This document shows positions 1 to 64,000 of a stretch of 64,000 bases of DNA, one piece after another; positions within the stretch are counted from its first letter, which is position 1, and the number at the start of each line of letters is the position of its first letter. The translations under genes and the position numbers were made by a program. A model generated the notes under the pieces. That model worked only from the letters and a program-made list of their open reading frames with translations. It did no database searches and had not been told where the DNA came from. The stretch is taken from IMG/VR virus record IMGVR_UViG_3300033153_015063, positions 178,597 to 242,596 of that record; one strand, 5' to 3'.

Positions 1-1
1 C

Positions 2-556
2 GGTTCCACCGGTCCCTCGGCGTCCCGGAAACTGAAAACCATCACCTCGATTTTTGGTTGCTGTGGTGGAGTACCCCAGGTGTTTTCCCTGCCATTCCGG
101 GTGGTCTGGGCTGTGGTTCCCTGACCCATAGTAGGTATCCCCTATGTTGACCCATAACGTGCCCCAGGAGGCAAGCCCTGGTCGGTGGCTGTCGAACAGG
201 TCAGGAAGGTTTGTGGATGCAAATAAGGATAAAAAAGGTTCCTGTCCCAATTCACCCTTCCATGCCCCACAGTAGATACAGAATGATTGTTCTGCATCAG
301 GAACTATCTGAAAGTTATCTTTACCTTTTATCTTAAGTTTACTTGTATTTGTTCCACCAGTTACCCCTTTCCTGATAAAATCTTCCCACTCATGGTCACA
401 ATCGGTGTCTCCGCCCCAGACCTGTGGTTCAGTCCCATAGGCCCTCATCGACCAGTATGGCGGACTGGTGGTTATCATCGAGATTGAACCTGGCTCCAAC
501 TTCCGTGCCAGGTCGATGGCATTCCCACGATGGATTTGGTTCAGTTCCAGATACAT
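2..556 (-). CDS. DNA methyltransferase (N4-C/N6-A, beta class), 5' part; runs off the window edge
   Basis: Not in the ORF track; translated by hand from ATG at 556: MYLELNQIHRGNAIDLARKLEPGSISMITTSPPYWSMRAYG...LWVNIGDTY. TSPPY catalytic motif; clear paralogue of 5992..7638. Confidence 0.85.
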   Translation of the reverse strand, partial: MYLELNQIHRGNAIDLARKLEPGSISMITTSPPYWSMRAYGTEPQVWGGDTDCDHEWEDFIRKGVTGGTNTSKLKIKGKDNFQIVPDAEQSFCIYCGAWKGELGQEPFLSLFASTNLPDLFDSHRPGLASWGTLWVNIGDTYYGSGNHSPDHPEWQGKHLGYSTTATKNRGDGFQFPGRRGTGGT

Positions 557-560
557 CAAC

Positions 561-785
561 TCATATCCTTTTTGCTTCGTATCGAAGATTACATCGTATT
601 TCTCTTTTTACATTTATTTTTTCCAATAGGTATTTTCTGATGAAGTATCTTAATTTTGGCCCTGAAAGGACCCCGGCATGATCCGTTTTTTCAAGATGCC
701 TTTTTATCTGTTTTGTTGTGCAATTTGGATTAGACTTGACAAACTCAACTATCGTATTTTTTAATTTTTTAAAGTTTTTAAACAT
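561..785 (-). CDS. small basic hypothetical protein, possible winged helix
   Basis: 74 aa, in operon context; IVEFVKSNPNCTTKQIKRHL resembles an HTH. Confidence 0.45.
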   Translation of the reverse strand: MFKNFKKLKNTIVEFVKSNPNCTTKQIKRHLEKTDHAGVLSGPKLRYFIRKYLLEKINVKREIRCNLRYEAKRI

Positions 786-786
786 C

Positions 787-1380
787 TTAAAACTCCATTA
801 CGCTCGTGTACTCGACATCATCATCTTCTTTCATAAGCGAGAGTGTTCTCAGCCTGAGTGGTTCATCTGATATCTTTTTCTCCACCACTACCAGTGTGTC
901 ATTGTGCCATCCGCCATGACAGACCACCAACAACTCTTCCTTTACAAACCCCCGGCATTCCCCGAACCCGGTGGTGTTCCAACAACAGGAGATAGCAACA
1001 CCACCAAGTTTTAATTTCCTTGCAGCGGCATCCTTTACCTTACTCCAGAACGATGATTGGGTCGTTTTCATTCCGACATCCATCCCTATCCCCTTGTAGC
1101 ATTCAGAGACCTGCCTGGGGCTGTATGGAGGGTCAAAAAGAACTCCGTCCAGTATCTCGTGTGGACAGTATTTTTCGATGAATACCAATGCATCAACGTG
1201 ATAGATTGTGGGTGCTTCAGGGTTCAGGTCGTTGGTTATCTGGGCTGGAGAGTTCCATCCAGCAAACGGGTCAGCCCATCCTCTACCATCTTCAGGAACA
1301 TACATCTTCAGTATCTCTTTGATTGGTTTGATGGTGAAAGTATCCTTAGATGGCATATGCCATGTCCATTCAAACTTCAC
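787..1380 (-). CDS. putative adenine-specific DNA methyltransferase (short phage type)
   Basis: DPFAG SAM-binding motif and LFDPPY catalytic motif. Confidence 0.8.
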   Translation of the reverse strand: MKFEWTWHMPSKDTFTIKPIKEILKMYVPEDGRGWADPFAGWNSPAQITNDLNPEAPTIYHVDALVFIEKYCPHEILDGVLFDPPYSPRQVSECYKGIGMDVGMKTTQSSFWSKVKDAAARKLKLGGVAISCCWNTTGFGECRGFVKEELLVVCHGGWHNDTLVVVEKKISDEPLRLRTLSLMKEDDDVEYTSVMEF

Positions 1381-3278
1381 TTATTACCACCCATCTCACT
1401 TTTTTCTCTCATAGCATTTACTTTGTACTCTACATTTGGTTGTGACAATCCTTTACCTTTACCTTTAGTGTAGGCATCTTGCCATGTATCTGTCCAATCT
1501 ACGACAAGTGGGGCACCACAAAGAACACAAAATTCTTCCTTATGTTGGTTCCTGTTCTTATACAACCGTCCACCACAACTGGAACAATAAGTAATACCTT
1601 TATGATGAGCTGAAACAGGGAACTCACAACTTATCTTCCATTTTGGTAGTGATTTCATATCAGGAACAAGAACTTTACGGCTATCAGGACGTTCAATCAA
1701 TCTCCGTAGCAACTTTATCCAAGTATGAGAACGTTCTCCCTTTTTTATATCAATATCTATCTCTTTTCTCTTGTTAATACTTTTCTCCTCGATTTGATAC
1801 TCTATGTCAGATGTCGTTATTATCTTCAGAATCTTATCTACTATAATCTTTATTTGTCTGTATATATCAAGTAAAGGACAATGACATAAATCGAGTTTAT
1901 CCTTATTGTGTGTTTTAAGGCATTTCATGGGAAAACAATGAATATTCAGAACCCTTCTTTTGAGAGGGTCGTCACTCTCATCATAATATTTTGATTGTTG
2001 GAACAAGCAAGTATAGTCACTTATCGACTCTGGGCAGTTTATAACAGATGTATTACCAGCATCATCTATACTCAACATAATCTCCTTATCATCAAATAAC
2101 GGATAATGTTTGGGATTATTGTGTATGCCCGGATATGGACTCATCGAAGAACCGTCACTCCACGATTCAGGAGTTGTTGTCCAACCACCATCTATTCTTA
2201 TTATAACCAATCTCTGTGATGTTTCATAATGTTCATTGTCGAGTATAAACACCGATTTAATAAGGATTTTATCAAAATGACCAAAGAATCTTCTATCACC
2301 TAATAACAAGTTATCCTCTATGTCATCAATTCGTGTTTTCAACTCTCTTTTATTCTCTGGTCTGGTTAGGTGTCTCATCTCCACTTGGGTAAAGAAGGGG
2401 TTATCTTCTTGAAAAGGTGGATGGTGTTCGATATTTGGAATTGTCAACCATGTGGGCTTCAGAGGTTCCTCAAACTCGAAGTGCATTGATTTATACGGCA
2501 GTCTTGGTTCAACGTCGAGTGGTGTCATCTCATCAAGTATCTCCATGAAGTTGTTGGAGATAAAGTACTCCATTATCTCGTCCTTTTTCTCCAATGATTG
2601 TTCATCAGTATATACTTCCTCTTCCTGCTTTTCTTCTATCTCATCCTCTTCAGGTGTTGCATCTTTTCCAAATATAGTAAATATCTCTTCGTTTGATAAA
2701 TCTTCTATTTTGTACTCGTCAATATCTTTAATCAGTTTCCCGATACTATCAGCAAAATCCTTCCATCTATCCTTAAATGTCTTTCCTAGTAGTTTACGAT
2801 ATGCTTTATAATATTCCTTCAGGAAATCAGTTGGGGTAATGATATTCTTGAGACTGAATCTCTTACCGTCTTTAAATACAAAATGATATTTATGCACGTG
2901 TTTAGGGTTGGTTGGCTCGACTAGAAAAACACCTAATATAGAATATAAAACTGCTTCTACAGTTTCCCGATTCTTTACTAAATATACAAGTTCTTTAAAG
3001 TCTGTATAAATTTCACTTCCTTCATATTCAAGTATTAAATTGGTCAACTCATTTCTTTTTCTTTCGTTATAAGGTACAAGGTAGTCCTGACTATATATAT
3101 CTTTGAAAAGTTGTTTCTCCACTTCTTTCTTTGTTAAGTTACAGTCACATTTTACGCATCCATCATAATAGTCTACAGTAAGTTCGTCTAAATCACCTTC
3201 TTTCCATATATTGTCAATGTCATAATGGTCACTGGGATAATGACCACACTTACAGACGTGGCATTTCGCTATATTCAT
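1377..3278 (-). CDS. large hypothetical protein with CxxC zinc ribbons, AT-rich
   Basis: 633-aa ORF; CHVCKC at the N-terminus, CSSCG...CVLCG near the C-terminus; no family recognised. Confidence 0.7.
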   Translation of the reverse strand: MNIAKCHVCKCGHYPSDHYDIDNIWKEGDLDELTVDYYDGCVKCDCNLTKKEVEKQLFKDIYSQDYLVPYNERKRNELTNLILEYEGSEIYTDFKELVYLVKNRETVEAVLYSILGVFLVEPTNPKHVHKYHFVFKDGKRFSLKNIITPTDFLKEYYKAYRKLLGKTFKDRWKDFADSIGKLIKDIDEYKIEDLSNEEIFTIFGKDATPEEDEIEEKQEEEVYTDEQSLEKKDEIMEYFISNNFMEILDEMTPLDVEPRLPYKSMHFEFEEPLKPTWLTIPNIEHHPPFQEDNPFFTQVEMRHLTRPENKRELKTRIDDIEDNLLLGDRRFFGHFDKILIKSVFILDNEHYETSQRLVIIRIDGGWTTTPESWSDGSSMSPYPGIHNNPKHYPLFDDKEIMLSIDDAGNTSVINCPESISDYTCLFQQSKYYDESDDPLKRRVLNIHCFPMKCLKTHNKDKLDLCHCPLLDIYRQIKIIVDKILKIITTSDIEYQIEEKSINKRKEIDIDIKKGERSHTWIKLLRRLIERPDSRKVLVPDMKSLPKWKISCEFPVSAHHKGITYCSSCGGRLYKNRNQHKEEFCVLCGAPLVVDWTDTWQDAYTKGKGKGLSQPNVEYKVNAMREKSEMGGNK

Positions 3279-3281
3279 TTT

Positions 3282-3710
3282 TCACTCCTCTCCTAACACA
3301 TTTCTACTATTCCGTTCAGACCACCCAATATCTTTCAATATTTCTTCGGTAATCGGAGATAGTGATAAAGCTTTTATTTCATCCTTCGAGAAGAAAGAAG
3401 CTGCAAGTATTTCTATGCCATCGACATTTATCTTATTGGAGACGTGTTTAGCATACCACACTACGATTATTCTATGATAATATGGCTTTTTGATTATTTC
3501 ATATACCCCAATTTCCTTTACTATCTCGATTTTAATACCGGTTTCCTCTTTCAACTCCCTGACCGCTGCATCTCTCATCAGTTCGAATGGTTCTATCTTA
3601 CCACCAGGGATAGTCCACTTGTTCTTGTCATTACCCTTGGCTCTCAGACCAAGGAGTATTTTATTATCTTTTATCACCACTGAGGCACTACATACTCGTG
3701 GTCCGTTCAC
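3282..3710 (-). CDS. Nudix hydrolase (MutT-like)
   Basis: Nudix box GGKIEPFELMRDAAVRELKEETGI. Confidence 0.9.
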   Translation of the reverse strand: MNGPRVCSASVVIKDNKILLGLRAKGNDKNKWTIPGGKIEPFELMRDAAVRELKEETGIKIEIVKEIGVYEIIKKPYYHRIIVVWYAKHVSNKINVDGIEILAASFFSKDEIKALSLSPITEEILKDIGWSERNSRNVLGEE

Positions 3711-4246
3711 GGTTCCACCTCTGGTTCGTCACCCTTCCACACTTTTTCTATTTTCAACCACATGAAGCTGCACATAATTGCTACATCCACGAGTTCTTCT
3801 GAGTCTGGGATAGAACCCTGCATCATAGATTCCTCCATCTCTATCCACTCGTCTTTGAGTCTTTTGATGAGATAGCCCATTTCATGGTCAGCCCAGGGTT
3901 CCTTTGAACGTGGCAACCCTTCTTTGTTTATACCTTCTGATATATCCTCGAACTTCTTTTCACAAGCTGTCCAGAACATCTGAAGTGTTATTGTTGTCGT
4001 TGAGTTGTTCTTTTTCAACCATTCTGCAGTAAAGTTTCCTCCTGAATCTTCATATCCACAGACCCAGCATCTTATACCATCTGTTTTATGTAGTAGTGTG
4101 CAATCATCATGGGCACCAGGGTCCGCCTCGACTACTAGACCATCGGAAGTCTGTGTTTCTACACCAACACCACATTTAGGACATGAGAACTCTTTGTCGG
4201 TTATTTGATACTCACAATGTTCGAGATAACAGTTTTCTTCAACCAT
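3707..4246 (-). CDS. zinc ribbon plus MazG-like all-alpha NTP pyrophosphatase domain
   Basis: CPKCG and CWVCG; C-terminal RLKDEWIEMEE...EELVDVAIMC acidic helices. Confidence 0.5.
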   Translation of the reverse strand: MVEENCYLEHCEYQITDKEFSCPKCGVGVETQTSDGLVVEADPGAHDDCTLLHKTDGIRCWVCGYEDSGGNFTAEWLKKNNSTTTITLQMFWTACEKKFEDISEGINKEGLPRSKEPWADHEMGYLIKRLKDEWIEMEESMMQGSIPDSEELVDVAIMCSFMWLKIEKVWKGDEPEVEP

Positions 4247-4504
4247 TTATAATACCTCATCGTCTATTTGTAGTGTACCAATCAGGCCAATTTCGTCTGG
4301 ATTTTCAAGTTGTCTGATTTTCTCTTTCAATGCCCTGATCTCGGCCCTGAGTTCACCTTCTATCTCGTACGCTGCACACAGTGGGCAAGGTAAGGTGGGA
4401 TGATCCCACTCGATACGAATACCACCTGCTGCATGTTCGCATTGAGTGGGAATTTGATCTGGTGGTAAGTTAATCCCCCACTGGCATTTTGATATATTCA
4501 TCAC
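4247..4504 (-). CDS. hypothetical protein (CxxC plus coiled coil)
   Basis: Abuts neighbours in the minus-strand operon. Confidence 0.5.
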   Translation of the reverse strand: MMNISKCQWGINLPPDQIPTQCEHAAGGIRIEWDHPTLPCPLCAAYEIEGELRAEIRALKEKIRQLENPDEIGLIGTLQIDDEVL

Positions 4505-4769
4505 ATTTGTTACAGAACCAGACCTCGAATAACCTGTCGGGAGTAAGATTGCCCTGGTTCCACATCAATTTTTTACACGTCGGACACTTCTTACAATCAG
4601 GTGGTGTCCCCTCACCATGAATCCACGTGGGGCAATTCCCCTCATTGTCTTTGGAACATCCTTTTTCCGAGAGAGTGCAGTCTTTACATTTCCTGAATGC
4701 GTTTGCTATTGCAACCTCTTTTTTATGTTCTTCACGTAGTAGTTCGAGAACGTCTTTGTCCCGCATCAT
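4470..4769 (-). CDS. cysteine-rich zinc-ribbon protein
   Basis: CKDC, CKKCPTC and CNKC motifs; operon context. Confidence 0.55.
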   Translation of the reverse strand: MMRDKDVLELLREEHKKEVAIANAFRKCKDCTLSEKGCSKDNEGNCPTWIHGEGTPPDCKKCPTCKKLMWNQGNLTPDRLFEVWFCNKCDEYIKMPVGD

Positions 4770-5149
4770 TCCACCTCATCGTTATGGTTGATCTCCTCAA
4801 GGACCTCGACTTCCCACCCATACTCATCTTTGAATACTTTTCCGAGACCGCTGCAGGTGTTACAGACATTATGACCGATGGTGCATTTGGCCTTACATCT
4901 TGGACATGGCTTCCACTCCAGCTTTTCGATTGTGGCTGCCATCTCGATAGCGTCCTGGATAGCCGAGAACTCGTTGTGCCCCATACCTTCGTAGGCGTAG
5001 GTCTCTTCTTTCTCTTTCCAGCCCATCCTTAAGGTGTACTGGAGAAGAACGTCTTTCAGTGGTTGTGGGTCCTTTTTCTTCCCGTAGTAGAAAAGCTCAT
5101 AACGGCCCCATCGTCGTTTGACCAGTTGTAGTATCGGATGCATCAGCAA
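4766..5149 (-). CDS. hypothetical protein with DnaJ-like CxxCxGxG zinc motif
   Basis: CPRCKAKC and CNTCSGLG; 4-bp overlaps with neighbours. Confidence 0.55.
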   Translation of the reverse strand: MLMHPILQLVKRRWGRYELFYYGKKKDPQPLKDVLLQYTLRMGWKEKEETYAYEGMGHNEFSAIQDAIEMAATIEKLEWKPCPRCKAKCTIGHNVCNTCSGLGKVFKDEYGWEVEVLEEINHNDEVE

Positions 5150-5433
5150 TATCCCCTCTTTGGATTGTGTTCAAGGTTCCAATCGTCTGTCTTGACCTTC
5201 GTGATTGGTGGAATCGGATTCGTGGTTGGTATCGGTTGGTGTGGTATCTTTGCCACTATAAAGGAATTGGATGTCTGGTAGAACTTGACATCCCCTTCAT
5301 AAGTATCTGCTTCATGGATAGCTCTGGCTGCAGCAGAGAGTGGACCGACGATGTAAGCCACTCTTTCGACAATCTCTCGGTTTACTTCCTCAAACATACC
5401 TTCACCTTCTTTACATATTTGTTGTAGTCTCAT
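5143..5433 (-). CDS. hypothetical protein
   Basis: Operon context only. Confidence 0.45.
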   Translation of the reverse strand: MRLQQICKEGEGMFEEVNREIVERVAYIVGPLSAAARAIHEADTYEGDVKFYQTSNSFIVAKIPHQPIPTTNPIPPITKVKTDDWNLEHNPKRGYC

Positions 5434-5987
5434 CAGAAATCAAGTATCGTCATCTGACCATCGCCAGGTTTCCAGAACTTCAGGATAGTATCTTCTTTCC
5501 AACCTCTTTTCATCTCCAGGACACAGGTCTGGACCCGGGACCCAGGAAAGGCATGTCGTGGTAAGTGGGATACCATCTTCAGTCCATATGACAATATTCT
5601 CTGGGTCCTTCCCTCGGAATTTATCAGAGATAACCAGGGTAGAAGGCAGATGATATGATCGGTTATATCCATGAACCTGTCAAGCATCCTGTAACCCATC
5701 TCCATAGGACTGAATGGTGGATTGGCCACTATACAGTCAAACTCTATCATGGAAGATAACTTCCAGAAGTCATTGGGTGCTGTGACATTATTGTAGTATC
5801 TCTTTATCTCATCGACCAGGTTACCCTCTCCTGGTGTTGGTTCGAGTATTGACTTGTTCCTGCACCCTCCTATCATCGAGACCATCTTCTTACATACCCA
5901 TCCCGGCGTCTGGAAGTCAGTCGGCATCGTTGTCTGAATGAAGTAATCGGTCATCGGGTCTACTTCTCCATCCATCACCATCACCAT
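5433..5987 (-). CDS. N6-adenine DNA methyltransferase (gamma class)
   Basis: ILEPTPGEG SAM motif precedes IVANPPF catalytic motif. Confidence 0.85.
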   Translation of the reverse strand: MVMVMDGEVDPMTDYFIQTTMPTDFQTPGWVCKKMVSMIGGCRNKSILEPTPGEGNLVDEIKRYYNNVTAPNDFWKLSSMIEFDCIVANPPFSPMEMGYRMLDRFMDITDHIICLLPWLSLINSEGRTQRILSYGLKMVSHLPRHAFPGSRVQTCVLEMKRGWKEDTILKFWKPGDGQMTILDF

Positions 5988-5991
5988 CTCA

Positions 5992-7638
5992 TCAGAAATC
6001 TAGTGCGTTTGAGTATTCATCGGGGTCTCTCTCCGTCCAGTCATCATCTTCTATCCGCCTTTTTGACATCTCCACGTATTCTGGGTTGATATCGAACAAC
6101 AACCAATCTTTCTTCTGACGCTTCGCAGCGATGCCAACAGTTCCCGTTCCACCAAACGGGTCCAGGACTACCCCAGGTTCGAACTCTGCCCCACAACCAC
6201 AATTGGTTTCTCCAAGGAAGATTGAGAAGGGTTTTTTTTCGTCCCACTCGATAAACCCAGTCAGAATGCAGTTCTTAAATTTCTCTTCTGGTGTTGATGT
6301 CGATAGTTTGAGTGGTTTACCGTAGACCCTTTCCATTGGTAGGCCACACTTTGTACAGACCTTTTCGGGGCATCCCGCCTTGACCGGCCTCATTGCAAGG
6401 TCCACCGGGAAGGTTGCGGTGTGAACCCCCTTGAGTGATGGCGTTGGAGGGATATCCCAGACGCATCGCATGTTTCGGCCTATCGGAGACCCACCCATGC
6501 CGTGTAACCCCCTGGAACGCCCCGTTTCACCGTCTCCAGAGACCTGTACGATTGGATTGGATGACGACCAGACATGGGACCCATCAGCCCGTAGAGTTCT
6601 CTGGTTCTCGAACATTTGTTCGAAATGATAGTTGCGACCCGCCCATAGGTTCTTTTTCAGACGGCCTGTTCCCTGACCCAGACGCCCTCTGTCCCTACAT
6701 CGTTGGCATGGATGCAATTGGGCGACCTCGAACAGGTTGCCCTTTCTCTCTTTTGGGGTTAGCTCTTCCACCCACAACAACTCTAATCCTTCCTTGGAGA
6801 TGCCATATCCCTGACAGTAGTGACACTCAACCCACACCCAGTCGGTGCCCTCTACACCATTGATGCCCTTCGGTTTCTTTGCTGTGATGCCAAGCGTTTC
6901 TCTGTTGACCCAGTAAAGTGGTTTGTTAGACCGTGAAAACATGAAGATATACTCGAAATCGTCAGTGAACCTATCTCGATGTGGATCTGGTATTGTGGAA
7001 CGTTTATACCAGATTATAGTGCTACGAAGTATCCACCCTCGATTACACATCTCGATGGCAAAGCGATGGGGGATGTTGCAGAGGCAGTTGTCGGGGAGCT
7101 CTTTCTGTCGGTTCTGATACCCATCCTTTACGTTGTATGACCTGTTGAACTCACCGTCTTTATACTCCAGGTCATACTTTGGTCTCGTTGCGTAGGAGTC
7201 TGCGATATTTACCATGGCCGTCGACCAGAGCTCCATGCCCGGGACCATTCTATCAAATACTGTGCAAAGGTTGTCCACGAACATGGTAAAGGTTGGTTCC
7301 AGCCCGAGTTGGCCGTGCCACGCCCCACAGTGAACACAGATTTTCCCACCACTTTTCTCTCGGTTCACGGATTCAATGGTCTTGGCTGTAGCTCTCGGAG
7401 CTCCGTGTAAGGTGGAACCACTCAAAGTGTATCTGTTGGACTGGTGAATCTCCAACTCTTCTCCCCACTCATGGTCACAATCGGGGTCTCCGCCCCAGAC
7501 CTGCGAAGGTCCATCATAGTCTCGTTTGTTCCAGTAAGGTGGGCTTGTAAAGATGGTTGCTATTGATCTGGATTCGAGACCATCGGCCAGATCAATAGCA
7601 TTCCCTTCAATAACCTGGTTCCTATCTATCTTCTGCAT
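5992..7638 (-). CDS. DNA methyltransferase (N4-C/N6-A, beta class) with zinc-binding insertions
   Basis: TSPPY, HTATFP and VLDPFGGTGT motifs; inserted CHYCQGYG...CQRC and CTKCG...CGCG segments. Confidence 0.9.
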   Translation of the reverse strand: MQKIDRNQVIEGNAIDLADGLESRSIATIFTSPPYWNKRDYDGPSQVWGGDPDCDHEWGEELEIHQSNRYTLSGSTLHGAPRATAKTIESVNREKSGGKICVHCGAWHGQLGLEPTFTMFVDNLCTVFDRMVPGMELWSTAMVNIADSYATRPKYDLEYKDGEFNRSYNVKDGYQNRQKELPDNCLCNIPHRFAIEMCNRGWILRSTIIWYKRSTIPDPHRDRFTDDFEYIFMFSRSNKPLYWVNRETLGITAKKPKGINGVEGTDWVWVECHYCQGYGISKEGLELLWVEELTPKERKGNLFEVAQLHPCQRCRDRGRLGQGTGRLKKNLWAGRNYHFEQMFENQRTLRADGSHVWSSSNPIVQVSGDGETGRSRGLHGMGGSPIGRNMRCVWDIPPTPSLKGVHTATFPVDLAMRPVKAGCPEKVCTKCGLPMERVYGKPLKLSTSTPEEKFKNCILTGFIEWDEKKPFSIFLGETNCGCGAEFEPGVVLDPFGGTGTVGIAAKRQKKDWLLFDINPEYVEMSKRRIEDDDWTERDPDEYSNALDF

Positions 7639-7685
7639 CTGATAGTGGGAAAAGAACTGGGAGTGTTTAAAAAGAGTTCGCTTAT

Positions 7686-8480
7686 CTACAATCCAAGTCT
7701 CTTTCTTACGTCACCTTCAGATATTTTTCCCTTTCTTCCCTGAGTCTCGAACGGGAAAATGCCAAGAAATTCCATATTGAGTTCTTTTAATTCTTTATTT
7801 TTCTTCTCAATATCTTCTATTGTTACACCTCTAGTCTCTCGAACTCCGTTTCCTATGACTTTTAATATCTCTTTCCAGTACGTTTCATTTTTCAATAAAA
7901 CAGGGCTGTCGGTTCTGATACACTGTAGGTTCAGGTCTTCCCAGGTTGCTGGTCTCCTATATGCAAGAAGCCTTATATCACCAGCAACATTTGGTAACAT
8001 TGGGTCATCTATAGTGTCTCTCCATAGACCTAATCTTATATGGAAATATTTATCGTATGTTTGTAACTCATCTTCGCTATAAGGATTCCTCTCGACCATT
8101 GCACGACCACCATCTGTTAATGTATATATATTGTCCAGATAATCATCGCCTTTTTGTAGTGTGAGGAGACCTCTACCAACTAGACATTGAAGGGTGCCCA
8201 GTTCTCCTATCTGTCCTTCTCGATATTTTGAAATTCCACCCCTTTCATGTATCTTCATTAAAGGCACTCTCTCATCTATTGGAAGTAACCATATCTCGTC
8301 TCGTTCCCATTTTTTCTGGCACACGAGATTATCACACTCGCTCAATTCCTTCAAGAACTCATCCTCTCTCAGCTCAGGAGAATCTCCAACAGGGCCCCTG
8401 TATTCCATATTACCTGTTTCTGGATTGTACTCGTAGCGATAGCGGTTGCCTGAGCCAGGAGGGATTTCGACGATGGTCAT
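7686..8480 (-). CDS. shared-leader family member 1 (payload contains a wHTH-like segment)
   Basis: N-terminus MTIVEIPPGSGNRYRYEY...YRGPVGDSPELREDEFL; ATG at 8480 lies 23 nt after TTTTTATA. Confidence 0.85.
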   Translation of the reverse strand: MTIVEIPPGSGNRYRYEYNPETGNMEYRGPVGDSPELREDEFLKELSECDNLVCQKKWERDEIWLLPIDERVPLMKIHERGGISKYREGQIGELGTLQCLVGRGLLTLQKGDDYLDNIYTLTDGGRAMVERNPYSEDELQTYDKYFHIRLGLWRDTIDDPMLPNVAGDIRLLAYRRPATWEDLNLQCIRTDSPVLLKNETYWKEILKVIGNGVRETRGVTIEDIEKKNKELKELNMEFLGIFPFETQGRKGKISEGDVRKRLGL

Positions 8481-8580
8481 CAAGGAATAGAAGGGGTGGT
8501 GGGTATAAAAATGTGATGGTGGTACTTGTTACTTCAAACTAAGCAATTAATGATAATACAATAGCATTAGGCACAGTTAT

Positions 8581-9645
8581 TTAACTCTTTGGTCTGAACA
8601 ATCGTTGTTTGTAGTTGCGGTCAGGCTCTTCGCCACTTTTCAACCGCTTGTATTTATGCCACTCACAGAGAGAGTGTTCGATGTTGATTAGTGATAGCTC
8701 TCTCACGGGTGGATACCAGCTCTCATCTCCGGCATAGTAATCCCTTTCATTCTCATACTTATCGTCGTCCCAGTAGTGTTCCCGTTCGACGTCCAGGGAT
8801 ATCTCAATGAAAGATGGGTGTTGTGGGGTGTTGCGTAGATACTTGAAATCATGTCCCAACCTTTTGAAGTGCTTCCGTTGACTTTTACAGAGATAGGTGA
8901 TTGCCTTTACATAATCCCGTTGCCCCAGTCTGTTTTTATCTTTCCTTGAAGCGAGATATTCAAGTCCCGATTTTGCACCTGGTCCTGGATCTACGAAATC
9001 ATTTTCTGAAAACGGATTGTTGTTTGAGATAGTGAGATAGTAGTTATAGTCGATGGCGATTTCAAAGGCGAGAAATCTTGAGATAAGAGAAATATCCTGT
9101 AGTGCCTCCCATATTCTACGTATAGTCCCAGCCCCATCTATTTGTCTGTAATATAAATTAAGATGTTTTTTGAGGTCTCGTTCTATCACTTCAACGAAAA
9201 TAGTGGTTAGTTTGTTATCTGTCCCAGCTACTTTGTGGGTGTGGCTAGGCGAGAAAACCTGTTGATTGTGGTCGTTGGACCACTCAGAGACGACATCAAC
9301 CATCGCCTCCCCATCCCACTCCCCCGGGTCCTGTAAACCCATGAAAATCATGGTTTCCGGGTGGTTTATCAGGCGGTAGAGGATTATGTTGAACAGGATC
9401 TTCATCCCAACTTCATCTGGGTCATCATCGGGGTTGTTGATAGGTAAGATGATGTTCTCAATGATGAACCTGGTCCCTCGGTCAAGCTCTCGATAGACGT
9501 TGGAGAAGTGGTACTTCGAGAGGATAGGGTCCTTGGTCCAGGATGCTACTTCCTTCGGGTGTTGACGCTGATGCCATATCTCCTGACGTTCATAAACAAA
9601 GGACCAGAACTCGTCCATCATATCTGTGTGTATTTGTATAGACAC
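8581..9645 (-). CDS. DNA base-modification protein of the aGPT-Pplase1 / 5-hmdU DNA kinase helical-domain family
   Basis: FVYERQEIW...WTKDPILSKYHFSNVYRELDRGT, GPGAKSGL and IEHSLCEWHKY match the motifs of this family as I recall them. Confidence 0.75.
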   Translation of the reverse strand: MSIQIHTDMMDEFWSFVYERQEIWHQRQHPKEVASWTKDPILSKYHFSNVYRELDRGTRFIIENIILPINNPDDDPDEVGMKILFNIILYRLINHPETMIFMGLQDPGEWDGEAMVDVVSEWSNDHNQQVFSPSHTHKVAGTDNKLTTIFVEVIERDLKKHLNLYYRQIDGAGTIRRIWEALQDISLISRFLAFEIAIDYNYYLTISNNNPFSENDFVDPGPGAKSGLEYLASRKDKNRLGQRDYVKAITYLCKSQRKHFKRLGHDFKYLRNTPQHPSFIEISLDVEREHYWDDDKYENERDYYAGDESWYPPVRELSLINIEHSLCEWHKYKRLKSGEEPDRNYKQRLFRPKS

Positions 9646-9742
9646 AGAATGTAAATGGCCGAGAGAGATTAAAAAGATAGCGGGTTGTTTTTGAGTGGCG
9701 ACTCAGACTTCGAGGTCACGAGCTCCAGACCCTCGGAGCGGG

Positions 9743-10372
9743 CTAACGTATCAGCCCTCTGTAGCCAATGGGGTTCCCATCCTCGGTTTGGACCAGCTCA
9801 TTGGGGGACCAGAGGTCCTTCCGATTCGGGGACTCTTTTCGGACCATCCACGACACGATGTAGGCCACTCCTACTTTGGGGGGAGGGAGGTTCTGAACTT
9901 GACCATAGATGGAACGATAGAGTGAGATTCCTCTGGTTTTCCTCAGTAACGTTGATGGTATGGTCACTCTGGCTACTTGCCCAGATGGGGGGATGATGAT
10001 TCCTTCATCTTCATCGGAAATGATCCCACAGGCCATCAGGTTGACGAACTCCACCATATCCTTTTTCTTCGCCCATTCCTTGCACTCTTCCCGGGTTGTG
10101 GCCCAGAGACCATCATCGTCCCAGGGGAGGACGTGAGACTCGTCCCTGTCTCCACGTTCCCAGTGGCTACCTTCATAGATCCTGATAAACAGATCACCTT
10201 TATCACCCCTGCACAGATGCCAGTCATCCTCGTCCCAATACTCCTGGTCCGATGGGTTAGGAGTAAGATTTGCATCAAACACAATCTCGTGAATCGTGTT
10301 CATTTCATCCTCGTCCACATAGAAGATGGATACGGTCTCACTCTCTCCCTCTTGCTTCGTTTCATCCGTCAC
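9743..10372 (-). CDS. acidic N-terminal domain plus conserved phage hypothetical domain
   Basis: IPPSGQVARV...LPPPKVGVAYIVS...RKDLWSP pattern seen in many phage proteins; preceded by the promoter cassette. Confidence 0.6.
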   Translation of the reverse strand: MTDETKQEGESETVSIFYVDEDEMNTIHEIVFDANLTPNPSDQEYWDEDDWHLCRGDKGDLFIRIYEGSHWERGDRDESHVLPWDDDGLWATTREECKEWAKKKDMVEFVNLMACGIISDEDEGIIIPPSGQVARVTIPSTLLRKTRGISLYRSIYGQVQNLPPPKVGVAYIVSWMVRKESPNRKDLWSPNELVQTEDGNPIGYRGLIR

Positions 10373-10409
10373 ATAATCACCTGCCGTTTCATCCTTGTCG
10401 ATAATCAGC

Positions 10410-10450
10410 CTTTATATAGTTTCATGGTTTTGAACCGTAAAAAGCGTAAA
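10410..10450 (-). promoter_or_regulatory. conserved promoter cassette, copy A (TTTACGCTTTTTACGGTT-N-TGAAACTATATAAAG)
   Basis: Motif recurs 7 times in intergenic DNA; contains a BRE/TATA-like element upstream of an RBS and start codon. Confidence 0.8.
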
Positions 10451-10534
10451 AGGATTGTTAGTTAGATGACCCGGACCTTGCGGCGAAGTGCTCGTAAGGT
10501 TCTCACTCCGTTCCATTTCCTGATGAGATATTTG

Positions 10535-11878
10535 TTAGAAATCAAAAACCCCCCCCGTCATACTGGGTTTACCATTCTTATTATCTGTAGAAACCCTTTT
10601 TTGTATCTCTTCAATCCTATCATCACTACTCTGTATTGAGAAATCATCTATCTCACCATACAGGTAGACACACTCAGTGTCTGTCAAGTCAGCGTAGTAT
10701 TTTAACAGTCTAACCATCTCGATGTCACCACGACAACATCTTACGAACAAGTTACCTGTATGCCGTAGGAACTCACGCCTATTTACCCTTGTCAAGCCCA
10801 CCTTTGTCAGCTTCCCTCGTATCCCACTCAACATCTTTGCTTCTTTCTCGTTGTATGGGAACCTGGTTTTCCACGTCCCGGGGTGTTTGATGTTCACGTG
10901 ACCTTTGATGGGATAGGGAGGTGTGACCGCAGTCAGAATTTTTTTTACCCACTTCCATGGCCGATAGTTGGTGTGCCTGACCTGTGAGAGTATGACATCG
11001 GCCATGGCAATTATTTCTGCCATATCATACCGTGCAAAACCATCGAAGCCATCTGTAATAGTCTCCAGTAAGAATAAGGTTAAAAGACCTGGGTCCTCCC
11101 GGTTCTCTACTGGCTTACCATAGATGATACCAGAGGTGACGGCAAATATGTCTGGGAAATAATCCTGACTGTCGATTTTCCCTTCTATTCCATTATGAAA
11201 AAGGTAGAGGGCATTGATGGCCGACCTGTAGTTTCCTCCCTTCTTCGATATCTCAATAAGCTTCTCATCTGATATTTTTACCTTCTCGGCCTTTACAATT
11301 TTCTTCAGATATGCTTTAATAGAACGATGGTCGGGTGCCCTCATCTTGAAAAATAGTGATTTATCTTTAACACTATCAGGTATCTTCTTGGCATCATTGC
11401 CCGTGATAACGATTGGATGTACTGTATCTTTGACAACACGTTCCAATATTTTCTTTGATTTTACCTTCAGATTATCTGCTTCGTCTATGATGATTACCTT
11501 AAGGTCGGTATCATCTATCGGTTCGTTTATTACAGCCATGTACAACTGTTTCATCTCTTTTTCTCGCCCATATTTACTTATATCGAACTCGATTGTTTTG
11601 ATACCATAGGTCTGCCCAAGAGTATGTGCAAATGTAGTTTTCCCGATGCCGTTCCTTCCAGTTAACACCACCGCCTTTTCCTTCGGAATACCCCGGAACC
11701 ATCTATCCATGAAATTGGCCAGGGCATCTTTGATATTTTTATATCCTTGAACATCCATCAGGTTCTTTGGTCGATACTTTTCATCCCAATTATCAGGGTC
11801 CGGTTCTGGTTCTGGCTTGGTCTCTACGGTGATGAAAAAATCGTCATCATCGTCTTCCGGCGTCACTATAGGATTCAT
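10535..11878 (-). CDS. rfcL: replication factor C large subunit
   Basis: WDEKYRPKNLMDV, Walker A GRNGIGKT, Walker B IIIDEADNL, C-terminal VFDF tail. Confidence 0.85.
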   Translation of the reverse strand: MNPIVTPEDDDDDFFITVETKPEPEPDPDNWDEKYRPKNLMDVQGYKNIKDALANFMDRWFRGIPKEKAVVLTGRNGIGKTTFAHTLGQTYGIKTIEFDISKYGREKEMKQLYMAVINEPIDDTDLKVIIIDEADNLKVKSKKILERVVKDTVHPIVITGNDAKKIPDSVKDKSLFFKMRAPDHRSIKAYLKKIVKAEKVKISDEKLIEISKKGGNYRSAINALYLFHNGIEGKIDSQDYFPDIFAVTSGIIYGKPVENREDPGLLTLFLLETITDGFDGFARYDMAEIIAMADVILSQVRHTNYRPWKWVKKILTAVTPPYPIKGHVNIKHPGTWKTRFPYNEKEAKMLSGIRGKLTKVGLTRVNRREFLRHTGNLFVRCCRGDIEMVRLLKYYADLTDTECVYLYGEIDDFSIQSSDDRIEEIQKRVSTDNKNGKPSMTGGVFDF

Positions 11879-11890
11879 GTTATCGCCTAC

Positions 11891-12124
11891 TCACTCTATC
11901 AATATTTTTCTTACTTCTTTAGATACAACTATTAACCCTTTACATTTCCTGAAGTTGTTGTACTCATTGCACAGTATTGGTCTCTCGAAGTCCCAACCAC
12001 TTTCATACTCATGTCCACATCTCTGGCACTTGTGTAGATAGACGGTCTTTTCAGAATACCCCCGTTCTCTGTCAATTTGTTTCTGCTTCTCTTTTTTCTC
12101 AAGCAGCTTTTTAAAATCAACCAC
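11891..12124 (-). CDS. small zinc-ribbon protein
   Basis: CQRCGHE...C motif; operon context. Confidence 0.5.
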   Translation of the reverse strand: MVDFKKLLEKKEKQKQIDRERGYSEKTVYLHKCQRCGHEYESGWDFERPILCNEYNNFRKCKGLIVVSKEVRKILIE

Positions 12125-12150
12125 TCATCTCACTCCTTTTATTACCTAAG

Positions 12151-12621
12151 TTAGAATCCATTACCCGTCTCATTGATTGTCAAAGTATTGTTGGATGACA
12201 TGGGCTTGACCTCCTCTACAAAATTTTCGTCTTGGATATCCCTGGTCCCGACCAACTTCATCTCTTTTCCGCACTCCTCACAAAGAGTTTCGGCCCCTAC
12301 TAAACCCCGTCCATAATATGCTTTGCACTCTGGACACCATGCGTCTTGGTCGTTGATGGGATGATATGTCAGGCGTCGTGGTTTTCCTTCTATCTCTGTT
12401 ATGATTTTATCGAAAACAACTTCGTAGTCAGAACCTTCTCCTTTGACACAGATGCTCTCGCCTCCTTTTTTCACTACAATATAAATGCGGTGTTTTTTGG
12501 TGTCTGAGACGTTATTACCAACGGAAGTAGATAGTGTGTACTCGTTCATGGCAACGATCCCGTAGCCATGTTCACGTAGTGCTTTGATGAAATCTTCAAA
12601 CTTCATTCCACTTCCTCCCAT
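12151..12621 (-). CDS. hypothetical protein with zinc ribbon
   Basis: CPEC...CEECG. Confidence 0.55.
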   Translation of the reverse strand: MGGSGMKFEDFIKALREHGYGIVAMNEYTLSTSVGNNVSDTKKHRIYIVVKKGGESICVKGEGSDYEVVFDKIITEIEGKPRRLTYHPINDQDAWCPECKAYYGRGLVGAETLCEECGKEMKLVGTRDIQDENFVEEVKPMSSNNTLTINETGNGF

Positions 12622-13010
12622 GGCCAGATAGCTTTTTCTCGTTTTTCAGATGCATAGTCACTGGTGTATGGTACACCCCTTTCATCCCAATTGGTCTCTC
12701 TTATAAGAAGTGTCAATTCGAATCCTTCTCCGTCATTACAGAACATGGTCCTGGTTTGTTGTTTATCCCCATACAGAAGACCTTCAATAGCAGATTTCAG
12801 GTCTACCAGTGATGCACGATTCAATACAATATGCACTTCAGAATGGTAGTGTGATTGACCGAACACGTGCATCAATGGGCCAGGGTCTGACACCGATACA
12901 ACATCGTTGGATTCGCACCAATTACATACGCATTTTCCATTGGGGAAATAAGTTGGTCTCCTACCACAGTTGTTGCACAACCAAAATTTATCTTCACTCA
13001 TTTTCATCAT
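12603..13010 (-). CDS. hypothetical protein with N-terminal zinc ribbon
   Basis: CNNCG...CNWC. Confidence 0.55.
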   Translation of the reverse strand: MMKMSEDKFWLCNNCGRRPTYFPNGKCVCNWCESNDVVSVSDPGPLMHVFGQSHYHSEVHIVLNRASLVDLKSAIEGLLYGDKQQTRTMFCNDGEGFELTLLIRETNWDERGVPYTSDYASEKREKAIWPWEEVE

Positions 13011-13012
13011 CC

Positions 13013-13243
13013 TCAGAAATCAAATACACTAGCTCTCTCCAATTCATGGTCATCATCACTCTCAACCTCTTCGTCAAAGGTGTCATCTTCTACCTCTTCG
13101 TGGCGACGTTCAGTAGCGTCTGTTCTGGTGCATGGTTTTCCAGCGAGACAGTTCCGATAGCAATGGTCACAGGTATGTCTTTCAATACCCATTCTCACAG
13201 TAGTATGTTCAGCCTCTGTGTTTTGACAACACTCACATTCCAT
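13013..13243 (-). CDS. small Cys-rich protein with acidic tail ending SVFDF
   Basis: CECC and CDHC; same terminal VFDF as RFC-L. Confidence 0.6.
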   Translation of the reverse strand: MECECCQNTEAEHTTVRMGIERHTCDHCYRNCLAGKPCTRTDATERRHEEVEDDTFDEEVESDDDHELERASVFDF

Positions 13244-13492
13244 CTACATACCTCGACTACTTGGCGAGAACAGTCTTTTGGCCTTATTTACAATCTCTCT
13301 ACTCTCATGCCAATTATTATGAGACCAGAGTGACTGCCTTTGATAAAGGTCACATTTGTCCACAGGCATGAAGAGTTCTTTAATTCGGGGGCTGAACCGG
13401 GCCCTGAGCTCATCAAACTTCCGCTGTGCTTCTTCCTGTTCCATACTCATCACGCCCACGTTCTTTGTTTTGTCTCGTTCCATCTTACACAC
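13244..13492 (-). CDS. hypothetical protein
   Basis: Operon context. Confidence 0.45.
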   Translation of the reverse strand: MCKMERDKTKNVGVMSMEQEEAQRKFDELRARFSPRIKELFMPVDKCDLYQRQSLWSHNNWHESREIVNKAKRLFSPSSRGM

Positions 13493-13509
13493 TCACCATC
13501 GTAATTGTT

Positions 13510-14121
13510 TCAATAACCCATCACGTCTGTCTTCTCATGGTCAGATGTTACCTCAGAGAATTTTCTACCAATGCCACGTAGTATGTTATTCAGTGGGGTC
13601 TCGATAACAACAATTGACATCTTTTTCCAGTTCATTTCAAAACCATCAGGCCATGGTTCATCCCAATCGAGAGAAATGACGTCAGTTGATGGGAATCCTC
13701 TGGGCGTTCCAGAAACATAGAAGAATTTTGGTTTATCGCCAATCCTATACTGTTTTCCCATCCACTCATTGCTATACATAGCGGCCCTGATATGAGCTGG
13801 GATTGCAATGATTACACCATTCTTCATCCTTCCATATTCATCGAATGGTTTCTTGATGCCAACACCTTTACCAAGACGGGTATGTTCTATCTCACCGTTG
13901 ATAACCATCAACCAACGTTCTGTAACATATCCGTCCATCATTGTGATTTTATTTTCATAGAGAAGTACTCGTAAAACATATGACATTAATTCCTTGGTCT
14001 CGGTTGCTGATGATGATACAATTATATCCATACCAGTTACATCCACTTTATCAAGGACCTTACCGCCCCGGTAGTCCTGCTTCGGTTCCAGCCCTCCGAA
14101 GAAATCTTCATCATCCAACAT
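13510..14121 (-). CDS. polB: family B DNA polymerase, C-terminal (thumb) subunit
   Basis: VDVTGMD...TKELMSYVLRVLL...KPFDEYG...PAHIRAAMYSN...IGDKPKFFYV is the PolB post-KKRY region; own GGAGG RBS. Confidence 0.8.
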   Translation of the reverse strand: MLDDEDFFGGLEPKQDYRGGKVLDKVDVTGMDIIVSSSATETKELMSYVLRVLLYENKITMMDGYVTERWLMVINGEIEHTRLGKGVGIKKPFDEYGRMKNGVIIAIPAHIRAAMYSNEWMGKQYRIGDKPKFFYVSGTPRGFPSTDVISLDWDEPWPDGFEMNWKKMSIVVIETPLNNILRGIGRKFSEVTSDHEKTDVMGY

Positions 14122-14122
14122 C

Positions 14123-14314
14123 TTAATCCTCCATTAATACTTTGAATTGCGGGTTTTCTTTCAGGTAATCTTTGGTATCCTGGAGCCATCCACAACTCCG
14201 GCAGGATAGGAGAGGGAAATAAACCTTCCGGTAACCTTTATTCTTTACCACTCTATTTTCTGGAAGAGCGGTTTTTTCACCACATCCAGGACACTCCACA
14301 GCTAATATTATCAT
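14123..14314 (-). CDS. 63-aa zinc-ribbon protein lying between the two PolB halves
   Basis: CPGCG...CRSCG; ATGA overlap with the upstream stop. Confidence 0.6.
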   Translation of the reverse strand: MIILAVECPGCGEKTALPENRVVKNKGYRKVYFPLLSCRSCGWLQDTKDYLKENPQFKVLMED

Positions 14315-16350
14315 TTTTTGAACACCAACCTACCACCATATTTTTTCTTTATTCCTTCACCACTTTTTTTGACCGAGAAGAATAGCCGTTTGTATATCTT
14401 CTCGAAACCAATACGGAACCGATGTTTTCCAGGGCTTATGTTCAACATCTCAGCGAACTCATCATATGTGGTGTTGAGATATTCGGCAATTTCATATCCC
14501 ATCGAAATTAATTCATCCAGTGTCATATCAGATTTGGCTGGGTCAGTCACGAACAAGCTGTCCGTGTCAGCATATAGCACATTATAACCAAGAGATTCAA
14601 TTTTCTCGGCAGAGTAATTTATGATTGATCTACCTACACTGGTAGTTGCTTCACCACAACGTACGTCCATAAGACGAAATCCGATGAAGCCCAATACTCC
14701 ATAAAATGCATTTGTAAGTGTCTTGAAAGAGAACTGCATCAACTCATATGTATTATAGAGGTCCGTACCAGGAACATTTTCATCTCTGGCATTTTTGTAG
14801 ACCTTTCGCTTCTCAATCATCTCAATAAGGATTGTAGGTATGATACCTTCCTTATCCTTACGAAACATATGGCCTGATGGTGTAGTTATATAGTCATCTG
14901 GTAATGGTTCACCATCAGATATGATAGTGGTTGGGTCGATGTCACATCCTATGATGATGTTGGGATAGAGTGAGTTCAGGTCGACCACCACCACGTTTTC
15001 ATGTAAACCAACAGGTGGTTCGAATACAGTTGCACCTTTGAATTTCTCTTCTCGTTCTTCTCCTCTGACTTGTGTTGGTAGTATCATTTTATTCCACAAT
15101 TTGTGGAAGATGTAGCTATCCAGTAGTTTTGAATTGTAAAAACATTCTTCGATGTCTGTACCTGCTGTGTTGACCACAGCCATATGATAGAACAGGACAT
15201 TCATTTTATCGTTGATTGCTTTCGTAAGTGCCACGTCTATAACATTGTATGCTGCAATGAGCTCACGGTCCCCCTCAAAATACTCCCATCCAAAACCATT
15301 TGGAAACGTCGACAACTTACCAGCTTTCAATTCACTGTTGGCGACAAAGTCGAGTTTTGAACTCTCAGGTAATCCTTTCAATAGTTTTTTCCAGCCACCC
15401 ATCGTGTCGAGGATAGGGATTCCAACGATGGGTCGCCTACCACCTCTGGCGTCGATACGACCAATTTCAGACAGCCGGGCTGGATTTACTCGCATTTCTT
15501 TCATCCGGCCCATGATTACAGGGATATCAAAACCATCAACCCACCATCCGCCGATAATATCGGTCTCCAGTTTATGTAGCATCTTCGGAATGGTCTGAAG
15601 CATACCAACCTCATCGACAGATTGAAAGTATCTGAGTGCCTGGTTATCGTGATGACCATGTGTGTTTATGATACGCACAACATCATTTTTAAGATACTCA
15701 TTCATATCTGGATTGCTTTCCAGATAATCTTTTATGTGTGCAACTACCTTATCATGGTCGATTTCGAGTTGATGGAGTAAATAGTACCTATCATGCTTCG
15801 GGGAATAAAATGAGACACAAAGGAACTCGCCTACTGGGTTTTCTCGGCTTGAGAATCCCTGTCTGTCATCAACCTCGATGTCGATGATAACGTAGTTTGG
15901 TTTGATTTCGGGCCTTTTTTCGTTTTCCCTGAGTGGAACAATCTCATCCTGGTGTATCTCATCACGATCTGGAATCCTGATAAATTCTTTGATGCCGAGA
16001 TCATAGCGACATTTGTCAGTGTAAATTACATCAGCCTGATAGGTCTTTGAGAAGAACTTACGGAGTTGACCCACGTCTCGTGGTAGTCTGGTTTCGATCT
16101 TCCAGGGATAACATCCGTCGATGGCTGGAACAGTTGAACGGGACACCTTGACGACACGTTCCAGATACTCATCAGAGAAATTGGGTTTCTCCGGTGTGTA
16201 GAAGTGGGGAGTTGTGCCCCTGACTCTGATGATACGACGCTTGTTGTCCTCATCACGTCCAAAAAGGATAAGAACCAACCCATCTTTATCCTCGGAGTAG
16301 GTAAGTGAGAATACGAAGAGTGAAATATATCGTTCCTTTGTCATCAACAA
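14311..16350 (-). CDS. polB: family B DNA polymerase, N-terminal subunit (exonuclease plus palm/fingers)
   Basis: ExoI DIEV, ExoII FDIP, ExoIII YNVID; motif A DLNSLYPNII, motif B KTLTNAFYG, motif C YADTDS; ends just after KKKYGG. Confidence 0.95.
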   Translation of the reverse strand: MLMTKERYISLFVFSLTYSEDKDGLVLILFGRDEDNKRRIIRVRGTTPHFYTPEKPNFSDEYLERVVKVSRSTVPAIDGCYPWKIETRLPRDVGQLRKFFSKTYQADVIYTDKCRYDLGIKEFIRIPDRDEIHQDEIVPLRENEKRPEIKPNYVIIDIEVDDRQGFSSRENPVGEFLCVSFYSPKHDRYYLLHQLEIDHDKVVAHIKDYLESNPDMNEYLKNDVVRIINTHGHHDNQALRYFQSVDEVGMLQTIPKMLHKLETDIIGGWWVDGFDIPVIMGRMKEMRVNPARLSEIGRIDARGGRRPIVGIPILDTMGGWKKLLKGLPESSKLDFVANSELKAGKLSTFPNGFGWEYFEGDRELIAAYNVIDVALTKAINDKMNVLFYHMAVVNTAGTDIEECFYNSKLLDSYIFHKLWNKMILPTQVRGEEREEKFKGATVFEPPVGLHENVVVVDLNSLYPNIIIGCDIDPTTIISDGEPLPDDYITTPSGHMFRKDKEGIIPTILIEMIEKRKVYKNARDENVPGTDLYNTYELMQFSFKTLTNAFYGVLGFIGFRLMDVRCGEATTSVGRSIINYSAEKIESLGYNVLYADTDSLFVTDPAKSDMTLDELISMGYEIAEYLNTTYDEFAEMLNISPGKHRFRIGFEKIYKRLFFSVKKSGEGIKKKYGGRLVFKK

Positions 16351-16393
16351 TCCTCCTTCTCGATGTTTTTGAACGGATTTCTCATTTCATCAC

Positions 16394-17143
16394 CTATTCA
16401 GTGTTTTCCAGGAGTCGGTTATTCAACTCTCGTTCACTATCAGCCAACTTGTTGAGCTCGTCAGCAACCCATTTCCAATCCCGGACAAGCTTCTGGTCTT
16501 CTGGTTCTCCACCATCTTCTCCTAATATTCGTAGTGGTTTATTTTCATCATCAAACTCGACCAGTACCCAGTGAAAATCATCATACAATTCTTTTTCTTT
16601 TTTATAGTATGTATAGTTGAGAATTTTCTGTTTGATTAAATCATCAGTGCTCATCACCTGGAATCTAACTACTCTCTTGTCCACTCCACCCAACTGTTCC
16701 CGGGCGAAGTTGAGTATCTCCTGCCAGTCCTCAATTTTCTTGGGCATCCTCTCGATGTCCTTCCGAACACACGCCTCGCACTGGTGGGCTTTTGAGTCAT
16801 CTCTTCTGGTCTTGTAAAGCTTCTCGGTCAGACCGTCGCACCACACACACTCATAACCCTGGAGTTGGAAACAAGTTTCCTGGCCGGTTCTGTGCCCACA
16901 GATAGACATGTAGACCCGTTCACACTTTGGGCAGACCAGGAAGAGGTCCGATTGACTGTCATCAGGAATAGAAGTCCTGTTGGCCGTGTTCAATTCTTCT
17001 CCGCACTTACACTCGATGACCTCGATGGCCGCCTGCTTTTCCACCACCAATGGCGTGTGATACTTTTCATAATCATTGTTCCATGCCATCTTTACCACAC
17101 CCCACCTCGTTGTCGTCCTGCCTCTATGGAAAGATTTTTCCAC
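16394..17143 (-). CDS. multi-zinc-finger hypothetical protein
   Basis: Several CxxC pairs; true start probably at MAWNND. Confidence 0.55.
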   Translation of the reverse strand: MEKSFHRGRTTTRWGVVKMAWNNDYEKYHTPLVVEKQAAIEVIECKCGEELNTANRTSIPDDSQSDLFLVCPKCERVYMSICGHRTGQETCFQLQGYECVWCDGLTEKLYKTRRDDSKAHQCEACVRKDIERMPKKIEDWQEILNFAREQLGGVDKRVVRFQVMSTDDLIKQKILNYTYYKKEKELYDDFHWVLVEFDDENKPLRILGEDGGEPEDQKLVRDWKWVADELNKLADSERELNNRLLENTE

Positions 17144-17655
17144 ATTGTCAGGTAGGCATTATGTGGACTCTTATCGTCATCTGTTATTCCACGTGCTACT
17201 CTTCTGAATATTTCAAGTAGTGCGTCGGTTTCGTCGAGGTATCGTAGATACCTGTCTTTCTCCATCATCCAGGGTGCCTTGTCAGTGATGTTGTCGTAAC
17301 GGTCTACCATCTTCAGGAGTTGAACCTCCCATCGTGCTGTTCTCATCCTCTTCAGCATATCAGCCTTCCGTTCCTTACGGGCCAGGCGGTTGTCATCTGT
17401 TACACCGACCACGATATCACCAACCACTTCTCCGAACTCAGAACGGATTGTTCCGTAGTTTACCCCACAATCTTCGATGGTATCATGTAGGAGAGCTGCT
17501 ATCACAACTCCATCGTATCGTTCGAAACCGAGTTCCCGAAGTGTCTCTGCAACCCTGATAGGATGGATGACGTAGGGGTCACCGGTTGTATCTCGTGTCT
17601 GGTGCCTGTGCTTCTCCATAGAGAACAGAAGAGCTTTGATGTAGATGTTGGTCAT
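17092..17655 (-). CDS. HD-domain hydrolase, SpoT/Mesh1-like
   Basis: HRHQTR...PYVIHPIRVA, AALLHDTIED, VTDD and LKMVDRYDN motifs. Confidence 0.8.
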   Translation of the reverse strand: MTNIYIKALLFSMEKHRHQTRDTTGDPYVIHPIRVAETLRELGFERYDGVVIAALLHDTIEDCGVNYGTIRSEFGEVVGDIVVGVTDDNRLARKERKADMLKRMRTARWEVQLLKMVDRYDNITDKAPWMMEKDRYLRYLDETDALLEIFRRVARGITDDDKSPHNAYLTMWKNLSIEAGRQRGGVW

Positions 17656-18197
17656 GGTTTCTCACTCCTTGGTTCAGTGTATGCTTTCAGCCATGCAAGA
17701 GCCACGATGAGTAGGGTCTTGAGCGGGGTGACTTCTTCGCCTTCAGGTATCTGGGTGACCATTTTAACAAAGTCAGTATCTTTCGGACGGAGCTGTACGA
17801 CCTTTAGGTGACTCATAACCCACGCCCCCAGGGGTTTTGATACACTTATAGGCCACTCCTCGAAGTTGAGAAAGTCCTGCACATCAGGAATCCAGAGTAG
17901 GTTGTGGTAAGGAACGGTGATGAGCTGACCTTTTATCTCTTCGACACAATCAATCATGTCCTGTCGGATGTCGTTGGTCTTGACGATGGATACGATACGA
18001 GGACTGTACTCCGGTTTTTTCTTGTCGAGGAGATGTATCTGAGGGAACCAGAAAGCCCTGCGTCCGAACCTGGGCCATCGTTCGTTGGGTAGTTTTTCCT
18101 GGGTCACTACCAGACAAACCTTAGCCAGAGCTCGAAGGTCGGGGTCCTCGATGAGTTCCAGGTTACGTTCAATCCATTTCTCCTCTCCATCTCTCAT
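17652..18197 (-). CDS. hypothetical protein
   Basis: Operon context, 4-bp overlaps. Confidence 0.55.
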   Translation of the reverse strand: MRDGEEKWIERNLELIEDPDLRALAKVCLVVTQEKLPNERWPRFGRRAFWFPQIHLLDKKKPEYSPRIVSIVKTNDIRQDMIDCVEEIKGQLITVPYHNLLWIPDVQDFLNFEEWPISVSKPLGAWVMSHLKVVQLRPKDTDFVKMVTQIPEGEEVTPLKTLLIVALAWLKAYTEPRSEKP

Positions 18198-18661
18198 GTA
18201 TCTACCTGCCTCAGGTTGTTATCTGCGATGAATCCCAATGCAAGAAACTCGGTTTTGAAAGAGTTAAGCCAATAGCTAGACCCAACTATCTGGACTGCGT
18301 AGACTTCTCCCCCTGTCTCAGTGGTGTGGTTGATAAACACTGGTATATCCTCAACCACACATATGGATAGTAAATACTCTACCTGTTCTTTGGAACTACT
18401 GATGTATGGGAGACCATCGTCCACAATCATTTTCCCTCTATCTCCATCTTTCACATTATTACCAGTTTGTAGTGCAAGTTCCCAGATTAATCTATGAAAT
18501 GCTTCGATGGCCCTGATACAGTTCTTGCAAGGTTTCCCATCACATACCCCGACGTCTTTCAATTCGATTTCAATCTTCGGGCTACACATAGCAGTTCCAC
18601 CAGTTGTGGTGTAGTGACTCTTCGAGAGTGGTTTATTATGGGACTTCCCCCACCACTTCAT
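18194..18661 (-). CDS. hypothetical protein
   Basis: Operon context. Confidence 0.5.
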   Translation of the reverse strand: MKWWGKSHNKPLSKSHYTTTGGTAMCSPKIEIELKDVGVCDGKPCKNCIRAIEAFHRLIWELALQTGNNVKDGDRGKMIVDDGLPYISSSKEQVEYLLSICVVEDIPVFINHTTETGGEVYAVQIVGSSYWLNSFKTEFLALGFIADNNLRQVDT

Positions 18662-19645
18662 TTACAATACCTCAACTGTGCCTTTCTCCAGGTCCATTCT
18701 CACGGAGCTGTTATGCTCCAACTTTTTGGTAGCCTCTCCTGTTCCGACTATCACCGCAAGATGAACTCCACGCTTCGCCCATTCGATGGTCTGAATTGAT
18801 GCATGGCATGTCCTGGACCCATAGTCGGTAATTATACCGGCGACCACATCAAAAAGCGGTGTGAGTGATGGAGAGAAGTGTTCACAGACCACGATATCCA
18901 CTTTCTCGATTTCTCTGGATAACATCATCTCAACCATCTCATTGATGGATGACTCTGGATACTCTGGATTCCCTTCCATCAGAACAAATACCTTTCCTTC
19001 GTAACCACTCTTCAAGGAATAAGGAGTGATGTCAGTGATTATACCGAGACCAGCGACCACATCATTATTTCTTTCCTTGGTCTCGACAACTTCCTGGTCC
19101 CAGTACTGCGTCCCTTCTCCGACAAACAATCGTTTTCCTGCTAAATCTATGCATTCCTGGGGGTTAAAGCCTCGCTCTAGGCAAAACCTTAGGAGGTGGA
19201 TAATGGTCTCTCCTATGGTGCTTTTTTCGTCGTTTTCTGAGCCGTATGGAGTGGCCCTGGGGTTGTAGGTTGGGTCGTGGCACACCCGCCGATGGATATC
19301 CCCGAGCTGCCCCTGGATGACCGATAGAGTGTAGAGTGGGTCCTTGCTGTGTTGAGTAGCCTCACACTCCCTGACGCCACTCTTCTCAACAGAGTAGCAA
19401 TGTTTTGTATAATATTCTTTGACAGTACCTGCGATGCTGATGTTGATAGGTGGTATCACCTTCATTTCGTCTATATCTTTCATTCGGTGGTAGATACCCT
19501 CGACAACTTCCAGTTGTTCCAGGGGGAGTTCAGGTAGACCGGGGGTTGTGGGTGTGAATGTAGGTGATTGCAATTTCTGGGCGTTGTGGTCCCTCATGGC
19601 TTGAAGAAATGAGAGAACATCTTTGAAGGCACGGAGTTCGTCCAT
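18662..19645 (-). CDS. fusion of a MazG-like helical domain and a PEP-utilising enzyme mobile (phospho-His swivel) domain
   Basis: C-terminal GIITDYGSRTCHASI...VIVGTGEAT...VRMDLEKGTV matches the PEP-utiliser mobile domain; QGQLGDI...TIGETII is MazG-like but weaker. Confidence 0.7.
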   Translation of the reverse strand: MDELRAFKDVLSFLQAMRDHNAQKLQSPTFTPTTPGLPELPLEQLEVVEGIYHRMKDIDEMKVIPPINISIAGTVKEYYTKHCYSVEKSGVRECEATQHSKDPLYTLSVIQGQLGDIHRRVCHDPTYNPRATPYGSENDEKSTIGETIIHLLRFCLERGFNPQECIDLAGKRLFVGEGTQYWDQEVVETKERNNDVVAGLGIITDITPYSLKSGYEGKVFVLMEGNPEYPESSINEMVEMMLSREIEKVDIVVCEHFSPSLTPLFDVVAGIITDYGSRTCHASIQTIEWAKRGVHLAVIVGTGEATKKLEHNSSVRMDLEKGTVEVL

Positions 19646-19704
19646 GGCCGATGTAGGGCCGGTCAGAGTTTAAAAAGATACTGAAGGTCTTGTCGAATTG
19701 TGAC

Positions 19705-21717
19705 CTATCCGACCCGGGCCATGATGGTCCGTTGGATGAGTTTCAGGAACTCGGTAGGCAGGTCTTCGGTATTCTCGATACTGATGCTTCTCTTGTAGTA
19801 CTGCTTGACAGGGCTACCGTCGATGCCGATCCCAATGATGTTATCATTGGCGTACGAGCTCAGAACAGAGTGAAGGATACTTGAAGCGTCCATACTCTCG
19901 CCTTTCCACGAAGAACCCTGTGATGGCATCCCATCAGAGGTAACCAACAGGAACTTTTCTTGTTCTGGTCTGTTGTTGAGGCGGGTCATGGCGTAGTGGA
20001 TGGAAGCACCATCGTTGTTCATACAGCCCCCCGGGTCATCGACCACCTTGAACTTTCTACGTTCGTATTCGGCGTCGAATGGTTTGGGGACCCAGGTCTG
20101 AACAGTGTCACCGGCTGCCCCGAACATCTGAACCTCGAACGGGATGCCGAGTTGGTTCAGGACCTCACAGAAGAGTAGTACCGCCTCGCAAGCTTTGTTT
20201 GTCTTGTTACTACCCCACGACCCCATCGACCCCGACCGGTCCACGATGACGCTGAAAACAACATCGAGTGCTTTTCCGCCCTTCCGCTGCTTGAAGATGC
20301 GGTTGTTGAAGGTCAACGCCTTGATGAGACGCTTTCCGTTCAGTTTACCCCGGGTCTGACCACCGACCATCTTTTTACGGGACCTCTTTGCCGCTTCGAT
20401 GATGTTCTGGAGTTTGCGGGATGTCAGATTAACAAGCGGAGCGACCTTTTTTAACAGGTGCCAGTATCGTTCTGGTCTGTCGATACATTCGTGACTGACC
20501 CATTTTGTTGTACCATCTGCTATGGAAAGATTCGTGCAATCTTTTTTGGTATCTTGATCCTGCTTCCTGTCCTTTTTCTCTCTATCCACCTCTTCGTTGA
20601 TTTCTGGGAGCTCATCAGAAATATCAGATTCCAACTTTTCCTTTTTCTTCTCCATCATCTCGGTCAAGATCTCTTCGTCAGACTTTTTTCCATCCCCATC
20701 CTGCTTTTCTTTCTCGTCTTTCTTATCACCATCTTTACCAGAACCACCATCTTTCTCATCGGCGTCTTTGCCGCTTTCCTTACTGGAGCTGCCCCCCTCA
20801 TCTTCCCCCTCTCCTTTCTTTTTGTTATGAGTACCACCTTTCCCCTCTTTCCCTTCCTTATCCCGGGCTTTTTCAATTGCGTTATCTCGGGCCTGTTCGA
20901 CGGTTGTGGTGATATCAACGTCCTCGCCTTCACTGTCCCCAGGCTGCATCTGGGTAACAAAATCGGGCATATCGGTCTTTTCAGCCCGGTCTTCGGCGGA
21001 TTTCATCTTCTTTTCGATGATAGCCGCTGCTTCAATGACCTTCCAGAGACACGCCTTCGTGTTTAGCGTCATAGCCGCCTCTTGCATGATGCCAAGTGTA
21101 TCAGCATACAGCTTTTTGGCTGCGTCATTGCTGAACGGGGGCGGTTCACGATGGATGATGACCTTGATAGCCAGGGCGGCAATGAGTTGTTTCATGTAGT
21201 CTCCGCCAAGGGTAGACTCATTGGCCCATTGCCGCCGGTAGATACGCTCATGGTCAAGATAGAAATCCTCGGCTATCCCTGGAAGGCTAGTTGCCATACA
21301 GTTGTTGATTCTGTCGTCTTCGGAGATGTTCAGCAGATCCTTGACGAGAGTGAGTGCCTTCACGTTCTCGTTGTTCTGCTTGTTCCATTTGTTGACTACC
21401 TCTTTCATGCCTTTTTCCTTTACTACAGTGAAATCCGAGAATTTCACGTGGCCCACTTCATGGTAGTTGTCGGCCTTCTGTGTTGCCAGGACGTCCAATG
21501 GATCTGAGTATTCAACCCATGATCGTTCACAGATAGCAATGGTGTTGCCATCAGTATGTGACGACCCACTATCCCAGTGGTATTTGATGGCCCTGCCGGC
21601 GAGAATGTTACCGGTCTTACGGAGTCTGGTCAACCGCACGGTCTTTCCCGATGCCGATGGCAACCTCTTTGAGAACCATGCAGCTGGGAACTTTTCTGCT
21701 TGGACATGTTCTGCCAT
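19705..21717 (-). CDS. CobT/NorD-like vWA-domain protein (MoxR partner)
   Basis: N-terminal HEVGH, charged linker, C-terminal MIDAS DRSGSM...TSDG. Confidence 0.85.
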   Translation of the reverse strand: MAEHVQAEKFPAAWFSKRLPSASGKTVRLTRLRKTGNILAGRAIKYHWDSGSSHTDGNTIAICERSWVEYSDPLDVLATQKADNYHEVGHVKFSDFTVVKEKGMKEVVNKWNKQNNENVKALTLVKDLLNISEDDRINNCMATSLPGIAEDFYLDHERIYRRQWANESTLGGDYMKQLIAALAIKVIIHREPPPFSNDAAKKLYADTLGIMQEAAMTLNTKACLWKVIEAAAIIEKKMKSAEDRAEKTDMPDFVTQMQPGDSEGEDVDITTTVEQARDNAIEKARDKEGKEGKGGTHNKKKGEGEDEGGSSSKESGKDADEKDGGSGKDGDKKDEKEKQDGDGKKSDEEILTEMMEKKKEKLESDISDELPEINEEVDREKKDRKQDQDTKKDCTNLSIADGTTKWVSHECIDRPERYWHLLKKVAPLVNLTSRKLQNIIEAAKRSRKKMVGGQTRGKLNGKRLIKALTFNNRIFKQRKGGKALDVVFSVIVDRSGSMGSWGSNKTNKACEAVLLFCEVLNQLGIPFEVQMFGAAGDTVQTWVPKPFDAEYERRKFKVVDDPGGCMNNDGASIHYAMTRLNNRPEQEKFLLVTSDGMPSQGSSWKGESMDASSILHSVLSSYANDNIIGIGIDGSPVKQYYKRSISIENTEDLPTEFLKLIQRTIMARVG

Positions 21718-21735
21718 GATACTTACCTGACCTCT

Positions 21736-21779
21736 GGTCTTTATATACTTTCAGCTTGTTTAACTGTAAAAAGCGTAAA
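21736..21779 (-). promoter_or_regulatory. conserved promoter cassette, copy B
   Basis: Plus-strand GGTCTTTATATACTTTCAGCTTGTTTAACTGTAAAAAGCGTAAA; near-identical to copy F in the opposite orientation. Confidence 0.8.
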
Positions 21780-21899
21780 TTAGAGATGTTGTGTCAATCC
21801 TCTACCCTGGAGACCGGATACCATCAGCAAAACAGATGGCTGGGTCGAGCTTTGTAGCGGATAATAAAGACAAGAAGATAGGGTTGGGGTTTGGCGATC

Positions 21900-23669
21900 T
21901 TACGAGGCGGAGATTGTGATTTCTTCCCACTCATAGGGTCCATAGTCACCATTATTACATGCCTGACCGTTGTCCATGTTGTAGGCAGGCCAGAAGTGGA
22001 AATTTCCATCATCACCATTCCCAACTCCGAAATCCCACTGGTCCACCGGGTCATTCTGGCCAAACTGTCCAACCCATTTACCAGCGTGTCCTTCCCATTC
22101 CAATCCTGCATTGATGTCGTCGTTGTAGTTGTCATCATGTAGGAGCGAAATTGTAAACGTTCCTTGTGGTACAAGGATTAGAACACCACACCCCGGATGA
22201 CAGTCTCCCATACGGTCATAACCGAGCGTGTAGTCGATGTTATCGGTGTCGCCATCACGAATACCAACAAATATTTCTCGAAACTCAATGTTGTTGGTAG
22301 CATGAGTATTTTTGTACTGGAAATAAAGATGCCATATGTAGTCATCGTTATTTACTGTCGGGTCTTTGTGAACGTCCATATACCATGCGTTCAGTCGGAC
22401 GTTATAGTTTCCATCAGACGTTCCTGACATCAGATGGCGACGATATGGCACTTTGCTACCATATTCATAATCAATATCATCATTGATATTATTGGTGTTA
22501 GCAGACGAATACTTCCACCACTTATCACTATCTGAATCTGGGAGTTGGCTACGCATAAAACTGTATTTAGTGTTCCATTCCATACACCAGATTAAGAACC
22601 ATCTAACACAGTAGGTGTTGGAAGTAGCATCATCGTGGCTTCCTTCATAGGCATGGCCGAACTCGTGAAGAGCCACGAAATTTATATCATTGTTCGACCC
22701 AGAGTGCTTGACCCATATATACCTTATTCCACCATGACACCCCAAGTGGTTGTCAAACGTATATTTAGTTGTCGATGAGGTGAAATAAATGAGGAGGTCA
22801 AAATATTCGTAGCTAGGAACTTGGTATTCAATAAATAGGTTATCCATCAAAGTACCTGGGTCTCCACTACAATCAGCATCCCCGTTCAGGTCGTCATTGT
22901 CCTCTACATCTCTGGTTTCCTCGATGATGAGAAACATCTTGTCCAGGCCATGGTCTCCATCATCGAGCTCGGAGTTCATCACATTGATATGATGGACAAC
23001 GCTACCCACCGTAGAATCGTCATAAAGCAGTACAACCCGATGAAGCTTGAAAGGCGTCTGGATGGACTCAGCAGACTTGCCACCGGTCTCATTTTTCTCA
23101 CTGGTGGGTGTGATGGTCTCAACCACCTCGTTCTGAACTTTTTTCTCTTTGGCAATCTCCATTGACGATAGTTTCTCAGGGGCGTTGGAATAGCTCAAGT
23201 AGGTGTTGGGGTAATCCTTCTCCAGTTGCTCACTCTTGCCCCAGTACTGGGCCGGTAAGATGTAGTAATCATATTCCTTGTAGTTGAACGATACCTCGAT
23301 GCATACCTCACCCATTGCATAGGTGATGACAGCAGAACTTCCGTCGTAACCATCGACTACTCCATGCCATGCCAACACAGGATAGCCTGCAAGGTCGCTG
23401 TCGGCAATGTATTGCCTCGTCAAGATGATGTCTGCGGGCTTTCCATCAAGATTCACTTCCAGTTTCCCGGTTCGGTCCATCCGGTCTGCGAGCTTCACCG
23501 GGTCCAGTTCCTTCAGCTCGAAGGACTCGATCTCAGCCTCTTCAGGCAGATACGATGCTACCTCGGTCATGTCAGATGACAAGTCATCTGACGCTGTCAC
23601 ATCTCCTATTACCAAGGTTTGGCATAGGAACAAAACCACTACAAATCCAACTACCATTTTCGAACTCAT
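21900..23669 (-). CDS. secreted zinc metalloprotease (metzincin/reprolysin-like)
   Basis: N-terminal hydrophobic signal (VVGFVVVLFLCQTLV), propeptide-like region, HEFGHAYEGSH zinc motif, downstream SFM Met-turn. Confidence 0.75.
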   Translation of the reverse strand: MSSKMVVGFVVVLFLCQTLVIGDVTASDDLSSDMTEVASYLPEEAEIESFELKELDPVKLADRMDRTGKLEVNLDGKPADIILTRQYIADSDLAGYPVLAWHGVVDGYDGSSAVITYAMGEVCIEVSFNYKEYDYYILPAQYWGKSEQLEKDYPNTYLSYSNAPEKLSSMEIAKEKKVQNEVVETITPTSEKNETGGKSAESIQTPFKLHRVVLLYDDSTVGSVVHHINVMNSELDDGDHGLDKMFLIIEETRDVEDNDDLNGDADCSGDPGTLMDNLFIEYQVPSYEYFDLLIYFTSSTTKYTFDNHLGCHGGIRYIWVKHSGSNNDINFVALHEFGHAYEGSHDDATSNTYCVRWFLIWCMEWNTKYSFMRSQLPDSDSDKWWKYSSANTNNINDDIDYEYGSKVPYRRHLMSGTSDGNYNVRLNAWYMDVHKDPTVNNDDYIWHLYFQYKNTHATNNIEFREIFVGIRDGDTDNIDYTLGYDRMGDCHPGCGVLILVPQGTFTISLLHDDNYNDDINAGLEWEGHAGKWVGQFGQNDPVDQWDFGVGNGDDGNFHFWPAYNMDNGQACNNGDYGPYEWEEITISAS

Positions 23670-23813
23670 GGTATCACCAAAGATCCTATAAAACGGTAGA
23701 GTTTATATCTTTATCCCCATAAGTCCGGGGGGTTTATAAGTTTTTTATATATAAGGATGGGCCCCCAACTCCGACAGTGGAAAGGAGACGCATCAGGAGT
23801 TTACCTAACCCCT

Positions 23814-23872
23814 GGTCTTTATATACTTTCATGCTGAGTTGCTGAGTACTGAGTAACCGTAAAAAGTGTAAC
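23814..23872 (-). promoter_or_regulatory. conserved promoter cassette, copy C (spacer expanded by CTGAGT repeats)
   Basis: Same TATA and upstream boxes, separated by three CTGAGT units; only a 19-codon ORF follows. Confidence 0.65.
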
Positions 23873-23874
23873 TA

Positions 23875-24261
23875 TCAGAGTGAACGTGCATCCCAGTCCT
23901 CTTCCAGGTCCTTCTCAAATTGATACCAGTCCCCTGGTTTGAAATTGACGATACTGTCGAACTTTTTCACTTTATGTTTTTTGTACCACCGAAGTAAGGT
24001 GCCCATCTGTTGGTTGGTTGGCTTTATCCTGTCACTTTCCCAGGTGACGAAACTGAAGATACTCATTGCCGTGACCTTAATCCATCCATCTTGTTCCAGG
24101 TGGTCTTCAGCGGAGTGTCTTGAGAAGTTGTCAGATTTTTTAAAACCAACCAGCCAGACAGCGATTTCACTATGGTCACCACATTCACAGGAGTACCAGA
24201 GACCGTCTGGAGACAACCATCCTTCTTCTTTCTCAATGTCATCTGGTTCGACTTTACTCAT
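23875..24261 (-). CDS. conserved phage hypothetical protein
   Basis: GWLSPDG...HSEIA...LEQDGWIKV pattern. Confidence 0.55.
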   Translation of the reverse strand: MSKVEPDDIEKEEGWLSPDGLWYSCECGDHSEIAVWLVGFKKSDNFSRHSAEDHLEQDGWIKVTAMSIFSFVTWESDRIKPTNQQMGTLLRWYKKHKVKKFDSIVNFKPGDWYQFEKDLEEDWDARSL

Positions 24262-24263
24262 CT

Positions 24264-25019
24264 CTACACCTTTACAAACTCCTGACCGTTCCAGGCCAGC
24301 CCATGGTTCATCAGGAGACGGGGCTCGTGGACCTCATCACTTCTACCACAGTAAATTAAAATGACTCCTTCTTGTTTGTCGGGTGGTTTTGTTCTCAACT
24401 TGTTGTCATAGATAACTTTCTTTGTATTACGATGTGTTATACACTCCATAGTATAACAATCCTGTCTCTTTATCATATTTAGTGCTTCAATCGACTTCGG
24501 AGTGAGTTTTTTTGGTTTTTTAACTCGTAACAGGCCCCTGAACATCATGCAGCCTGGGCGATGCCCACAATAATCCTTTCCTACAGATGAACCATAGCTC
24601 CATCTCACCTGAACACTTTCTCCTAACTTTTTTCCTACCTCTTCCCATGAGAAAGACGCATACCTTTTAACCTGCTTCAGCCATCTATCTATAGTTATTT
24701 CCCAAGTATAGTGATACTTCACTTTGTCCCGGTTATGGGTTTCCACTTCACTCTTGTAGTATTTCAGTGCATCTACCTCGGTCCCATCTACACCGCCTGT
24801 CAGGAAATAGAATCGAGTCATCTCGTCCCATGAATCCCAGAGTTCCTGAGGCGTCTCTGCGGTACCATAGGTTGATACGAAGCGTTGATAATCCTTATCG
24901 GTGAAGTGGAACCACGTATCTAGTTCCATCTCGTAACGATAGTGCTTCTTACAAAATGGGCACCAGATAGAATTTCTATATTTCTTTGCTTCTTTACCAC
25001 AATCAGGGCAATGAGACAT
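24264..25019 (-). CDS. hypothetical protein with N-terminal zinc ribbon
   Basis: Start moved to ATG 25019 (MSHCPDCGK) to avoid a 200-bp overlap with the MoxR gene. Confidence 0.6.
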   Translation of the reverse strand: MSHCPDCGKEAKKYRNSIWCPFCKKHYRYEMELDTWFHFTDKDYQRFVSTYGTAETPQELWDSWDEMTRFYFLTGGVDGTEVDALKYYKSEVETHNRDKVKYHYTWEITIDRWLKQVKRYASFSWEEVGKKLGESVQVRWSYGSSVGKDYCGHRPGCMMFRGLLRVKKPKKLTPKSIEALNMIKRQDCYTMECITHRNTKKVIYDNKLRTKPPDKQEGVILIYCGRSDEVHEPRLLMNHGLAWNGQEFVKV

Positions 25020-25089
25020 AGGTCCCTTGTGGGGCCGAACCCACAGCCATCCAAGGAGGCTCCACTCCATAGCGGAAGGGAGAGAAAAA

Positions 25090-26499
25090 TCAGAAATTGG
25101 TGTTAAAAACGTCCAGGATCGCTTTCTTATCATCTTCACGGAATAAATGATGGGTTGTAAAACTGTAGGCGGTGTGAACATCAAAATCGAGGCAGGCCTC
25201 GGCCCACATGATAAGGTGTCGGGTTGTGATGGTTGACCGAATGTCACTATCCCAGTTTTTGTATGCCGTGCGGATATCCTTGGCAAATCTCATCATGGCT
25301 GGATAGACAACATTGTGTTCGTCCTGGAAACCAGAGTAGTGCTTGACACACTCGATTTCATCGTCCTTTTCCAGATAGTCCATCTCCATGATGACACCGA
25401 AGCGGTCTTTGTCAGCAAAGTTGAGCTCGTGTGTTCCGCTATGTTCTCCGGTGTGGGATGGGTTCATTGTTGCGAAGAACCTGAAGTTCTGGTGAGCTCT
25501 GATTACATCATGTCCTTGTTGGGCCAGGGTGATGGAACGGGCTCCATCAAGGAGAGAACGAAGGATGAACAGGACTGTGTCCTCAGCTGCATTGATTTCG
25601 TCGAACGTAATCCAGTGCCCGAGCTTCATAGCGACGACGAGGGCACCATCGACCCATTTTGTCACAGGATTTCCACTCTCACCTTCGTCCAGGATGAATT
25701 GCCCCAGGATTTCATCTGGGGAAGTATGGCCGGACAGGTTGATACGCCAGTAGGGGATCTTTTCCATCCCAGCCAGATGCTCTATGGCCACAGATTTTCC
25801 ACAACCGGGGGGACCGACGAGAAGGGTGTTTTTGTTCTTCTTGACACCCCATCTGACGGCCCCGAGGATAGTTACGTCGATGTCAGGTAGACCATCGACC
25901 TTCAGATCCTGGTCGTAGTACTTGTCGATGGTCGGAACCATTTCAGAGAAATCTCTGAACACAACCTCCTCACCCTTCTTTTGTTCCTTCTGTGGTTTGT
26001 GAGTGGTTGTACTCTGTTGTCCGTCCTGTATCTGGAGGAGCTGCCCGAACAGGTCGGGGTCCGTGTCTTTCATCTGCACGATGAACTTTACCTTCTCCTC
26101 GAAGGGGAGTGAGCTGTAGGTGTCGAAGATGTACTTTGCCTGGGTCACTGTTGCGGACTTTCCAGGGACCCCTACGACCCCGGTACCTGCGGTATCGGCC
26201 AGTATCTCAACGGGATGCCATCCCATCGCCTTTACCAACCCCTTCGTCATGGTCCGGCTGTCTCGGAGGTCCCGGATGTTGTAGGTTCCTCCGTTTACGA
26301 GGGGGACCTCGCTTTTTACAGCAATACGAAGGCTACCTCGATAACCATTGAACCACACTATGGTATGGTTCCCGCCACGCTCCATGACCACGTCGGTCCC
26401 TTCTGGGGGGAGTTCGATTCCATCAAACTCGGAGGTCCAGTCGACCTCCTTGGATGCTCTGTCCGAACCAAGTGTTTGTGAGTTATTTTCACTCATCAT
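25090..26499 (-). CDS. MoxR/CobS/CbbQ-type AAA+ ATPase
   Basis: GPPGCGKS, ITFDEIN, FFATMNP and DRF motifs. Confidence 0.9.
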   Translation of the reverse strand: MMSENNSQTLGSDRASKEVDWTSEFDGIELPPEGTDVVMERGGNHTIVWFNGYRGSLRIAVKSEVPLVNGGTYNIRDLRDSRTMTKGLVKAMGWHPVEILADTAGTGVVGVPGKSATVTQAKYIFDTYSSLPFEEKVKFIVQMKDTDPDLFGQLLQIQDGQQSTTTHKPQKEQKKGEEVVFRDFSEMVPTIDKYYDQDLKVDGLPDIDVTILGAVRWGVKKNKNTLLVGPPGCGKSVAIEHLAGMEKIPYWRINLSGHTSPDEILGQFILDEGESGNPVTKWVDGALVVAMKLGHWITFDEINAAEDTVLFILRSLLDGARSITLAQQGHDVIRAHQNFRFFATMNPSHTGEHSGTHELNFADKDRFGVIMEMDYLEKDDEIECVKHYSGFQDEHNVVYPAMMRFAKDIRTAYKNWDSDIRSTITTRHLIMWAEACLDFDVHTAYSFTTHHLFREDDKKAILDVFNTNF

Positions 26500-26529
26500 A
26501 CATCACTACCACTTACTCCCAGATTCAGC

Positions 26530-26570
26530 CTTTATATAGTTTCACATTGATTAACCGTAAAAAGCGTAAA
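26530..26570 (-). promoter_or_regulatory. conserved promoter cassette, copy D
   Basis: Plus-strand CTTTATATAGTTTCA...AACCGTAAAAAGCGTAAA upstream of the MoxR gene. Confidence 0.8.
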
Positions 26571-26616
26571 AAAATAGAAACTGTTAACGGTTTTTGTCAA
26601 CGGAATTTTGCATAAC

Positions 26617-27444
26617 TCAGAAACCGAGAACAAAAGGGTCCCTCCCATCTACATTCAGACCCAAGTTTTCCATGACGTCGATGGCGTCAGTATCTATGTC
26701 GATGCCGATATAGTGCCTGTCGTTGTCTCTGGCCATTCGTAGTGATGTTCCTGATCCTGCGAAGGGGTCGAGAACCAGGTCTCCGGGGTTCGAAAAAGCA
26801 AGGATGATGTCTCTGGCCAGATCATCGGGCATCGTCGCCGAGTGTTGCAATTTAACTTTGTTACCCTCGGTGTTACTGGTGTTGTAGAACCAGACTGTGC
26901 CTCTACACTTCATGTCACCCTGGACCTTTTTCTCGATAGGGACCCGTTTACCTGATGTCAGGGTCTGGGTCCCATGCCAGGTTTCGCCAGCGTGTTTGGC
27001 CGGGACCATCAATAATTCCTTGTGGTAGACTCTTGGCTTGATGGTTCCCTTCCCGGTCTGTTTGACGAAGGCGAGGATATACTCGTGGTCGACCCGGAAA
27101 CGGTCCTGCCACCATGCCCCAGGCCTACCGTGACGGTGATATATGATGTCTGCCCATAGGGACCACCCCAGACTCTCCCAGTCATCCACCAGATATCTGG
27201 TGGTCCCCGTTACCCGACCTTCCTGATGGGAATCCCGCATGACTACCCAGGCCATACCTCGCTCTACTGTGAGGGCATAGAGATTCCTTCCTATATACCT
27301 CAAATATTCCCTTCCCACCTCCCTCTTCCTGATACCGTCGTAGGGTGGACTGGTCACTGTAAGATGGATACTTTCCTTTCCCAATTCGAGAATCTCGGAG
27401 AGCTTGATGCCACTGTCCTTGTGATAGATGATATCCTTTTTCAT
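26617..27444 (-). CDS. DNA methyltransferase (N4-C/N6-A, beta class)
   Basis: TSPPY, HSATMP and VLDPFAGSGT. Confidence 0.9.
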   Translation of the reverse strand: MKKDIIYHKDSGIKLSEILELGKESIHLTVTSPPYDGIRKREVGREYLRYIGRNLYALTVERGMAWVVMRDSHQEGRVTGTTRYLVDDWESLGWSLWADIIYHRHGRPGAWWQDRFRVDHEYILAFVKQTGKGTIKPRVYHKELLMVPAKHAGETWHGTQTLTSGKRVPIEKKVQGDMKCRGTVWFYNTSNTEGNKVKLQHSATMPDDLARDIILAFSNPGDLVLDPFAGSGTSLRMARDNDRHYIGIDIDTDAIDVMENLGLNVDGRDPFVLGF

Positions 27445-27456
27445 ATTTTTTACCTT

Positions 27457-27753
27457 CTATATTTTTCGATGCATCATTTTCTGGTTCTCATCGAACCACT
27501 CTTTGTTCTCGTCTATCCACCGTTCTTTCTCTTTTTTGCCCCTACAATAGATATATTTCTCTGGTGGAAAAGCATGTTGCCCAGGTTGATTTACTATCCT
27601 CATCTCCAGTTTCAATTGGCCAGTGCTGACTATGACAACCTCGATGTTCTTTCCTCTATGGAAAAACCCCAGAATTTCTCCCTTACTGGGTTTCTTCTCC
27701 AGATAAAGGTGACCTCCAGGTTCATTGTCTATAGTCAATTCATATGAAGGCAT
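27457..27753 (-). CDS. hypothetical protein
   Basis: Operon context. Confidence 0.5.
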   Translation of the reverse strand: MPSYELTIDNEPGGHLYLEKKPSKGEILGFFHRGKNIEVVIVSTGQLKLEMRIVNQPGQHAFPPEKYIYCRGKKEKERWIDENKEWFDENQKMMHRKI

Positions 27754-27785
27754 ACCATCACTCTATGGGTGGGATTTCGATATTA

Positions 27786-28334
27786 CTACTCACCTACTTT
27801 ACCGAGAAAAAGAGAGAAATCCTGGACCTCACGAATGGCCAACGGAACGACCTTGTCTTTGTTCACACCACAATCGAGTAGGATAATTGGCCGCTGCCCC
27901 TTCTTTTGATGTCCATATTTCTCACATACCTTTATCAATACCCTTGAAGGGAGATGGGGTTTGGCTTTGTAGGAGTCATTGAACCATGAGATAGTGAATT
28001 TGACGCCGAACTCCTCGACTACGATTCGTTCATCTTTATGGAACCTATCGGTGTAGTCTTTCATCCGTTCACTCAGAGTAAGTTCTTCGGAGAAGGTAAC
28101 TATGTCTCCATCGAACTCGTCCTCGTCCTCTTCCTCGACATCCCACTCGTCTATCTCTGTCAAGTTCTTGAGTTGATGGGCGATCTCTATGCCGAGCTTT
28201 CGATTCACAGACGTATCTTCGATGGGTTTTCCATCATCTGTGCATGGCCCGAGTACCTTCCATCTTCCTCCATTCCTGTGAAATTTGAAGCACGATGAAG
28301 CCCTGTTGTTAGAAAGACGAATAATTTTGTCCAT
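27786..28334 (-). CDS. hypothetical protein
   Basis: Start moved to ATG 28334 (MDKIIRL) to avoid overlap with the membrane-protein gene. Confidence 0.5.
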   Translation of the reverse strand: MDKIIRLSNNRASSCFKFHRNGGRWKVLGPCTDDGKPIEDTSVNRKLGIEIAHQLKNLTEIDEWDVEEEDEDEFDGDIVTFSEELTLSERMKDYTDRFHKDERIVVEEFGVKFTISWFNDSYKAKPHLPSRVLIKVCEKYGHQKKGQRPIILLDCGVNKDKVVPLAIREVQDFSLFLGKVGE

Positions 28335-28398
28335 GAAAGTGGGATGGCCTGGAGAGTTTTTAAAGATTGAGAGAGAAGAAAGGGTTGGTGGATCTACA

Positions 28399-28809
28399 TC
28401 AGTAGTATTTTTCCCACAGAGCCTCTCCAACCCACAAAACAAGCGGGGCGGAGAAGGAAGCCCACAGAACCACTCTGCGGAAGTAAAAATCGTCTTCGAT
28501 GGTGATTGACCTCTCCAATACAAAGTCGCTCATCCCATACCCGTTGTACATGAAGGAGAGTGCTACCACAAAGAAGACTGTCATCAGGATGAAGTTGGCG
28601 ATGGGTTGACTGTTATCTTCAAAGGTCTCGAAGAGATAGAAGTACACGACGCCCATGATGAGTCCCATTACAAGACTGTAAAGGGCATACTCCTCGAATG
28701 CTTTCGGTGTGTAACCTGCGAGAGTATACGGTGCTATGATGAACCAGAAAAGAGTGAGGGCGAGAGCTACTATTGCCGTTTTCACAGCCTGTCGCGGTAC
28801 TTCAGTCAT
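28399..28809 (-). CDS. four-pass membrane protein
   Basis: Four hydrophobic segments; ATG at 28809 lies 24 nt after TTTAAATA. Confidence 0.7.
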   Translation of the reverse strand: MTEVPRQAVKTAIVALALTLFWFIIAPYTLAGYTPKAFEEYALYSLVMGLIMGVVYFYLFETFEDNSQPIANFILMTVFFVVALSFMYNGYGMSDFVLERSITIEDDFYFRRVVLWASFSAPLVLWVGEALWEKYY

Positions 28810-28853
28810 CGGCCAACGCAATAGCTTGTGGAGTATTTAAACCTACCGAACAT

Positions 28854-29309
28854 CTAATGTTCAGTCTTATGGATGACGATGAAATTATCTTCTTTCAATA
28901 TCACTTCGAGAACGGGACGGACCTGGTCCCAATCAAGACCACCGCAACCGCATCCTGGTCGTGGGATAGCAACAGTAGGCCGTCGTGGTCGTGGAAGATG
29001 CATCATCCATTCACCCCTGAGCTCCATGCAACTGGCCCTTATCAGTTCCAGGGTTGCCTTGTCACGCCAGTGTTTTTTCACTGGAAAAGAAAAAATGGTT
29101 TTACCTTTCCAAGCCCCTATCGGGGTAACATCACAACCCATACGAATCGCCTTACCAAGGTTGATATCGACGCCAGGGACCCGGTTCACAGCCTCGGCTG
29201 CACACCCTCTACCCATCACAGCTCGTCCATCACTCTTCGTGGTCTTGTTGGTTGTGATACAAAGCCAGTCGGCGTCAATCTCCCATAGGTCTTCGTTTTT
29301 CTCTATCAA
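28854..29309 (-). CDS. macrodomain protein (DarG/Poa1-like ADP-ribose hydrolase)
   Basis: TTN...GRAVMGRGCA, FPVKKHWR and IPRPGCGCGGLDWDQV are macrodomain motifs. Confidence 0.85.
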   Translation of the reverse strand: MIEKNEDLWEIDADWLCITTNKTTKSDGRAVMGRGCAAEAVNRVPGVDINLGKAIRMGCDVTPIGAWKGKTIFSFPVKKHWRDKATLELIRASCMELRGEWMMHLPRPRRPTVAIPRPGCGCGGLDWDQVRPVLEVILKEDNFIVIHKTEH

Positions 29310-29462
29310 TCATAATCCTCAGTGAAACGCAAAGCCTTCGGGACGGATAAGGTCGTGTAGTTGCGGTTGCATTTTTCTATCAATTATAATCCTCAGTGAA
29401 ACAGGTTGAGGTTAAAATTTCCGGTACATGGTACTACTGTTGCATTTTCTATCAATTATAAT
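29292..29462 (-). CRISPR. CRISPR mini-array: 3 repeats, 2 spacers, no adjacent cas genes
   Basis: Full 37-nt repeat at 29366..29402 (plus: GTTGCATTTTTCTATCAATTATAATCCTCAGTGAAAC); 31/37-match copy at 29292..29328; truncated copy at 29439..29462; unique spacers of 37 and 36 nt; AT-rich leader-like DNA on the right. Confidence 0.75.
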
Positions 29463-29478
29463 TCGAAAATATAATATA

Positions 29479-30177
29479 TTATCCACGTTTCCACCATCGT
29501 TTCTTCTTCTTCGGTTCTCCTTTCTTCTTCATTGTATTCTTTTCCAGGATATTACTCATGTCATAAAGATAATTATCCCCCCTCGTCATAAACTCGAATG
29601 ACATACAGACAAAATCACTCTTCAACCCTCCGTCTTTTGTCGATCCAAGGATATATGAAACCATTCCAATCGCATATCGGCTAGTATATGATACCTCTTC
29701 TGGGTTGAACTCAAGCAATATCAACCAGTCGCCGATTCTGAAGTTACGGTCATTCTTACGCAGCTCGAAGCTCTTTTCTTTTTCCCAGACTGCGTTGAAA
29801 TGTTTCGGCCACGTCTTTATCTCATGCCCTCGGACTGGTATCGTGAATCCTGGAACATTTTCTCTTATGTCGGAAAGGGTCTCCCCATCAACGTTACCTT
29901 CTGCATCAAACAGTCCGATAGACATCGCAAACTCCATGTTTTTCTGGACGTGGATAATTGCAGTAAGGACATCTTTACGATACCGTTCTTCGGCGGTCTC
30001 CTGAGCCTCTTTCCACACCTCCATTTCATCTTCTCTCTTTTTTATTTCATCCTCCATCTCCTTGAATTTATCTGGCCCCATGATGTTCAATAGTTCATCC
30101 TTCAGACCAGTATCATCGTCTTTGAATATAGTAACTATACCACATCCAGGGGTTTTACATCGTGGCATTTTACACAT
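29479..30177 (-). CDS. ASCH/PUA-like (DUF3850-type) domain protein
   Basis: HEIKTWPKHFNAV...KSFELRKNDRNFRIGDWLILLEF. Confidence 0.7.
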   Translation of the reverse strand: MCKMPRCKTPGCGIVTIFKDDDTGLKDELLNIMGPDKFKEMEDEIKKREDEMEVWKEAQETAEERYRKDVLTAIIHVQKNMEFAMSIGLFDAEGNVDGETLSDIRENVPGFTIPVRGHEIKTWPKHFNAVWEKEKSFELRKNDRNFRIGDWLILLEFNPEEVSYTSRYAIGMVSYILGSTKDGGLKSDFVCMSFEFMTRGDNYLYDMSNILEKNTMKKKGEPKKKKRWWKRG

Positions 30178-30584
30178 TCAATGAAGTAAAAACCAGTTCC
30201 AGGGGCCGTGACATGCCGGTATTTACCACCACAGGAACAAGTGTTTAGGGATCGTTCCATCAACCCTAACCCTTCCATCTTCATCCTGTTATCGTACCAG
30301 AAGTTTCTGACGTCGTCTGGGACATCCAGTGTCGAAATACCATGAACCCGTTCTCCAGACGCCTCCGCCCCATAATAATACATGACCTTCAAACCAAAGA
30401 AAGCCAGTTTTAAAGTTAATATAGGATGGAAAATGAACTTGAGAAAACCACGTATGTCAAGCCATTTTCTGGTATTTCCAGGCCAGAGTTTGTCGATGAG
30501 GTCGGCCTTTTGTTGTGTTAAGCCGCAATGAGTACATTTATTGTTCTCAACTACCTTCCCACAACGAAAACAATTTTCCGGCAT
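30135..30584 (-). CDS. hypothetical protein with two zinc ribbons
   Basis: CFRCG...CTHCG and CSCGG...CVKC. Confidence 0.55.
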   Translation of the reverse strand: MPENCFRCGKVVENNKCTHCGLTQQKADLIDKLWPGNTRKWLDIRGFLKFIFHPILTLKLAFFGLKVMYYYGAEASGERVHGISTLDVPDDVRNFWYDNRMKMEGLGLMERSLNTCSCGGKYRHVTAPGTGFYFIECVKCHDVKPLDVV

Positions 30585-30593
30585 ATTATCCCT

Positions 30594-32453
30594 TCATTCT
30601 CCCTGAAACTCTCGTAGACATTTCTTGCCTTCCTCAGTCATCTTGAACTCGAAGCGGGCATACTCGAAGTGGTTGCCTTTCCCGGTGAATGTCCCCTCGG
30701 TAATGTTGGATGGGACGGCCATAGTCATCGCCAACCGTCCAAGGAAATCAGAGACGTAGTAAGGGTTATTGTTCTCAAAGAGCTCCTTCAGGAAGGCGGT
30801 CTGGGCCGGTGTGTTGGTGTTCTTCATCGACTCTGGACGTTCTTTCTTTTTCTCATCGAGGTGGACCTTGACTTCAGTCACTCTATCAAACTCGGAAAGT
30901 GCCTTCTTGGTCCGTTCTATCGCTTCTTTTTGACCAGGCCAGTCAGGTTCAGGTTCGTCTTTAACCATTTCTTTCTCCTCCTTCTCTACGATGTCAGATG
31001 ACTCACATTCGTTCTTGGTGATGATTGGGATCGGTTCCCACTTTGAAGTGTATTCAGTAAACAATACTTCATCCAGATTGTGTGTTTCGCAGTCCTTCAG
31101 TATCCTTTCTCTTATCCGGTGATTGGCGTTCAGTTTATCATAATCCTTTTTTTCCGTCAGACTTTCCATATAATCTTTGTCTTCAACGGACTCGTAGAGA
31201 CGTTGGGCCAACGACACCCACCATTCGTTTGTGACATAATCCAGATGGTCACAGGATAATTCGTACAATTGCATCTCTCGATACCAATCACAGGCAATGG
31301 CACGAAGCCAGAATCTCCAGTATGACCAGACTGGCTTCGTGATACCACCATAGAAAACCTTAGCTGTGGCATAGGAGAGAAGACCTGAATCGGTCCTGAT
31401 GATGGACCCTGGGAAGTCATTGACCATCGTTTTAATGATATCGTGACACCACTCCAGAACACCATTCATTTCTTCCTTGGTCATGGGTGGCATCGGTTCA
31501 GGGTCGAAGTGGTCATATATCTCAAACTGCTCAGCGATGATGTTTGGAATGATGTTCTTGTGTCTACTCATGTAGATGTGCATGTTGTTGGAGACCTGGT
31601 AGAACTTACCAACCTCAAGACCGAGACGGGATGCGACGAGTTGCTGGAAGATGGTGGGATCGAACAGGTCAAAAGGTAAACCCCAGATGGCGTCGTTGGA
31701 CCTGATGGTGCAATGCATATCAACCCGACCCTCTCGAACCTCGAACTGCCATGACATTGTGCAAGGCACGTACTGGCGGGAGTGGTCATGCATCGGGTTC
31801 CAGAAAGAGATAATGGCGTGGCGGGTTGTGGGGTCCCGCTGCAGCTTCTCGATACAGACCTCCAGTTGGTCCACCTCCCATGTCCTGACTGGTACCTCTT
31901 TACGAGATACGTGACAAATCTTGGGTTTCACTTGTTGTATCTGATGGGCGTTGTAAGAGTGGACGTTGTTCATCATCCAGCTCTCCTCGTAGTCATATTT
32001 GTGTGTCCAGTCGAGTTTGATGGGTAGGTCCCGGCCCGGCCAGTGTCTGATACGGTCACCATAGGTATAAGGACAGAGCTCTTTCTTCTCGTCTTTATCT
32101 GGTGGTTCTTGGTGATATTCGTCGTAAGGAATAGGACTCTGACGCCACTTCTCAATCAAGAGCCAGCGTTTGTGGTAGGGGTGGAAGTGATGGATGAATC
32201 CTGGGTTGAGACCGAGAAGGTAGTCCATAACCTCGACCAGGCAGACGCCGACCTGTTGACGGACGTTTGGGATGCCGCACCAGTTCTTCGTCGGATCTTC
32301 GAGAACCAGATGGAGAGAAGGGGCCTCTCGCATGGTCATTACTTTCTCCTTGTTCGGACCTTCAGGACGTTTGATTTTCAGTCCGTTGTTGGAGATGTAG
32401 TCGATGGTATCTCTTACTACTTCAGTAGAAGTATTACCGACAATACTCTTCAT
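30594..32453 (-). CDS. thymidylate synthase-family enzyme, probably a dCMP hydroxymethylase/methylase, with long C-terminal extension
   Basis: YTYGDRI, DPTTRHAII, catalytic VPC, RSNDAIWGLPFD (Asp at the E. coli ThyA Asn177 position) and NMHIY. Confidence 0.8.
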   Translation of the reverse strand: MKSIVGNTSTEVVRDTIDYISNNGLKIKRPEGPNKEKVMTMREAPSLHLVLEDPTKNWCGIPNVRQQVGVCLVEVMDYLLGLNPGFIHHFHPYHKRWLLIEKWRQSPIPYDEYHQEPPDKDEKKELCPYTYGDRIRHWPGRDLPIKLDWTHKYDYEESWMMNNVHSYNAHQIQQVKPKICHVSRKEVPVRTWEVDQLEVCIEKLQRDPTTRHAIISFWNPMHDHSRQYVPCTMSWQFEVREGRVDMHCTIRSNDAIWGLPFDLFDPTIFQQLVASRLGLEVGKFYQVSNNMHIYMSRHKNIIPNIIAEQFEIYDHFDPEPMPPMTKEEMNGVLEWCHDIIKTMVNDFPGSIIRTDSGLLSYATAKVFYGGITKPVWSYWRFWLRAIACDWYREMQLYELSCDHLDYVTNEWWVSLAQRLYESVEDKDYMESLTEKKDYDKLNANHRIRERILKDCETHNLDEVLFTEYTSKWEPIPIITKNECESSDIVEKEEKEMVKDEPEPDWPGQKEAIERTKKALSEFDRVTEVKVHLDEKKKERPESMKNTNTPAQTAFLKELFENNNPYYVSDFLGRLAMTMAVPSNITEGTFTGKGNHFEYARFEFKMTEEGKKCLREFQGE

Positions 32454-32490
32454 ATGAGAGAGTAGGAGAAGGATGAGTTTTTAAAGAGTT

Positions 32491-32970
32491 CTATTTCCCA
32501 TGCCTCTCTTTAAGTTCACGTTGCATAGCCGGAAACGTTCGGTTGAGACGATAAGCTTCATCAGCCCTTTTCCACGCCGTTTCTGGATTGGCATAACCAC
32601 TCTTTGCCTGATAGACCTCACTGAACTGCCCAAGACCAGTATTGGACTTACTACTCAATGGATTTCGCTGATACGCTTTCCATTTTCCATTACCTTCACG
32701 AACAAGTTTATATTCCAGGAAATTGGTCTCATCGAGTTTGACAATCATACCTGCATACAACCCATCTTCTACGACAGGCCAATCTGTGATTGATGGTAGA
32801 TTCAGGGGAAGGCTATCGTGTATTGTTATACCACCAACCATCCTCTCCAGGAACTCTCCCTCCGTCAACTGAGGACTGTCTCCCACAGGCCCCTTGTAAA
32901 CCGTAGCTCCCTCTTCGTAGACGTATTTGTAGCGGTTACCTGAACCTGGAGGGATTTCGACGACGGTCAT
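32491..32970 (-). CDS. shared-leader family member 2
   Basis: MTVVEIPPGSGNRYKYVYEEGATVYKGPVGDSPQLTEGEFLERM. Confidence 0.85.
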   Translation of the reverse strand: MTVVEIPPGSGNRYKYVYEEGATVYKGPVGDSPQLTEGEFLERMVGGITIHDSLPLNLPSITDWPVVEDGLYAGMIVKLDETNFLEYKLVREGNGKWKAYQRNPLSSKSNTGLGQFSEVYQAKSGYANPETAWKRADEAYRLNRTFPAMQRELKERHGK

Positions 32971-33046
32971 GGTATCAATGTGGGATGGGCTGAGGAGTAT
33001 TTAAAAGGTTCTAACGTTTTACGTTTTGTATTTCATTACTGTCGAC

Positions 33047-33313
33047 TCATGGTTGCCTCAGGAAGTTCTTTCGGCAATTGGAACACCAGTCGACGTTTGG
33101 AGTGACACGGTCCATGAGACTGTCACACTCTTTACATTTCCTTGGAGTATCGTCATCCTTTTGTCTCTTCAGATGGTCGGATAATGCGTTGGAGACGGCA
33201 TCGTTTTCTAACATATCCAACAACGACTTTTTCCTTCGCAGTACAGTTTCATCGGGCACCAGTAACACTCCTTTGTGTTTTTCTGAAATTCTTGTTTCTC
33301 TATCTGTTCCCAC
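33047..33313 (-). CDS. small zinc-ribbon protein
   Basis: CKEC...CSNC; the annotated start overlaps the nuclease gene, so the true start is uncertain. Confidence 0.4.
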   Translation of the reverse strand: MGTDRETRISEKHKGVLLVPDETVLRRKKSLLDMLENDAVSNALSDHLKRQKDDDTPRKCKECDSLMDRVTPNVDWCSNCRKNFLRQP

Positions 33314-34020
33314 ATGTATTCAATCTTTCCTATTGCCTTGTTGATGCGTTCTGTGGTGATCTCAAATCTGATTGGTTTGTTGACCCGTAAGAACAGAAAC
33401 TCGAACTCCTTTATCATCTGACCGAATACTCCATCTATCAACATAGCCGTGACCAGGGCCTGCATCTTCATCGGCCCGGTCAACTCTGCCTTCTTATTGG
33501 ATTTATAATCTCTGACCAATATTATGTTTCCGTCTTTGTCGGTCCACATTGCATCAATGATAGCCCTGAGACGTATTTTTTCATCCTTGATATCCAGTTC
33601 ACGGAAACGTGGGATGAAGTCAACCCCTGGGTCAGGGTCCATTCTCCATACTTTCCATCTGCCAGACTCTCTGATAGAGAACAACCTCAACATATCTTTA
33701 GCGTCCATCAGGTGTACTTCACTTTGCCCATACTCCCAATGTGCATCCAGTAGTTGTAGCAACACCGCCTCAATTTTATTCTTTGCATCACGATCAAGGT
33801 CATCATCATCTGGAAAGTACTGTGGTCGGTAGAAGTCTTCCAGTATGGTGTGCATCATACTACCAAACCACCCATAGTCGAATCGTGTTCTTTCGTTGGG
33901 CTCAGGGTTTCCCTGGCATTGGTCTGCGTAGATGAGTTCATACTTTTTCGGGCACTCATAGAATTTATTGATTGCCGTCTGTGAAAGTAGTTTACTGTCG
34001 AGTATTTCCTGAACACCCAT
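33208..34020 (-). CDS. PD-(D/E)xK exonuclease, Cas4/RecB-like, with Fe-S cysteines
   Basis: LSQTAINKFYECP, AIID...VRDYKS, and C-terminal CYWCPMKLYC. Confidence 0.8.
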   Translation of the reverse strand: MGVQEILDSKLLSQTAINKFYECPKKYELIYADQCQGNPEPNERTRFDYGWFGSMMHTILEDFYRPQYFPDDDDLDRDAKNKIEAVLLQLLDAHWEYGQSEVHLMDAKDMLRLFSIRESGRWKVWRMDPDPGVDFIPRFRELDIKDEKIRLRAIIDAMWTDKDGNIILVRDYKSNKKAELTGPMKMQALVTAMLIDGVFGQMIKEFEFLFLRVNKPIRFEITTERINKAIGKIEYMWEQIEKQEFQKNTKECYWCPMKLYCEGKSRCWIC

Positions 34021-34037
34021 TTTATATACCCTCTAAA

Positions 34038-35051
34038 TTAGATGAAGTTTTCGAGTTCGGCCTTTGGGCACTCTGGTGAAATATATTTCATAACACCAAA
34101 CCACCCGATAAGACAACGTAGTTGAATACGTTCGGACCTTCCGTTGGTCATACGGTTGTCGATGTCGCCTATCTTAGCCATCAACCTACCGTAATCCTGA
34201 CGACTCATCTCCATAGAGTCGATGATATTGGCCATCATCTCCAGTATCTCTGAGCCAGAGTAACCATATTGATAAATCATCTCATCAATAGTTGCACAAG
34301 CTCTCTGGAATTTCCCCTCGAAAGCCTCTTTCAGACACCTCTCGACCAGTTCCTGGTCCACCCAACCAATGAGATATCTGGCTTCATCTATAGTGACCTT
34401 CCCTTCGATATAGGAGAGCTCCTGCAAGGCGTTGACAGCTATCCTGGCGTCGCCCTTTGCAGCATCAGCGATATAGTCTTTGACCTTATTTGGGAGACGC
34501 ATATCCTCACCCTTGTCGATGGTGTCAATTATTTTCAGGATGTTCGCTTTCGATAGAACTGTGAAGCGAAATATAGCACATCGTGACTGGATCGGTTCGA
34601 TGAGTTTGTTTGACCAATTACATCCAAGGATAAAACGACATGAGTCAGAATGAATTTCCATCGTTCGACGAAGGGCAGCCTGAGCATCTTTGGTCAACTC
34701 ATCTGCTTCATCGAGGAATAGAACTTTGAAGGATGAAGGTCCATAAGGCACAGTCGAGGCAAAATCCTGTATCGGCCCCCTGACAGTATCAATACCCCGA
34801 CTATCAGAAGCATTCATTTCCTTGAAGTTTTTATCAACAAACTCGTCTCCGAACAATTCATTGGCTAAAGCGATGGCCATCGTGGTTTTGCCGATACCCT
34901 GGGCCCCTGTGAATAGAAGATGAGGTAGGTTGCGATTCTTGATTAACCTTTTCAATCTGGCAATCTTATGTTCGTGACCGATAACCTCGTCCAGAGTCTC
35001 TGGGCGGTACTTCTCCAGAAAGAGTATCTGTTCGATGTCCTCGTAATCCAT
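34038..35051 (-). CDS. rfcS: replication factor C small subunit
   Basis: EKYRP, PHLLFTGAQGIGKT, EMNASDSRGID, DEADELTKDAQAALRRTME and IQSRCA. Confidence 0.95.
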   Translation of the reverse strand: MDYEDIEQILFLEKYRPETLDEVIGHEHKIARLKRLIKNRNLPHLLFTGAQGIGKTTMAIALANELFGDEFVDKNFKEMNASDSRGIDTVRGPIQDFASTVPYGPSSFKVLFLDEADELTKDAQAALRRTMEIHSDSCRFILGCNWSNKLIEPIQSRCAIFRFTVLSKANILKIIDTIDKGEDMRLPNKVKDYIADAAKGDARIAVNALQELSYIEGKVTIDEARYLIGWVDQELVERCLKEAFEGKFQRACATIDEMIYQYGYSGSEILEMMANIIDSMEMSRQDYGRLMAKIGDIDNRMTNGRSERIQLRCLIGWFGVMKYISPECPKAELENFI

Positions 35052-35111
35052 GAAAGGAGTAGGACTGGATGAGTTTAAAAAGTTAAAGGATGGATAGGTG
35101 AAGTGGTGAGA

Positions 35112-35852
35112 TTAACCGATGATGTGTATTTCGCCACCGTAAACGGCATACTCGAAGCTTCTACCATCCTTTGCTAACACTATGTAATGGGGATAGTAAC
35201 GGCGGCCTCTTCCCATGTAGAAATCCTTGAGCCTGATACCCTCGATGTTGTTGAGTACCCTTATTTCTCGGCCAAAGAAAGGATTGTTCTTCCGTTCCCT
35301 TCCGGTAGGCGTCTGCCACTGGCTCATCAACCACTTACTGACCTTCTGGTTCTGTTCTTTTGTCAGGGGGATACCCCCCTCCATCTCTACCCATGTTTGT
35401 AGAGTTCCCAAGTGTACATCCTCTCCACTGTTCTTCCGTCGAGTAAGAAGATTAATTTCCTGTTCTGTGAGATGGTCCTTACCCCAATCTATCTCCTTTC
35501 TTCGGGATTTTTTCAGGCTCCCCTCGTTGTACCATGTGCCATGCACCTTGTAGGCCCACCACCCACTGACTTTGAGTTTTTTATCATCGTCGTACCAGCC
35601 CTCCCGCCATTCCTTGAGTGTCACAGGATGATAACCCCAGTTGGGGCTATCAGGGAGGGTGAGATAGTCACCGAGCTCAAACTTATTCTTCGGGACTTTC
35701 CCTTTCCCACCTTCCATCCCCTTCAAGAACTCCTCCTCCGAAAGCCCAGGACTATTCCCTACAGGCCCCTTGTAGACTGTGTCCTGGGTGCCCTTGTCGT
35801 AATCATACCTGTAGCGGTTCCCTGAGCCCTCAGGAATCTCAACGGTGGTCAT
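35112..35852 (-). CDS. shared-leader family member 3
   Basis: MTTVEIPEGSGNRYRYDY...VYKGPVGNSPGLSEEEFL. Confidence 0.85.
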   Translation of the reverse strand: MTTVEIPEGSGNRYRYDYDKGTQDTVYKGPVGNSPGLSEEEFLKGMEGGKGKVPKNKFELGDYLTLPDSPNWGYHPVTLKEWREGWYDDDKKLKVSGWWAYKVHGTWYNEGSLKKSRRKEIDWGKDHLTEQEINLLTRRKNSGEDVHLGTLQTWVEMEGGIPLTKEQNQKVSKWLMSQWQTPTGRERKNNPFFGREIRVLNNIEGIRLKDFYMGRGRRYYPHYIVLAKDGRSFEYAVYGGEIHIIG

Positions 35853-35903
35853 CAGGGGAGGAAAGGGCTGAGGAGTATTTAAAGATTCGGAGGGAGGATC
35901 GGA

Positions 35904-36647
35904 TTACTCGGTCCTTTTCAGGACCTTTTTACCGAGTGGCCCGATATCATAATAGACTGATTTGCCACGTTTAGATTTGATGATATAACCGTCGTCAGCC
36001 CATCCACCCAGTATCATGCCACCCTGACGCCCACCTGGAAGCATACCCGCTTTTTTCAGCTCGGTCTGGGCAACAGATCCCTCTTTCTCCAGATGGATGA
36101 TAAGGTTGTGTTTTTTCGAACCATCTCTCACGGCACCAGGTCCGACCAGGTCATCTTCGACCTTTTCCTTCCAGTTGGGGACGTCCTTGTTCTGGACTAC
36201 AATTTTCTTTAGTGCGGTCTTGTAGCGTTTGGCCCTACTTCCATACCCGTAGTTTACCTTCACGAACTCGTCGATGAACTGATTTTTCCAGGTGTCAGGC
36301 TTGAGTCTGGTTGTGGTTGGGTCGTCGGCCTGGATGAACTTACCCTCACGCCCTTTGAACACCACACCATCAATACTCTTACCTGTCAGACCTTCGAGTT
36401 GTTTTTGGAGTTCAGCGACCTCATGGTAGGTCTTTTCGTGTTCACCGGCCGGTTCAGTGACCAACTCTGGAGTATGGTCATCAATGTCGATGATAGTTGG
36501 AGTTTTGAACCTCTCCAGGAACTCCTCCTCCGAAAGCTCAGGTGCTTCTCCCACAGGCCCCTTGTATTGTGTCTTTCCTTCCTCGTACTCGTACCTGTAT
36601 CTGTTACCGGACCCTGGTGGAATCTTGTTGGACTGGCGGCGGTTCAC
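35904..36647 (-). CDS. shared-leader family member 4 (C-terminal winged-helix payload)
   Basis: IPPGSGNRYRYEYEEGKTQYKGPVGEAPELSEEEFLE; GTG start overlaps the stop of member 5; MarR-like C-terminus. Confidence 0.85.
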   Translation of the reverse strand: MNRRQSNKIPPGSGNRYRYEYEEGKTQYKGPVGEAPELSEEEFLERFKTPTIIDIDDHTPELVTEPAGEHEKTYHEVAELQKQLEGLTGKSIDGVVFKGREGKFIQADDPTTTRLKPDTWKNQFIDEFVKVNYGYGSRAKRYKTALKKIVVQNKDVPNWKEKVEDDLVGPGAVRDGSKKHNLIIHLEKEGSVAQTELKKAGMLPGGRQGGMILGGWADDGYIIKSKRGKSVYYDIGPLGKKVLKRTE

Positions 36648-37153
36648 TTTTTTTGTGGTATATGGAAGAAATCCTCCGTTTCCTTCACATTTTCCATCTT
36701 ACGGAGCGATTTTTGAAGAGCTGTACTGGCCTGAAACTTTTCGACCACGATACCATTCTCATAATCTGATATTATTTGACGTAAAGCATCCTGATATCTT
36801 CCCTGACCTCGATATAATTCATCGAGCTCCGTGTTCCAGATTGCTATCAGGTTGATATTATCTATTCCGACCTGTTCTTTGAATTTTTTACTATCGCCAA
36901 CGTACTCAAAACCAGCGATATGGCCGATTCGTTTTCGGCCATCATAGATACCATATATCGCTGTTTTATACTCAGACTTCAAACGACGCACCCTGGTTGT
37001 ATATGAGACGTTTTTACCAGCCATCCTCTCCATGAACTCAGCCTCTCCCAGCTCAGGTGCTTCTCCCACAGGTCCTTTGTACTGTGTCTTGCCATTCTCG
37101 TACTCATAGCGGTATCTGTTGCCACTTCCAGGAGGGATTTCAACTATGGACAT
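36644..37153 (-). CDS. shared-leader family member 5 (GNAT-like payload)
   Basis: Leader, then ELDELYRGQGRYQDAL resembling the GNAT acetyl-CoA-binding motif A. Confidence 0.8.
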   Translation of the reverse strand: MSIVEIPPGSGNRYRYEYENGKTQYKGPVGEAPELGEAEFMERMAGKNVSYTTRVRRLKSEYKTAIYGIYDGRKRIGHIAGFEYVGDSKKFKEQVGIDNINLIAIWNTELDELYRGQGRYQDALRQIISDYENGIVVEKFQASTALQKSLRKMENVKETEDFFHIPQKK

Positions 37154-37190
37154 TGGAGAGTGATAGGGGAGGGAGGATAAGAAGATTGTG

Positions 37191-37243
37191 GTAGGATGGT
37201 GGGATGGAGTAGGATGGTGGGATGGAGTAGGGAGGTGGGAGGA
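37191..37243 (+). repeat. 18-bp tandem repeat (GTAGGATGGTGGGATGGA x2 plus a degenerate third copy)
   Basis: Read directly at 37191..37208, 37209..37226 and 37227..37243, in a divergent intergenic gap. Confidence 0.8.
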
Positions 37244-37281
37244 GAGTGACGATGGTGATGGGGCAGTCTTTATAAAGACGG

Positions 37282-39372
37282 TTGGTTGTTTTCAATTACG
37301 TGCCCAGACCCAATATCAAACACTTCATTGCGAAGGAAAACACTAACCTCAACGATTCATTTATTCCTTGGTCGGAGATTGCACCTTATTTTGTCTTCGA
37401 AAAACCACGTAAGATACAAGAAGTATTATTGCGGGTCATCATATCAGCAATAGAGAAAGGTAGGAAAGAAATCGTTCTATCAGCACCAACGGGGATAGGT
37501 AAGTCTGTAATTGCTGTCACAATTGCAAAGTGGATAGAGGCTCAGGGTAAAAAATCTCTCTTTCACATCCCCAGAAAAGCACTTGTAGACCAATACCAGG
37601 AAGTATTTCCTGAGTATCCACTCATCAAAGGCAACAACGAATACAGATGTATATTATCACACAATGAACTGAAGAAAGCTGGATTCGAGCCTGGTTACTA
37701 CACCAAGGATAAAGCACCTTGTTCAGTTACCAAGTATTTTTGTAAATACAAACCACGTCGAAGGGGAGAAAAAGATGGGTTGTTACCAGCACTCGCCACG
37801 TCGGCCAAGAGGGGTGAAATGGTGTGTGGCAATGACCCGTGCCCATTCTGGGAGGAGAAGATAAAGTGTCTCAACAGTAAAATCATCTTTGCATCTTCAA
37901 TGTTTGCTTACATGGAGAGACAGACCAGTGACGATTTTGGTGTCGTCGAATTTGGCGTCTATGATGAGGGTGACCACGTCGAGACCGATATAATGTCCGT
38001 TGAGACAGTGAAAATCACAGAAAAAGAACTCGAAGAGTTCATGGGCCATCCAATGCAGATTCCCAATAACATCAAGGATATAAAAGAATGGATACCGGTT
38101 GTAGAAAAACTTCGGGAGGGTGCTTTAGCCAGAGGTATTTATCTGAGTGGTAAGATAAAGGATATGGAAATTGGTACAAAGAATAAAGGGTTGATATTAA
38201 GAGAAAAAATGAGATTGAGATTCTCTGAGGAAAGATTAGAAAAGTATGATGATATTATCAGCTACATCAAAAAGTGGCCTGATACTATGGTGAGTGCCAT
38301 TGGTGAGGATGAGATTAAGGGTGAGAAGGTTGGGTATGTTGAGTTCAAACCAGCTTTTGTTCGTCAGTTTGCAGGTAAACATCTCCGAAGGAGTTCAACC
38401 AGGCTTTTTATGTCAGCGACCATCCTCCACCCGGTTCTGTTCGGCCATAACATCGGAATGTATGATTTCCTGTATATCGAGGTCCCAGAAAGCCCATTTC
38501 CTACCAAAAATAGGGGCATAGAACTCCATAATGTGGGACGGGTAAACAACAATACCATCCGGGAGTTAATGCCCAAAATAATGGCAGAAATCAAGCAAAT
38601 CGTGGCCGATAATCAGGGTAGGTCTGGACTCATCATCCCCGTATCTCACAGGATGAGGCTTGAAATCTACCGTGCATTGATGAAAGATATCTCGTTCAGT
38701 AAAATCCAGGAAAATGGGGTAGAGTGCCCATATTGTGGTCAGAGGTTGTGGCAGTTGTTCCCGCATGTAGAAGACATCCATAAAACAAACACTTATCAAT
38801 TTCTACGTGAGTTTGGAAGGGACATTGAATTGTTCTCACCGGCAGCGTCTATCATCACCAATGGTTCACATACACTGGAGCGTAAGAAAGCTATGGCCCT
38901 TTTCTCGCAGGGTTTAATCTGCCCGGAGTGTGGCGACTATGTTCACGGTGGCGGTTCCGTACTTCATTGCCGTAGATGTAGAATACATTACAAAAAGAGT
39001 ATGTTGAAACCGATGCCCAGGTTGTGGATAAGCACCTATCCTAAGGAGGGATTCGACGGTAAGGATGATGTTGTGAGATATATTATCATCCCGAAAATGT
39101 TCTATGCCTATCTTGGAGATCCGTTGGTTCAGAAACGTAAGGAAGTACAACCAACATCTTATCTTATCGACGCACTCCGTTCTCTCATCCAGGCATCGGG
39201 ACGTGGAACCAGACATGAGGATGACTATTGTAACACTCATGTTCTCGACAGTGGTATCAATACTCTGTTGGGTATGATTAGACGGTCTGAGGGTAAGCTC
39301 AGGAACGATTATCTACCCAATGCCAGTATTATACCCAGATGGTGGGAAAAGGCCATGACAAAGAAAAAATGA
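37282..39372 (+). CDS. XPD/DinG/Rad3-family SF2 helicase with Fe-S and zinc-ribbon insertions
   Basis: SAPTGIGKS, KGNNEYRC, YDEGDH, MSATI and QASGRGTR; the start may be GTG 37300 given the TATA at 37269. Confidence 0.85.
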   Translation: MVVFNYVPRPNIKHFIAKENTNLNDSFIPWSEIAPYFVFEKPRKIQEVLLRVIISAIEKGRKEIVLSAPTGIGKSVIAVTIAKWIEAQGKKSLFHIPRKALVDQYQEVFPEYPLIKGNNEYRCILSHNELKKAGFEPGYYTKDKAPCSVTKYFCKYKPRRRGEKDGLLPALATSAKRGEMVCGNDPCPFWEEKIKCLNSKIIFASSMFAYMERQTSDDFGVVEFGVYDEGDHVETDIMSVETVKITEKELEEFMGHPMQIPNNIKDIKEWIPVVEKLREGALARGIYLSGKIKDMEIGTKNKGLILREKMRLRFSEERLEKYDDIISYIKKWPDTMVSAIGEDEIKGEKVGYVEFKPAFVRQFAGKHLRRSSTRLFMSATILHPVLFGHNIGMYDFLYIEVPESPFPTKNRGIELHNVGRVNNNTIRELMPKIMAEIKQIVADNQGRSGLIIPVSHRMRLEIYRALMKDISFSKIQENGVECPYCGQRLWQLFPHVEDIHKTNTYQFLREFGRDIELFSPAASIITNGSHTLERKKAMALFSQGLICPECGDYVHGGGSVLHCRRCRIHYKKSMLKPMPRLWISTYPKEGFDGKDDVVRYIIIPKMFYAYLGDPLVQKRKEVQPTSYLIDALRSLIQASGRGTRHEDDYCNTHVLDSGINTLLGMIRRSEGKLRNDYLPNASIIPRWWEKAMTKKK

Positions 39373-39408
39373 AATTGGGCACAATTTGTATAATATCTTT
39401 AATTATCT

Positions 39409-39639
39409 TTAATGGCCAATTGTAGTAATTTCCTCATTGATCCGCTTGCATGATTTACACGTGGTGTCCATCCTTGTGCTGCACCATCCATCCAGCCACA
39501 TTTGAGTTATAAGCGTCTCACGATCACTTCTGTATTGAAGACCGCAAAGTGTTTTATTTCCAGTGAGTGGGACGACGTGAATTTTAGTTGTTGGTGACAT
39601 TACTCTGAAACCATCACTTGTCCTGGCCGGATATTTCAT
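39409..39639 (-). CDS. small Cys/His zinc-binding protein
   Basis: H...TLCG...CKSC pattern. Confidence 0.45.
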   Translation of the reverse strand: MKYPARTSDGFRVMSPTTKIHVVPLTGNKTLCGLQYRSDRETLITQMWLDGWCSTRMDTTCKSCKRINEEITTIGH

Positions 39640-39643
39640 AGTT

Positions 39644-39841
39644 TCAGATCACCTCAATTCCCATCTTTTTCAATTTAGATACAGCAATCCGTCTACACCT
39701 CTTACAGACAGAACCACATTCCAAGAACGGATGAATATAAGACAGCACTCTGCGGTTGTTATGTGTGGTTTGATTTAACCTATAAGATGTCAAAGAACCA
39801 AGATGAGCTTGACACCATAGATAGATGTGTACTGTTGACAT
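39644..39841 (-). CDS. small Cys/His zinc-binding protein
   Basis: H...C...CKRC pattern, similar in architecture to its neighbour. Confidence 0.4.
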   Translation of the reverse strand: MSTVHIYLWCQAHLGSLTSYRLNQTTHNNRRVLSYIHPFLECGSVCKRCRRIAVSKLKKMGIEVI

Positions 39842-39857
39842 CAGATCACCGATACTG

Positions 39858-40559
39858 TCATTTTGAAAGATAGGTTGCTGGGTCCCAACCGCAGAGTAAC
39901 GTCAGGTCCTGGTTCGAGGCGATCTTGTCGGCGAGGTGAACGATAAGGGGTATGATGGCGTGATTGGTGATGTCGGCCGGTGGCTTACCCCACTTCCCAT
40001 GATGAAGGAGGACCGCACGACACACCTGCTCGGGGAACTTCAGGTCCCAAAGAAAGTCTGCTATCATCTTGTTGTGGTCGTCGGCCAGTTTCCAGTCAGG
40101 ATTCCATATAGGTTTTTTGCCTTCTCCAAGATGTGGGTTGTTCTCCTTCGAACAACCTTTCAGGATGTCATGGAGAAGACAAGCTGCCATTACATGGTCG
40201 AACTCTTCCGAACCAGGCTCGATGTTGTAGGCATCCAGTAAGGTAAGGGCAACCGCACAGACCCGGTTGGTGTGGATGACCAGACCTTTGATGTCTCGCT
40301 CATCAAGTGGATGATGTTTAACCGACGAGGGGCTGACCCAGAACTGGCGTGGGGCCTTCCTGAAGGCATTGATAACCTTTGCGTGAAGCTCGGCGTTCTT
40401 GATGTAAAGTAGGAATCTGTCGAGCCCAGATGATCTGAGAATACCTTTCTCCCCATCTACCTGAAGCTCTCTTCCTTGGTCGTTTCCCAACGCTTGTTCG
40501 AGGTTTCTCTTCAGGACCACCAATTCTACCGGGAGAACTTTATGTTTCTCGGTCTGCAT
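39858..40559 (-). CDS. HD-domain phosphohydrolase (YhaM/Cbf1-like)
   Basis: KHH...GLVIHT, CLLHDILK, HHGKW and HLADKIAS. Confidence 0.8.
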   Translation of the reverse strand: MQTEKHKVLPVELVVLKRNLEQALGNDQGRELQVDGEKGILRSSGLDRFLLYIKNAELHAKVINAFRKAPRQFWVSPSSVKHHPLDERDIKGLVIHTNRVCAVALTLLDAYNIEPGSEEFDHVMAACLLHDILKGCSKENNPHLGEGKKPIWNPDWKLADDHNKMIADFLWDLKFPEQVCRAVLLHHGKWGKPPADITNHAIIPLIVHLADKIASNQDLTLLCGWDPATYLSK

Positions 40560-40642
40560 GGTTGTGATTTGAGAAACTATGTTTAAAAAGATTTAGTTAA
40601 CGTATCACTCCCGGGCTTTTACCAGAAGCCCCGAGGCGAATC

Positions 40643-40825
40643 CTATAAATGTTTTAAATTCTTTAAATATCCTCTATTTTGATAATCACTCAAATGATAT
40701 ATCAATTCATCTTTTGAGTACATGGTAGCTGGAAAAGGGATATTATGAGTTATTTTCAACCTCTTCCCCAGCTTAACCAACTCTGCTTTTGTCATTCTCT
40801 CCAAATTATATTCCATATTGTTCAC
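40643..40825 (-). CDS. small helix-extension-helix (Rho-N/LEM-like) protein
   Basis: LERMTKAELVKLGKRLKI...SKDELI. Confidence 0.4.
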   Translation of the reverse strand: MNNMEYNLERMTKAELVKLGKRLKITHNIPFPATMYSKDELIYHLSDYQNRGYLKNLKHL

Positions 40826-41094
40826 TCCCTGGCTTCATCTTTGCTATCCATGATTACGTGTTGACCACAGGTCCCACAGTGCCCATCAGCACCACAGTCG
40901 TTGACGGTACCCAGCATGAACCTACAGGGATTACCACACTCCTGACCACAGGTAGGGCAGATCCCGGTGAGTTGGAAATCCTGTTTGGCATTCCACTCTA
41001 CGTCGATGATAAAATCATCATGGTCCATCTGTTGATGTCGGGCATCGTCGGATCGCCATGTATGGTCGTATTCAGAAGTTTGAGTTGCCATCAT
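40822..41094 (-). CDS. small zinc-binding hypothetical protein under promoter cassette E
   Basis: CPTCG and CGTCG; GGTGA RBS. Confidence 0.6.
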   Translation of the reverse strand: MMATQTSEYDHTWRSDDARHQQMDHDDFIIDVEWNAKQDFQLTGICPTCGQECGNPCRFMLGTVNDCGADGHCGTCGQHVIMDSKDEARE

Positions 41095-41125
41095 ACATCA
41101 CCTGTTGCCTCTTACTAACAATCAG

Positions 41126-41167
41126 CCTTTATATACTTTCAGGGAAATCAACCGTAAAAAGCGTAAA
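41126..41167 (-). promoter_or_regulatory. conserved promoter cassette, copy E
   Basis: Plus-strand CCTTTATATACTTTCAGGGAAATCAACCGTAAAAAGCGTAAA. Confidence 0.8.
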
Positions 41168-41174
41168 AGAACAA

Positions 41175-41702
41175 TTATTTCCTGGATGTACTTCTACGAC
41201 TGCCCCCTTCCCCCATCGCCTTCTGAGATTTCCGACGGAGTTCTTGAAGTGTGAGGTTACCCCAACGAAGCTCAGCCTCTTTGACACCATCATCTGTGAT
41301 ATAACCGTAGATGACACTAAAATAATAAGGACTACCAGCCTCTCTAAAACGTTCACCCTTCTGTCTGGTCAGGCCCCTCTTGTTGAGGCTATGTATGATA
41401 CGGAGATCAACGTTCGACAACCCAGGAGATTCCAATCCAGTTTCGTGTGTTCTTCCTCGTCCACCAGTTGTTTTATCCTCGGTCACCAGACGATAGTGGG
41501 CATAGAGACGGAGGAGATACTCCTCCTGACTGACGCTGAGCTCAACCTGGCCCTTTCTCTTCATCCTCTCCAGGAACTCCTCCTCACTCAGCTCAGGTGC
41601 ATTGCCGACCGGCCCCTTGTACACGGTCTTTCCTTCCTCGTAATCGTAGCGATAGCGGTTGCCTGAACCTGGAGGAATCTCTACAGTGGTCGGATGTTGT
41701 GA
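41175..41702 (-). CDS. shared-leader family member 6, lacking a canonical start codon (wHTH-like payload)
   Basis: The frame is open from the TAA of member 7: SQHPTTVEIPPGSGNRYRYDYEEGKTVYKGPVGNAPELSEEEFLERM, with CCG where other copies have ATG. Confidence 0.75.
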   Translation of the reverse strand, partial: SQHPTTVEIPPGSGNRYRYDYEEGKTVYKGPVGNAPELSEEEFLERMKRKGQVELSVSQEEYLLRLYAHYRLVTEDKTTGGRGRTHETGLESPGLSNVDLRIIHSLNKRGLTRQKGERFREAGSPYYFSVIYGYITDDGVKEAELRWGNLTLQELRRKSQKAMGEGGSRRSTSRK

Positions 41703-42440
41703 TTAGGTTATGATCCTTATCCATACGTCGTTCTTTCCAGCATATCCGATAAATTTGTATTCATTTGATTGTGCCCGATTCCTGACTGCCCTCAAACCAG
41801 TGTCGTAGAATGGTATAATATTCAATATCTCTTCTTGGCTCATATTTTCCTGGGCCCACGCCTTTGGATTATTCGATATTTCTTCTTTGAAGTCATTAAA
41901 TGCAGATGTTTGCCAACTCCACCCTATCGCTGCTTCATAGTCATCCTCATCCCATCCATCTTCCCAATCGTCAGGTGGAAAATACTCGTCTGGGTTGAAA
42001 TGTTCTTCACGTAGGTAATCCTGACCTTGCCAACCCAGAAAATCGTGCCACTTCACGTGGTCCATGAGTACCGGGAGATATCTATCTGGAACGTCTTTAA
42101 CGCTATTAAATCTATTTGAAAGGTCAATATCTACACCTTCTTTGTTGATGAAGAACTCATACTTTTCATTCCCTTTCTTGATAACACCACCACACGTTCT
42201 GGTAATGTCAACCTCCAGATCCTTTCTATCGACGCCCCAGTGACTTGCCAGTAAGTCAATCTCTGGTATGAACTCATCGTCCCAATCGCCCACACCACCA
42301 ACCATCATCTCCAGGAACTCCTCCTCTCCCAGCTCAGGTGCTTCTCCCACAGGCCCCTTGTAGATTGTAGCCTTGGTCTCAGCATCATAGACGTATTTGT
42401 ACCTGTTGCCGGACCCTGGGGGGATTTCGACGACGGTCAT
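41703..42440 (-). CDS. shared-leader family member 7 (acidic payload)
   Basis: MTVVEIPPGSGNRYKYVY...YKGPVGEAPELGEEEFLEMM. Confidence 0.85.
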   Translation of the reverse strand: MTVVEIPPGSGNRYKYVYDAETKATIYKGPVGEAPELGEEEFLEMMVGGVGDWDDEFIPEIDLLASHWGVDRKDLEVDITRTCGGVIKKGNEKYEFFINKEGVDIDLSNRFNSVKDVPDRYLPVLMDHVKWHDFLGWQGQDYLREEHFNPDEYFPPDDWEDGWDEDDYEAAIGWSWQTSAFNDFKEEISNNPKAWAQENMSQEEILNIIPFYDTGLRAVRNRAQSNEYKFIGYAGKNDVWIRIIT

Positions 42441-42485
42441 TGGAGAGTGATAGGGCCGGAGAGTATAAAAAGATTGGTAGTTACT

Positions 42486-42821
42486 TCATCGTTCGTTCCA
42501 GGACTCCGATCCACTTTTTCGTTGAAAGGCCTGGATGGTTGTCCATTTTGCCTGGGAAAACCACTTATCGGGAGTGTTCTTGAGGACGACGTCAAGGACC
42601 TTTCCGATAGCCTGGTTCTCAAACTCACGGTCATCTTTGATTTTGCTGTCGCCTTTCAAGTCCAGATCCATTTCATGTTCCATCTTGTAGAACACCCATG
42701 CGAGCTCCTCCAGAATGATGGCAAGGTCAGGGAATCTCTTTTTTATCTCTTTATCTTCACCCATCGCTTCTAGACCGTCTCGGATGCGAGCACCACAGTA
42801 ATCCCAATGCCCACCACTCAT
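42486..42821 (-). CDS. hypothetical protein
   Basis: MSGGHWDY start; own TATA upstream. Confidence 0.55.
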   Translation of the reverse strand: MSGGHWDYCGARIRDGLEAMGEDKEIKKRFPDLAIILEELAWVFYKMEHEMDLDLKGDSKIKDDREFENQAIGKVLDVVLKNTPDKWFSQAKWTTIQAFQRKSGSESWNER

Positions 42822-42910
42822 GTTATCACGTCCACTTTATGAGTAGTCATGTTTAGGGAAAGAAGTGGTGAGTATAAAAAGATGATGAGAGACCACTTGT
42901 TTTGTTACCT

Positions 42911-43168
42911 TCAGGAGCTGATGGGAACAGGGAAGACCAGCTCTCGCAGGTTCCATTCGCAGATGTGATAGCTCCCGTAGCGACTTCCGACCCGGCGGAC
43001 ATACCCCACCTTCACTATGTCTCGGTCCTTGGCCAGGATGTTCCCCAGTTGCTGTGTGGTCGTCCCGTGCCTGGATGTCGTGTTGATGTGTTCGAGGATC
43101 TCTGCTGTGCTCTTGGGACCGTTCTTCAGATACTCCTTGACCTTCTGTCTCAGTCGTGTTGTTTTCAT
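42911..43168 (-). CDS. DUF3860-like small winged-helix DNA-binding protein
   Basis: Start moved to ATG 43168 after GGAGG: MKTTRLRQKVKEYL...ILEHINTTSRHGTTTQQLGNILAKDRDIVKVGY...ICEW, closely matching a Thermoplasmata family as I recall it. Confidence 0.7.
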   Translation of the reverse strand: MKTTRLRQKVKEYLKNGPKSTAEILEHINTTSRHGTTTQQLGNILAKDRDIVKVGYVRRVGSRYGSYHICEWNLRELVFPVPISS

Positions 43169-43287
43169 GTTGTTTCCTCCATGTAGATTGGTGAACGGCC
43201 TTACGGCCGGATACCTCGGAATTGGTGGGGCAGGCGAGATTAGACCGCCTTTCAATCTTCTGACATCAGTCATCACGAAGAACCCCT

Positions 43288-46044
43288 TTATGAACAACCG
43301 GTGTTCTGTCCGCATTTACCACAGACCCGGCAGCCACCTGATGGAAAGGTCATACCACCACATCTGTCACATACCCCCAATGAGGCCGAGAGATTGAGTT
43401 TCTTTCCAGCATCACCCCGTTCTCGCCGATGCCCACCGTTGAAGTGGATATTGGTCATGGCGTTGACCTGTTTGTGTAGGTTATCTCTCTCAGTCTCCCA
43501 GTCTCCTCGTGGTTTGATACCAAGTTCCTCCCAATCTGCAGGGTCCAGGAACATGATGGCTAACCATTTAACCATGAAATCAACCACAGAATCGCAGAAT
43601 GGGATGATGGGATTCCCAGTTGGACCAGATGGGTCGAACTTCTGATAGATGAATTTTTTCACCACGAACTTCAGTGGCACTCCGTATTGGAGAAGATACG
43701 AGATGGCCATCCCGAAGTTTCGCATCATCCCCATGGCCATACCACCCTCTTTACCGATACACATGAATATCTCTCCAACCCTCCCGTCTTCATAGAATCC
43801 CACATGCATATAACCAGAGTCGGAAGGTCCTATTGCCACCTTCTCTCTGACACATGGAACCAGATGTGGTAATTGTTCACGTTTTGAAGTTTCACGATAT
43901 TTGCTGGTTGAAAGTGGCTGGGAACCTTTGGAGCCATCACGGTAGACGGCAACCGACTTGACACCCCTCTGCCATGCCTCAATGAATATCTGTTCGATGT
44001 CCTCTGGAGTCGAACTCTCAGGCATATTGATAGTTTTCGAGATCCCACCGCTGATGAACGGCTGGACAGCCTCCAACATCTTTATGTGGCCCATCGGAGA
44101 AAGGCATCTTGTTTTTCCTGCTGCTTTGAACGAGCAGTCAAATACATCCAGATGCTTGGTATTGATTTCCTTGCATCCCTCGACACTCCCATTTTCATCT
44201 ATATAAGAGAGAATCTGGGCAATATCATCTGTTTCATATCCAAGTGTTTCAAGGGTATATCCAAGGAATTTTGTTCTCATTGTTAGTTGTCCTTCCCCAA
44301 CCAACTTCTTATAATAGACAAGAGCCATCATCGGTTCGATGCCAGTACTGTCACAGTCCATAATGAACGAGATGGTCCCGGTCGGTGCCATCAGTGTTGC
44401 CTGGGAATTACGATAGCCGTTTATCTGACCCATCTCATAAGATTCACTCCAGAGCTTGTGTGCTATACGATGGAGTTTAAGCGAAATATCGCTACCTGAA
44501 ATCCTTTTTTCATCCATCTCTTTATGCATCTTGATAACATTTAACATATATTCCTTGTTCTCGCTCCACCCTTCGAATGGGCCTACTACGGAAGCTATCT
44601 CTGATGAGATTTTGTATGCCTGGGCTGTCATAATCGACGCCAGGGACCCGGCCATAGCCCTACCATCATCGCTGTCATAAGGTAAGCCCAGGGACATCAA
44701 TAATGCACCAAGATTGGCGTATCCCATGCCGAGGTTCCGATATCTGTGGGCGTTCTCGGTGATACGGGGGTCGGGGTATGATGAGTTCGAGACCAGTATC
44801 TCCTGGGCCAGAATCATTATTTTGATAACGTGGAGATAGGATTCAATGTCGATGCTGCCATTATCTGTACGATACTTCATCAGGTTGAGACTGGCGAGAT
44901 TACACGCTGACCAGTCGATAAAAATCACTTCGCTGCAAGGATTCGTAGCTGTGATGGGCCCGGCGTCTGGGCAGGTGTGCCAGCGATTCATATGGTCATT
45001 GAATTGCACACCAGGGTCACCACATCGCCATGCCATATTGGCCATCTTTTTCAACATCTCTCTGGCGGGGAACTTCATGGCATCCTCTCCAGAGACACGA
45101 TAGGTGGTTTTCCACTCTCGGTTCTCAATAGCAGCCAACATGAAGCTGTCAGTCACCGAGACCGAGTTGTTCCCGTTCTGGAAATGAGTGTTATCGTAGG
45201 CGGAATGTGGATGATTGAAACTGAGGGGGCGGCCTGTTGTCTTATGAATGGCCCAGGCAATATCTTCCTGTTCAGCCTTGATACCGATAAAATCATTGTA
45301 GGTATCTGGCCCATGATAGACGTCTGGATGGTCATCATTCATCACAACCATCTTTGCAGCCCGTCGTGTAGAACCACCTGACTTGATACTTCCGGCATTG
45401 GCATCGTGAGATTTCATAAACTGGATGGGGCCTGATGACGTTCCACCTCTTGATAACGGTTCCCCAAAAGCTCTGAGTTTACTCAGGTTGAAGCCTGACC
45501 CCGATCCCATCTGGAAGATGCGGCCCTCGATTTTACTGATATCGGTGATACTCTCCATTTTATCCTTACAGCCAAGGATAAAACATGCTGCCGTCTGAGG
45601 ATCGACAACCGAACCAAGGTTGAACCACACCGGGCTGTTCGGAGCTGCATACTGATGGAGAAGGATATACATCAGTTCATCTGCGAAGACGTCAGCTCTT
45701 TTGTGAGTCTCATCGTGTAAGCTATCGAACCCGAAGTATCCACCCTTGATACCCCATTTCTTCATCGTCAGAACAATGCGTTGAATGACATCCCAGAGTG
45801 AGGCTTCTTTGACACCATTGTGCATCTTGAAATATTTGTCAGCGAACATAGTCCGAGCTCTTTCACTCCATGTATCAGGGAACTCAACACCATCCTGTTT
45901 GTAAACTACACTACCATCATGTTCCGATTGAATCTTGACGTTGTAGCGTCCCCATTTCACAGTGCTGTAGACATCCCTTCCATCAGTAAAGAACCTCGGT
46001 ATCTCGATTGTATTGGTGTTAACAATCTCCTCTGTTACAGACAT
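43288..46044 (-). CDS. nrdJ: class II (adenosylcobalamin-dependent) ribonucleotide reductase
   Basis: PNSPVWFN, AACFI, GGSTRRAAKM, TNPCSE, CNLASLNL, MAPTGTIS, ISKTINMP, YRDGSK and a C-terminal zinc ribbon. Confidence 0.95.
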   Translation of the reverse strand: MSVTEEIVNTNTIEIPRFFTDGRDVYSTVKWGRYNVKIQSEHDGSVVYKQDGVEFPDTWSERARTMFADKYFKMHNGVKEASLWDVIQRIVLTMKKWGIKGGYFGFDSLHDETHKRADVFADELMYILLHQYAAPNSPVWFNLGSVVDPQTAACFILGCKDKMESITDISKIEGRIFQMGSGSGFNLSKLRAFGEPLSRGGTSSGPIQFMKSHDANAGSIKSGGSTRRAAKMVVMNDDHPDVYHGPDTYNDFIGIKAEQEDIAWAIHKTTGRPLSFNHPHSAYDNTHFQNGNNSVSVTDSFMLAAIENREWKTTYRVSGEDAMKFPAREMLKKMANMAWRCGDPGVQFNDHMNRWHTCPDAGPITATNPCSEVIFIDWSACNLASLNLMKYRTDNGSIDIESYLHVIKIMILAQEILVSNSSYPDPRITENAHRYRNLGMGYANLGALLMSLGLPYDSDDGRAMAGSLASIMTAQAYKISSEIASVVGPFEGWSENKEYMLNVIKMHKEMDEKRISGSDISLKLHRIAHKLWSESYEMGQINGYRNSQATLMAPTGTISFIMDCDSTGIEPMMALVYYKKLVGEGQLTMRTKFLGYTLETLGYETDDIAQILSYIDENGSVEGCKEINTKHLDVFDCSFKAAGKTRCLSPMGHIKMLEAVQPFISGGISKTINMPESSTPEDIEQIFIEAWQRGVKSVAVYRDGSKGSQPLSTSKYRETSKREQLPHLVPCVREKVAIGPSDSGYMHVGFYEDGRVGEIFMCIGKEGGMAMGMMRNFGMAISYLLQYGVPLKFVVKKFIYQKFDPSGPTGNPIIPFCDSVVDFMVKWLAIMFLDPADWEELGIKPRGDWETERDNLHKQVNAMTNIHFNGGHRRERGDAGKKLNLSASLGVCDRCGGMTFPSGGCRVCGKCGQNTGCS

Positions 46045-46201
46045 GGTATTACTCCCAGATAGGTAAGTATAAGGACCGGCAGTCCGAGTTTTTAAAGTTT
46101 CAATCTATACAAGTACAAGGATAAAAGAGTGATTGTATTTGGGTTTTAAGTACTCCGGGCACAAACGTATTGGAGTGGTGTTATCAGTTGTAGGAGGGGC
46201 C

Positions 46202-46576
46202 CTATCTACCCCTCAACTCTTTCGTCTTCCTGGCCAACGCCAACGAACCTCCCAACGTTTTAATAGCCTCACGTGGGGCGTGTTCAGGTAGCATAAGTCT
46301 ACCCTCATAAACAATCGCCACATCTGAACCATTGTAGTAGATTAATCTGGGGCAGTTTTGTTTACACTGGCATCGTGTGGCTTTTGCCACCCCTTTCTCA
46401 TCTCGACGGTCTTCCATCAACAGAAGAGTAGGTGGTTCTTGATCCATAGCCGCCATGAACTCCTCCTCCGTCAACTGAGGGCTATCCCCGACCGGCCCCT
46501 TGTAGACCGTAGATCCACCTTCGTACTCGTACCTGTATTTATTCCCTGAACCCTCAGGTATCTCTACGGTGGTCAT
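46202..46576 (-). CDS. shared-leader family member 8
   Basis: MTTVEIPEGSGNKYRYEYEGGSTVYKGPVGDSPQLTEEEFM. Confidence 0.85.
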   Translation of the reverse strand: MTTVEIPEGSGNKYRYEYEGGSTVYKGPVGDSPQLTEEEFMAAMDQEPPTLLLMEDRRDEKGVAKATRCQCKQNCPRLIYYNGSDVAIVYEGRLMLPEHAPREAIKTLGGSLALARKTKELRGR

Positions 46577-46619
46577 TGGAGAGTGATAGGGCCGGAGAGT
46601 ATAAAAAGATGGTGATTAG

Positions 46620-47780
46620 TTAACCGTCACTCGTATTGAAGTACTGACCACATTTATCCTTGACGCAGAGACCCCAGTGTTTCAGGGTTGAACAGTTCGG
46701 GGTATTGTATGGTGGATCGTTGAAAGCTATCTGGTAGACTTGTATCTTCGTTTCCTCTTCACTCCAGTCAGCCATGTTGAGGTTCTTGAAAAACTCGATG
46801 ACTTTCTCAGGTGGCCACTTGTAGTAGTTGAGTAGTAGTACTGCCACGTAGAGTCTGGTGATGTGGGATGGTTCCGATGAACCCAATATATCGTTGTGGA
46901 TACATGGTTTTTGGAACATCTTTTTGATTACTTCTGTCTGTGGATGAGTGTAGTTTCCTTTGTATTGGCTATAGACAGCAATACCTTTACTACCACCCAT
47001 TTTCAACCAATCTTCTATCCTGATATCAAATCTTTCCATGAACTCATCCAACGTCAACAGGTCTTTTGTCCTATCAATAACCGGTTTGATAGGATGCCAC
47101 TTCTTACATCTCTTGATGATTGTGGCGTGGTTAAATTCCATCATAATATCGTTCGGGACGACCATACAGTAAGTATCCTTTACAAAGTATCGACTGTTCT
47201 TGAATTTCGAGTATCTGTATCCAGGCACTCTTACCAGACGCCGATAGTCGCCCTTTACACGGATATCAAGTGTCCGAAGTAACCTGAAGTTGCCTGGATT
47301 GACCAACTTATCATCATCACCCCGTTGCCATAACCACCCCTTTGCCCCAATCCAGTTCGAGACCGCCCTCAACTTGAGTTTGAGCTCTGTGGCCTGTTCT
47401 ATCTTCCTGATGGAGAAACGTTGTGGTTTCAGGATGACATAAGAGTGATAACCCTTTGAACCAGTAAAGATACCGACGTGCTGAAAATTCTCTTTCTCAC
47501 ACCATTCAATTATTTCCCTGATGTCACTCAGGGCGTGTTCTGGCTTCTTTTCATCGTCCAGGTCGTTATAGAGATGGTCCACGATACACCAGCGTCCTGG
47601 TTTGAAGCAGTAGAGGGAGACGAAGCAGCAGTAACCCATCTTCTCCCACATCTTCAGGGCGTTGAATAATTGCCGCTTATCAGATACCCGTTGTTGGTGT
47701 GGATTCCCCATGTAACGTGGCATCTTGACAAAGTTCAACACGTGACCGGTTTCGGAGTACCATTTTTCCTCGTCAACCAT
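46620..47780 (-). CDS. priS: archaeo-eukaryotic primase: PriS catalytic domain fused to a PriL Fe-S C-terminal domain
   Basis: NDLDD, FTGSKGYH and RLVRVPG; then PCI...SHITRL...PNCSTLKHWGLCVKDKC. Confidence 0.85.
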   Translation of the reverse strand: MVDEEKWYSETGHVLNFVKMPRYMGNPHQQRVSDKRQLFNALKMWEKMGYCCFVSLYCFKPGRWCIVDHLYNDLDDEKKPEHALSDIREIIEWCEKENFQHVGIFTGSKGYHSYVILKPQRFSIRKIEQATELKLKLRAVSNWIGAKGWLWQRGDDDKLVNPGNFRLLRTLDIRVKGDYRRLVRVPGYRYSKFKNSRYFVKDTYCMVVPNDIMMEFNHATIIKRCKKWHPIKPVIDRTKDLLTLDEFMERFDIRIEDWLKMGGSKGIAVYSQYKGNYTHPQTEVIKKMFQKPCIHNDILGSSEPSHITRLYVAVLLLNYYKWPPEKVIEFFKNLNMADWSEEETKIQVYQIAFNDPPYNTPNCSTLKHWGLCVKDKCGQYFNTSDG

Positions 47781-47781
47781 A

Positions 47782-47926
47782 TGGACTTGAGGGGTCTCGA
47801 ACCCCCATCTACCTATCGGGCATAATTACACACAGGTGTGCTAGCTGAGGTAAGAACAATGCCGAGCTGAAGAAGTTATGTTCTCATGTCCTTCAAGGCC
47901 GTTTTTTCCCATTAAACTACAAGCCC
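47782..47926 (-). tRNA. tRNA-like gene with ~70 nt of insertion in the anticodon region; anticodon unresolved
   Basis: Acceptor GGGCTTG/CAAGTCC plus discriminator A; T8A9; D arm GTTT-AATGGGAAA-AAAC; T arm GGGGG-TTCGAGA-CCCCT; 145 nt in total. Confidence 0.65.
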
Positions 47927-47970
47927 TTTTAATAACGTTGGGTATGGTCGTGGGGCGGGCGGTCGTTGGC

Positions 47971-49002
47971 TCAGATGAGTTCGATGTCCTCGTCTTCTTC
48001 TTCTTTCTTCGGTTTCTTGGCTTTGGCTTTGGCTTTGGACTTGGACTTCCCACCTTTCTTTGCTGAGGAGGCTTTTGTCTTTGCCTTGTCCTTTGGTTTC
48101 ATCGGACTGACCACGTAGTGGGCGATATACATCGGTTCACCCTCTGTCTCCTCATTCGTCTTTTTTCCATCGACTTCGACCTCTTTGACCACCTTCACGT
48201 TCTTTTTCGATGAGACGAGTACTGGGTAGAGGCCGGGTGTCATGTCGAGAAAGACGTGTTCGGTGCCGAACACTTTCACGACGTTCAGGAAGTGCTCAGT
48301 CATCTTGGTCTCGATGGGCCCCACGTCGTTCCAGTACTCGGTATCGTCGGTCTTGATATTGCCGTCATACGACCCGGCCGACCTGTCTCCCATGTGACCA
48401 CACTGGATGTTGAGATTCTCCTTGGTCAGTGTCACAGGAACGTAGTTGGTGTCCTTTTTACCTCCACCAGCCCAACTGAGTCCCCTGGATACCACCTTTT
48501 TCAGAGTACTCATCGAGACCTTCGCCCGGGCTACAGCCTCGGCGTTGGAGTACTTGATGCTTCGGATGTCTGGGTACTTCTCAGAGACCTCGACCAGCCT
48601 GTATGGGAACGTTTTCATGTTGTTCAGAGCTTTGGTTGACGCCTTCCTGGGGTGAACGAACCTCTCGACCCTGTCACCATCACCATCGAAAGATTCCACG
48701 ATGATGTTCTCCTTCTCGATGGTCATCTTGACGGTCTTCTCGGACTTGACGAATCCGGCCACCTCTGTCATTTTCTTCGTCTCCCACGTGAAGCTTTCCT
48801 TACCCACAACCTCCTCGAAGAATGGTTTGAAGTAGCTGTTGATGAGAATGACCATTGAATCGGTCCCGAGGGCGAGGACATCCACTGTCGCCTCGTCCTC
48901 TTTCTCATCATCCACGTTCACAACGACGCTCTCGAAATTGCCGTCACAGTGTAGATGTGCAGCAAGTTCGGAAAAGTTCTCGGTTGTCATCTCGATGTGC
49001 AT
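47971..49002 (-). CDS. divergent PCNA-like sliding clamp with Lys-rich tail
   Basis: Beta/alpha pattern with ALGTDSMVILI...FEEVVG resembling the PCNA N-terminus; replisome context; no strict motif. Confidence 0.5.
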   Translation of the reverse strand: MHIEMTTENFSELAAHLHCDGNFESVVVNVDDEKEDEATVDVLALGTDSMVILINSYFKPFFEEVVGKESFTWETKKMTEVAGFVKSEKTVKMTIEKENIIVESFDGDGDRVERFVHPRKASTKALNNMKTFPYRLVEVSEKYPDIRSIKYSNAEAVARAKVSMSTLKKVVSRGLSWAGGGKKDTNYVPVTLTKENLNIQCGHMGDRSAGSYDGNIKTDDTEYWNDVGPIETKMTEHFLNVVKVFGTEHVFLDMTPGLYPVLVSSKKNVKVVKEVEVDGKKTNEETEGEPMYIAHYVVSPMKPKDKAKTKASSAKKGGKSKSKAKAKAKKPKKEEEDEDIELI

Positions 49003-49032
49003 TTTCTCACCTTATCTTGATGGACTTTGATA

Positions 49033-50181
49033 TCAGAAATATACATCTTCATCTTCTTTTTTATTTTCATTTTCAGTCTTTTTTGCAGATGCGGTTGCCT
49101 CTTTTGAAAAAGAGATATCTTCGGGTTTTTTTGGCCCTTCAATCTCATTTTGTGGTTGAACCTCGTCATCTGAAGTGTTGGTTGAAGTTTCGTGATAGAG
49201 ACCACGTTCAACCAACGTCTCCCTCAGGTGTTTAAAGTCTCGTTCTTCATCAATACGGTCAAATACAGTGCATTTTTCCAAAAAATACATATGTTTCCAG
49301 TAAGTGACACGATTGACACAAAGTGTCCGGTCTTTTTTCTCCTTATTTTTTATGGTTCTTTTCAGGTCTGGGGTACCACCGTAACGGTTTTTTACATCAC
49401 GGGATTTTTCGAGGAATGCCCAGACATTAGCGGGGTTGTCGGGATCTTTGTGGAGGAAGATAGTGTTGTCAACTCTGAACCCATTATTCTTCTGGCCTGC
49501 GGGCCTTCGGCCAATGATTTTAAAACGTTCCTCTTTCGAGTAGACATCTTTGGCCGGTGCTGTCCAGATGAAGTTGACGCCACTCTTCTTCAGGGCATCA
49601 GCAACGTTGTTATGCTTTGGGTTGATGGCGTTGTAGTCGGTCATCGGGTCGAGACGTTCATTATCGTCCATTCTCATTTCACCGAGATTCATGTTCCGCT
49701 TGTGTTGGGTGTACCATTCCTGGGCCCCGGTTGAATCGTCCCACCACCCTGCGATGGTATCACAGATTATCCAGGCTGAATAGAAACCTTTTTCACCGAT
49801 TTCTTTTTCCTTAACCTTTTGCCACTCACGGCATTCGTATATATACCAGTCCACAAGTTTCTCGATATCGTTCATATCCTTTGGATATGCTATTTCGACA
49901 GATTGCATGTACTCATGTTTGAATTTTTTCAGAATGGGTTTAAACCCATAGTCGGTGTCGATGACCCTGATGCATATGTCCTCAGGTTCAAGACCGAGTA
50001 CCAGATGAAGGTAGTCGATCACGGAACAGGCAAAGTACGTTTTACCTGTCCCCTCTGGGCCGTAGATGAGAACTCCATGACGTCGTTCTTCGTCGTCGAT
50101 GGGATGGTCGAAGGTGACGTGTTCTACAGACTTTCTCTTTTTTATCCCTGGTGTCTTTATTTCTATAGCCAAACACGTCAC
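49033..50181 (-). CDS. RecA-fold ATPase (Sak4/RadB-like, AAA_24)
   Basis: LIYGPEGTGKT, VIDTDYG and IICDTI; next to the RPA-like gene. Confidence 0.7.
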   Translation of the reverse strand: MTCLAIEIKTPGIKKRKSVEHVTFDHPIDDEERRHGVLIYGPEGTGKTYFACSVIDYLHLVLGLEPEDICIRVIDTDYGFKPILKKFKHEYMQSVEIAYPKDMNDIEKLVDWYIYECREWQKVKEKEIGEKGFYSAWIICDTIAGWWDDSTGAQEWYTQHKRNMNLGEMRMDDNERLDPMTDYNAINPKHNNVADALKKSGVNFIWTAPAKDVYSKEERFKIIGRRPAGQKNNGFRVDNTIFLHKDPDNPANVWAFLEKSRDVKNRYGGTPDLKRTIKNKEKKDRTLCVNRVTYWKHMYFLEKCTVFDRIDEERDFKHLRETLVERGLYHETSTNTSDDEVQPQNEIEGPKKPEDISFSKEATASAKKTENENKKEDEDVYF

Positions 50182-50211
50182 CTCTGTTTTCTATCGTCCC
50201 ACTCTACCGGT

Positions 50212-51249
50212 TCACAGATCATCGAGCGATTGTTCACGTTCCTTTGCTTCGCCGCCCTCCAACCCGCCAGTCGTCCCGGTGTCAGAGGCGGCGGATTTGA
50301 TGGTCTCCTTGATGGGTTCGAGGACGTCCCCCTTGACCACGATGGGGTGGATGAGCCTACCGTCGATGATACGCTCTTCGGTTGGTTCTCCCTCGCCTGG
50401 GTTCTCGTTCTCACTTTTTCTGAGCCGACCGACGACCTGGACGATGGAGCCCTGTGGATAGACGACCTGCTCAGGAGACAGAAAGATGGTTATCTCCCGC
50501 TGGGAATGGTCTCCCTTCTTTGCCGCATCGACTTTCTGGCTGTCATCCACCAGAGTGATGATACCCCAGGGGTTGCCCTTCTTGTACCCACCGGATCGAC
50601 GCCCGACGATGCCCATCACGAGCTTGTAGTCACCGGCTTTACCCTTCGAGAGGTGGTCATCGAAATCGGCCAGCTTGACCGTCGGGAAGAGGTTGTTGAG
50701 AACGGATGCGATGGCAGGAGTTCCGTCGATTTCTTCAGAATCCTTGAACTTGGTGTTGTCCGAGCTGGAGAGGTTGTAGATGCCGTTCTTCTTTTCACCC
50801 CACAGGTTGACATCGTACCATGCACACCGCTTCAAGCCGCCGATCAAACCCGTCTGGTCGTTCCACAGAGTGACCTCGGCGAACATCAGCTCATCGTCCT
50901 TCCCGGCCTTCTCCTTGACCAACATGAAGACGTCGGTAGCCTTCCAGGGCTTACCTTCTTTGATACCTTTCCTGACGCTCTTCCAGTCGATGACCTGACC
51001 GATGAATGGTTTGGTCCCTCGCTGCACTTCGAGAAGCATCTCACCCTTCAGCGAAAGCCAGGCCATCTCATGGCGTTGTTCACCATCAAGGCTGCTCAAG
51101 AAGTCAGAGCTGTAAACTTCCTTGTACTTGCTCTTGATGTCTTTCATGTCGAGTCCGGTCTCTGTCTGGAACTCCTTCAGATTCTGGACGATGTCCTTTG
51201 GGACCTTCAGTTGCTTTTCATCTGCCATAGGGGATACCTCATCGTTCAA
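50212..51249 (-). CDS. RPA/SSB-like OB-fold protein
   Basis: N-terminal helical domain plus two OB-like repeats (AEVTLWNDQ; ITIFL...VQVVGRL). Confidence 0.65.
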   Translation of the reverse strand: MNDEVSPMADEKQLKVPKDIVQNLKEFQTETGLDMKDIKSKYKEVYSSDFLSSLDGEQRHEMAWLSLKGEMLLEVQRGTKPFIGQVIDWKSVRKGIKEGKPWKATDVFMLVKEKAGKDDELMFAEVTLWNDQTGLIGGLKRCAWYDVNLWGEKKNGIYNLSSSDNTKFKDSEEIDGTPAIASVLNNLFPTVKLADFDDHLSKGKAGDYKLVMGIVGRRSGGYKKGNPWGIITLVDDSQKVDAAKKGDHSQREITIFLSPEQVVYPQGSIVQVVGRLRKSENENPGEGEPTEERIIDGRLIHPIVVKGDVLEPIKETIKSAASDTGTTGGLEGGEAKEREQSLDDL

Positions 51250-51292
51250 CTTGAGTGACTATCAAAGTAATGGAATGTGTTTTTAAAGATTA

Positions 51293-53734
51293 CTATACCA
51301 GGATGTATTTACCAACATCTGGAGACTCTACTGTACCCTTTTCGATGAGAACCTGGATGATTCGATAGAGCTCTGATGTTCCTATCTGACACATCAGAGT
51401 CAACTGGTCGAATGGCACATACCCGTCCGCATCAACGGGACACTTGTGGATAGCTTCGACTACCATATTAAGATCCTCAGTGGTAGTCGAGATTTCATCT
51501 TCTTTCATAAAGGATCGAAGGTCGTTGAGTATCTTCTTGTAGACCTCCCTTCCGAGTGTGGTAAGTTTGTAGACGCCTCCTGATGGCCGAGTAATCAATT
51601 CCTCCCTGATGAGAACATTGATGTTCGTGAAGATAGTGTTTTCACTCTCACTAAATACTTTACATAAATCACTGAAACCTCTTCCGTTATGCCTCGCAAT
51701 CTCAGAATAAAGGCGATATTTGAGCTTTGCCTTTTTCTTCATGTTCTTGACAGCGATATACATCGAAGAGACGGTTTGACGGAACTGACCTTCCTCGATA
51801 AGCATAAGGTCGAACTCCCATCTTCTTTCGTACTCATCAAGAAGTTTTTCCAGTTGTCTGGCATGACGTTCTTTGATGTATATCTGTTGATCTGCATCCA
51901 ACTTGAAATCAATGAAAGCAATACCTTTAATCATTTTACGGAGATGGACCAGAAGGTCATTGGAGTATGGTTGTATATAGGACATCTCAAATCTGTTCTT
52001 TCTGGATACATATATTTGATTTATAATATCCTGCACACCATCTTCCCATATATAGTTTTTTTCGCTGTTCAATCCATCACAAAATATCTTTAACATCTTA
52101 AAATCTTCTGGACTGAGACCAATAACATCTCCATCCATGTACTTGTTATAGGCTGAGACCATCATAGTTGATGGGACGTCATCCTGTCCGAATGGCACAA
52201 CCAGGGTGAAGCGTTTCAGGTCAAAATAAGTAAAAGCCCCGGGCATTCCACTTTTCCATGCTGCATAGCGATGTGGGTAGTTGGAGAATTCCTCTTCGAG
52301 ATTCCAAGTTACTCCATACCTCGTAACAAAATCGACGGTCATGGTCTGTCCGGTGGTTCCTGCCCCACCGATAATCATTTTACCTTGAGGTAGTGCTTCC
52401 CGAAGGATACCGATAATTTCTTTGTTTGCCTCGGTCACACTGTCTATGAATAGTCGTCCGTGTATAGCTCTGAGGGCCTTACCCTTCAGCAGTTTCCACT
52501 CTCCACTTTCACTATCCCGCTTATGTTCATAGAACACCGTCCGTTTGATGTTCTCGCCCTGAAGGACAACATCACAATCCGCAGCCTTGTTGTCACTCAC
52601 ACTCTCATACCTTGAGATAAATGACAGACCAGCGTTGAAGATATCACTCTTTCCGACTCTCGAATCCCCGATGAAAGCTATGAACATTGGGTCGTCCGGG
52701 GCTGAGAAGCACCAGATGAGAAATAACTCTTTCTCGAAGTCACGACCACCAAGCCAGGGAGCCACAGTGTTCATCATCAACTCCAGGTTGTCGTCATAGG
52801 TTCCATTCAACCTATGACGGAAATTTGTCATCATTTCTTCTGTAATAACAGTATAACTGAAGCGTTTGTCTGTCTCGAACAACTCCATACACTCGAACAC
52901 CTTTCTTCCGGTATTGAACTGAGTGTTTTTAACCATCAGCTTGAGTTTGAGTTTGAGTTTGTTAGCAGATTCTATCTTTTGTAATAACTCTCGTTGATGT
53001 TTTTTGTCTTTACAAAATATGTAGCATGGGTATGCTTGTTCTACCTCATGTTCCCATGTCTCCATGTTGTTGTCGATATCTTTTATCGACAGTTTGATGA
53101 CGTCCTGATGTGTTGATGGTTCAATACGAATCTTCTTCTTTTTACAGACAGGGCACACCAGTTGTAATTCTTTGACAAGACGTATCTCCTCGCACTTCTT
53201 GATGCCACCCACCATTTTCAAGGAAATTTCTCTATCAATTTTTACGATGTCCTCCCAGCAACCTTTCTCACACCATGCATAAACGTGAGATGGGATAGTA
53301 TTGATTGTAAGTTCTGTCCATGTAACCTCTACTACCTGTGGGTTATCATCATGTGGTAATATGTCAATAAGTCTACCATACTTTATCGGGTTGGTATGAT
53401 ATTCACAATCATCAACGTGGAGAGCTGCGGCCTCTTTTGTAATAAGATCGCACTTGAAAACGCCGCTGCCAAGTTTATCTCGAATCTTGAAGATATCATC
53501 CTCGTTCTGGAGACCTTGACGGCGGGCCAAACGCCGGGCCATCGAGTCAAATATCTTACCATCCATTGTATCATATATCGACCTGATGCAGGCTAGAGCC
53601 ACTTTACAGGCATTGATGGGGTTCCCCCGAAAGCATGTCTCTGGGGCACGTTGATTGAACAGATACTTGATGCATGGTGGTAGATTGTCGATAGCTGCCC
53701 TGGGTGTGTTGGGATAATCAATTTTTTCAAACAT
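51293..53734 (-). CDS. mcm: MCM-like AAA+ helicase with N-terminal PriL-CTD-like Fe-S domain and C-terminal winged helices
   Basis: LPPCIKYLF...C...FKC...C...NPIKY; zinc motif CPVC...C; GDSRVGKS, GRLFIDSV and LKRF arginine finger. Confidence 0.7.
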   Translation of the reverse strand: MFEKIDYPNTPRAAIDNLPPCIKYLFNQRAPETCFRGNPINACKVALACIRSIYDTMDGKIFDSMARRLARRQGLQNEDDIFKIRDKLGSGVFKCDLITKEAAALHVDDCEYHTNPIKYGRLIDILPHDDNPQVVEVTWTELTINTIPSHVYAWCEKGCWEDIVKIDREISLKMVGGIKKCEEIRLVKELQLVCPVCKKKKIRIEPSTHQDVIKLSIKDIDNNMETWEHEVEQAYPCYIFCKDKKHQRELLQKIESANKLKLKLKLMVKNTQFNTGRKVFECMELFETDKRFSYTVITEEMMTNFRHRLNGTYDDNLELMMNTVAPWLGGRDFEKELFLIWCFSAPDDPMFIAFIGDSRVGKSDIFNAGLSFISRYESVSDNKAADCDVVLQGENIKRTVFYEHKRDSESGEWKLLKGKALRAIHGRLFIDSVTEANKEIIGILREALPQGKMIIGGAGTTGQTMTVDFVTRYGVTWNLEEEFSNYPHRYAAWKSGMPGAFTYFDLKRFTLVVPFGQDDVPSTMMVSAYNKYMDGDVIGLSPEDFKMLKIFCDGLNSEKNYIWEDGVQDIINQIYVSRKNRFEMSYIQPYSNDLLVHLRKMIKGIAFIDFKLDADQQIYIKERHARQLEKLLDEYERRWEFDLMLIEEGQFRQTVSSMYIAVKNMKKKAKLKYRLYSEIARHNGRGFSDLCKVFSESENTIFTNINVLIREELITRPSGGVYKLTTLGREVYKKILNDLRSFMKEDEISTTTEDLNMVVEAIHKCPVDADGYVPFDQLTLMCQIGTSELYRIIQVLIEKGTVESPDVGKYILV

Positions 53735-54266
53735 CTTTTAACACCTCGATAACTTCATTTAGATTGTAGTAATAAATCTCTGAATCGGTAAGGTCATCAA
53801 GGTCTATCTCACGGTGTTTTGCGAGATAATCTCTGACTATAACAGCACGTTTAATTTTACCATGTTCTGTCCAGAACCCGTCTGGCCAGTCCAGATGTTT
53901 GTCTGTGACCTGTTGAGTTATTCTGATGACCTGACCTGTCCAGTTCCTGGGCCATGGTTCTAATTTTCCTGGCACCGGAACTGAACGGAGTAACAGAGGG
54001 AACGTGACCCTGGCGTATAGTGACGGTTTGTGAAAGTATATAATAACCAGTGGAGACGAGAGATGATACTCTGCAAAGAAGGACCTTGTGAACTCCCACT
54101 CCTTAATCTGATAATCTTTGAGTCCTAGTATGTTGTACATCAGGTGCTTCAACAACCTGGTAGAGTTATAGATGCCGATATTTTTTGGTGTCCACGTCCC
54201 TCGTCGTAGTTTACCCCCTTCTCCTCGGAGTATCTTTTCATACTTCTCGATGAGACGGGACTTCAT
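53727..54266 (-). CDS. hypothetical protein
   Basis: First gene of the replication operon; TATA upstream. Confidence 0.55.
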   Translation of the reverse strand: MKSRLIEKYEKILRGEGGKLRRGTWTPKNIGIYNSTRLLKHLMYNILGLKDYQIKEWEFTRSFFAEYHLSSPLVIIYFHKPSLYARVTFPLLLRSVPVPGKLEPWPRNWTGQVIRITQQVTDKHLDWPDGFWTEHGKIKRAVIVRDYLAKHREIDLDDLTDSEIYYYNLNEVIEVLKDV

Positions 54267-54317
54267 AATGACTCTGAAAAACGTTGATGAGTTTATAAAG
54301 ATTTAGCTAATACACCA

Positions 54318-54361
54318 GTTACGCTTTTTACAGTTAAACAAGCTGAAAGTATATAAAGACC
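54318..54361 (+). promoter_or_regulatory. conserved promoter cassette, copy F
   Basis: TTACGCTTTTTACAGTTAAACAAGCTGAAAGTATATAAAGACC. Confidence 0.8.
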
Positions 54362-54376
54362 AATAGAAAGCTAGTA

Positions 54377-54712
54377 GTGGTGATGTATGTGGTTACAGGA
54401 GATGATATCCTTGACGCTATGCTGAACGGGACTGATGCTGAGTTCGCCGGGGTCCTTGAGAACTACTGGCACGAACTGGCCGTTGAGATGAAAGACAACG
54501 AGTATCTCCGAAAGAGAGAGCTCTTCGACCAGGTGTCCAACCCCGAGAACTGGAAACTCCCGACCCGACCGGTGGAGTTCGATACCCTGGATGAAGCTGA
54601 TGAGATGCTGTCTGCTATCACCCATTTTGTGGGTGGTGCTGAGATGTTGGGTCTCCCATCAGGGAAAATTGCTGTATGGTCGAAGGGTTACTATCATCAC
54701 ATCGGTGCGTAG
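54377..54712 (+). CDS. conserved phage hypothetical protein
   Basis: LFDQVSNPENWKLP...AITHFVGG...KGYYHHIGA; directly behind cassette F. Confidence 0.65.
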   Translation: MVMYVVTGDDILDAMLNGTDAEFAGVLENYWHELAVEMKDNEYLRKRELFDQVSNPENWKLPTRPVEFDTLDEADEMLSAITHFVGGAEMLGLPSGKIAVWSKGYYHHIGA

Positions 54713-54825
54713 TCGATCTATCCACTTCCCAACCCCCTCTTTTTTGGTCTCTCTTTTTTTCCACACACTATAATTGGCTGCACCTTACACTATAATAATC
54801 TATAAAAGGGAAAAGACTGGTTTAG

Positions 54826-55350
54826 TTGCTGATGGCTGTCAACACCAGTGAGAAAAAAACTGTTGGTAGCGACGGTAATGTCACTCTCCAGACGCCATTT
54901 CTTGCAATGATACTAGCTCTGGGCGTCTCGTTGTTGGTTATTATCATCTACACGAGTGGGCTTTTCAAGTACGCTTACACACTGTTTGTGGTGTATATGA
55001 TATATACCTCGATAGAGCGTCAAACAGAACCGATGGAAGTAAAAAAGCAGGAAAACCCTGGGTTGGTGAGGAAAGACCTTGGGATTGACGAGAACCATAT
55101 TATTTTTGGCGTCGATAAAATCGGTGGCATCAAAAAAGTTGATGATGTTGACGTTGATTCTGTAGAGTTGTTGATTGCTGAGCCAGATAACGCCAAAGAA
55201 ACGGACGATGATGAGTTGTGTTGGGTTATCTTTCGAGAGAGAGAGGGAAAGATAACAGAACATATCATCGTCCGTTCATTTATACTTGGTAGGATTATGA
55301 TTTATTCGTGGGGTGAAAACGATGGGCTCATTGAAGGAAGAGTTAGATAA
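54826..55350 (+). CDS. two-pass membrane protein
   Basis: Two adjacent hydrophobic helices; overlaps the ATPase start. Confidence 0.65.
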   Translation: MLMAVNTSEKKTVGSDGNVTLQTPFLAMILALGVSLLVIIIYTSGLFKYAYTLFVVYMIYTSIERQTEPMEVKKQENPGLVRKDLGIDENHIIFGVDKIGGIKKVDDVDVDSVELLIAEPDNAKETDDDELCWVIFREREGKITEHIIVRSFILGRIMIYSWGENDGLIEGRVR

Positions 55351-57001
55351 ACGAGATAAAATAAAAGTGAAAAACGAAGATTTCTGTGCTTTTAAGACAC
55401 TAATACGTCTTGGTAAAAATATAAAAAGGATGGACCGCAGTCTCCCACGTCCAGATACCACTTTCAAACAAATGATGAGAATAAAAGATATTAAACCTAT
55501 AGTAGTTGAATCCACCGATGAAAATGCAAAATTTAATCTTGGATATGTGGTATATGCTACGGACCCGAAAGAGACCAGAGTCTATAAAAAAATTGGGTAT
55601 GCCTCAAAGAAAAGTGGTTATCCAATTGAGGATATGATGAGTGTTCCACAACGAGACCTTATAGGAGTGACTGCCAATCCACTCTATCAGAACACCAATG
55701 GTATCTTCATCGGTGGAACTGGGTCAGCCAAAACTGTCAGGGCGAAACGAGAGGTCGAGAACCGCTATTTGAGAGGTAGACGCATCATCGTAGTAGACCC
55801 CAAAGGTGAGTGGGAACATGGCTTACCGTATCCCCAGGAAACTTCCAGAGAAATCCAGATGTTGAAGTGGAATGGCGAGGAACCAAGAGGTTTTCCTGTT
55901 CGTATCATCCCACCTCGATTCGATGATCGTATCGTTCTACACGATTCTGATATACTTTCGGCGGTTGCATCTTTACAAACAACCAACCAGAAGGCACAAG
56001 TGGCCATATTGTTGGGTGTTTTCAAATCACAAGTGGTTCCGACTCTTGACCACGAACCCCGTATCGGAGATTTTGTCGAGTTCTGCACGACATGGCAACA
56101 AAAACAGATGGATGGTGAGGGATTCGGAGACGAGGAAGAGGAAGAGGAATATGACGAAAAAGGAAAAAAGAAGAAAAAGAAGAAGAAGAAAGGTGTGAGT
56201 CTACCCCAGATTCAACGTGGACTGGAGAAATTGAAGGAACGTTATGACCGGGGTATGTTCGCACCAGTATTGGAAGAGATGTTGACCATGCCTCAACGTG
56301 AGATTGGTGTGGTCTCGGCCGGGACAGTCTTCAGAGGCGATCTGTATGGCGTTCTCATCGAACACTGGACCGGTCTGTTCTTCCGATATCTAATGCAGAA
56401 CACGTGCCCAAAGTGTTATGAGACATATACCAGTCGAGACCTCAACGTAGGTACGAAAATCTGTACAGAATGTGGCGGTCATCATAGCTCCGGTATCTGC
56501 CAGAAATGTAAATGCCGAGAGTTTAAAGTCAGGGAACCAAGCGATGAGTGTGTTCATTGTGCCGATGGTACCAAGGTGGTCAGAGTCATACCAACTGACA
56601 TTGTCCTTGAAGAGGTGCAGGAGGGAACCAGCAAGTCAGATACTCTGGTCAAAGAACTGGCACGTATCATGTCGATAAACAGGGTCATGGGTGGTGGTTG
56701 TGGTGTCATAATGATTACACAGTCAGCAACCGTGTTAAAGTCGTCTGGTGGTGGTCAGAACCCCATTTACACTAACCTGGGGACAGTCTCCTATGCCGGG
56801 GCCATGTCCGGGCGTCAGGATATTGCACCACTCAGAGAGGGTTTTGGAATTGCTTATGGTACAGAGAACACTGACGACGATAAAGTTCAAATCATCAGGT
56901 GTTCAGATACGAGTCTTGGCACGAAAATCTGCAACATCATGCCGCCGAGGTCCTATCACCCGATGTTTTCAGGATTCAATCCAAATAGGTTAAATGTGTA
57001 G
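55313..57001 (+). CDS. VirB4/HerA/FtsK-superfamily ATPase with zinc-ribbon insertion
   Basis: IGGTGSAKT, IIVVDPKGEW, IVLEEVQ and MITQS; CPKC/CTECGG/CQKC/CVHC insert before Walker B. Confidence 0.8.
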   Translation: MKTMGSLKEELDKRDKIKVKNEDFCAFKTLIRLGKNIKRMDRSLPRPDTTFKQMMRIKDIKPIVVESTDENAKFNLGYVVYATDPKETRVYKKIGYASKKSGYPIEDMMSVPQRDLIGVTANPLYQNTNGIFIGGTGSAKTVRAKREVENRYLRGRRIIVVDPKGEWEHGLPYPQETSREIQMLKWNGEEPRGFPVRIIPPRFDDRIVLHDSDILSAVASLQTTNQKAQVAILLGVFKSQVVPTLDHEPRIGDFVEFCTTWQQKQMDGEGFGDEEEEEEYDEKGKKKKKKKKKGVSLPQIQRGLEKLKERYDRGMFAPVLEEMLTMPQREIGVVSAGTVFRGDLYGVLIEHWTGLFFRYLMQNTCPKCYETYTSRDLNVGTKICTECGGHHSSGICQKCKCREFKVREPSDECVHCADGTKVVRVIPTDIVLEEVQEGTSKSDTLVKELARIMSINRVMGGGCGVIMITQSATVLKSSGGGQNPIYTNLGTVSYAGAMSGRQDIAPLREGFGIAYGTENTDDDKVQIIRCSDTSLGTKICNIMPPRSYHPMFSGFNPNRLNV

Positions 57002-57012
57002 GAAGTAGTAGT

Positions 57013-57186
57013 ATGATGAAACGATTAATATTAGTCATCAAACGCCGAATACAACTATTTTTCTATAACAGGAAATCAGACTATTGGAAGTGTAAGGAAA
57101 AGAAAAGTGACCCATACATGGTCAATTTTGATTATAAACGTCTTCTTCGGAAGGAGTGTGAAAAATATGACGCCAAAGGTGAGTAA
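57013..57186 (+). CDS. small basic protein (57 aa), missed by the ORF track
   Basis: Hand translation MMKRLILVIKRRIQLFFYNRKSDYWKCKEKKSDPYMVNFDYKRLLRKECEKYDAKGE fills the gap between the ATPase and the next gene. Confidence 0.45.
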   Translation: MMKRLILVIKRRIQLFFYNRKSDYWKCKEKKSDPYMVNFDYKRLLRKECEKYDAKGE

Positions 57187-57187
57187 T

Positions 57188-57616
57188 ATGACCAAAGAGG
57201 AAGAGATGGCTATCTGGTGCAAGAAGAACAAAAACAATCGCTATGTTCTCAAATGGATTGAGAAGAATCCAGCCGGAAAGAAGTGGGTCGAGAATGGTCA
57301 CACTGACCTTGAGTGGGCTTTCACCGAGATGCCACTCTACTTCAATGATATCGAAGGTATCGTTGCTATGATATTCATATCAGTCTTTTTCTTAATCATA
57401 AGTGGTTTTGCATATTATTTTTTGTTTATGTTTATTGTTGTCATAACCATTCTCGGTGCAGGTTTCTTGTTGAATTGGCGTGATGAGAAAAGGAGGTTAG
57501 ATACCAATAAGAGAGAAAATAAGAGAGAAAATAATGATCGAAATAGTAAGTTATTCCATGATACGTTCGATGCTTGTATGATAACGAGTAAGAAAGGGGA
57601 TGACACAGGTGAATAA
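57188..57616 (+). CDS. two-pass membrane protein
   Basis: Start moved to ATG 57188 after GGTGA; long hydrophobic hairpin. Confidence 0.65.
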   Translation: MTKEEEMAIWCKKNKNNRYVLKWIEKNPAGKKWVENGHTDLEWAFTEMPLYFNDIEGIVAMIFISVFFLIISGFAYYFLFMFIVVITILGAGFLLNWRDEKRRLDTNKRENKRENNDRNSKLFHDTFDACMITSKKGDDTGE

Positions 57617-57690
57617 AATGGAGATACAAATAGGTAGATTCTTCACGATTCTTTCTCTACGAATTAAGATGAAAAATAGTTGGTGACGAT

Positions 57691-59061
57691 ATGGGAAAAA
57701 GGGCAAAACAGGTAGCTTCAGGCTATGCACCTGGTAGTGGCACAGCCCAGCAGTACCCAGGTCAGGCTGCTATCCTGAATCTGGATGAAGGTACTATCAA
57801 CGAAATGGTCACTCCGCAGGTTGACCAGGCTATCGTCACTGGGCGTCTCCAGGAGATTCAGGACCACGCAGATGTCGGGGCCTATATGAGGGACTTTGAT
57901 AGAATTAAAGATAAAGCCCACTTCCTTTCCACAATCGGAGACCCCGATGAGTTAAAAAAGAAAGTCCCGAAGCTCGGACATTGTAAAGTCAAAACGCAGG
58001 ATGAAGTCGAGGAAATGTCAAAAAAGCAGAAGCGGGATACGGAGATACTCATCTATTTCCTGGTTGCTGTTCACATCGTTGGTTACGTTGCTGCGTTCGT
58101 TTTTGCATGGTATGTTATCTGGGGTATGGTCACCGGATTCTGGGGAAGGTTAGCTATCATTATAAACAAAGTTCTTAATGGGTATATAGTCACTGCACCC
58201 TATGGAGTCCCAGTTGTATTTCCTTTTACAGGAACATGCGGATTGTTTATAGGGACGTGGTTAATTTCCCTGGTTTGGTCTTCAATGCGTATTATCAGTG
58301 AGAAATTGGGTGGTTTTGCCGGTTTCTACTACATTATGGATGACAATATGAATGTCCGAGGAAGATTCTTCGCTGCTGGACAGACTTTGACAGGAACACA
58401 CATGGTCAGCGATACCGTCATGTGTAATGTATCCACTCCCGCTGAGAGTATCAACGAACCAAGATTCATAGCGGTCTGGAAAATGTTTAAAAGTTGGTTC
58501 CCGTTTTATCTGGGAAACCAGGTGAGAGTCGATAAAATAGTTATTTTCTCAACGAAGGATATGTTTTTCCCAACCGAGAATTACGCTAACCAGCACAACC
58601 AGATACTTGGTGAATTATACGATACTGGTTATTACTATACATCTGGACCGACAATCTATAAAATATATACATGTGACAAAGTTATGGCCTGGAACAGGAT
58701 ACCTCCTGGTGCTTACCCAAAAATCACCTACCAGGCGATGTCGGCCTACAAGGGTGTCAGCATACAGCTCCGTATCAAGGAAAAGAACCTCCAACTCCTC
58801 TTTACAGAGATTGAGTTGCTCCTTCGTAACAAACACATCACCGACAGGCACTTCATCAAGCTGGTCTCTGACCGTCTGACACAGATGGGATTGATTGACC
58901 GCCAGACCGGTGTCATCAGGGCAAAGTATGGCGGATACTGGGATAACATCGGAGAACGCCAGAAGCTGTCGAGTGGTTGGAAGCAGCTTTATGAGGACAG
59001 AAAGTTGCTCGAAGACGCCAAGGAGAAGTACGCTCCAAAGACACGCTATACGGGTGATTAG
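57691..59061 (+). CDS. multi-pass membrane protein
   Basis: Two to three hydrophobic segments followed by a large soluble domain. Confidence 0.7.
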   Translation: MGKRAKQVASGYAPGSGTAQQYPGQAAILNLDEGTINEMVTPQVDQAIVTGRLQEIQDHADVGAYMRDFDRIKDKAHFLSTIGDPDELKKKVPKLGHCKVKTQDEVEEMSKKQKRDTEILIYFLVAVHIVGYVAAFVFAWYVIWGMVTGFWGRLAIIINKVLNGYIVTAPYGVPVVFPFTGTCGLFIGTWLISLVWSSMRIISEKLGGFAGFYYIMDDNMNVRGRFFAAGQTLTGTHMVSDTVMCNVSTPAESINEPRFIAVWKMFKSWFPFYLGNQVRVDKIVIFSTKDMFFPTENYANQHNQILGELYDTGYYYTSGPTIYKIYTCDKVMAWNRIPPGAYPKITYQAMSAYKGVSIQLRIKEKNLQLLFTEIELLLRNKHITDRHFIKLVSDRLTQMGLIDRQTGVIRAKYGGYWDNIGERQKLSSGWKQLYEDRKLLEDAKEKYAPKTRYTGD

Positions 59062-60948
59062 ATGTCGTTAACAGAAGCGAACGAGAACGAGAATCGTTTC
59101 GAACTTGGAGGGGACGATGAGGATGAAGAATTTAGCCTCTCCAAACTACGTGAACAAGTTGAGGTGTTTGACAACAAAGACAAAGGTAGACAGGAGAGTG
59201 CTGAGGCACTTACCTATCGCTGGTTGGAGTTGATGTTGGAGGGCGGACGGGACGAGATACTCTACGACCTGAACGTTCGAGAGTTGGTGGATATCGTCCC
59301 ATTCGCCCGACGCATCATACACTCTAAAATCGGACATATTCTTGGTCTGATGAAAAAGATAGCTGGTCTCCTGTACAAATACGAGTTGTTCGGTGAGTTC
59401 TACAGCAGCAGGACGCCGGGTATGTTCGGTGAAGACTACATCTCTATTCAAGGAGAACTTATCGAGAAGCAACTTGAGATGATAAAACTGATGCTTCCTG
59501 CTCTTGGAGCTGCCGACACTACATTAGATCAATTATCCTCAAACTTCGACTCTATTGGCTATGAACTGCAGAAGCAGGCAGTACCGAAGATGATGAGAGA
59601 GACCATCGTGGTTCTGTATCTACTTGCCAGAGAAGGTTCTGTCGAAGAGGCAAATCTCCAATTAATGGCAAAACGGCATGGTATCGAACACGTCCAGAAG
59701 CAGGTTCTCGAAGGTATTGAGTTCGGATGGGTCGAACGTGATGAGAACAAATTGAAGTGGAAATCGGCAAAGATGAGAACCTTCATGCTTACTATAGGTG
59801 AGATATCTGCAGTTGAGACACTTCCCGAAATCGTGAAGCAAAAGGAGGAAGATAACAACGCATTACGTCGTCAGGTTCGTAAGTTATCAAACATCGTGTT
59901 TAAATTAAAAGGTGGTCACGAGCTACTGGAAGAGTTTGATATGAGCGAACAGGAACTGGAAGAAATCGCCGAGATGAGTCCTGGTCCAGACCCCGAAATC
60001 AAAGCGTTGTTAGATGTTTTCACTGGTCAGATGACTGGTCTGGTAGGTGAACTGAAAGAGAGTAACAGGATACGGGACGAAGAGACACGCATCCTCCGAG
60101 AAGAGATATCTGACACCAAATTCACACCTTTCACACCGCCACCCCGGATCGAGGAATCGAGTCATTTTGATACGACCGACACTTTCTCATTAGATGATGA
60201 CCAAGAACTCGAAAACATACCTGTTTCTTTTGGGCTCGATGACGTTACTGAATCCGATGAGATTGATGAAAGTGATGGCGACACCACAGCCACAGATGAC
60301 ATCGTTGAACCTGACAAAGGTGTGAAGAAAAAAAAGCAGAGGGAAATAACGGATGAGGAGTTGGAAGAGGAAGAGAAAAGAAAAAAAGAGGCCCGTTCAA
60401 TGTTCGAAAAAACCAAGTTCGAAGCAAGAGATTTTGTTATGTGTGAGTTTTATCTGGGCCCAAAGGAAATAAAAGAACTGGAAGATAGACTGTCTACTCT
60501 TGATGAAGGTTCTGATGAATGGATACAGACAAAGGTAACGCTGGAGATGAAACCAGATACACATTGTAAGATAGGCTTCAAGCCAACTACTCTGGTGATG
60601 GACAACAAAACATGTATGTTTCAACTCCCGGTCCCAGACGAAGATGGATTTTATTGTGGTGTTACTGCATTGGTAAATAAGGGGTATGATGATGAAACAA
60701 TTTCTACTCTACTTGGTGATAGGGCAGCTACCTTTAAATGCCCTCATTGTGATGAGTGGTTCAAGAAGGAAATCTCCCTTAAGAGTCATATAAAAAGAAA
60801 TCATAAAGAAGAGAAAAAAACGGATGTCGAGGAGAAGCTCCCTTTTTGTACCTGCCGGACCTGTGGTTACATATTCCATGACGAAAAAGAGTATGACCTT
60901 ACTGATGGTAAATGCCCATCAGGTTGTGGTAAGGTCGAAAAAGAGTAG
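59062..60948 (+). CDS. coiled-coil protein with wHTH-like segment, acidic linker, C2H2 zinc finger and zinc ribbon
   Basis: CPHCDEWFKKEISLKSHIKRNH and CRTCG...CPSGCG. Confidence 0.7.
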   Translation: MSLTEANENENRFELGGDDEDEEFSLSKLREQVEVFDNKDKGRQESAEALTYRWLELMLEGGRDEILYDLNVRELVDIVPFARRIIHSKIGHILGLMKKIAGLLYKYELFGEFYSSRTPGMFGEDYISIQGELIEKQLEMIKLMLPALGAADTTLDQLSSNFDSIGYELQKQAVPKMMRETIVVLYLLAREGSVEEANLQLMAKRHGIEHVQKQVLEGIEFGWVERDENKLKWKSAKMRTFMLTIGEISAVETLPEIVKQKEEDNNALRRQVRKLSNIVFKLKGGHELLEEFDMSEQELEEIAEMSPGPDPEIKALLDVFTGQMTGLVGELKESNRIRDEETRILREEISDTKFTPFTPPPRIEESSHFDTTDTFSLDDDQELENIPVSFGLDDVTESDEIDESDGDTTATDDIVEPDKGVKKKKQREITDEELEEEEKRKKEARSMFEKTKFEARDFVMCEFYLGPKEIKELEDRLSTLDEGSDEWIQTKVTLEMKPDTHCKIGFKPTTLVMDNKTCMFQLPVPDEDGFYCGVTALVNKGYDDETISTLLGDRAATFKCPHCDEWFKKEISLKSHIKRNHKEEKKTDVEEKLPFCTCRTCGYIFHDEKEYDLTDGKCPSGCGKVEKE

Positions 60949-60951
60949 TTT

Positions 60952-61032
60952 TTAATCTCCGAACCAGATGTACCACAGGGCATAGAGACCAACCACTACA
61001 CCAATCACGTAAAGCCATATTGGGATATCCAT
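60952..61032 (-). CDS. 26-aa single-pass membrane peptide, missed by the ORF track
   Basis: MDIPIWLYVIGVVVGLYALWYIWFGD; TATA-like ATAATATA about 21 nt upstream. Confidence 0.5.
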   Translation of the reverse strand: MDIPIWLYVIGVVVGLYALWYIWFGD

Positions 61033-61069
61033 AACAGGCAATCCCGAATGTGGTATATTATGTTTACTG

Positions 61070-61675
61070 CTAGTAATCCATGTGGAGTTCCATTGCTATA
61101 ACCCTTTTTTCCACGGGCTTTCTCCCAAGACCTTTGATGTCGCCCCAGAACAACTCACTCACACCACGCCATATCTGGTAATCCTCTTTGGGGTAGTATG
61201 CATCTCGGCTGAGAGGATTATATTCTTCACGTTCGGCACCCCAGAACTCATATTCGTGGAGATTGGTCAGTGCTTTGAACTCGCTATTGGTCATTTTCTT
61301 CGGGACCCATACCCACTTGTGGACCTTCTCACAGCCCATTTTCCCCTTATCCGCTATAAACTTCATCTCTCGTTTCTCATAGGGACCAATACTCCACCTG
61401 TCTCTGAAGGCTTCAACATATTTTGCTGTATGTTTACCTTCGGTGGACGTATCATCAAAAGGGGCGACGAATACGAATACTTCATCCTCTATCGGTTCCC
61501 TGACCATCTCCCGCCCCTCAAACTCTCCCCTCGATGCCACCTTCATCCTCTCCAGGAACTCCTCCTCCGTCAACTGAGGGCTATCCCCGACCGGCCCCTT
61601 GTAAACCGTAGCTCCCTCTTCATATTCATAGCGGTATCTATTCCCTGAACCCTCAGGTATCTCTACAGTGGTCAT
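61070..61675 (-). CDS. shared-leader family member 9
   Basis: MTTVEIPEGSGNRYRYEYEEGATVYKGPVGDSPQLTEEEFLERM; ATG at 61675 lies 23 nt after TTTATATA. Confidence 0.85.
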   Translation of the reverse strand: MTTVEIPEGSGNRYRYEYEEGATVYKGPVGDSPQLTEEEFLERMKVASRGEFEGREMVREPIEDEVFVFVAPFDDTSTEGKHTAKYVEAFRDRWSIGPYEKREMKFIADKGKMGCEKVHKWVWVPKKMTNSEFKALTNLHEYEFWGAEREEYNPLSRDAYYPKEDYQIWRGVSELFWGDIKGLGRKPVEKRVIAMELHMDY

Positions 61676-61726
61676 CAAGGAATACAATGGGTGTTGAGTA
61701 TATAAAGAGTTCTAACCTCCCCTCCC

Positions 61727-61771
61727 TTTTACGCTTTTTACGGTTGTTTGGCCTGAAAGTATATAAAGACC
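61727..61771 (+). promoter_or_regulatory. conserved promoter cassette, copy G
   Basis: TTTACGCTTTTTACGGTTGTTTGGCCTGAAAGTATATAAAGACC. Confidence 0.8.
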
Positions 61772-61802
61772 AAGATGCGGGTAAGAGTTAGGTGATGCAA
61801 AC

Positions 61803-62354
61803 ATGACCGACAGTAAACAGAAACGGACCTTATATGAACCCTTCTACATCGGCCACAACATCCTCAATCCTCGTGATATCGAGGATGTAGAAGAACGTGT
61901 GAAGGCCAAATCCAGACTGAACAACGGCATCGGACGGACCGCCGGAGACCTGTGGAACGACTGGGGGTCTGATGGAATCTACGATTTCCTGGTAGATGAA
62001 ATCGGATACAGCGACAGCCGGACCGTTGGGACCGGGGCCCGGGGTGGTTCCGAGTGTCCAGGGAACACCGGGAAGTTGGCCGAGATGTTTTGGGATGAAA
62101 TCGGAGAGCGTCGTCAAAAGAAAATCGGCGATGAGATGGATCGCCTCGGTCTCATCGAACCGGATCTCCCGAAGGTAGTAGTCGAAGAGGCTACTGTGGA
62201 CAATAAACCCATCTACAAGGTCTTTCTCCACATCAGCAACCAGAAGCTTCAGCTCTCCAATCGTTTCGGTCTGGATATCTTCGCCTACCGCCGGGACGCC
62301 AGCACCACCGTCGATGAGTTCTTCAATGCGTGGTGGAAAGAGAACAAGCAGTAG
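61803..62354 (+). CDS. hypothetical protein under promoter cassette G
   Basis: AGGTGA RBS; GC-rich codon usage; isolated plus-strand gene. Confidence 0.7.
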   Translation: MTDSKQKRTLYEPFYIGHNILNPRDIEDVEERVKAKSRLNNGIGRTAGDLWNDWGSDGIYDFLVDEIGYSDSRTVGTGARGGSECPGNTGKLAEMFWDEIGERRQKKIGDEMDRLGLIEPDLPKVVVEEATVDNKPIYKVFLHISNQKLQLSNRFGLDIFAYRRDASTTVDEFFNAWWKENKQ

Positions 62355-62417
62355 GCCCAACCAACCACTACCCCAAACCCTTTATTTTATCCCTTCTCTT
62401 TTCTTTATTGTGCTAAC

Positions 62418-63164
62418 CTAGAATCTCATGGCACCTAATCGCTGTTCTGCCACTTCACAATATTCCTTGGACATGTCTATTCCGATGAACCGACGCCCAA
62501 GCCTGCTGGCGACGGCTGTGGTCGTTCCTGCCCCGTTAAAGGGGTCTAAAACAGTGTCTCCAGGCCATGAAAAGAGTTTGATGAGGCGATATACCAGTTC
62601 CTCGGGAAACATCGCTGGGTGCCCAAAATCCCGCATCTTTCTCTCCGGGGCGATGGACCACTTAGCCGTTGTCCATTGCTTGAACTCGTCGCCATCCAGG
62701 TCGCTTTCGATCCCATCTGGTCTCTTCTTTGTGTAGGTATCTTTACAGAACACTTCGATGAACTCCCAGGTGTATTTGAGATATGGGTTGCTCGGGGATT
62801 TCCAGCTCCCCCAGGCCGTGTACTTACAGTTGTAGTTGTTCTTCTCCCACAGTATCTCGCCCTTCCATAGGAATCCAAGGTCGGTAAGGTCTTTTGTGAT
62901 GATGTGATGGGTTGGTTGATAGACTTTCCAGTTGGGTTGGATGACGATACACAACCGACCACCTGGTTTCAAAACTCCCCTTATCTTTTGCCAGATACCA
63001 TACAACCACTCGAAGTACTGGTCCCAATCCTGGACATCATCGTGGGTATCGTATTCTATCCCGTAGTTGTAAGGTGGGCTGGTCACTACCAGGTCAATAG
63101 AGTTTTTACCCAGAGTAGATATCTCATCGTAGGCATCTCCACAGATGATGGAATCTTCCATCAA
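62418..63164 (-). CDS. DNA methyltransferase (N4-C/N6-A, beta class)
   Basis: VTSPPY, HPAMFP and VLDPFNGAGTT. Confidence 0.92.
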   Translation of the reverse strand: MMEDSIICGDAYDEISTLGKNSIDLVVTSPPYNYGIEYDTHDDVQDWDQYFEWLYGIWQKIRGVLKPGGRLCIVIQPNWKVYQPTHHIITKDLTDLGFLWKGEILWEKNNYNCKYTAWGSWKSPSNPYLKYTWEFIEVFCKDTYTKKRPDGIESDLDGDEFKQWTTAKWSIAPERKMRDFGHPAMFPEELVYRLIKLFSWPGDTVLDPFNGAGTTTAVASRLGRRFIGIDMSKEYCEVAEQRLGAMRF

Positions 63165-63481
63165 AACCGCAGGCCACCGAATATCCGAGAACTCCAGATC
63201 CTGAGTGGCCGGCCGTGATTGTGGTTGACCCGGGTAGACCGCTTGAACTCATCGGTCTGGGTGCAGATGCCATCTTTTTTTGCTTCCATCATCACAGGAC
63301 CCATGATCCTTGGTTCTCTGGGAGTTTCGAGAGAAGACTGTTCTATCTTCTCCCATACATCATCAGTCGTGAACTTCCGTTTGGCCAACGCAATCAGACG
63401 CACGAAGTGGCCAACCTCATCTTTCCAGGTCTTTTCGTCCATGATAGGAAAACACCGGTCGAGTTTAAAAAGATTAATCAT
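63161..63481 (-). CDS. conserved phage HTH-like hypothetical protein
   Basis: FTTDDVW...EPRIMGPVM...HGRPLRIWSS. Confidence 0.6.
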   Translation of the reverse strand: MINLFKLDRCFPIMDEKTWKDEVGHFVRLIALAKRKFTTDDVWEKIEQSSLETPREPRIMGPVMMEAKKDGICTQTDEFKRSTRVNHNHGRPLRIWSSRIFGGLRF

Positions 63482-64000
63482 CGAACTCTCTTCTTACATC
63501 CTTTGCGTGTTCTATCACGTCTCCAACACTGTCGCCATCTTCCCAACTGACACCCCTACTCCACTTAATGTCACCATCTCCGTCATAGTAGTAGACAACG
63601 ACAGATTCCTCATAGTGTTCGAAGCCGTACTCACCCTTCCCGGTCCAATATGAACAAACTTCCTGTGTCATCTTCGTCTTTCTGGTCACATGAGCTTTTT
63701 TGATGACGTCTTCGATGGTGTCGCCCTCCTTCCAGTAGGCAACTCCACCCCACGAGAAATTCTTTCCTGAACGACCATAGGATATGACAGTGACTCTCTC
63801 CCCTTTATGTTCGAACGTATATGTGATGCCTTTCAATTTGATTTTATCCAGGTCTCTTGACGTCCTCTCATCCACCACCTTCATAATCTCCAGGAACTCC
63901 TCCTCCGAAAGCTCAGGTGCTTCTCCCACAGGCCCCTTGTATTGTGTCTTTCCTTCCTCGTACTCGTACCTGTATCTGTTACCGGACCCTGGTGGAATCT
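63474..64000 (-). CDS. shared-leader family member 10 (5' end beyond the window)
   Basis: The frame is open to the window edge: IPPGSGNRYRYEYEEGKTQYKGPVGEAPELSEEEFLEIM. Confidence 0.85.
   Translation of the reverse strand, partial: IPPGSGNRYRYEYEEGKTQYKGPVGEAPELSEEEFLEIMKVVDERTSRDLDKIKLKGITYTFEHKGERVTVISYGRSGKNFSWGGVAYWKEGDTIEDVIKKAHVTRKTKMTQEVCSYWTGKGEYGFEHYEESVVVYYYDGDGDIKWSRGVSWEDGDSVGDVIEHAKDVRREFDD

Follow-up and report, generated by a model that had tools for sequence, protein, structure and literature searches.

Archaeal RFC-L, PolB, Fen1, RNase H2, NucS and NreA bind PCNA with C-terminal PIP boxes of the form Q-x-x-[LIVM]-x-x-[FWY]-[FWYL] (PDB entries 1ISQ and 1RXM; PMC7776575, PMC4929162). 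DNA methyltransferases were not among the archaeal PIP proteins listed in the papers examined. In phages T4 and RB69, one short hydrophobic peptide that binds the virus-encoded clamp gp45 is shared by the polymerase and several unrelated viral proteins (T4 gp43 ..EKASLDFLFG, the ligase loop ..GLDFLFD, and LDFL in gp33 and gp55; PMC6212786, PMC9690074). No T4 methyltransferase is reported as a gp45 client in the papers examined. Bacterial proteins dock in a hydrophobic pocket of the β-clamp with the motifs Q-phi-x-[LM]-[FL] and Q-phi-x-[LM]-x-[FL] (PMC11139829). In eukaryotes, DNMT1 carries an N-terminal PIP and maintenance methylation is coupled to replication through PCNA, which increases the action of the enzyme on newly replicated DNA (PMC9690074, citing Iida et al. 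2002).

The stretch analyzed here (the window) comprises 64,000 nucleotides and is the last 64 kb of a complete virus record of 242,596 bp with terminal repeats and 46.6% GC. An earlier note claimed that all five complete methyltransferases in this window end in the same hydrophobic tail as RFC-L and PolB, and proposed that the tail docks them on a divergent viral clamp so that nascent DNA is protected at the fork. The relevant features are as follows.

787..1380, minus strand: DNA methyltransferase (197 aa, DPPY motif) ending ..DDDVEYTSVMEF; phrog_11619 'DNA methyltransferase' with E 4e-35, no Pfam hit.
5433..5987, minus strand: small probable N6-adenine methyltransferase (184 aa, NPPF at residue 89) ending ..GQMTILDF, a full Q-x-x-I-x-x-F PIP core that stops at the aromatic residue; only sub-threshold N6_Mtase/Eco57I Pfam hits (E about 1e-3).
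5992..7638, minus strand: PF01555 N6/N4 DNA methyltransferase (548 aa, SPPY; Pfam E 3e-25) with an acidic linker and the tail ..DPDEYSNALDF.
10535..11878, minus strand: RFC large-subunit-like clamp loader (447 aa) ending ..GGVFDF; AAA plus RFC1-5 lid, phrog_11838 clamp loader with E 3e-45; orthologue of HVTV1_87 (25% identity, E 5e-21), which ends ..SVLDF.
13013..13243, minus strand: 76-aa ORF of unknown function ending ..ASVFDF; no family hit, not independently supported as a gene.
13510..14121, minus strand: C-terminal (thumb) fragment of a split family-B DNA polymerase ending ..TDVMGY; matches the last 170 positions of the profile (phrog_262, positions 672-845 of 856) and is 29% identical to the C-terminus of HVTV-1 PolB, which ends ..QGGVLSW.
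14311..16350, minus strand: N-terminal (exonuclease plus palm) fragment of the split PolB, without a tail; Pfam DNA_pol_B with E 5e-35 and an exo domain; the best hits in a phage collection are haloarchaeal tailed viruses at 30% identity.
26617..27444, minus strand: PF01555 DNA methyltransferase (275 aa, SPPY) ending ..GRDPFVLGF; Pfam E 4e-31, the domain ends at residue 258.
34038..35051, minus strand: RFC small-subunit homologue (337 aa) without a tail (..ELENFI); Pfam Rep_fac_C, DNA_pol3_delta2 and AAA; 35-36% identity (E 2e-64) to RFC-S of haloviruses HCTV-1 and HVTV-1.
47971..49002, minus strand: highly divergent, predicted PCNA-like two-domain sliding clamp (343 aa); the core spans about residues 1-300 and is followed by a Lys-rich and then acidic C-terminal extension (..EEEDEDIELI).
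61070..61687, minus strand: 205-aa ORF of unknown function ending ..MELHMDY; no family hit; an uncertain gene, because a plus-strand ORF of similar size overlaps it.
62418..63164, minus strand: PF01555 DNA methyltransferase (248 aa, SPPY; Pfam E 3e-46) ending ..QRLGAMRF, in which the tail continues the last helix directly.
63161..63481, minus strand: 106-aa ORF of unknown function ending ..FGGLRF; no family hit.
2..559, minus strand: N-terminal part of a sixth methyltransferase (362 aa, PF01555; L010:16067-17155, Pfam E 7e-26), whose C-terminus ..GNVLEF lies 529 bases to the left of the window.

The observation made in the earlier note is confirmed. All nine C-termini it listed are present at the stated coordinates on the minus strand: SVMEF (787-1380), GQMTILDF (5433-5987), NALDF (5992-7638), GVFDF (10535-11878), SVFDF (13013-13243), DVMGY (13510-14121), FVLGF (26617-27444), GAMRF (62418-63164) and GGLRF (63161-63481). 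The five proteins are methyltransferases, although the assignment of 5433-5987 rests on sub-threshold hits and its NPPF motif.

The tail is strongly enriched, and the signal is stronger than the earlier note reported. The motif [AVILMFWC][AVILMFWC]x[FY]-COOH is found in 9 proteins of the window against 0.73 expected, in 12 against 2.24 expected in the rest of the genome (P=4e-6), which was not seen when the motif was proposed, and in 21 of 291 proteins against 2.98 expected in the whole genome (P=1e-11). It occurs in 7.2% of the called genes compared to 0.9% of 2,765 non-gene frames. The genes were called with a simple codon-score method, and a few short carriers (76, 82, 100 and 106 aa, and 61070-61687) have no independent support as genes. 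Phe is the second most common last residue (32 of 291). Among proteins ending in Phe, position -2 is D/E/G/N, position -3 is L/M/F and position -4 is V/A/L. The codons of the tail vary synonymously (GTG/GTT/GTA, TTG/CTG/CTT/CTA/CTC, GAT/GAC, TTC/TTT), so selection is on the peptide and not on a DNA motif.

Thirteen DNA methyltransferase loci were found in the genome. Eleven of the 13 carry the tail; ten match the motif given above, 11 match [LMF]x[FY]-COOH and 12 end in Phe. One complete methyltransferase (genome positions 5047-5772) has no tail and another one (26623-27498) ends ..VAEDF. The enzymes are only 25-42% identical to each other and are thus not recent paralogues. The other carriers include the RFC-L-like subunit, the PolB thumb fragment, a FEN-type 5'-3' exonuclease (PF02739/PF01367) ending ..TSVLDF, the repair protein phrog_5429 ending ..NALSF, a DUF4326 protein and several small proteins. 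RFC-S, two helicases, topoisomerase II/GyrB, RNR and thymidylate synthase, on the other hand, lack the tail. The carriers are the classical types of PCNA client (RFC-L, PolB, FEN-type nuclease) plus methyltransferases.

The ORF 47971-49002 has no Pfam or PHROG hit and only three relatives among 1.84e9 representative sequences. Its AF2 model shows a fourfold β-α-β-β-β topology (pLDDT 54, pTM 0.54). Foldseek matches the model to PCNA (E 3e-11, probability 1.00). VIA gives a Z-score of 17.4 over 227-236 residues, and the top 38 rows are all sliding clamps. By predicted fold the protein is thus a sliding clamp that resembles PCNA more than gp45 (Z 11.5), but the confidence of the model is too low for inspection of the binding pocket. 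No DnaN-type clamp was found in the virus.

The tail is conserved in the cultured haloarchaeal virus Haloarcula vallismortis tailed virus 1 (HVTV-1, Druskaviridae). In both viruses RFC-S lies next to a RecB/PD-(D/E)XK nuclease, followed by PolB, a methyltransferase and RFC-L. RFC-S is 35% (E 7e-74) and RFC-L 25% identical, and RFC-S is tail-less in both. HVTV-1 carries tails of identical type (..VLDF, ..VLEF, ..VLGF, ..VLDY, ..VLSW) on seven genes, all in its replication module, including the orthologous RFC-L and PolB and its methyltransferase (..ATDVLDF). HVTV-1 differs in having 102 kb at 58% GC, one tailed methyltransferase, an unsplit PolB and no recognized clamp.

Homologues of the methyltransferase 62418-63164 were compared with respect to their C-termini. 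The ending [LM][FL]-COOH is present in 38 of 73 bacterial and 3 of 37 archaeal copies (P=3e-6), whereas a PIP core is present in 10 of 37 archaeal and 2 of 73 bacterial copies (P=3e-4). Bacterial homologues end, for example, ..RQTRLF, ..KQMRLF, ..EQLTLF or ..KSTLF, like the β-clamp motif, and methanogen homologues carry hydrophobic-hydrophobic-x-aromatic motifs near their ends (..LLHF, ..ILTW, ..MFRW). The viral tails show the PIP core in 15 of 20 cases and the adjacent L-F in 0 of 20. In this family the tail type thus follows the type of the resident clamp, although the counts are not corrected for phylogeny and the archaeal sample is mainly from one phylum.

Compared to the archaeal PIP boxes, the viral tails occupy the same extreme C-terminal position, have the same hydrophobic-x-x-aromatic core spacing (h4-x-x-a7) and are found on the same proteins (RFC-L, PolB, flap nuclease, repair nuclease), with RFC-S tail-less. 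Cellular FEN1 of 30 Halobacteriota genomes ends Q-x-T-L-D-x-[WF], and several of these proteins stop exactly at the aromatic residue (e.g. ..QATLDSF). The full Q-x-x-h-x-x-a is found in one window methyltransferase (..QMTILDF) and in HVTV-1 PolB (..QGGVLSW). In most viral tails, however, the glutamine is absent, there is no second aromatic residue, position 5 is conserved as L/M/F, and the proposed partner is a very divergent viral ring. As in T4, a virus-encoded clamp of the trimeric type and its loader are present, one short hydrophobic peptide is shared by the polymerase and several unrelated viral proteins, many tails contain an L-D-F core, and small proteins of unknown role also carry the peptide, as gp33 and gp55 do. 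The trailing L-F of the T4 motif is absent, and the loader is RFC-S/RFC-L-like and closest to those of haloarchaeal viruses. The bacterial motifs are likewise short C-terminal linear motifs, and their hexameric form (phage-display peptide LQLELDF) shares the ..LDF end, but the viral tails usually lack the Gln.

Most likely, the tail, with the consensus x-[S/D/N]-[V/A/I]-[L/M/F]-[D/E/G/N]-[F/Y]-COOH, is a PCNA-type clamp-interaction peptide, i.e. a PIP box reduced to its core (hydrophobic residue 4, two residues, aromatic residue 7). This reading is held with moderate confidence. The virus encodes a full archaeal-style clamp system consisting of the predicted PCNA-like ring, RFC-S, RFC-L and a split PolB. 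The interpretation given in the earlier note is partly supported: two conditions on which it depended, the enrichment of the tails over chance and the clamp fold of 47971-49002, were examined and both hold. The clamp-docking reading gains independent support from the identity of the carriers, the conservation of the tail in HVTV-1, the geometry shared with the PIP core of cellular archaeal FEN1, and the way the tail type follows the clamp type in one methyltransferase family. The enrichment, the identity of the carriers, the clamp fold, the conservation in HVTV-1 and the co-variation of tail and clamp type in one methyltransferase family follow from the analysis, whereas binding of the tail to a clamp, the choice of clamp and the protective purpose are inferred. 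A single complex prediction scored 0.01 and is uninformative. Furthermore, AF2 with a 62-sequence alignment (pLDDT 84) places the tail of 62418-63164 at the end of the last helix (residues 232-246; pLDDT 87 for the tail) and not as a free peptide. In that family a hydrophobic C-terminus is widespread (67 of 119 homologues), so part of the signal could be a structural family trait.

It is possible, but less likely, that the tails bind the PCNA of the host, alone or together with the viral ring, and that the viral clamp serves another role or only some clients. HVTV-1 has the tails but no clamp detectable by Pfam or by the profile of the window's clamp, so the viral clamp need not be the partner. 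The geometry of cellular archaeal FEN1 PIPs and the motifs of the methanogen homologues are in line with this view. On the other hand, the virus bears the cost of its own clamp, RFC-S and RFC-L, and its RFC-L and PolB, which must act on whichever clamp is loaded, carry the same tail as the methyltransferases. The syntenic HVTV1_101 aligns colinearly with the clamp profile, though only weakly (hhalign E 0.022, probability 2%), so HVTV-1 may also have an unrecognized clamp.

It is unlikely that the tail is a C-terminal signal for something other than a clamp, such as a ligand for a PDZ-type or other hub, a degron that times the removal of early proteins, or a tag for a replication compartment. 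Hydrophobic-x-hydrophobic-COOH is formally a class II PDZ ligand, all carriers lie in the early DNA-metabolism part of the genome and several have no known function. However, no PDZ domain was found in the virus, the presence of the tail follows PCNA-client status rather than DNA enzymes in general, orthologous cellular proteins use that very position for PIPs (PMC7776575), and tail type tracks clamp type across domains.

Chance, common descent of paralogous methyltransferases or a structural end-piece of the PF01555 fold is very unlikely to explain the pattern: ten of the 21 strict carriers belong to one Pfam family, bacterial members of one subfamily also often end in hydrophobic residues and one tail is modelled as part of a helix, but the enrichment also holds outside the window, the methyltransferases are divergent, the tail sits on non-homologous proteins as well (RFC-L, PolB, FEN, DUF4326, phrog_11619 and NPPF-type methyltransferases), linkers of 5 to 25 residues, often acidic, separate domain and tail, and bacterial homologues have a different register (..LF) with variable linkers.

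In the favored view, each of the three pockets of a ring loaded behind the fork could hold a client. Methyltransferases would then be concentrated on, and slide along, newly made duplex DNA, which would shorten the time that unmethylated sites are exposed to restriction. DNA methylation in this virus is thus probably tethered to the replication clamp, by the same logic as for DNMT1 and PCNA. DNMT1, however, is a single C5 enzyme that copies an epigenetic pattern, whereas the virus has about a dozen N6/N4 β-class enzymes with C-terminal tails, presumably for anti-restriction.

The window corresponds to bases 178,597-242,596 of a single 242,596-bp contig, which is classed as a virus record with direct terminal repeats and an estimated completeness of 100%. 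The GC content is 46.6% and the first and last 80 or so bases are identical. A simple codon-score caller (genetic code table 11) yielded 291 genes with 88% coding. Nearly all genes from about 131 kb through the end and on to about 50 kb lie on the minus strand, and this block holds DNA replication, nucleotide metabolism and DNA modification genes. Most large ORFs between 40 and 130 kb have no Pfam or PHROG match. One 1,130-aa protein (genome 91337-94729) has 17 thrombospondin type 3 repeats plus a PKD domain, and a Ro60/TROVE protein with a vWA domain (E 4e-44) is encoded at genome 172573-174225.

An earlier note had claimed that the methyltransferases of the window end in hydrophobic-hydrophobic-x-[FY]-COOH, like RFC-L and PolB. 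This observation was confirmed and extended, since every C-terminus that it listed is present at the stated coordinates. The proteins concerned and other replication proteins of the window are as follows (window coordinates):
787-1380, methyltransferase matching a PHROG annotated as DNA methyltransferase (E 4e-35), with a DPPY motif
5433-5987, ORF with only sub-threshold N6-methylase hits plus an NPPF motif, ending ..QMTILDF
5992-7638, PF01555 methyltransferase
26617-27444, PF01555 methyltransferase
62418-63164, PF01555 methyltransferase
10535-11878, RFC-L-like AAA+ clamp-loader protein with an RFC lid
13510-14121, C-terminal (thumb) part of PolB, matching the last 170 positions of a family-B polymerase profile
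14311-16350, exonuclease and palm of PolB
34038-35051, RFC-S, without the tail
47971-49002, predicted PCNA-like sliding clamp, without the tail

The polymerase is therefore split, with a 63-aa ORF (14123-14314) between the two parts, whereas the PolB of the haloarchaeal virus HVTV-1 is unsplit.

The pattern occurs at 21 of 291 C-termini against 2.98 expected from its internal frequency (P=1e-11). As the hypothesis was formed on the window alone, the other 219 genes serve as an out-of-sample test, which gave 12 observed against 2.24 expected (P=4e-6). Only 0.9% of 2,765 non-gene frames end this way, against 7.2% of genes. Phenylalanine is the second commonest last residue. The consensus is x-[S/D/N]-[V/A/I]-[L/M/F]-[D/E/G/N]-[F/Y]-COOH, and among F-terminal proteins position -4 is V in 12, A in 5 and L in 4. 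A DNA-level motif as the cause of the shared ending was rejected because the codons for the tail vary synonymously. Thus, the constraint is on the peptide.

There are 13 methyltransferase genes in the genome. Ten of these fit the pattern of the earlier note, 11 fit [LMF]-x-[FY]-COOH and 12 end in F. One circularly permuted enzyme (genome 5047-5772) has no tail. Eleven complete or split genes score above the Pfam threshold for the beta-class N6/N4 family PF01555, with motif IV (SPPY, DPPY or SPPF) at residues 25-54 and the motif I FxGxG near the C-terminus. ORFs 787-1380 and 5433-5987 are outside PF01555. At genome 2537-5279, a PF01555 enzyme is split into an N part (4305-5279, DPPY) and a C part (2537-3520, FxGSG, tail ..NVLDF) by a GIY-YIG homing-endonuclease gene (3493-4314) that lies between them. 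The enzymes are only 25-42% identical to each other, so recent paralogy was rejected. Linkers between the Pfam domain and the tail run from 5 to about 25 residues and are often acidic.

The tail is also present on a 5'-3' exonuclease of the PolI/FEN type (..TSVLDF), a DUF4326 protein, a 'DNA repair' PHROG (..NALSF), RFC-L, the C-terminal part of PolB and several small or unannotated proteins. It is absent from RFC-S, two superfamily-2 helicases, both topoisomerase II parts, RNR, thymidylate synthase, the 5-hmdU DNA kinase (..KQRLFRPKS) and the clamp itself. This split mirrors which cellular archaeal proteins carry C-terminal PIP boxes (PMC7776575, PMC4929162). Two adjacent plus-strand genes of 251 and 82 aa (genome 96266-97021 and 97021-97269) end ..RRLFNF and ..RRLFDF, and a copy of a promoter-like element sits 70 nt upstream. 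They were considered as analogues of the clamp-dependent transcription factors T4 gp55 and gp33, but searches of Pfam, PHROGs and the ESM Atlas gave nothing usable, and this assignment is speculation that rests on the tails only. At genome 28445-30223 and 159842-161200, a TnpB-like protein (Cas12f1-like TNB domain, E 7e-8) is present, and a second, weaker candidate (E 0.012) ends ..RYLFDFY, a near-terminal version of the tail.

Aligned on the aromatic residue, the viral tail is the core of a PIP box (hydrophobic residue 4, x, x, aromatic residue 7). Fifteen of 20 viral tails fit [LIVM]-x-(non-hydrophobic)-[FWY], and the rest have Ala or Gly at position 4. The glutamine at position 1 of the canonical box is found only in 5433-5987 among the carriers, which like ..QGGVLSW of HVTV-1 PolB is a complete Q-x-x-h-x-x-a. 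The second aromatic at position 8 is absent because the chain ends at position 7. FEN1 proteins of 30 Halobacteriota genomes end Q-x-T-L-D-x-[WF]-[FL], and several of these also stop exactly at the first aromatic (..QATLDSF, ..QKTLDQW, ..QKTLDQF). The tail also recalls the T4 gp45-binding motif, ..SLDFLFG in gp43 (PMC6212786): an L-[DE]-F core is present in about 10 tails, but the L-F that follows in T4 is missing. Furthermore, it recalls the hexameric beta-clamp motif Q-phi-x-[LM]-x-[FL] (PMC11139829), whereas the adjacent [LM][FL] of the shorter beta-clamp motif Q-phi-x-[LM]-[FL] is found in 0 of 20 viral tails. All three clamp families accept peptides of this kind.

ORF 47971-49002 has no Pfam, PHROG or PDB sequence match, and profile searches of the whole genome for PCNA_N (PF00705), gp45-slide_C (PF09116) and DNA_pol3_beta (PF00712) returned no hit at E<=1. 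A word search found only the protein itself, while an exhaustive search found three relatives at 38-40% identity among 1.84 billion representative proteins. An AlphaFold2 monomer model derived from these four sequences has low confidence (pLDDT 54, pTM 0.54) and is too uncertain for its pocket to be examined. Its secondary structure, assigned with DSSP, nevertheless consists of four consecutive beta-alpha-beta-beta-beta units, as in the two domains of the DNA-clamp fold. Foldseek returned only sliding clamps, the best being PCNA3 of S. solfataricus (E 3e-11, probability 1.00). The aligner VIA, which is independent of Foldseek, gave Z 17.4 over 227-236 residues (r.m.s.d. 3.5 over 227 residues to S. 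solfataricus PCNA), and the first 38 rows are all clamps. PCNA scores 16-17, two domains of beta 13-17 and gp45 11.5. Thus, we accept the protein as a two-domain, PCNA-like clamp by predicted fold. A cognate loader is encoded in the same window (RFC-S and the RFC-L-like protein).

The C-terminal 45 residues of the clamp (47971-48105) form a Lys-rich and then strongly acidic extension ending ..EEEDEDIELI. It is conserved in kind in two of the three relatives (P0003 and P0004); the third is cut short. The extension could contact DNA or act as an auto-inhibitory pseudo-ligand. ORF 16394-17143 (249 aa), which lies next to PolB, was considered as an alternative clamp. It gave no hit of any kind and was dropped once 47971-49002 folded as a clamp.

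No close relatives of the virus were found in the collections. Searches for related loci among viral contigs gave none with either the clamp loader or the clamp alignment, and a word search with the clamp loader found two distant AAA+ proteins. The contigs L011-L014, which hold the three clamp relatives and the closest methyltransferase homologue, contain too few replication genes to test tail conservation. At L011:631-1407 and 11126-11923 (the metagenome contig carrying P0004), a DUF5131 protein ends ..KKELTLFDYL, very like the archaeal RFC-L PIP, and the ORF after the clamp ends ..VDLNHLFG.

PolB and RFC-S are most similar to those of haloarchaeal tailed viruses. RFC-S is 35-36% identical (E 2e-64) to that of HCTV-1 and HVTV-1, far better than to any bacteriophage. 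HVTV-1 shares the local gene order RFC-S, RecB-like nuclease, PolB, methyltransferase, RFC-L, and its RFC-L and PolB are orthologues of the tail-bearing proteins of the window. Exactly seven real genes of HVTV-1 have the tail and all are in this module: PolB (..QGGVLSW), RFC-L (..SQSVLDF), the methyltransferase (..ATDVLDF), an HNH protein (..DDVLDY) and three hypothetical proteins. RFC-S lacks the tail in both viruses. In HRTV-10, which belongs to a different family, only PolB ends in a PIP (..QTGLAAFC). The tail has therefore been kept on orthologues across very deep divergence, and a methyltransferase carries it in a cultured archaeal virus as well.

The replication genes and the tail type point to an archaeal host, but the structural genes gave no family hits and a promoter-like element can be read either way. 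This conserved intergenic element of about 55 nt, TTTTACGCTTTTTACGGTT-N10-12-GAAA[CG]TATATAAAG[GA]C, lies 45-77 nt upstream of start codons in most copies, in the orientation of the gene, and looks like one promoter class. It may be an archaeal BRE/TATA or a bacterial -35/-10 with a doubled upstream box. There are about 35 copies genome-wide and six hits in the window against 0.05 expected:
10438-10450, minus strand
21767-21779, minus strand
26558-26570, minus strand
41155-41167, minus strand
54318-54330, plus strand
61728-61740, plus strand
If the host is archaeal, this would be an unusually large archaeal virus at 242.6 kb, with replication genes closest to haloarchaeal tailed viruses but a GC content of 46.6%.

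Homologues of the 62418-63164 methyltransferase are abundant, at about 60% identity, and allowed an independent comparison. Of 119 from the protein collection, 67 end in [LMIV][FLWY]-COOH against 6.4 expected. In named genomes, bacterial copies end ..KSTLF, ..RQTRLF, ..KQMRLF or ..EQLTLF, which is the beta-clamp motif type, with linkers of varying length. Archaeal copies instead show ..QSRLHDFLG, ..QKKLQDFIQ, ..QKKLDHF, ..SLLHF.., ..GILTW.. and ..RMFRW... Three of these archaeal genomes were inspected and do encode PCNA. [LM][FL]-COOH occurs in 38 of 73 bacterial copies against 3 of 37 archaeal copies (Fisher P=3e-6), and the PIP core in 10 of 37 archaeal against 2 of 73 bacterial copies (P=3e-4). 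These counts are not corrected for shared ancestry and the archaeal sample is mostly one phylum. Even so, the end of an otherwise conserved enzyme changes with the resident clamp, which is what a clamp-docking peptide predicts and what a structural end-piece does not. Two homologues carry both motif types in one tail, an Anaerolineae copy (..QKALFEEPLPCEYPEARLVTWGA, L063) and a Halobacteriota copy (..QKKLFAEGFKFLSPEPEILRWRC, L128).

The interpretation of the earlier note, that the tail docks the methyltransferases on the virus's own clamp and so protects nascent DNA, is partly supported. We consider it probable, though by no means certain, that the tail is a PCNA-type clamp-docking peptide carried by the methyltransferases. 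A two-chain complex prediction of clamp residues 1-300 with the last 40 residues of methyltransferase 787-1380, the only direct probe of docking in the pocket under the interdomain connecting loop, gave an ipSAE of 0.01, which is not evidence either way.

Host PCNA remains a possible or additional partner, as HVTV-1 has tails but no recognisable clamp. The syntenic HVTV1_101 (L129:16666-17523), a hypothetical protein of 285 aa, lies three genes downstream of the orthologue of the gene that precedes the window's clamp. It aligns colinearly with the clamp profile over 214 columns, but without significance (hhalign E 0.022, probability 2%), and may be an unrecognised clamp of HVTV-1-like viruses. 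In the 62418-63164 enzyme the tail is modelled as the end of the last helix (pLDDT 87), so for this protein a free docking peptide is less obvious. A PDZ hub encoded by the virus was looked for and none was found.

In the mechanism we propose, RFC-S/RFC-L would load the viral ring at primer ends, and RFC-L and PolB would dock through their tails. Rings left on the duplex behind the fork, or free pockets on the same trimer, would recruit FEN, repair proteins and the methyltransferases, which would then scan nascent DNA in one dimension. A 5-hmdU DNA kinase (E 4e-48) and a long thymidylate-synthase-like protein (window 8581-9645 and 30594-32453) suggest post-replicative thymidine hypermodification in addition to the 13 methyltransferases. 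With 13 specificities to complete together with this probable pathway, tethering would shorten the time without protection. Only the anatomy of this system is established by the present analysis, whereas closure of the clamp into a trimeric ring, binding of the tails and the benefit to the virus are inferred.

Sliding clamps serve as tool-belts for polymerases, nucleases and ligases, and in T4 for transcription factors. Clamp-binding peptides, viral clamps and DNMT1-PCNA coupling are all known, but a methyltransferase client is established only for eukaryotic DNMT1. Literature searches for prokaryotic, phage or other viral methyltransferases as clamp clients found no report. The nearest hint is a putative adenine methyltransferase that co-purified with NucS, PCNA and RFC in P. 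abyssi (PMC4929162). What differs here is that one virus puts the same putative docking peptide on about a dozen divergent methyltransferases and that a cultured haloarchaeal virus does the same with its single methyltransferase, while cellular homologues appear to switch between beta-type and PCNA-type peptides. The analysis also adds a predicted clamp family that sequence methods miss.

If the tails bind, this gives a simple mechanism for how heavily methylating viruses protect nascent DNA quickly enough to escape restriction, and it would imply replication-coupled methylation in prokaryotes. More tentatively, clamp tethering of DNA methyltransferases may be a general, cross-domain feature of prokaryotes and their viruses and not a peculiarity of this virus, a possibility that we hold to be somewhat less likely than not. 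PF01555 methyltransferases would then carry C-terminal docking peptides that are re-tuned to whichever clamp is resident: Q-x-x-L-F for beta in bacterial copies, h-x-x-aromatic for PCNA in archaeal and archaeal-virus copies, and the short hydrophobic-hydrophobic-x-F-COOH form for the divergent ring of this virus. In this view, post-replicative methylation in bacteria and archaea would often be coupled to replication, as with DNMT1-PCNA.

What the first reader, a model, noticed from the sequence alone, without database searches (positions are those of the whole stretch)
7686..64000. Ten dispersed genes share one ~45-aa N-terminal leader fused to unrelated payloads: a candidate polymorphic cargo system
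Seen: ORFs at 7686, 32491, 35112, 35904, 36644, 41175, 41703, 46202, 61070 and 63474 (all minus strand) begin with MT[TVI]VEIP[PE]GSGN[RK]Y[RK]Y.Y...G.T.YKGPVG[DEN][SA]P[EQ]L.E.EF[LM]..M. After the leader they diverge completely in length (124-265 aa) and content: wHTH-like in members 1, 4 and 6, GNAT-like in 5, acidic or unknown in the rest. They sit singly or in tandem at operon boundaries between core replication genes. Established: N-terminal targeting sequences load diverse anti-host proteins into phage heads (T4 internal proteins), and polymorphic effector systems use a constant N-terminus with a variable C-terminus. Inference: the leader is a sorting or tethering module, either for virion loading or as a small three-strand beta plus helix DNA-binding domain. 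The Y.Y...G...Y.GP[VL]...helix pattern recalls the N-terminal domain of fusellovirus integrases (ORF D-335-like). It would deliver a swappable arsenal of effectors with the genome. I do not recognise this system as described.
Basis: partly seen in the sequence, partly recalled or inferred. Interest (0 to 1): 0.92.

Follow-up and report, generated by a model that had tools for sequence, protein, structure and literature searches.

The report
Shared N-terminal tag on many genes
A 242-kb virus-like element of an uncultivated archaeon puts the same 45-residue N-terminal mini-domain, with its own promoter, on at least 41 otherwise unrelated genes (ten of them in this window); no database describes this family, and it most likely works as a common address or docking tag.

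Summary
Ten minus-strand genes in the window share a ~45-aa N-terminal leader; their payloads show no detectable similarity. The window is the last 64 kb of IMG/VR contig UViG_3300033153_015063 (242,596 bp), which carries at least 41 leader loci.

A leader profile finds 290 protein clusters among 1.84 billion representatives, almost always N-terminal. 190 distinct payloads fall into 155 families. Pfam, PHROGs, NCBIfam, PDB, GenBank phages and 185,579 species genomes hold no match.

The repeat unit runs from −45 to +130: an archaeal TATA promoter, a leaderless ATG, then the leader. Beyond that, identity is random. The peptide is under purifying selection (pN 0.15, pS 0.62), folds confidently as three β-strands plus a helix, and is always acidic or neutral. 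Leaders evolve in concert within a genome.

Best reading: a protein-protein docking or address tag joining many accessory proteins to one partner, on a recombining promoter-leader cassette. Virion loading is possible but untested and mildly disfavoured. DNA binding and an integrase-like origin are not supported. The partner is unknown.

The parts
7686..8525 (-). Member 1. CDS 7686-8480 (264 aa); leader encoded at 8343-8480; class-1 TATA promoter within 45 nt upstream of the ATG at 8480.
   Evidence: Leader HMM 89.8 bits. No family hit for the payload.
32491..33015 (-). Member 2. CDS 32491-32970 (159 aa); leader 32833-32970. Its promoter subtype (CTTTAAATAC...) is near-identical at three other loci of the contig.
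   Evidence: HMM 99.1 bits.
35112..35897 (-). Member 3. CDS 35112-35852 (246 aa); leader has a 2-residue insertion in the b2-b3 turn; own TATA promoter.
35904..36647 (-). Member 4. CDS 35904-36647 (247 aa). GTG start overlaps the stop of member 5 and there is no own promoter. The first strand is replaced (MNRRQSNK), then the canonical IPPGSGN... follows. Leader DNA is identical to member 10 over about 110 nt.
36644..37198 (-). Member 5. CDS 36644-37153 (169 aa); degenerate TATA (TTCTTATCC). An 18-bp tandem repeat lies just upstream at 37191-37257.
41175..41690 (-). Member 6. Intact leader plus payload (171 codons), but no ATG and no TATA. In frame 12 nt after the TAA stop of member 7. The first canonical start is a GTG at 41624, inside the leader.
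   Evidence: HMM 100.5 bits.
41703..42485 (-). Member 7. CDS 41703-42440 (245 aa); acidic, W-rich payload; own TATA promoter.
46202..46621 (-). Member 8. CDS 46202-46576 (124 aa), the shortest payload (80 aa); own TATA promoter.
61070..61720 (-). Member 9. CDS 61070-61675 (201 aa; = P0001), the protein used for structure prediction; own TATA promoter.
   Evidence: HMM 103.3 bits.
63474..64000 (-). Member 10. CDS starts beyond the window end. The first 7 codons and the promoter lie at contig positions 1-120, after a 64-bp terminal overlap.

Best explanation
The unit is a cassette made of three parts: an archaeal BRE/TATA promoter, a leaderless ATG, and a 45-48-aa autonomously folding, acidic mini-domain. 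The domain has three antiparallel strands held by four invariant tyrosines, then a GPVGxxP loop and an acidic helix ending EF(L/M)xx(M/I/L). Any of well over a hundred unrelated payload proteins follows.

Shown:
- The domain is constrained at the protein level.
- It is a modular add-on.
- It is homogenised among the roughly 40 copies in a genome by gene conversion.
- It marks a clade of related large archaeal virus-like elements.

Inferred:
- The domain is a protein-protein docking or address tag. Through it, many accessory proteins, mostly ORFans plus a few nucleotide-metabolism enzymes, methyltransferases and AAA+ ATPases, bind one shared partner and are brought to the same place or complex.
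- Leader genes use the promoter type of the replication and nucleotide-metabolism genes. I therefore favour an intracellular hub during genome replication (replisome or factory, or an AAA+/chaperone machine) over late loading into capsids.
- The shared DNA also works as a portable recombination handle. It lets payloads be gained, lost and re-headed, and it keeps all tags matched to the partner.
For: - Protein-level constraint: pS 0.62 versus pN 0.15 among 24 ungapped paralogous leaders, including TCN/AGY serine codon switches.
- Conservation: the leader is about 65% identical between clades whose best core genes are 60-66% identical.
- Independent fold: pLDDT 92-95 over residues 1-30 with the deep alignment, and the same topology when folded alone. 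Near stand-alone members of 68-72 aa exist.
- Modularity: 137 of 150 hits are N-terminal. 190 payloads form 155 families. Leaderless homologues of payloads exist, including a tandem paralogue.
- Sharp homology block from -45 to +130, with mosaic patches of 100% identity.
- Concerted evolution: 34-38 of 38 paralogous leaders are closer than the leader of the payload's orthologue.
- Soluble, cytoplasmic character: no TM-like run in any payload, and the leader is acidic.
- Promoter class is shared with the RFC, TS-like, 5-hmdU-kinase, methylase, Topo IA and GyrA-like genes.
Against: - No partner has been identified, and no co-varying gene could be sought because the relatives are 1-4-kb contigs.
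- The timing inference rests only on promoter motifs. Leader promoters differ slightly (ATAC versus AAAC) from those of the replication genes.
- Concerted evolution is explained by gene conversion alone and does not require a partner.
- A folded tag could equally mediate self-association, stability or turnover.
- Invariant residues map mostly to the predicted core, so no obvious conserved binding surface is evident from sequence.
Confidence: 0.45

Rival explanations
1. Capsid-targeting domain. The leader binds the scaffold or inner capsid surface so that dozens of accessory proteins are packaged and co-injected with the DNA. This would resemble the T4 CTS on internal proteins and the head-packaged paralogue families of giant phages. 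It may be trimmed by a head protease at the conserved L-x-E.
For: - Constant N-terminus with variable payload is the T4 IP logic.
- Giant phage SPN3US packages about 55 head proteins, including a 21-member paralogue family, with N-terminal propeptides of 20-254 aa (PMC10052503).
- The element is jumbo-sized.
- A conserved L35-x-E37 fits the T4-type (L/I)xE site.
- A neighbouring gene on one relative carries ART-PolyVal, a domain of head-delivered polyvalent proteins.
Against: - No capsid, portal or prohead protease was recognised in 95% of the element. There is only a faint TerL signal, E=0.003.
- Leader genes carry the promoter class of replication genes, not that of the candidate structural or adhesin operons.
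- The tag is a 45-aa folded domain, not a short peptide.
- There is no conserved site at the leader/payload junction.
Confidence: 0.2
2. Gene-capture and expression cassette. The promoter, leaderless start and a small, well-folding N-terminal domain are propagated mainly because they give any newly acquired ORF transcription, efficient leaderless initiation and solubility. The shared DNA serves as a recombination handle. The peptide itself has no specific partner.
For: - Promoter and leader move as one block with sharp borders and mosaic conversion tracts.
- Most payloads are ORFans.
- Truncated remnants indicate birth-and-death turnover.
- Tandem arrays reach 6 copies in 3.3 kb in relatives.
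Against: - Nineteen residues are invariant across 31 paralogues. Purifying selection has held at saturated synonymous divergence and across clades. That is more constraint than a generic solubility tag needs.
- Non-leader genes use the same promoter type without the leader.
Confidence: 0.17
3. Self-association or regulated-turnover module. The leader oligomerises by strand-edge pairing into mixed assemblies of payloads. Alternatively, it is a common degron or recognition element for an AAA+ unfoldase or protease, so that the whole set is co-regulated after translation.
For: - A small open three-strand sheet with free edges.
- The element encodes several AAA_5/MoxR ATPases and two CobT-type VWA proteins, and four relatives fuse the leader to AAA_5.
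- PrsW and a weak metalloprotease hit are present.
Against: All of this is circumstantial.
Confidence: 0.12
4. Small nucleic-acid-binding domain (AP2/integrase-N-like or Sso7d-like) that tethers payloads to viral DNA.
For: - Three strands plus a helix is the AP2/integrase-N topology.
- AP2 and PC4-like entries appear among the non-significant Foldseek hits.
- The strands are rich in tyrosine.
Against: - Net charge is -7 to 0 in all 138 members, mean -3.4.
- All fold matches have E>=0.77.
- There are no sequence hits to any DNA-binding family.
Confidence: 0.04

Closest known systems
T4 capsid targeting sequence on internal proteins (IPI-III, Alt), and head-packaged proteins with N-terminal propeptides in giant phages (SPN3US, phiKZ)
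   Same: A constant N-terminal element on otherwise different proteins of one virus. Loci are polymorphic between relatives. Jumbo genome. A conserved L-x-E within the tag.
   Different: - The T4 CTS is about 10 residues and unstructured. This tag is a 45-aa folded domain.
- The giant-phage paralogue families are homologous along their whole length.
- No head protease, scaffold or capsid genes were recognised here.
- The promoter class matches replication genes.
- Packaging is untested.
Polymorphic toxin / effector systems (Rhs, CDI, LXG/WXG, PAAR-linked)
   Same: Constant N-terminal trafficking part, hypervariable C-terminal part, and recombination at the junction.
   Different: - No secretion-system link.
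- No recognisable toxin domains and no paired immunity genes.
- Every copy is a complete, separately promoted gene rather than an orphan C-terminal cassette.
- The element is viral-like and archaeal.
Dockerin-bearing enzymes of cellulosomes; F-box or PRANC/ankyrin multigene families of poxviruses and giant viruses
   Same: One small docking domain is appended to dozens of different proteins so that all engage one hub. The family is expanded within a single genome.
   Different: No sequence or fold relation. No scaffoldin-like or SCF-like hub was identified. The domain is N-terminal and the family is restricted to one clade of archaeal elements.
Nif11- and nitrile-hydratase-derived leader peptides of RiPP precursors (own knowledge: Haft et al. 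2010)
   Same: A long conserved leader, apparently derived from a fragment of an enzyme, is reused on many different downstream sequences in one genome.
   Different: Payloads here are 80-320-aa proteins, some of them enzymes, not short core peptides. There is no conserved Gly-Gly site (3 of 10 members only) and no maturase or transporter genes.
Family I inorganic pyrophosphatase, N-terminal b1-b2 segment
   Same: Leader positions 3-22 align to the PPase motif V-[IV]-E-[IV]-P-x-G-S-x-N-K-Y-E-x-D...G. Seven of nine PDB hits are PPases, best E=0.008.
   Different: Only 20 residues match. The Pfam PPase model does not hit. There is no Asp-rich active site. The short-loop leader variants lack the motif. 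It is at most a remnant, or convergence.

Membership tests
T4-type capsid targeting sequence | Short (about 10 aa) unstructured N-terminal peptide | tested here: not met
   The tag is 45-48 aa and folds confidently, pLDDT 92-95 over residues 1-30.
T4-type capsid targeting sequence | Removal by a prohead protease at (L/I)-x-E; protease and scaffold genes present | tested here: inconclusive
   L35-x-E37 is conserved. No prohead protease or scaffold was recognised in 95% of the element. Cleavage itself is not testable here.
T4-type capsid targeting sequence | Tagged proteins are found inside virions | not testable with these tools
   The element is uncultivated and there is no proteome.
Polymorphic toxin systems | C-terminal toxin domains with adjacent immunity genes | tested here: not met
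   Pfam on 147 + 31 members found Ham1, RelA_SpoT, methyltransferases, AAA_5 and DUFs, and no toxin families. Neighbours are replication genes or further leader genes.
Polymorphic toxin systems | N-terminal domain tied to a secretion or delivery apparatus | tested here: not met
   The leader matches no known trafficking domain. There are no signal peptides or TM segments.
Family I inorganic pyrophosphatase (PF00719) | Match to the family model over the OB barrel with the Asp-rich active site | tested here: not met
   Only a 20-residue local match. The Pfam model gives no hit at E<=10.
   Foldseek to AP2 gives E about 5 over 19 columns. Net charge is -7 to 0. There are no HMM hits.
Double-glycine (bacteriocin/RiPP) leaders | Conserved GG cleavage site, short core peptide, dedicated transporter or maturase | tested here: not met
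   GG follows the helix in 3 of 10 window members only, and the position is not conserved family-wide. Payloads are 80-320 aa.
Archaeal tailed viruses (Caudoviricetes), as identity of the host element | HK97 capsid, portal and large terminase | tested here: inconclusive
   PolB is closest (30% identity) to HF1/HRTV haloarchaeal tailed viruses, and IMG/VR lists the contig as viral. I recognised no capsid or portal, and found only a faint TerL signal, E=0.003. About 5% of the contig was not examined.

The most novel reading that the evidence does not exclude
A clade of jumbo archaeal viruses has its own protein address code. One 45-aa N-terminal domain routes roughly an eighth of the proteome (41+ proteins, over 150 payload families across the clade) to a single virus-specified destination, either the capsid interior for co-injection or a virus-built replication compartment or hub. 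Gene conversion keeps all tags matched to their receptor, and the promoter-leader cassette serves as a plug-in site for new genes.
Probability: 0.3. Interest if true: 0.9.

Novelty: new variant of a known kind. Interest (0 to 1): 0.72.

Why it matters
Almost nothing is known about how large archaeal viruses organise infection.

- **Scale:** one tag on about 12% of the genes of a 242-kb element is among the largest single-domain expansions I know of in a prokaryotic virus. It marks a whole clade that no reference database covers.
- **A route to function:** if the tag is an address label, finding its receptor would reveal a sorting or assembly pathway of archaeal viruses. It would also assign a common context to more than 150 families of ORFan proteins.
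- **Practical use:** it would provide a portable targeting tag for archaeal cell biology.
- **Gene gain:** the cassette is a clear natural case of gene gain by recombination at a fixed module border, with concerted evolution of the constant part.
- **Assembly:** the repeated leaders probably explain why these elements assemble so poorly. Relatives are nearly all 1-4-kb contigs that end in leaders.

Tried and rejected
**Leader identity**
- Pfam, PHROGs and NCBIfam on the ten proteins and on leader-only peptides found no family for the leader or for the window's payloads.
- Foldseek of the leader-only model against PDB and BFVD, and of full-length member 9 against PDB, gave nothing significant. 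Best E values were 0.77, 1.8 and 0.46.
- tblastn of the leader against 50,697 GenBank phage and archaeal-virus records found no match.
- RNA-level explanation rejected: no Rfam family overlaps the leaders, and synonymous sites are near saturation.
- Double-glycine leader idea rejected.
- PPase homology is kept only as a lead.

**Distribution**
- A degenerate DNA pattern for the leader core found 0 hits in 185,579 species genomes. In IMG/VR it hit only this contig.

**Identity of the element**
- The hunt for virion genes used Pfam and PHROGs on about 50 large ORFs, plus precomputed Pfam for all called genes in five loci. It also used tblastn and PDB searches of the 562/456/628-aa plus-strand operon.
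- Only a faint TerL signal came out of that hunt.
- The Methanoperedens jumbo-ECE paper describes a different element type, with Orc1 replication and no shared N-terminus.
- Sample identifiers were not found in the literature.
- The 23.6-kb relative contig yielded a gene list but no DNA.

**Technical**
- Four contig look-ups failed. Three used GTG-start references, which translate to V rather than M. The fourth started at ATG, so the gene was probably called with a different start.


Full report
**1.

Translating the ten minus-strand ORFs shows the same N-terminus in all of them: M-T-x-V-E-I-P-x-G-S-G-N-x-Y-x-Y-x-Y..G.T.Y-K-G-P-V-G..P.L.E.E-F.

The leader-only alignment has 71% mean column identity and 19 invariant positions. 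In the full-length alignment, conservation ends at about residue 46. Payloads of 80-218 aa show no significant pairwise similarity.

Some details need correcting:
- Members 1 and 9 start at the conserved ATGs (8480, 61675).
- Member 4 starts at a GTG overlapping member 5's stop, and its first strand is replaced.
- Member 6 has a perfect leader but no start codon or promoter. It lies in frame 12 nt after member 7's TAA.
- Member 10 is cut by the window end.

**2. The repeat is a promoter-plus-leader cassette**

DNA alignment shows that homology begins about 45 nt upstream of the ATG. Across 21 ungapped copies of the contig, mean identity in 30-nt bins is:
- 25% upstream of the promoter;
- 42% over the promoter;
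- 69-78% over the leader;
- 43% at the junction;
- 26% beyond it.

The upstream block is (G)AAC/ATC-TTTWWATAC, with the TATA-like octamer about 24-31 nt before the ATG and no Shine-Dalgarno. That is an archaeal BRE/TATA promoter driving a leaderless mRNA.

Close pairs show mosaic tracts of 100% identity next to diverged tracts. This is the signature of gene conversion.

The promoter type is not exclusive to leader genes. The RFC small subunit, a thymidylate-synthase-like gene, the 5-hmdU DNA kinase, a DNA methylase, Topo IA and a GyrA-like gene have it too. A second class, GAAAGTATATAAAGRC with a 5'UTR and a GGTGAT SD, precedes MoxR, CobT-VWA, a SNF2 helicase and the plus-strand operon 54377-60948.

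**3. Where it sits**

The window is the last 64 kb of JGI contig Ga0366824_1000500, which is IMG/VR UViG_3300033153_015063 (242,596 bp).

The contig ends overlap by 64 bp, and joining them restores member 10's start. The overlap lies inside the repeat, so a circle is plausible but not proven.

Genes found on the element:
- PolB, 30% identical to haloarchaeal tailed viruses HF1/HRTV;
- RFC large and small subunits, and a class II RNR;
- a thymidine-hypermodification kit;
- MoxR/CobT-VWA pairs;
- topoisomerases;
- Ro60/TROVE, a CCA-adding enzyme and a TnpB-like protein;
- a ParA-like ATPase;
- giant TSP3/PKD proteins.

An intron-sized tRNA (145 nt) supports an archaeal host.

I recognised no capsid, portal or prohead protease in the 95% of the contig examined. 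There is only a faint terminase-like signal in the 562-aa ATPase. So 'virus' rests on IMG/VR's call and on the replication module.

**4. Size and spread of the family**

Six-frame HMM scans find 41 leader loci on the contig, on both strands. About 35 are intact and a few are truncated remnants.

The leader profile was run against 1.84 billion cluster representatives. It gives 290 hits at E<=1e-3 and 139 at E<=1e-10. Of the best 150, 137 carry the leader at the N-terminus of proteins 68-365 aa long.

A core DNA pattern finds nothing in 185,579 species genomes. In IMG/VR it hits only this contig. In three other JGI metagenomes it hits 36 short contigs holding 80 copies, up to six in 3.3 kb.

Those contigs share non-leader genes with this element at 30-66% identity, so they belong to a related clade.

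More distant members replace the IPxGSGN loop by a tight turn (VEI-x-G-H-x-YRY). Both forms occur side by side.

No source names any member. GenBank phage records have no match.

**5. Payloads**

190 distinct payloads form 155 BLASTP families, of which 132 are singletons.

Pfam recognises few of them. Across 147 representatives it finds AAA_5 (4), DUF5661 (2), Ham1, RelA_SpoT, methyltransferases and several DUFs. In this genome it finds Ham1, RelA_SpoT and DUF5661 among 31 members.

None has a TM-like run.

Payload families occur with and without the leader:
- a leaderless paralogue (38% identity) directly follows a leader-bearing copy;
- the window ORF 54377-54712 and the window's MoxR gene have leader-bearing homologues elsewhere.

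**6. Nature of the leader**

Among 24 ungapped paralogues, pS is 0.62 (88 of 276 pairs are saturated) and pN is 0.15. The ratio is about 0.15. The peptide, not the DNA or RNA, is selected.

AlphaFold with the 147-sequence alignment predicts b1 2-5, b2 13-19, b3 22-28 and a helix 37-48, with pLDDT 92-95 over the sheet. Folding the leader alone gives the same topology.

By strand register, the invariant V4, I6, Y14, Y16, Y18, T23 and Y25 lie on one face. They presumably pack against F40/L41/M44. The other face carries R13, R15 and K26. This is inference.

Net charge is -7 to 0 in all 138 members.

No fold neighbour is significant.

The only sequence lead is a 20-residue match to the N-terminal b1-b2 of family I pyrophosphatases. 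Seven of nine PDB hits are PPases, best E=0.008. The Pfam model does not confirm it.

**7. Concerted evolution**

All copies in this genome begin M-[TS]-x-VEIP. Relatives begin MGKES/MPKES-x-VEIP.

For three payload families shared with relatives, 34-38 of the 38 paralogous leaders in this genome are closer than the orthologue's leader.

Many leader-payload pairs are therefore old and inherited, while the leaders are homogenised within each genome.

**8. Interpretation**

A 45-aa folded, acidic, strongly constrained N-terminal domain sits on about 12% of the genes. It is fused to unrelated soluble proteins and kept uniform within a genome. That is best explained as a common protein-protein docking or address tag (confidence about 0.45).

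The destination is open:
- Promoter class and the lack of recognisable head genes mildly favour an intracellular hub over capsid loading (0.2).
- A pure expression or gene-capture cassette (0.17) and a self-association or turnover module (0.12) remain possible.
- DNA binding is unlikely (0.04).

**9. Comparison and novelty**

In logic, the closest systems are:
- the T4 capsid-targeting sequence, and the head-packaged families of giant phages (PMC10052503);
- polymorphic toxins;
- dockerin or F-box-type multigene families.

The defining features of each were tested and not met, or could not be tested (see membership table).

The family itself is undescribed. I rate it a new variant of a known organisational principle, with high interest because of its scale and because it offers an entry point into the cell biology of large archaeal viruses.

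**Caveats**
- There is a single assembled genome.
- Repeats could have caused misjoins.
- The virion module is unidentified.
- No experimental data exist.

Noticed in passing
window 47782-47926 (-): A 145-nt tRNA found by Rfam (38.5 bits) but missed by ARAGORN. Its length implies an intron, as in archaeal tRNAs. It lies immediately upstream of the 386-aa gene 46620-47780.
   Followed up: partly
window-wide; e.g. 26500-26545, 21718-21760, 41095-41140, 54330-54376, 61760-61802: A second, sharply defined promoter class (GAAAGTATATAAAGRC, then a 5'UTR with a GGTGAT Shine-Dalgarno) precedes MoxR, CobT-VWA, small ORFs and the plus-strand operon. It is distinct from the leaderless class used by leader and replication genes. 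These may be two temporal classes.
   Followed up: partly
window 37191-37257: An 18-bp tandem repeat (GTAGGATGGTGGGATGGA x3.6) sits in the divergent intergenic region between member 5 and the 696-aa helicase gene. Similar CCCACC-rich tracts lie upstream of leader promoters at five other loci of the contig.
   Followed up: no
window 41690-41705: Member 6 lacks a start codon and a promoter. It is in frame with member 7 across a TAA stop, 12 nt away. This could be read-through, reinitiation or a freshly disabled copy.
   Followed up: partly
window 8581-9645 and 30594-32453 (-): A 5-hmdU DNA kinase and a 619-aa thymidylate-synthase-like protein, plus methylases at 5992-7638 and 62418-63164, suggest hypermodified thymidine in the element's DNA.
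   Followed up: no
window 63937-64000 and contig positions 1-64: A 64-bp exact overlap of the contig ends suggests a circular or terminally redundant genome. The overlap lies inside a leader repeat, so it could also be a repeat-induced assembly break.
   Followed up: partly
leader residues 3-22 of all members (e.g. window 61610-61669): A local match to the N-terminal b1-b2 motif of family I inorganic pyrophosphatases. The leader may be an exapted enzyme fragment, or the match may be convergence.
   Followed up: partly
window 55313-57001 (+): A 562-aa P-loop ATPase heads a plus-strand operon (456 aa and 628 aa follow). It has a faint terminase-large-subunit hit (phrog_2666, E=0.003) and is the only candidate packaging gene seen.
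   Followed up: partly
L072:1774-6648, L069:1-849, L004:11353-14745 (contig 151-156 kb, about 72-77 kb, 91-95 kb): Giant proteins of 1,624, 1,490 and 1,130 aa. The last has 17 thrombospondin type-3 repeats plus PKD, and PKD/CarboxypepD_reg proteins sit next to them. They may be adhesins or fibres.
   Followed up: no
L071:8001-9119; L003:2432-4084; L005:3507-4832; L010:3931-5709: The element encodes a ParA/CbiA-like ATPase, a Ro60/TROVE-vWA protein, a bacterial-type CCA-adding enzyme and a TnpB-like protein. This is an unusual mix for an archaeal virus and is compatible with an episomal lifestyle.
   Followed up: no
contig 51824-52075 and 124542-124691 (L005, L008): Truncated leader remnants (83 and 49 codons, with the leader cut at about residue 36) indicate decay of some copies.
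   Followed up: no

What the first reader, a model, noticed from the sequence alone, without database searches (positions are those of the whole stretch)
8581..32453. Possible cytosine hypermodification pathway in an archaeal element
Seen: the thymidylate-synthase homologue has RSNDAIWGLPFD, with Asp where dUMP-specific enzymes have Asn. A separate gene encodes the helical aGPT-Pplase1/5-hmdU-kinase-associated domain. Established: Asp at this position confers dCMP specificity (T4 gp42 RSNDVVFGFRND), while aGPT-Pplase-family proteins are characterised in thymidine hypermodification of 5hmU phages. Inference: the combination suggests 5hmC (or 5mC) is made at the nucleotide level and then decorated on DNA by an enzyme family characterised on uracil. 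No P-loop hydroxymethyl-pyrimidine kinase is visible in the window.
Basis: partly seen in the sequence, partly recalled or inferred. Interest (0 to 1): 0.7.

Follow-up and report, generated by a model that had tools for sequence, protein, structure and literature searches.

The report
Cytosine-type thymidylate-synthase homologue plus hypermodification-family protein
A 243-kb virus most like archaeal tailed viruses has one thymidylate-synthase-like enzyme, built for cytosine rather than uracil, plus a protein family known only from thymine hypermodification, so it may decorate cytosine in a new way; no kinase, transferase or sugar enzyme was found, and plain 5-methylcytosine remains possible.

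Summary
Both observations are real. The 619-aa thymidylate-synthase (TS) homologue (30594-32453, minus strand) keeps the TS catalytic residues. It has Asp at the E. coli Asn177 position and Thr at His147, as T4 dCMP hydroxymethylase does. It is the only TS/ThyX gene in the 242.6-kb virus record. The protein at 8581-9645 is a full-length stand-alone PF18723 (former clade-1 aGPT-Pplase). Its model has a DNA-glycosylase-like fold, and it shares the Glu-x-x-Leu-Cys motif of the amino-acid:DNA transferases.

The pairing recurs. All 16 near-complete PF18723 viruses examined carry a TS homologue, and in 4 it is Asp-type only.

- The E. coli Leu143 position, acidic in hydroxymethylases, is Tyr here, so 5-methyl-dCMP is a live alternative.
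- In one other Asp-type virus the neighbouring enzyme is a close homologue of the Xp12 dCMP methylase.
- No P-loop 5-hmdU kinase, PF18724 transferase, glycosyltransferase or DHFR was found.
- Clade-1 proteins have no demonstrated activity.

New leads are a viral dCMP deaminase, a MazG, and a split PEP-synthase-like pair that could replace the missing kinase. That last idea is speculative. My verdict is a plausible new variant of a known kind, unproven.

The parts
30594..32453 (-). TS-family enzyme (P0001, 619 aa). The core spans roughly residues 10-330 with a large insertion, followed by a long C-terminal extension. Cytosine-type active site: Cys-Thr and Asp at E. coli positions 146/147/177, and Tyr at the Leu143 position.
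   Evidence: Pfam PF00303 E 9.5e-25; phrog_5131 over residues 131-424; alignments A6 and A7 with E. coli ThyA, T4 gp42, Xp12 and SP10 gp188; only TS gene in the record.
8581..9645 (-). Stand-alone PF18723 (HMUDK_hel, former clade-1 aGPT-Pplase) protein, P0002. It has a helix-hairpin-helix glycosylase-like fold. Glu323 is conserved (Glu in 58 of 66 homologues, Gln in 8); Cys327, Glu328 and Lys331 are invariant.
   Evidence: Pfam E 3.7e-48; 66-sequence alignment; AF2 model pLDDT 85.6; best solved match PaMx11 gp46 transferase, Z 10.8; hhalign against PF18724 proteins, E 5e-5, with the Glu and Cys aligned.
18662..19645 (-). Orphan protein P0003. Its N-terminal ~215 aa domain is unknown (a MazG-like shape is only a weak lead). 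Its C-terminal part is a PEP-utilizers phosphohistidine swivel domain (His in the motif TCHAS). Candidate phosphoryl carrier; its link to the pathway is inferred only.
   Evidence: Pfam PF00391 E 3.4e-13; only PEP synthases match, and only in the C-terminal part; no Pfam or PDB hit for residues 1-215; Atlas leads; the only swivel domain among 16 PF18723 viruses.
17092..17655 (-). HD_4 phosphohydrolase, in the same tightly packed minus-strand gene string as P0003 and PolB. Candidate nucleotide hydrolase. A homologue lies near the TS gene in a related contig (L106).
   Evidence: Pfam PF13328 E 1.6e-14; abutting or overlapping ORFs 16394-19645; L106 gene order.
29479..30177 (-). DUF3850/ASCH (PUA-like) protein two genes downstream of the TS homologue. 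Possibly a reader of modified nucleic acid (inference from the fold family).
   Evidence: Pfam PF12961 E 7.7e-21.
43288..46044 (-). Class II ribonucleotide reductase, which supplies deoxynucleotides (context).
   Evidence: Pfam PF02867 E 1.3e-123.
39858..40559 (-). HD-domain protein, a possible dNTP/dNMP hydrolase (context; specificity unknown).
   Evidence: Pfam PF01966 E 4e-9.
5992..7638 (-). N6/N4 DNA methyltransferase, one of at least nine in the genome (a second lies in this region at 26617-27444). This shows that the virus also relies on ordinary methylation.
   Evidence: Pfam PF01555.

Best explanation
The virus makes a C5-substituted deoxycytidylate before replication. Its only TS-family enzyme takes dCMP rather than dUMP and adds a one-carbon group from methylene-folate. 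The product is most likely hydroxymethyl, and possibly methyl. A viral MazG and HD hydrolases would shape the nucleotide pools, a dCMP deaminase would supply dUMP for host dTMP synthesis, and the viral PolB would incorporate the modified dCTP. After replication, the stand-alone PF18723 protein would bind the modified pyrimidine in DNA through its glycosylase-like fold. It would use its conserved Glu-x-x-Leu-Cys motif to attack C6 and exchange the group on the C5 methylene, as its relatives the amino-acid:DNA transferases do on phosphorylated 5-hydroxymethyluracil.

Shown here: the residues, the fold, the homology and the recurrent gene pairing. Inferred: the identity of the C5 group, action on DNA, the nucleophile that is added, and how (or whether) the hydroxyl is activated.
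For: - The TS core is intact: Glu58, Tyr94, Arg126, Cys146, Arg166, Ser167, Asp169, His207 and Tyr209 are all conserved. Asp replaces Asn177 and Thr replaces His147, as in T4 gp42.
- These two positions are the ones that separate modified-cytosine from unmodified phage contigs in MetaGPA (PMC8670742).
- 98 of the 150 nearest representatives in 1.84 billion proteins are Asp-type.
- There is a single TS gene, no ThyX and no DHFR.
- The long C-terminal extension is shared with L002-type homologues and with the SP10 TS homologue gp188. The best reference matches are the 'long' homologues L091 and L002.
- A deaminase and a MazG are present, which fits the TS/PRA-PH/deaminase network of cytosine-modifying phages.
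- PF18723 and TS are linked in 16 of 16 near-complete genomes and are often adjacent. Four of these genomes are Asp-only. One (L091) continues into UDP-sugar genes and a TET-associated glycosyltransferase.
- PF18723 resembles the transferase PaMx11 gp46 in fold and is homologous to PF18724 proteins in sequence, with the Glu and Cys aligned.
- The PF18723 domain forms the C-terminal half of SP10 gp186, a validated 5-hmdU DNA kinase (PMC8989533).
Against: - The Leu143-equivalent position is Tyr in P0001 and in both close relatives. 82 of 98 Asp-type representatives, T4 gp42 and SP10 gp188 have Asp/Glu there. PMC13326640 ties an acidic residue to oxygenated products.
- L074 pairs PF18723 with a close homologue of the Xp12 dCMP methylase (291 bits).
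- Clade-1 proteins were not needed for the reconstituted reactions in vitro.
- A PF18723 gene sits among housekeeping genes in a Woesearchaeota genome.
- No P-loop kinase, PF18724, TAGT, GT1 or GT2 was found in the record.
- The TS and PF18723 genes lie 21 kb apart here.
- At least nine N6/N4 methyltransferases suggest that the DNA is not fully shielded by a bulky modification.
- The genome may not be complete, so absences carry less weight.
Confidence: 0.4

Rival explanations
1. The DNA carries plain 5-methylcytosine, as in Xanthomonas phage Xp12. The TS homologue is a dCMP methyltransferase, and the PF18723 protein has another job. It could be a glycosylase-like quality-control or salvage enzyme, or a DNA-binding accessory. 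No hypermodified cytosine is made.
For: - Tyr, not Asp/Glu, sits at the Leu143 position, where a bulky residue is thought to exclude water. Xp12 also lacks an acidic residue there (Asn).
- L074 places PF18723 next to an Xp12-like enzyme.
- No kinase, transferase or glycosyltransferase was found.
- PF18723 occurs in cellular DPANN and Patescibacteria genomes without such pathways.
- The model's fold also resembles the queuine salvage glycosylase, Z 10.4.
Against: - There is no DHFR, which a methylase would need and which Xp12 carries next to its enzyme. The host could supply it.
- P0001 lacks the canonical short TS C-terminus, which by my own knowledge closes the site for hydride transfer. Instead it has the long extension of the SP10/L002-type homologues.
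- P0001 scores higher against L091 and L002 than against Xp12.
- The invariant Cys/Glu motif argues for a covalent pyrimidine enzyme.
Confidence: 0.27
2. The end product is a thymine-type modification reached by a detour. dCMP is hydroxymethylated, the viral dCMP deaminase converts 5hm-dCMP to 5hm-dUMP, 5hmU enters the DNA, and PF18723 acts on 5hmU as in known systems.
For: - A dCMP/cytidine deaminase is encoded (C1:168822-169550).
- Deaminases occur in 3 of 4 Asp-type but only 2 of 12 Asn-type PF18723 viruses. In G047 the deaminase lies within 1 kb of the TS gene.
- Every experimentally characterised PF18723 context is 5hmU.
- From my own knowledge, not tested here: T4 dCMP deaminase accepts 5hm-dCMP.
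Against: - Such deaminases are also standard in cytosine-modifying phages, where they supply dUMP (T4; MetaGPA network).
- There is no dTTP-depleting enzyme set and no PF18724 or kinase.
- G002 has no deaminase.
- The route has no precedent.
Confidence: 0.13
3. A split PEP-synthase-like dikinase replaces the missing P-loop kinase. It would consist of the stand-alone PPDK_N ATP-grasp protein (C1:55324-56157) and the swivel-His protein P0003. It would phosphorylate the 5-hydroxymethyl group (or a co-substrate), and PF18723 would then carry out the displacement.
For: - The record holds exactly one PPDK_N and one PEP-utilizers swivel domain, on separate genes.
- Full-length PEP synthases used as queries match only those two ORFs, so no PEP/pyruvate-binding domain was detected.
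- The order 'unknown domain then His domain', with a separate ATP-grasp protein, recalls rifampicin phosphotransferase and glucan-water dikinase, which phosphorylate hydroxyls (my own knowledge).
- P0003 lies 9 kb from P0002 in the replication gene block.
Against: - None of 15 other near-complete PF18723 viruses, and none of the 80 IMG/VR PF18723 loci, has a swivel or PPDK_N gene.
- PPDK_N lies 140 kb away, beside RelA/SpoT-like and CCA-enzyme-like genes, which suggests another role.
- P0003 has no full-length relatives.
Confidence: 0.1
4. The enzyme is an ordinary thymidylate synthase despite the Asp, and the DNA carries only methyltransferase marks.
For: - It is the only TS-family gene, and a virus of this size might be expected to make dTMP.
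- The genome carries many N6/N4 methyltransferases.
Against: - Asn177 to Asp switches specificity to dCMP in E. coli and L. casei TS, and the reverse change in T4 gp42 has the opposite effect (literature cited in PMC8670742).
- The strict Thr147/Asp177 versus Asn147/Asn177 covariation across 17 TS genes argues for a real specificity class.
Confidence: 0.05

Closest known systems
T4 gp42 deoxycytidylate hydroxymethylase (with gp56 dCTPase, cd deaminase and glucosyltransferases)
   Same: TS fold; catalytic Cys followed by Thr; Asp at the Asn177 position. The genome also encodes a MazG-type pyrophosphatase and a dCMP deaminase.
   Different: Very low similarity (17.6 bits). Tyr instead of Asp at the Leu143 position. 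619 aa, with an insertion and a long C-terminal extension. No glucosyltransferase was found. A gp1-type dNMP kinase was not specifically searched for; no small P-loop kinase turned up in the Walker-A scan.
Thymidine hypermodification systems of SP10, ViI, M6, PaMx11 and PhiW-14 (dUMP hydroxymethylase, P-loop 5-hmdU DNA kinase, PF18724 amino-acid:DNA transferase, clade-1 aGPT-Pplase/PF18723)
   Same: A PF18723 protein with all family-invariant residues. P0002 finds the homologous proteins in exactly these phages. The TS homologue shares the long C-terminal architecture of SP10 gp188.
   Different: The TS homologue is cytosine-type. No P-loop kinase, PF18724 transferase, PLP or radical-SAM partner was detected. 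The polymerase is PolB with RFC-like clamp loaders, not PolA.
Xanthomonas phage Xp12 dCMP methyltransferase (5mC replaces C)
   Same: Asp at the 177 position and no acidic residue at the 143 position. A deaminase is present in the genome.
   Different: Xp12 has Cys-Pro, a canonical short TS C-terminus and an adjacent DHFR. P0001 matches it no better than it matches E. coli ThyA (49 bits). The Xp12-like enzyme is the one in L074, not the one here.
RB69 gp48 / DLP3 gp80 flavin-dependent 5-hydroxy-dCMP synthases (PMC13326640)
   Same: A TS homologue with Asp at the 177 position in a virus that modifies cytosine at the nucleotide level.
   Different: Those enzymes have Glu at the 143 position and work with arabinosyltransferases. 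Here the residue is Tyr and no glycosyltransferase was found. No direct sequence comparison was made.
PaMx11 gp46 5-PmdU glycinyltransferase (PDB 8z2m/8z2n; PF18724)
   Same: Best structural match of the P0002 model (Foldseek probability 0.99; VIA Z 10.8 over 226 residues). Profile-profile E 5e-5, with the Glu-x-x-Leu-Cys motif aligned.
   Different: About 10% identity. A separate Pfam family. The substrate and the nucleophile of clade 1 are unknown.

Membership tests
Thymidylate synthase superfamily (PF00303) | Profile match above the curated cut-off | tested here: met
   87.7 bits against a cut-off of 24.3; 84.8 bits in the six-frame genome search.
Thymidylate synthase superfamily (PF00303) | Catalytic Cys146 and the nucleotide/folate-binding residues Glu58, Tyr94, Arg126, Arg166, Ser167, Asp169, His207 and Tyr209 | tested here: met
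   All are invariant columns in alignments A6 and A7, which include P0001.
dUMP-specific thymidylate synthase (ThyA proper) | Asn at position 177 and His at position 147 | tested here: not met
   Asp and Thr.
dCMP hydroxymethylase (T4 gp42 type) | Asp at the 177 position with Cys-Thr at the catalytic site | tested here: met
dCMP hydroxymethylase (T4 gp42 type) | Acidic residue at the E. coli Leu143 position (admits water to the methylene intermediate; PMC13326640) | tested here: not met
   Tyr in P0001, P0124 and P0126. Asp/Glu in 82 of 98 Asp-type representatives and in T4 gp42.
dCMP hydroxymethylase (T4 gp42 type) | Product is 5-hydroxymethyl-dCMP and the folate is released as tetrahydrofolate | not testable with these tools
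   Needs an enzyme assay.
dCMP methyltransferase (Xp12 type) | Close sequence kinship with the Xp12 enzyme, a canonical TS C-terminus and an associated DHFR | tested here: not met
   49 bits against Xp12, compared with 291 bits for L074. A long non-canonical C-terminus. No DHFR in the record.
PF18723 HMUDK_hel / clade-1 aGPT-Pplase | Full-length profile match and the family-invariant residues (R20, W36, N49, R52, E53, D55, R91, F191, D199, P222, G223, C327, E328, K331) | tested here: met
   E 3.7e-48; the C-terminal piece also matches; invariants in 66 of 66 sequences.
PF18723 HMUDK_hel / clade-1 aGPT-Pplase | Helix-hairpin-helix DNA-glycosylase-like fold | tested here: met
   AF2 model pLDDT 85.6. 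The best matches are PaMx11 gp46, the queuine salvage enzyme and the Ogg/AlkA/Mag glycosylases, at Z 8-11. The tool notes that for helical proteins Z below about 13 can be a common arrangement, but the hhalign result supports true kinship.
PF18723 HMUDK_hel / clade-1 aGPT-Pplase | Genomic linkage to a TS-family one-carbon transferase | tested here: met
   16 of 16 near-complete PF18723 viruses have one. Here the two genes lie 21 kb apart on the same strand.
Thymidine hypermodification system (5-HMUDK + AADT) | dUMP hydroxymethylase (Asn-type) | tested here: not met
   The only TS homologue is Asp-type.
Thymidine hypermodification system (5-HMUDK + AADT) | P-loop 5-hmdU DNA kinase | tested here: not met
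   No match to the SP10 gp186 kinase half at E<=1. No small P-loop kinase in the Walker-A scan. This was a single-sequence search, so a distant kinase could have been missed.
Thymidine hypermodification system (5-HMUDK + AADT) | PF18724 amino-acid:DNA transferase | tested here: not met
   No hit in G000. The same search finds it in 9 other PF18723 viruses.
PEP synthase / PPDK-type dikinase | ATP-grasp nucleotide-binding domain (PPDK_N) and a phosphohistidine swivel domain | tested here: met
   PPDK_N E 9.4e-53 on C1:55324-56157. PEP-utilizers E 3.4e-13 on P0003, with the His present. The two are on separate genes 140 kb apart.
PEP synthase / PPDK-type dikinase | PEP/pyruvate-binding C-terminal domain | tested here: not met
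   Full-length PEP synthases match only the two ORFs above. PF02896 does not appear in any Pfam scan.

The most novel reading that the evidence does not exclude
PF18723 proteins are base-flipping Cys/Glu enzymes that act on any C5-one-carbon pyrimidine in DNA, not only on 5hmU. Under this reading, this virus and about a quarter of PF18723-bearing viruses make a still undescribed hypermodified cytosine through a cytosine branch of the 'thymidine hypermodification' chemistry. In this virus the hydroxyl would be activated not by a P-loop kinase but by a split PEP-synthase-like dikinase (PPDK_N plus the swivel-His protein P0003).
Probability: 0.08. Interest if true: 0.85.

Novelty: new variant of a known kind. 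Interest (0 to 1): 0.55.

Why it matters
All published work on the aGPT-Pplase families that I could find concerns thymine. A cytosine branch would add a new class of DNA base modification and new enzymes for tagging 5hmC or 5mC in DNA. It would also extend this chemistry to a virus whose replication genes look archaeal. Even the conservative reading has value. It gives a sequence rule that splits PF18723-linked TS homologues into two classes: Thr147/Asp177 versus Asn147/Asn177. It also flags the Leu143 position as the residue to test for methyl versus hydroxymethyl output.

Tried and rejected
- **Close relatives of the TS homologue and of P0003 in IMG/VR.** Single-protein scans found none.
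- **Word-based homologue search for P0003.** It found only PEP synthases, matching the swivel domain. P0003 residues 1-215 have no Pfam or PDB hit. BLASTP against the MazG-like protein of L074 shows no similarity. The Atlas structural hits to MazG/PRA-PH are weak (TM about 0.4), so 'MazG-like' is a lead only.
- **Complex prediction of PPDK_N with P0003.** It gave no verdict (score 0.05). This is evidence neither for nor against binding.
- **PPDK_N or swivel genes near 80 other PF18723 loci.** None was found.
- **Atlas searches on the unknown neighbours 7686-8483 and 24264-25286.** Nothing usable came back.
- **A Walker-A 'thymidine-kinase-like' ORF at C1:119089-119424.** It proved to be an out-of-frame overlap inside a real gene.
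- **Public sequencing runs holding the TS gene.** None was listed, so read-level evidence could not be sought.
- **The Iyer et al. 2013 paper** could not be read because it is not held.
- **PF18725** turned out to be an unrelated HEPN family.
- **Tree of PF18723 proteins.** The three Asp-associated proteins then identified (a fourth, L094, is sister to L091) do not form one clade, but long branches make the tree weak. I draw no conclusion on the number of origins.
- **Limits of the genome survey.** The Pfam by-alignment scans skipped ORFs under 110 aa and two very long ORFs, and one MazG gene was missed by my ORF choice. Absences there are therefore soft.

Full report
**What the window is.** The window is the last 64 kb of a single-contig IMG/VR virus record of 242,596 bp with 46.6% G+C. 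Most genes lie on the minus strand. The flagged region is a replication and nucleotide-metabolism block. It holds family B DNA polymerase, two RFC-like clamp-loader subunits, a class II ribonucleotide reductase, helicases, a PD-(D/E)XK nuclease, CobS/CobT-like AAA/VWA proteins, two HD hydrolases and two N6/N4 DNA methyltransferases. PolB and the RFC small subunit find haloarchaeal tailed viruses (HRTV, HF1/HF2, HCTV-1, HVTV-1) as their best cultured relatives at 30-36% identity. It is not proven: the genome also carries a CCA-enzyme-like PolyA_pol+HD gene, a RelA/SpoT-like gene and a PolI-type 5'-3' exonuclease, which I would expect in bacteria or their phages.

**The thymidylate-synthase homologue.**
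- The motif RSNDAIWGLPFD occurs once, at 31692-31703 on the minus strand, in ORF 30594-32453 (619 aa). Pfam and PHROGs call this ORF a thymidylate synthase.
- I aligned it with E. coli ThyA, T4 gp42, the Xp12 enzyme and SP10 gp188, all taken from database records. It keeps Glu58, Tyr94, Arg126, Cys146, Arg166, Ser167, Asp169, His207 and Tyr209. It has Asp at Asn177 and Thr at His147, exactly as T4 gp42 does.
- MetaGPA found that positions 177 and 147 best separate TS homologues of cytosine-modified phage contigs from those of unmodified contigs. That paper also cites the mutagenesis work showing that Asn177/Asp sets dUMP versus dCMP specificity (PMC8670742).
- An exhaustive HMMER search of 1.84 billion representatives found only two close relatives (53-54% identity, both with GLPFD). 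Of the 150 nearest proteins, 98 are Asp-type.
- This is the only TS-family gene in the record. There is no ThyX, no DCD and no DHFR.
- I take cytosine specificity as likely, at about 0.8.

**Methyl, hydroxymethyl or hydroxyl?** This is unresolved.
- PMC13326640 reports that the E. coli Leu143 position is bulky and hydrophobic in methyl-forming enzymes. It is Asp/Glu in T4-like hydroxymethylases, in MilA and in the newly found 5-hydroxy-dCMP synthases.
- P0001 and its two close relatives have Tyr there. By contrast, 82 of 98 Asp-type representatives, T4 gp42, SP10 gp188, L002 and L091 have Asp/Glu. Xp12 has Asn. This counts against a hydroxymethylase.
- On the other side, P0001 lacks the canonical short TS C-terminus. 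It shares a long C-terminal extension with the SP10 gp188 and L002 type. It scores higher against L091 and L002 (69-74 bits) than against Xp12 or ThyA (49 bits). No DHFR is encoded.
- Given cytosine specificity, I put hydroxymethyl at roughly 0.45, methyl at 0.3 and other products at 0.25.

**The PF18723 protein.**
- ORF 8581-9645 matches PF18723 over its full length.
- tblastn places its homologues in SP10, ViI-like Ackermannviridae, and M6- and PaMx11-like Pseudomonas phages, which are the known thymidine hypermodifiers.
- In SP10 the domain is the C-terminal half of gp186. PMC8989533 lists gp186 as a P-loop 5-hmdU DNA kinase, which explains the present Pfam name.
- Stand-alone clade-1 proteins (ViI gp160, M6 gp55) were not needed for the reconstituted reactions in vitro, so their activity is unknown.
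- A 66-sequence alignment shows invariant Cys327, Glu328 and Lys331, and Glu323 in 58 of 66 sequences.
- The AF2 model (pLDDT 85.6) matches the transferase PaMx11 gp46 best (Foldseek probability 0.99; VIA Z 10.8), followed by the queuine salvage enzyme and HhH DNA glycosylases.
- Profile-profile comparison with six PF18724 proteins, taken from other viruses, gives E 5e-5 over 229 columns. It aligns IEHSLCE with METALCS. If the 'neighbouring' Glu of PMC8989533 is this aligned one, the motif contains the Cys and Glu shown there to be essential in M6 gp51 and ViI gp247.
- I therefore read P0002 as a probable covalent pyrimidine-C6 enzyme rather than a passive helical adaptor. This is inference.

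**Does the pairing recur?**
- Of 80 IMG/VR loci with a PF18723 gene, 31 have a TS homologue within 10 kb, usually just downstream. Two of those are Asp-type.
- At the level of whole records, all 16 near-complete PF18723 viruses carry a TS homologue. Four have only an Asp-type one: this virus, G001/L091, G047/L094 and G002/L074. Twelve are Asn-type. The covariation is strict: Cys-Thr (or Cys-Pro) goes with Asp, and Cys-Asn goes with Asn.
- In L091 the order is Asp-type TS, PF18723, UDP-glucose dehydrogenase, epimerase, methyltransferases and a TET-associated glycosyltransferase. That looks like a cytosine glycosylation cluster.
- In L074 the order is PF18723, a MazG-like protein and a close homologue of the Xp12 dCMP methylase.
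- PF18724 is present in only 3 of 15 complete PF18723 viruses, so PF18723 usually works without it.
- A PF18723 gene also sits among housekeeping genes of a Woesearchaeota genome, which warns against a single fixed function.

**The rest of the genome.**
- Found: a dCMP deaminase, a MazG, a Ham1-type pyrophosphatase, at least nine N6/N4 methyltransferases and a GmrSD_N protein. Also found were one stand-alone PPDK_N ATP-grasp protein at C1:55324-56157 and one swivel-His protein, P0003.
- Not found: a PF18724 transferase, a homologue of the SP10 kinase half, a credible small P-loop kinase, or TAGT, GT1 or GT2 glycosyltransferases.
- The PPDK_N/P0003 pair looks like a split dikinase with no PEP-binding domain and could in principle replace the missing kinase.
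- Against that idea, no other PF18723 virus has such genes. PPDK_N lies 140 kb away next to unrelated-looking genes. The complex prediction gave no verdict.
- Deaminases are present in 3 of 4 Asp-type but only 2 of 12 Asn-type viruses. This fits the usual cytosine-modification network. It also keeps alive a detour in which 5hm-dCMP is deaminated to 5hm-dUMP.

**Caveat on completeness.** The 64-bp 'direct terminal repeat' behind the 100% completeness call coincides with a dispersed repeat family of about 115 bp with more than 30 copies. One 114-bp copy is identical to the contig end. The contig may simply end in a repeat, so genes could be missing.

**Verdict.** The claim of a cytosine hypermodification pathway is a reasonable hypothesis and not more. 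I know of no published report that links PF18723 to cytosine: my searches for 'aGPT-Pplase' and 'HMUDK' returned only thymine work. I therefore class this as a new variant of a known kind, with moderate interest.

Noticed in passing
window 36512-36625 and 63887-64000; more than 30 copies across G000, e.g. window 32831-32955, 35707-35839, 41559-41680, 42295-42425, 46445-46552, 61537-61651: A dispersed repeat of about 115 bp (70-100% identity) lies at the 5' ends of many minus-strand ORFs and encodes a shared N-terminal peptide. The contig's 64-bp terminal repeat is part of this family, and a 114-bp copy identical to the contig end sits at window 36512-36625. The 'complete, DTR' call may therefore be an assembly artefact.
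   Followed up: partly
G000:C1:51972-56157 (+ strand; outside the window): A plus-strand gene string in a mostly minus-strand genome: a CCA-enzyme-like nucleotidyltransferase with an HD domain, a RelA/SpoT-like synthetase, an unknown 353-aa protein, and a stand-alone PPDK_N ATP-grasp protein.
   Followed up: partly
whole genome; window 5992-7638 and 26617-27444: At least nine N6/N4 DNA methyltransferase genes: six in the first 57 kb, one at 121-178 kb and two in the window. The genome also has a GmrSD_N (type IV restriction-like) protein and a TnpB-like (Cas12f1-like TNB) hit.
   Followed up: no
window 19705-21717 and 25090-26499; second pair in C1:121-178 kb: Two sets of CobT-like VWA and AAA_5 (CobS/MoxR-like) proteins, plus a TROVE/Ro60 protein with a vWA domain.
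   Followed up: no
L074:10001-13034 (IMG/VR record G002, 54.8 kb, DTR): A PF18723 gene, a PRA-PH/MazG-like gene and a close homologue of the Xp12 dCMP methyltransferase (291 bits) lie side by side. This virus probably has 5mC DNA yet keeps a 'hypermodification' family protein.
   Followed up: partly
L091:8887-15928 (IMG/VR record G001, 75.9 kb, DTR): An Asp-type TS homologue is followed directly by PF18723, UDP-glucose dehydrogenase, an epimerase/dehydratase, an FkbM methyltransferase, a TET-associated glycosyltransferase and another methyltransferase. This is a likely glycosylated-cytosine cluster that contains PF18723.
   Followed up: partly
L103:10001-10951 (Woesearchaeota MAG contig, 186 kb): A PF18723 gene stands alone among cellular housekeeping genes (RNase HII, RNA polymerase subunit N, Rpr2, endonuclease V), with no TS or kinase nearby.
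   Followed up: no
window 49036-50190 (-): An ORF with an AAA+-type Walker A motif overlaps the plus-strand ORFs 49192-49734 and 49819-51258 that a longest-ORF choice prefers. The gene calls here are uncertain.
   Followed up: no
L106 (JGI sample 3300041075, 17.6-kb contig) and L001 (same sample, 116.7-kb contig): The nearest TS relative with DNA context (P0126; next to DCD, HAD, HD_4, a methyltransferase and AAA_5) and the nearest PF18723 relative (P0005) come from the same metagenome but from different contigs. They may belong to one related virus.
   Followed up: no
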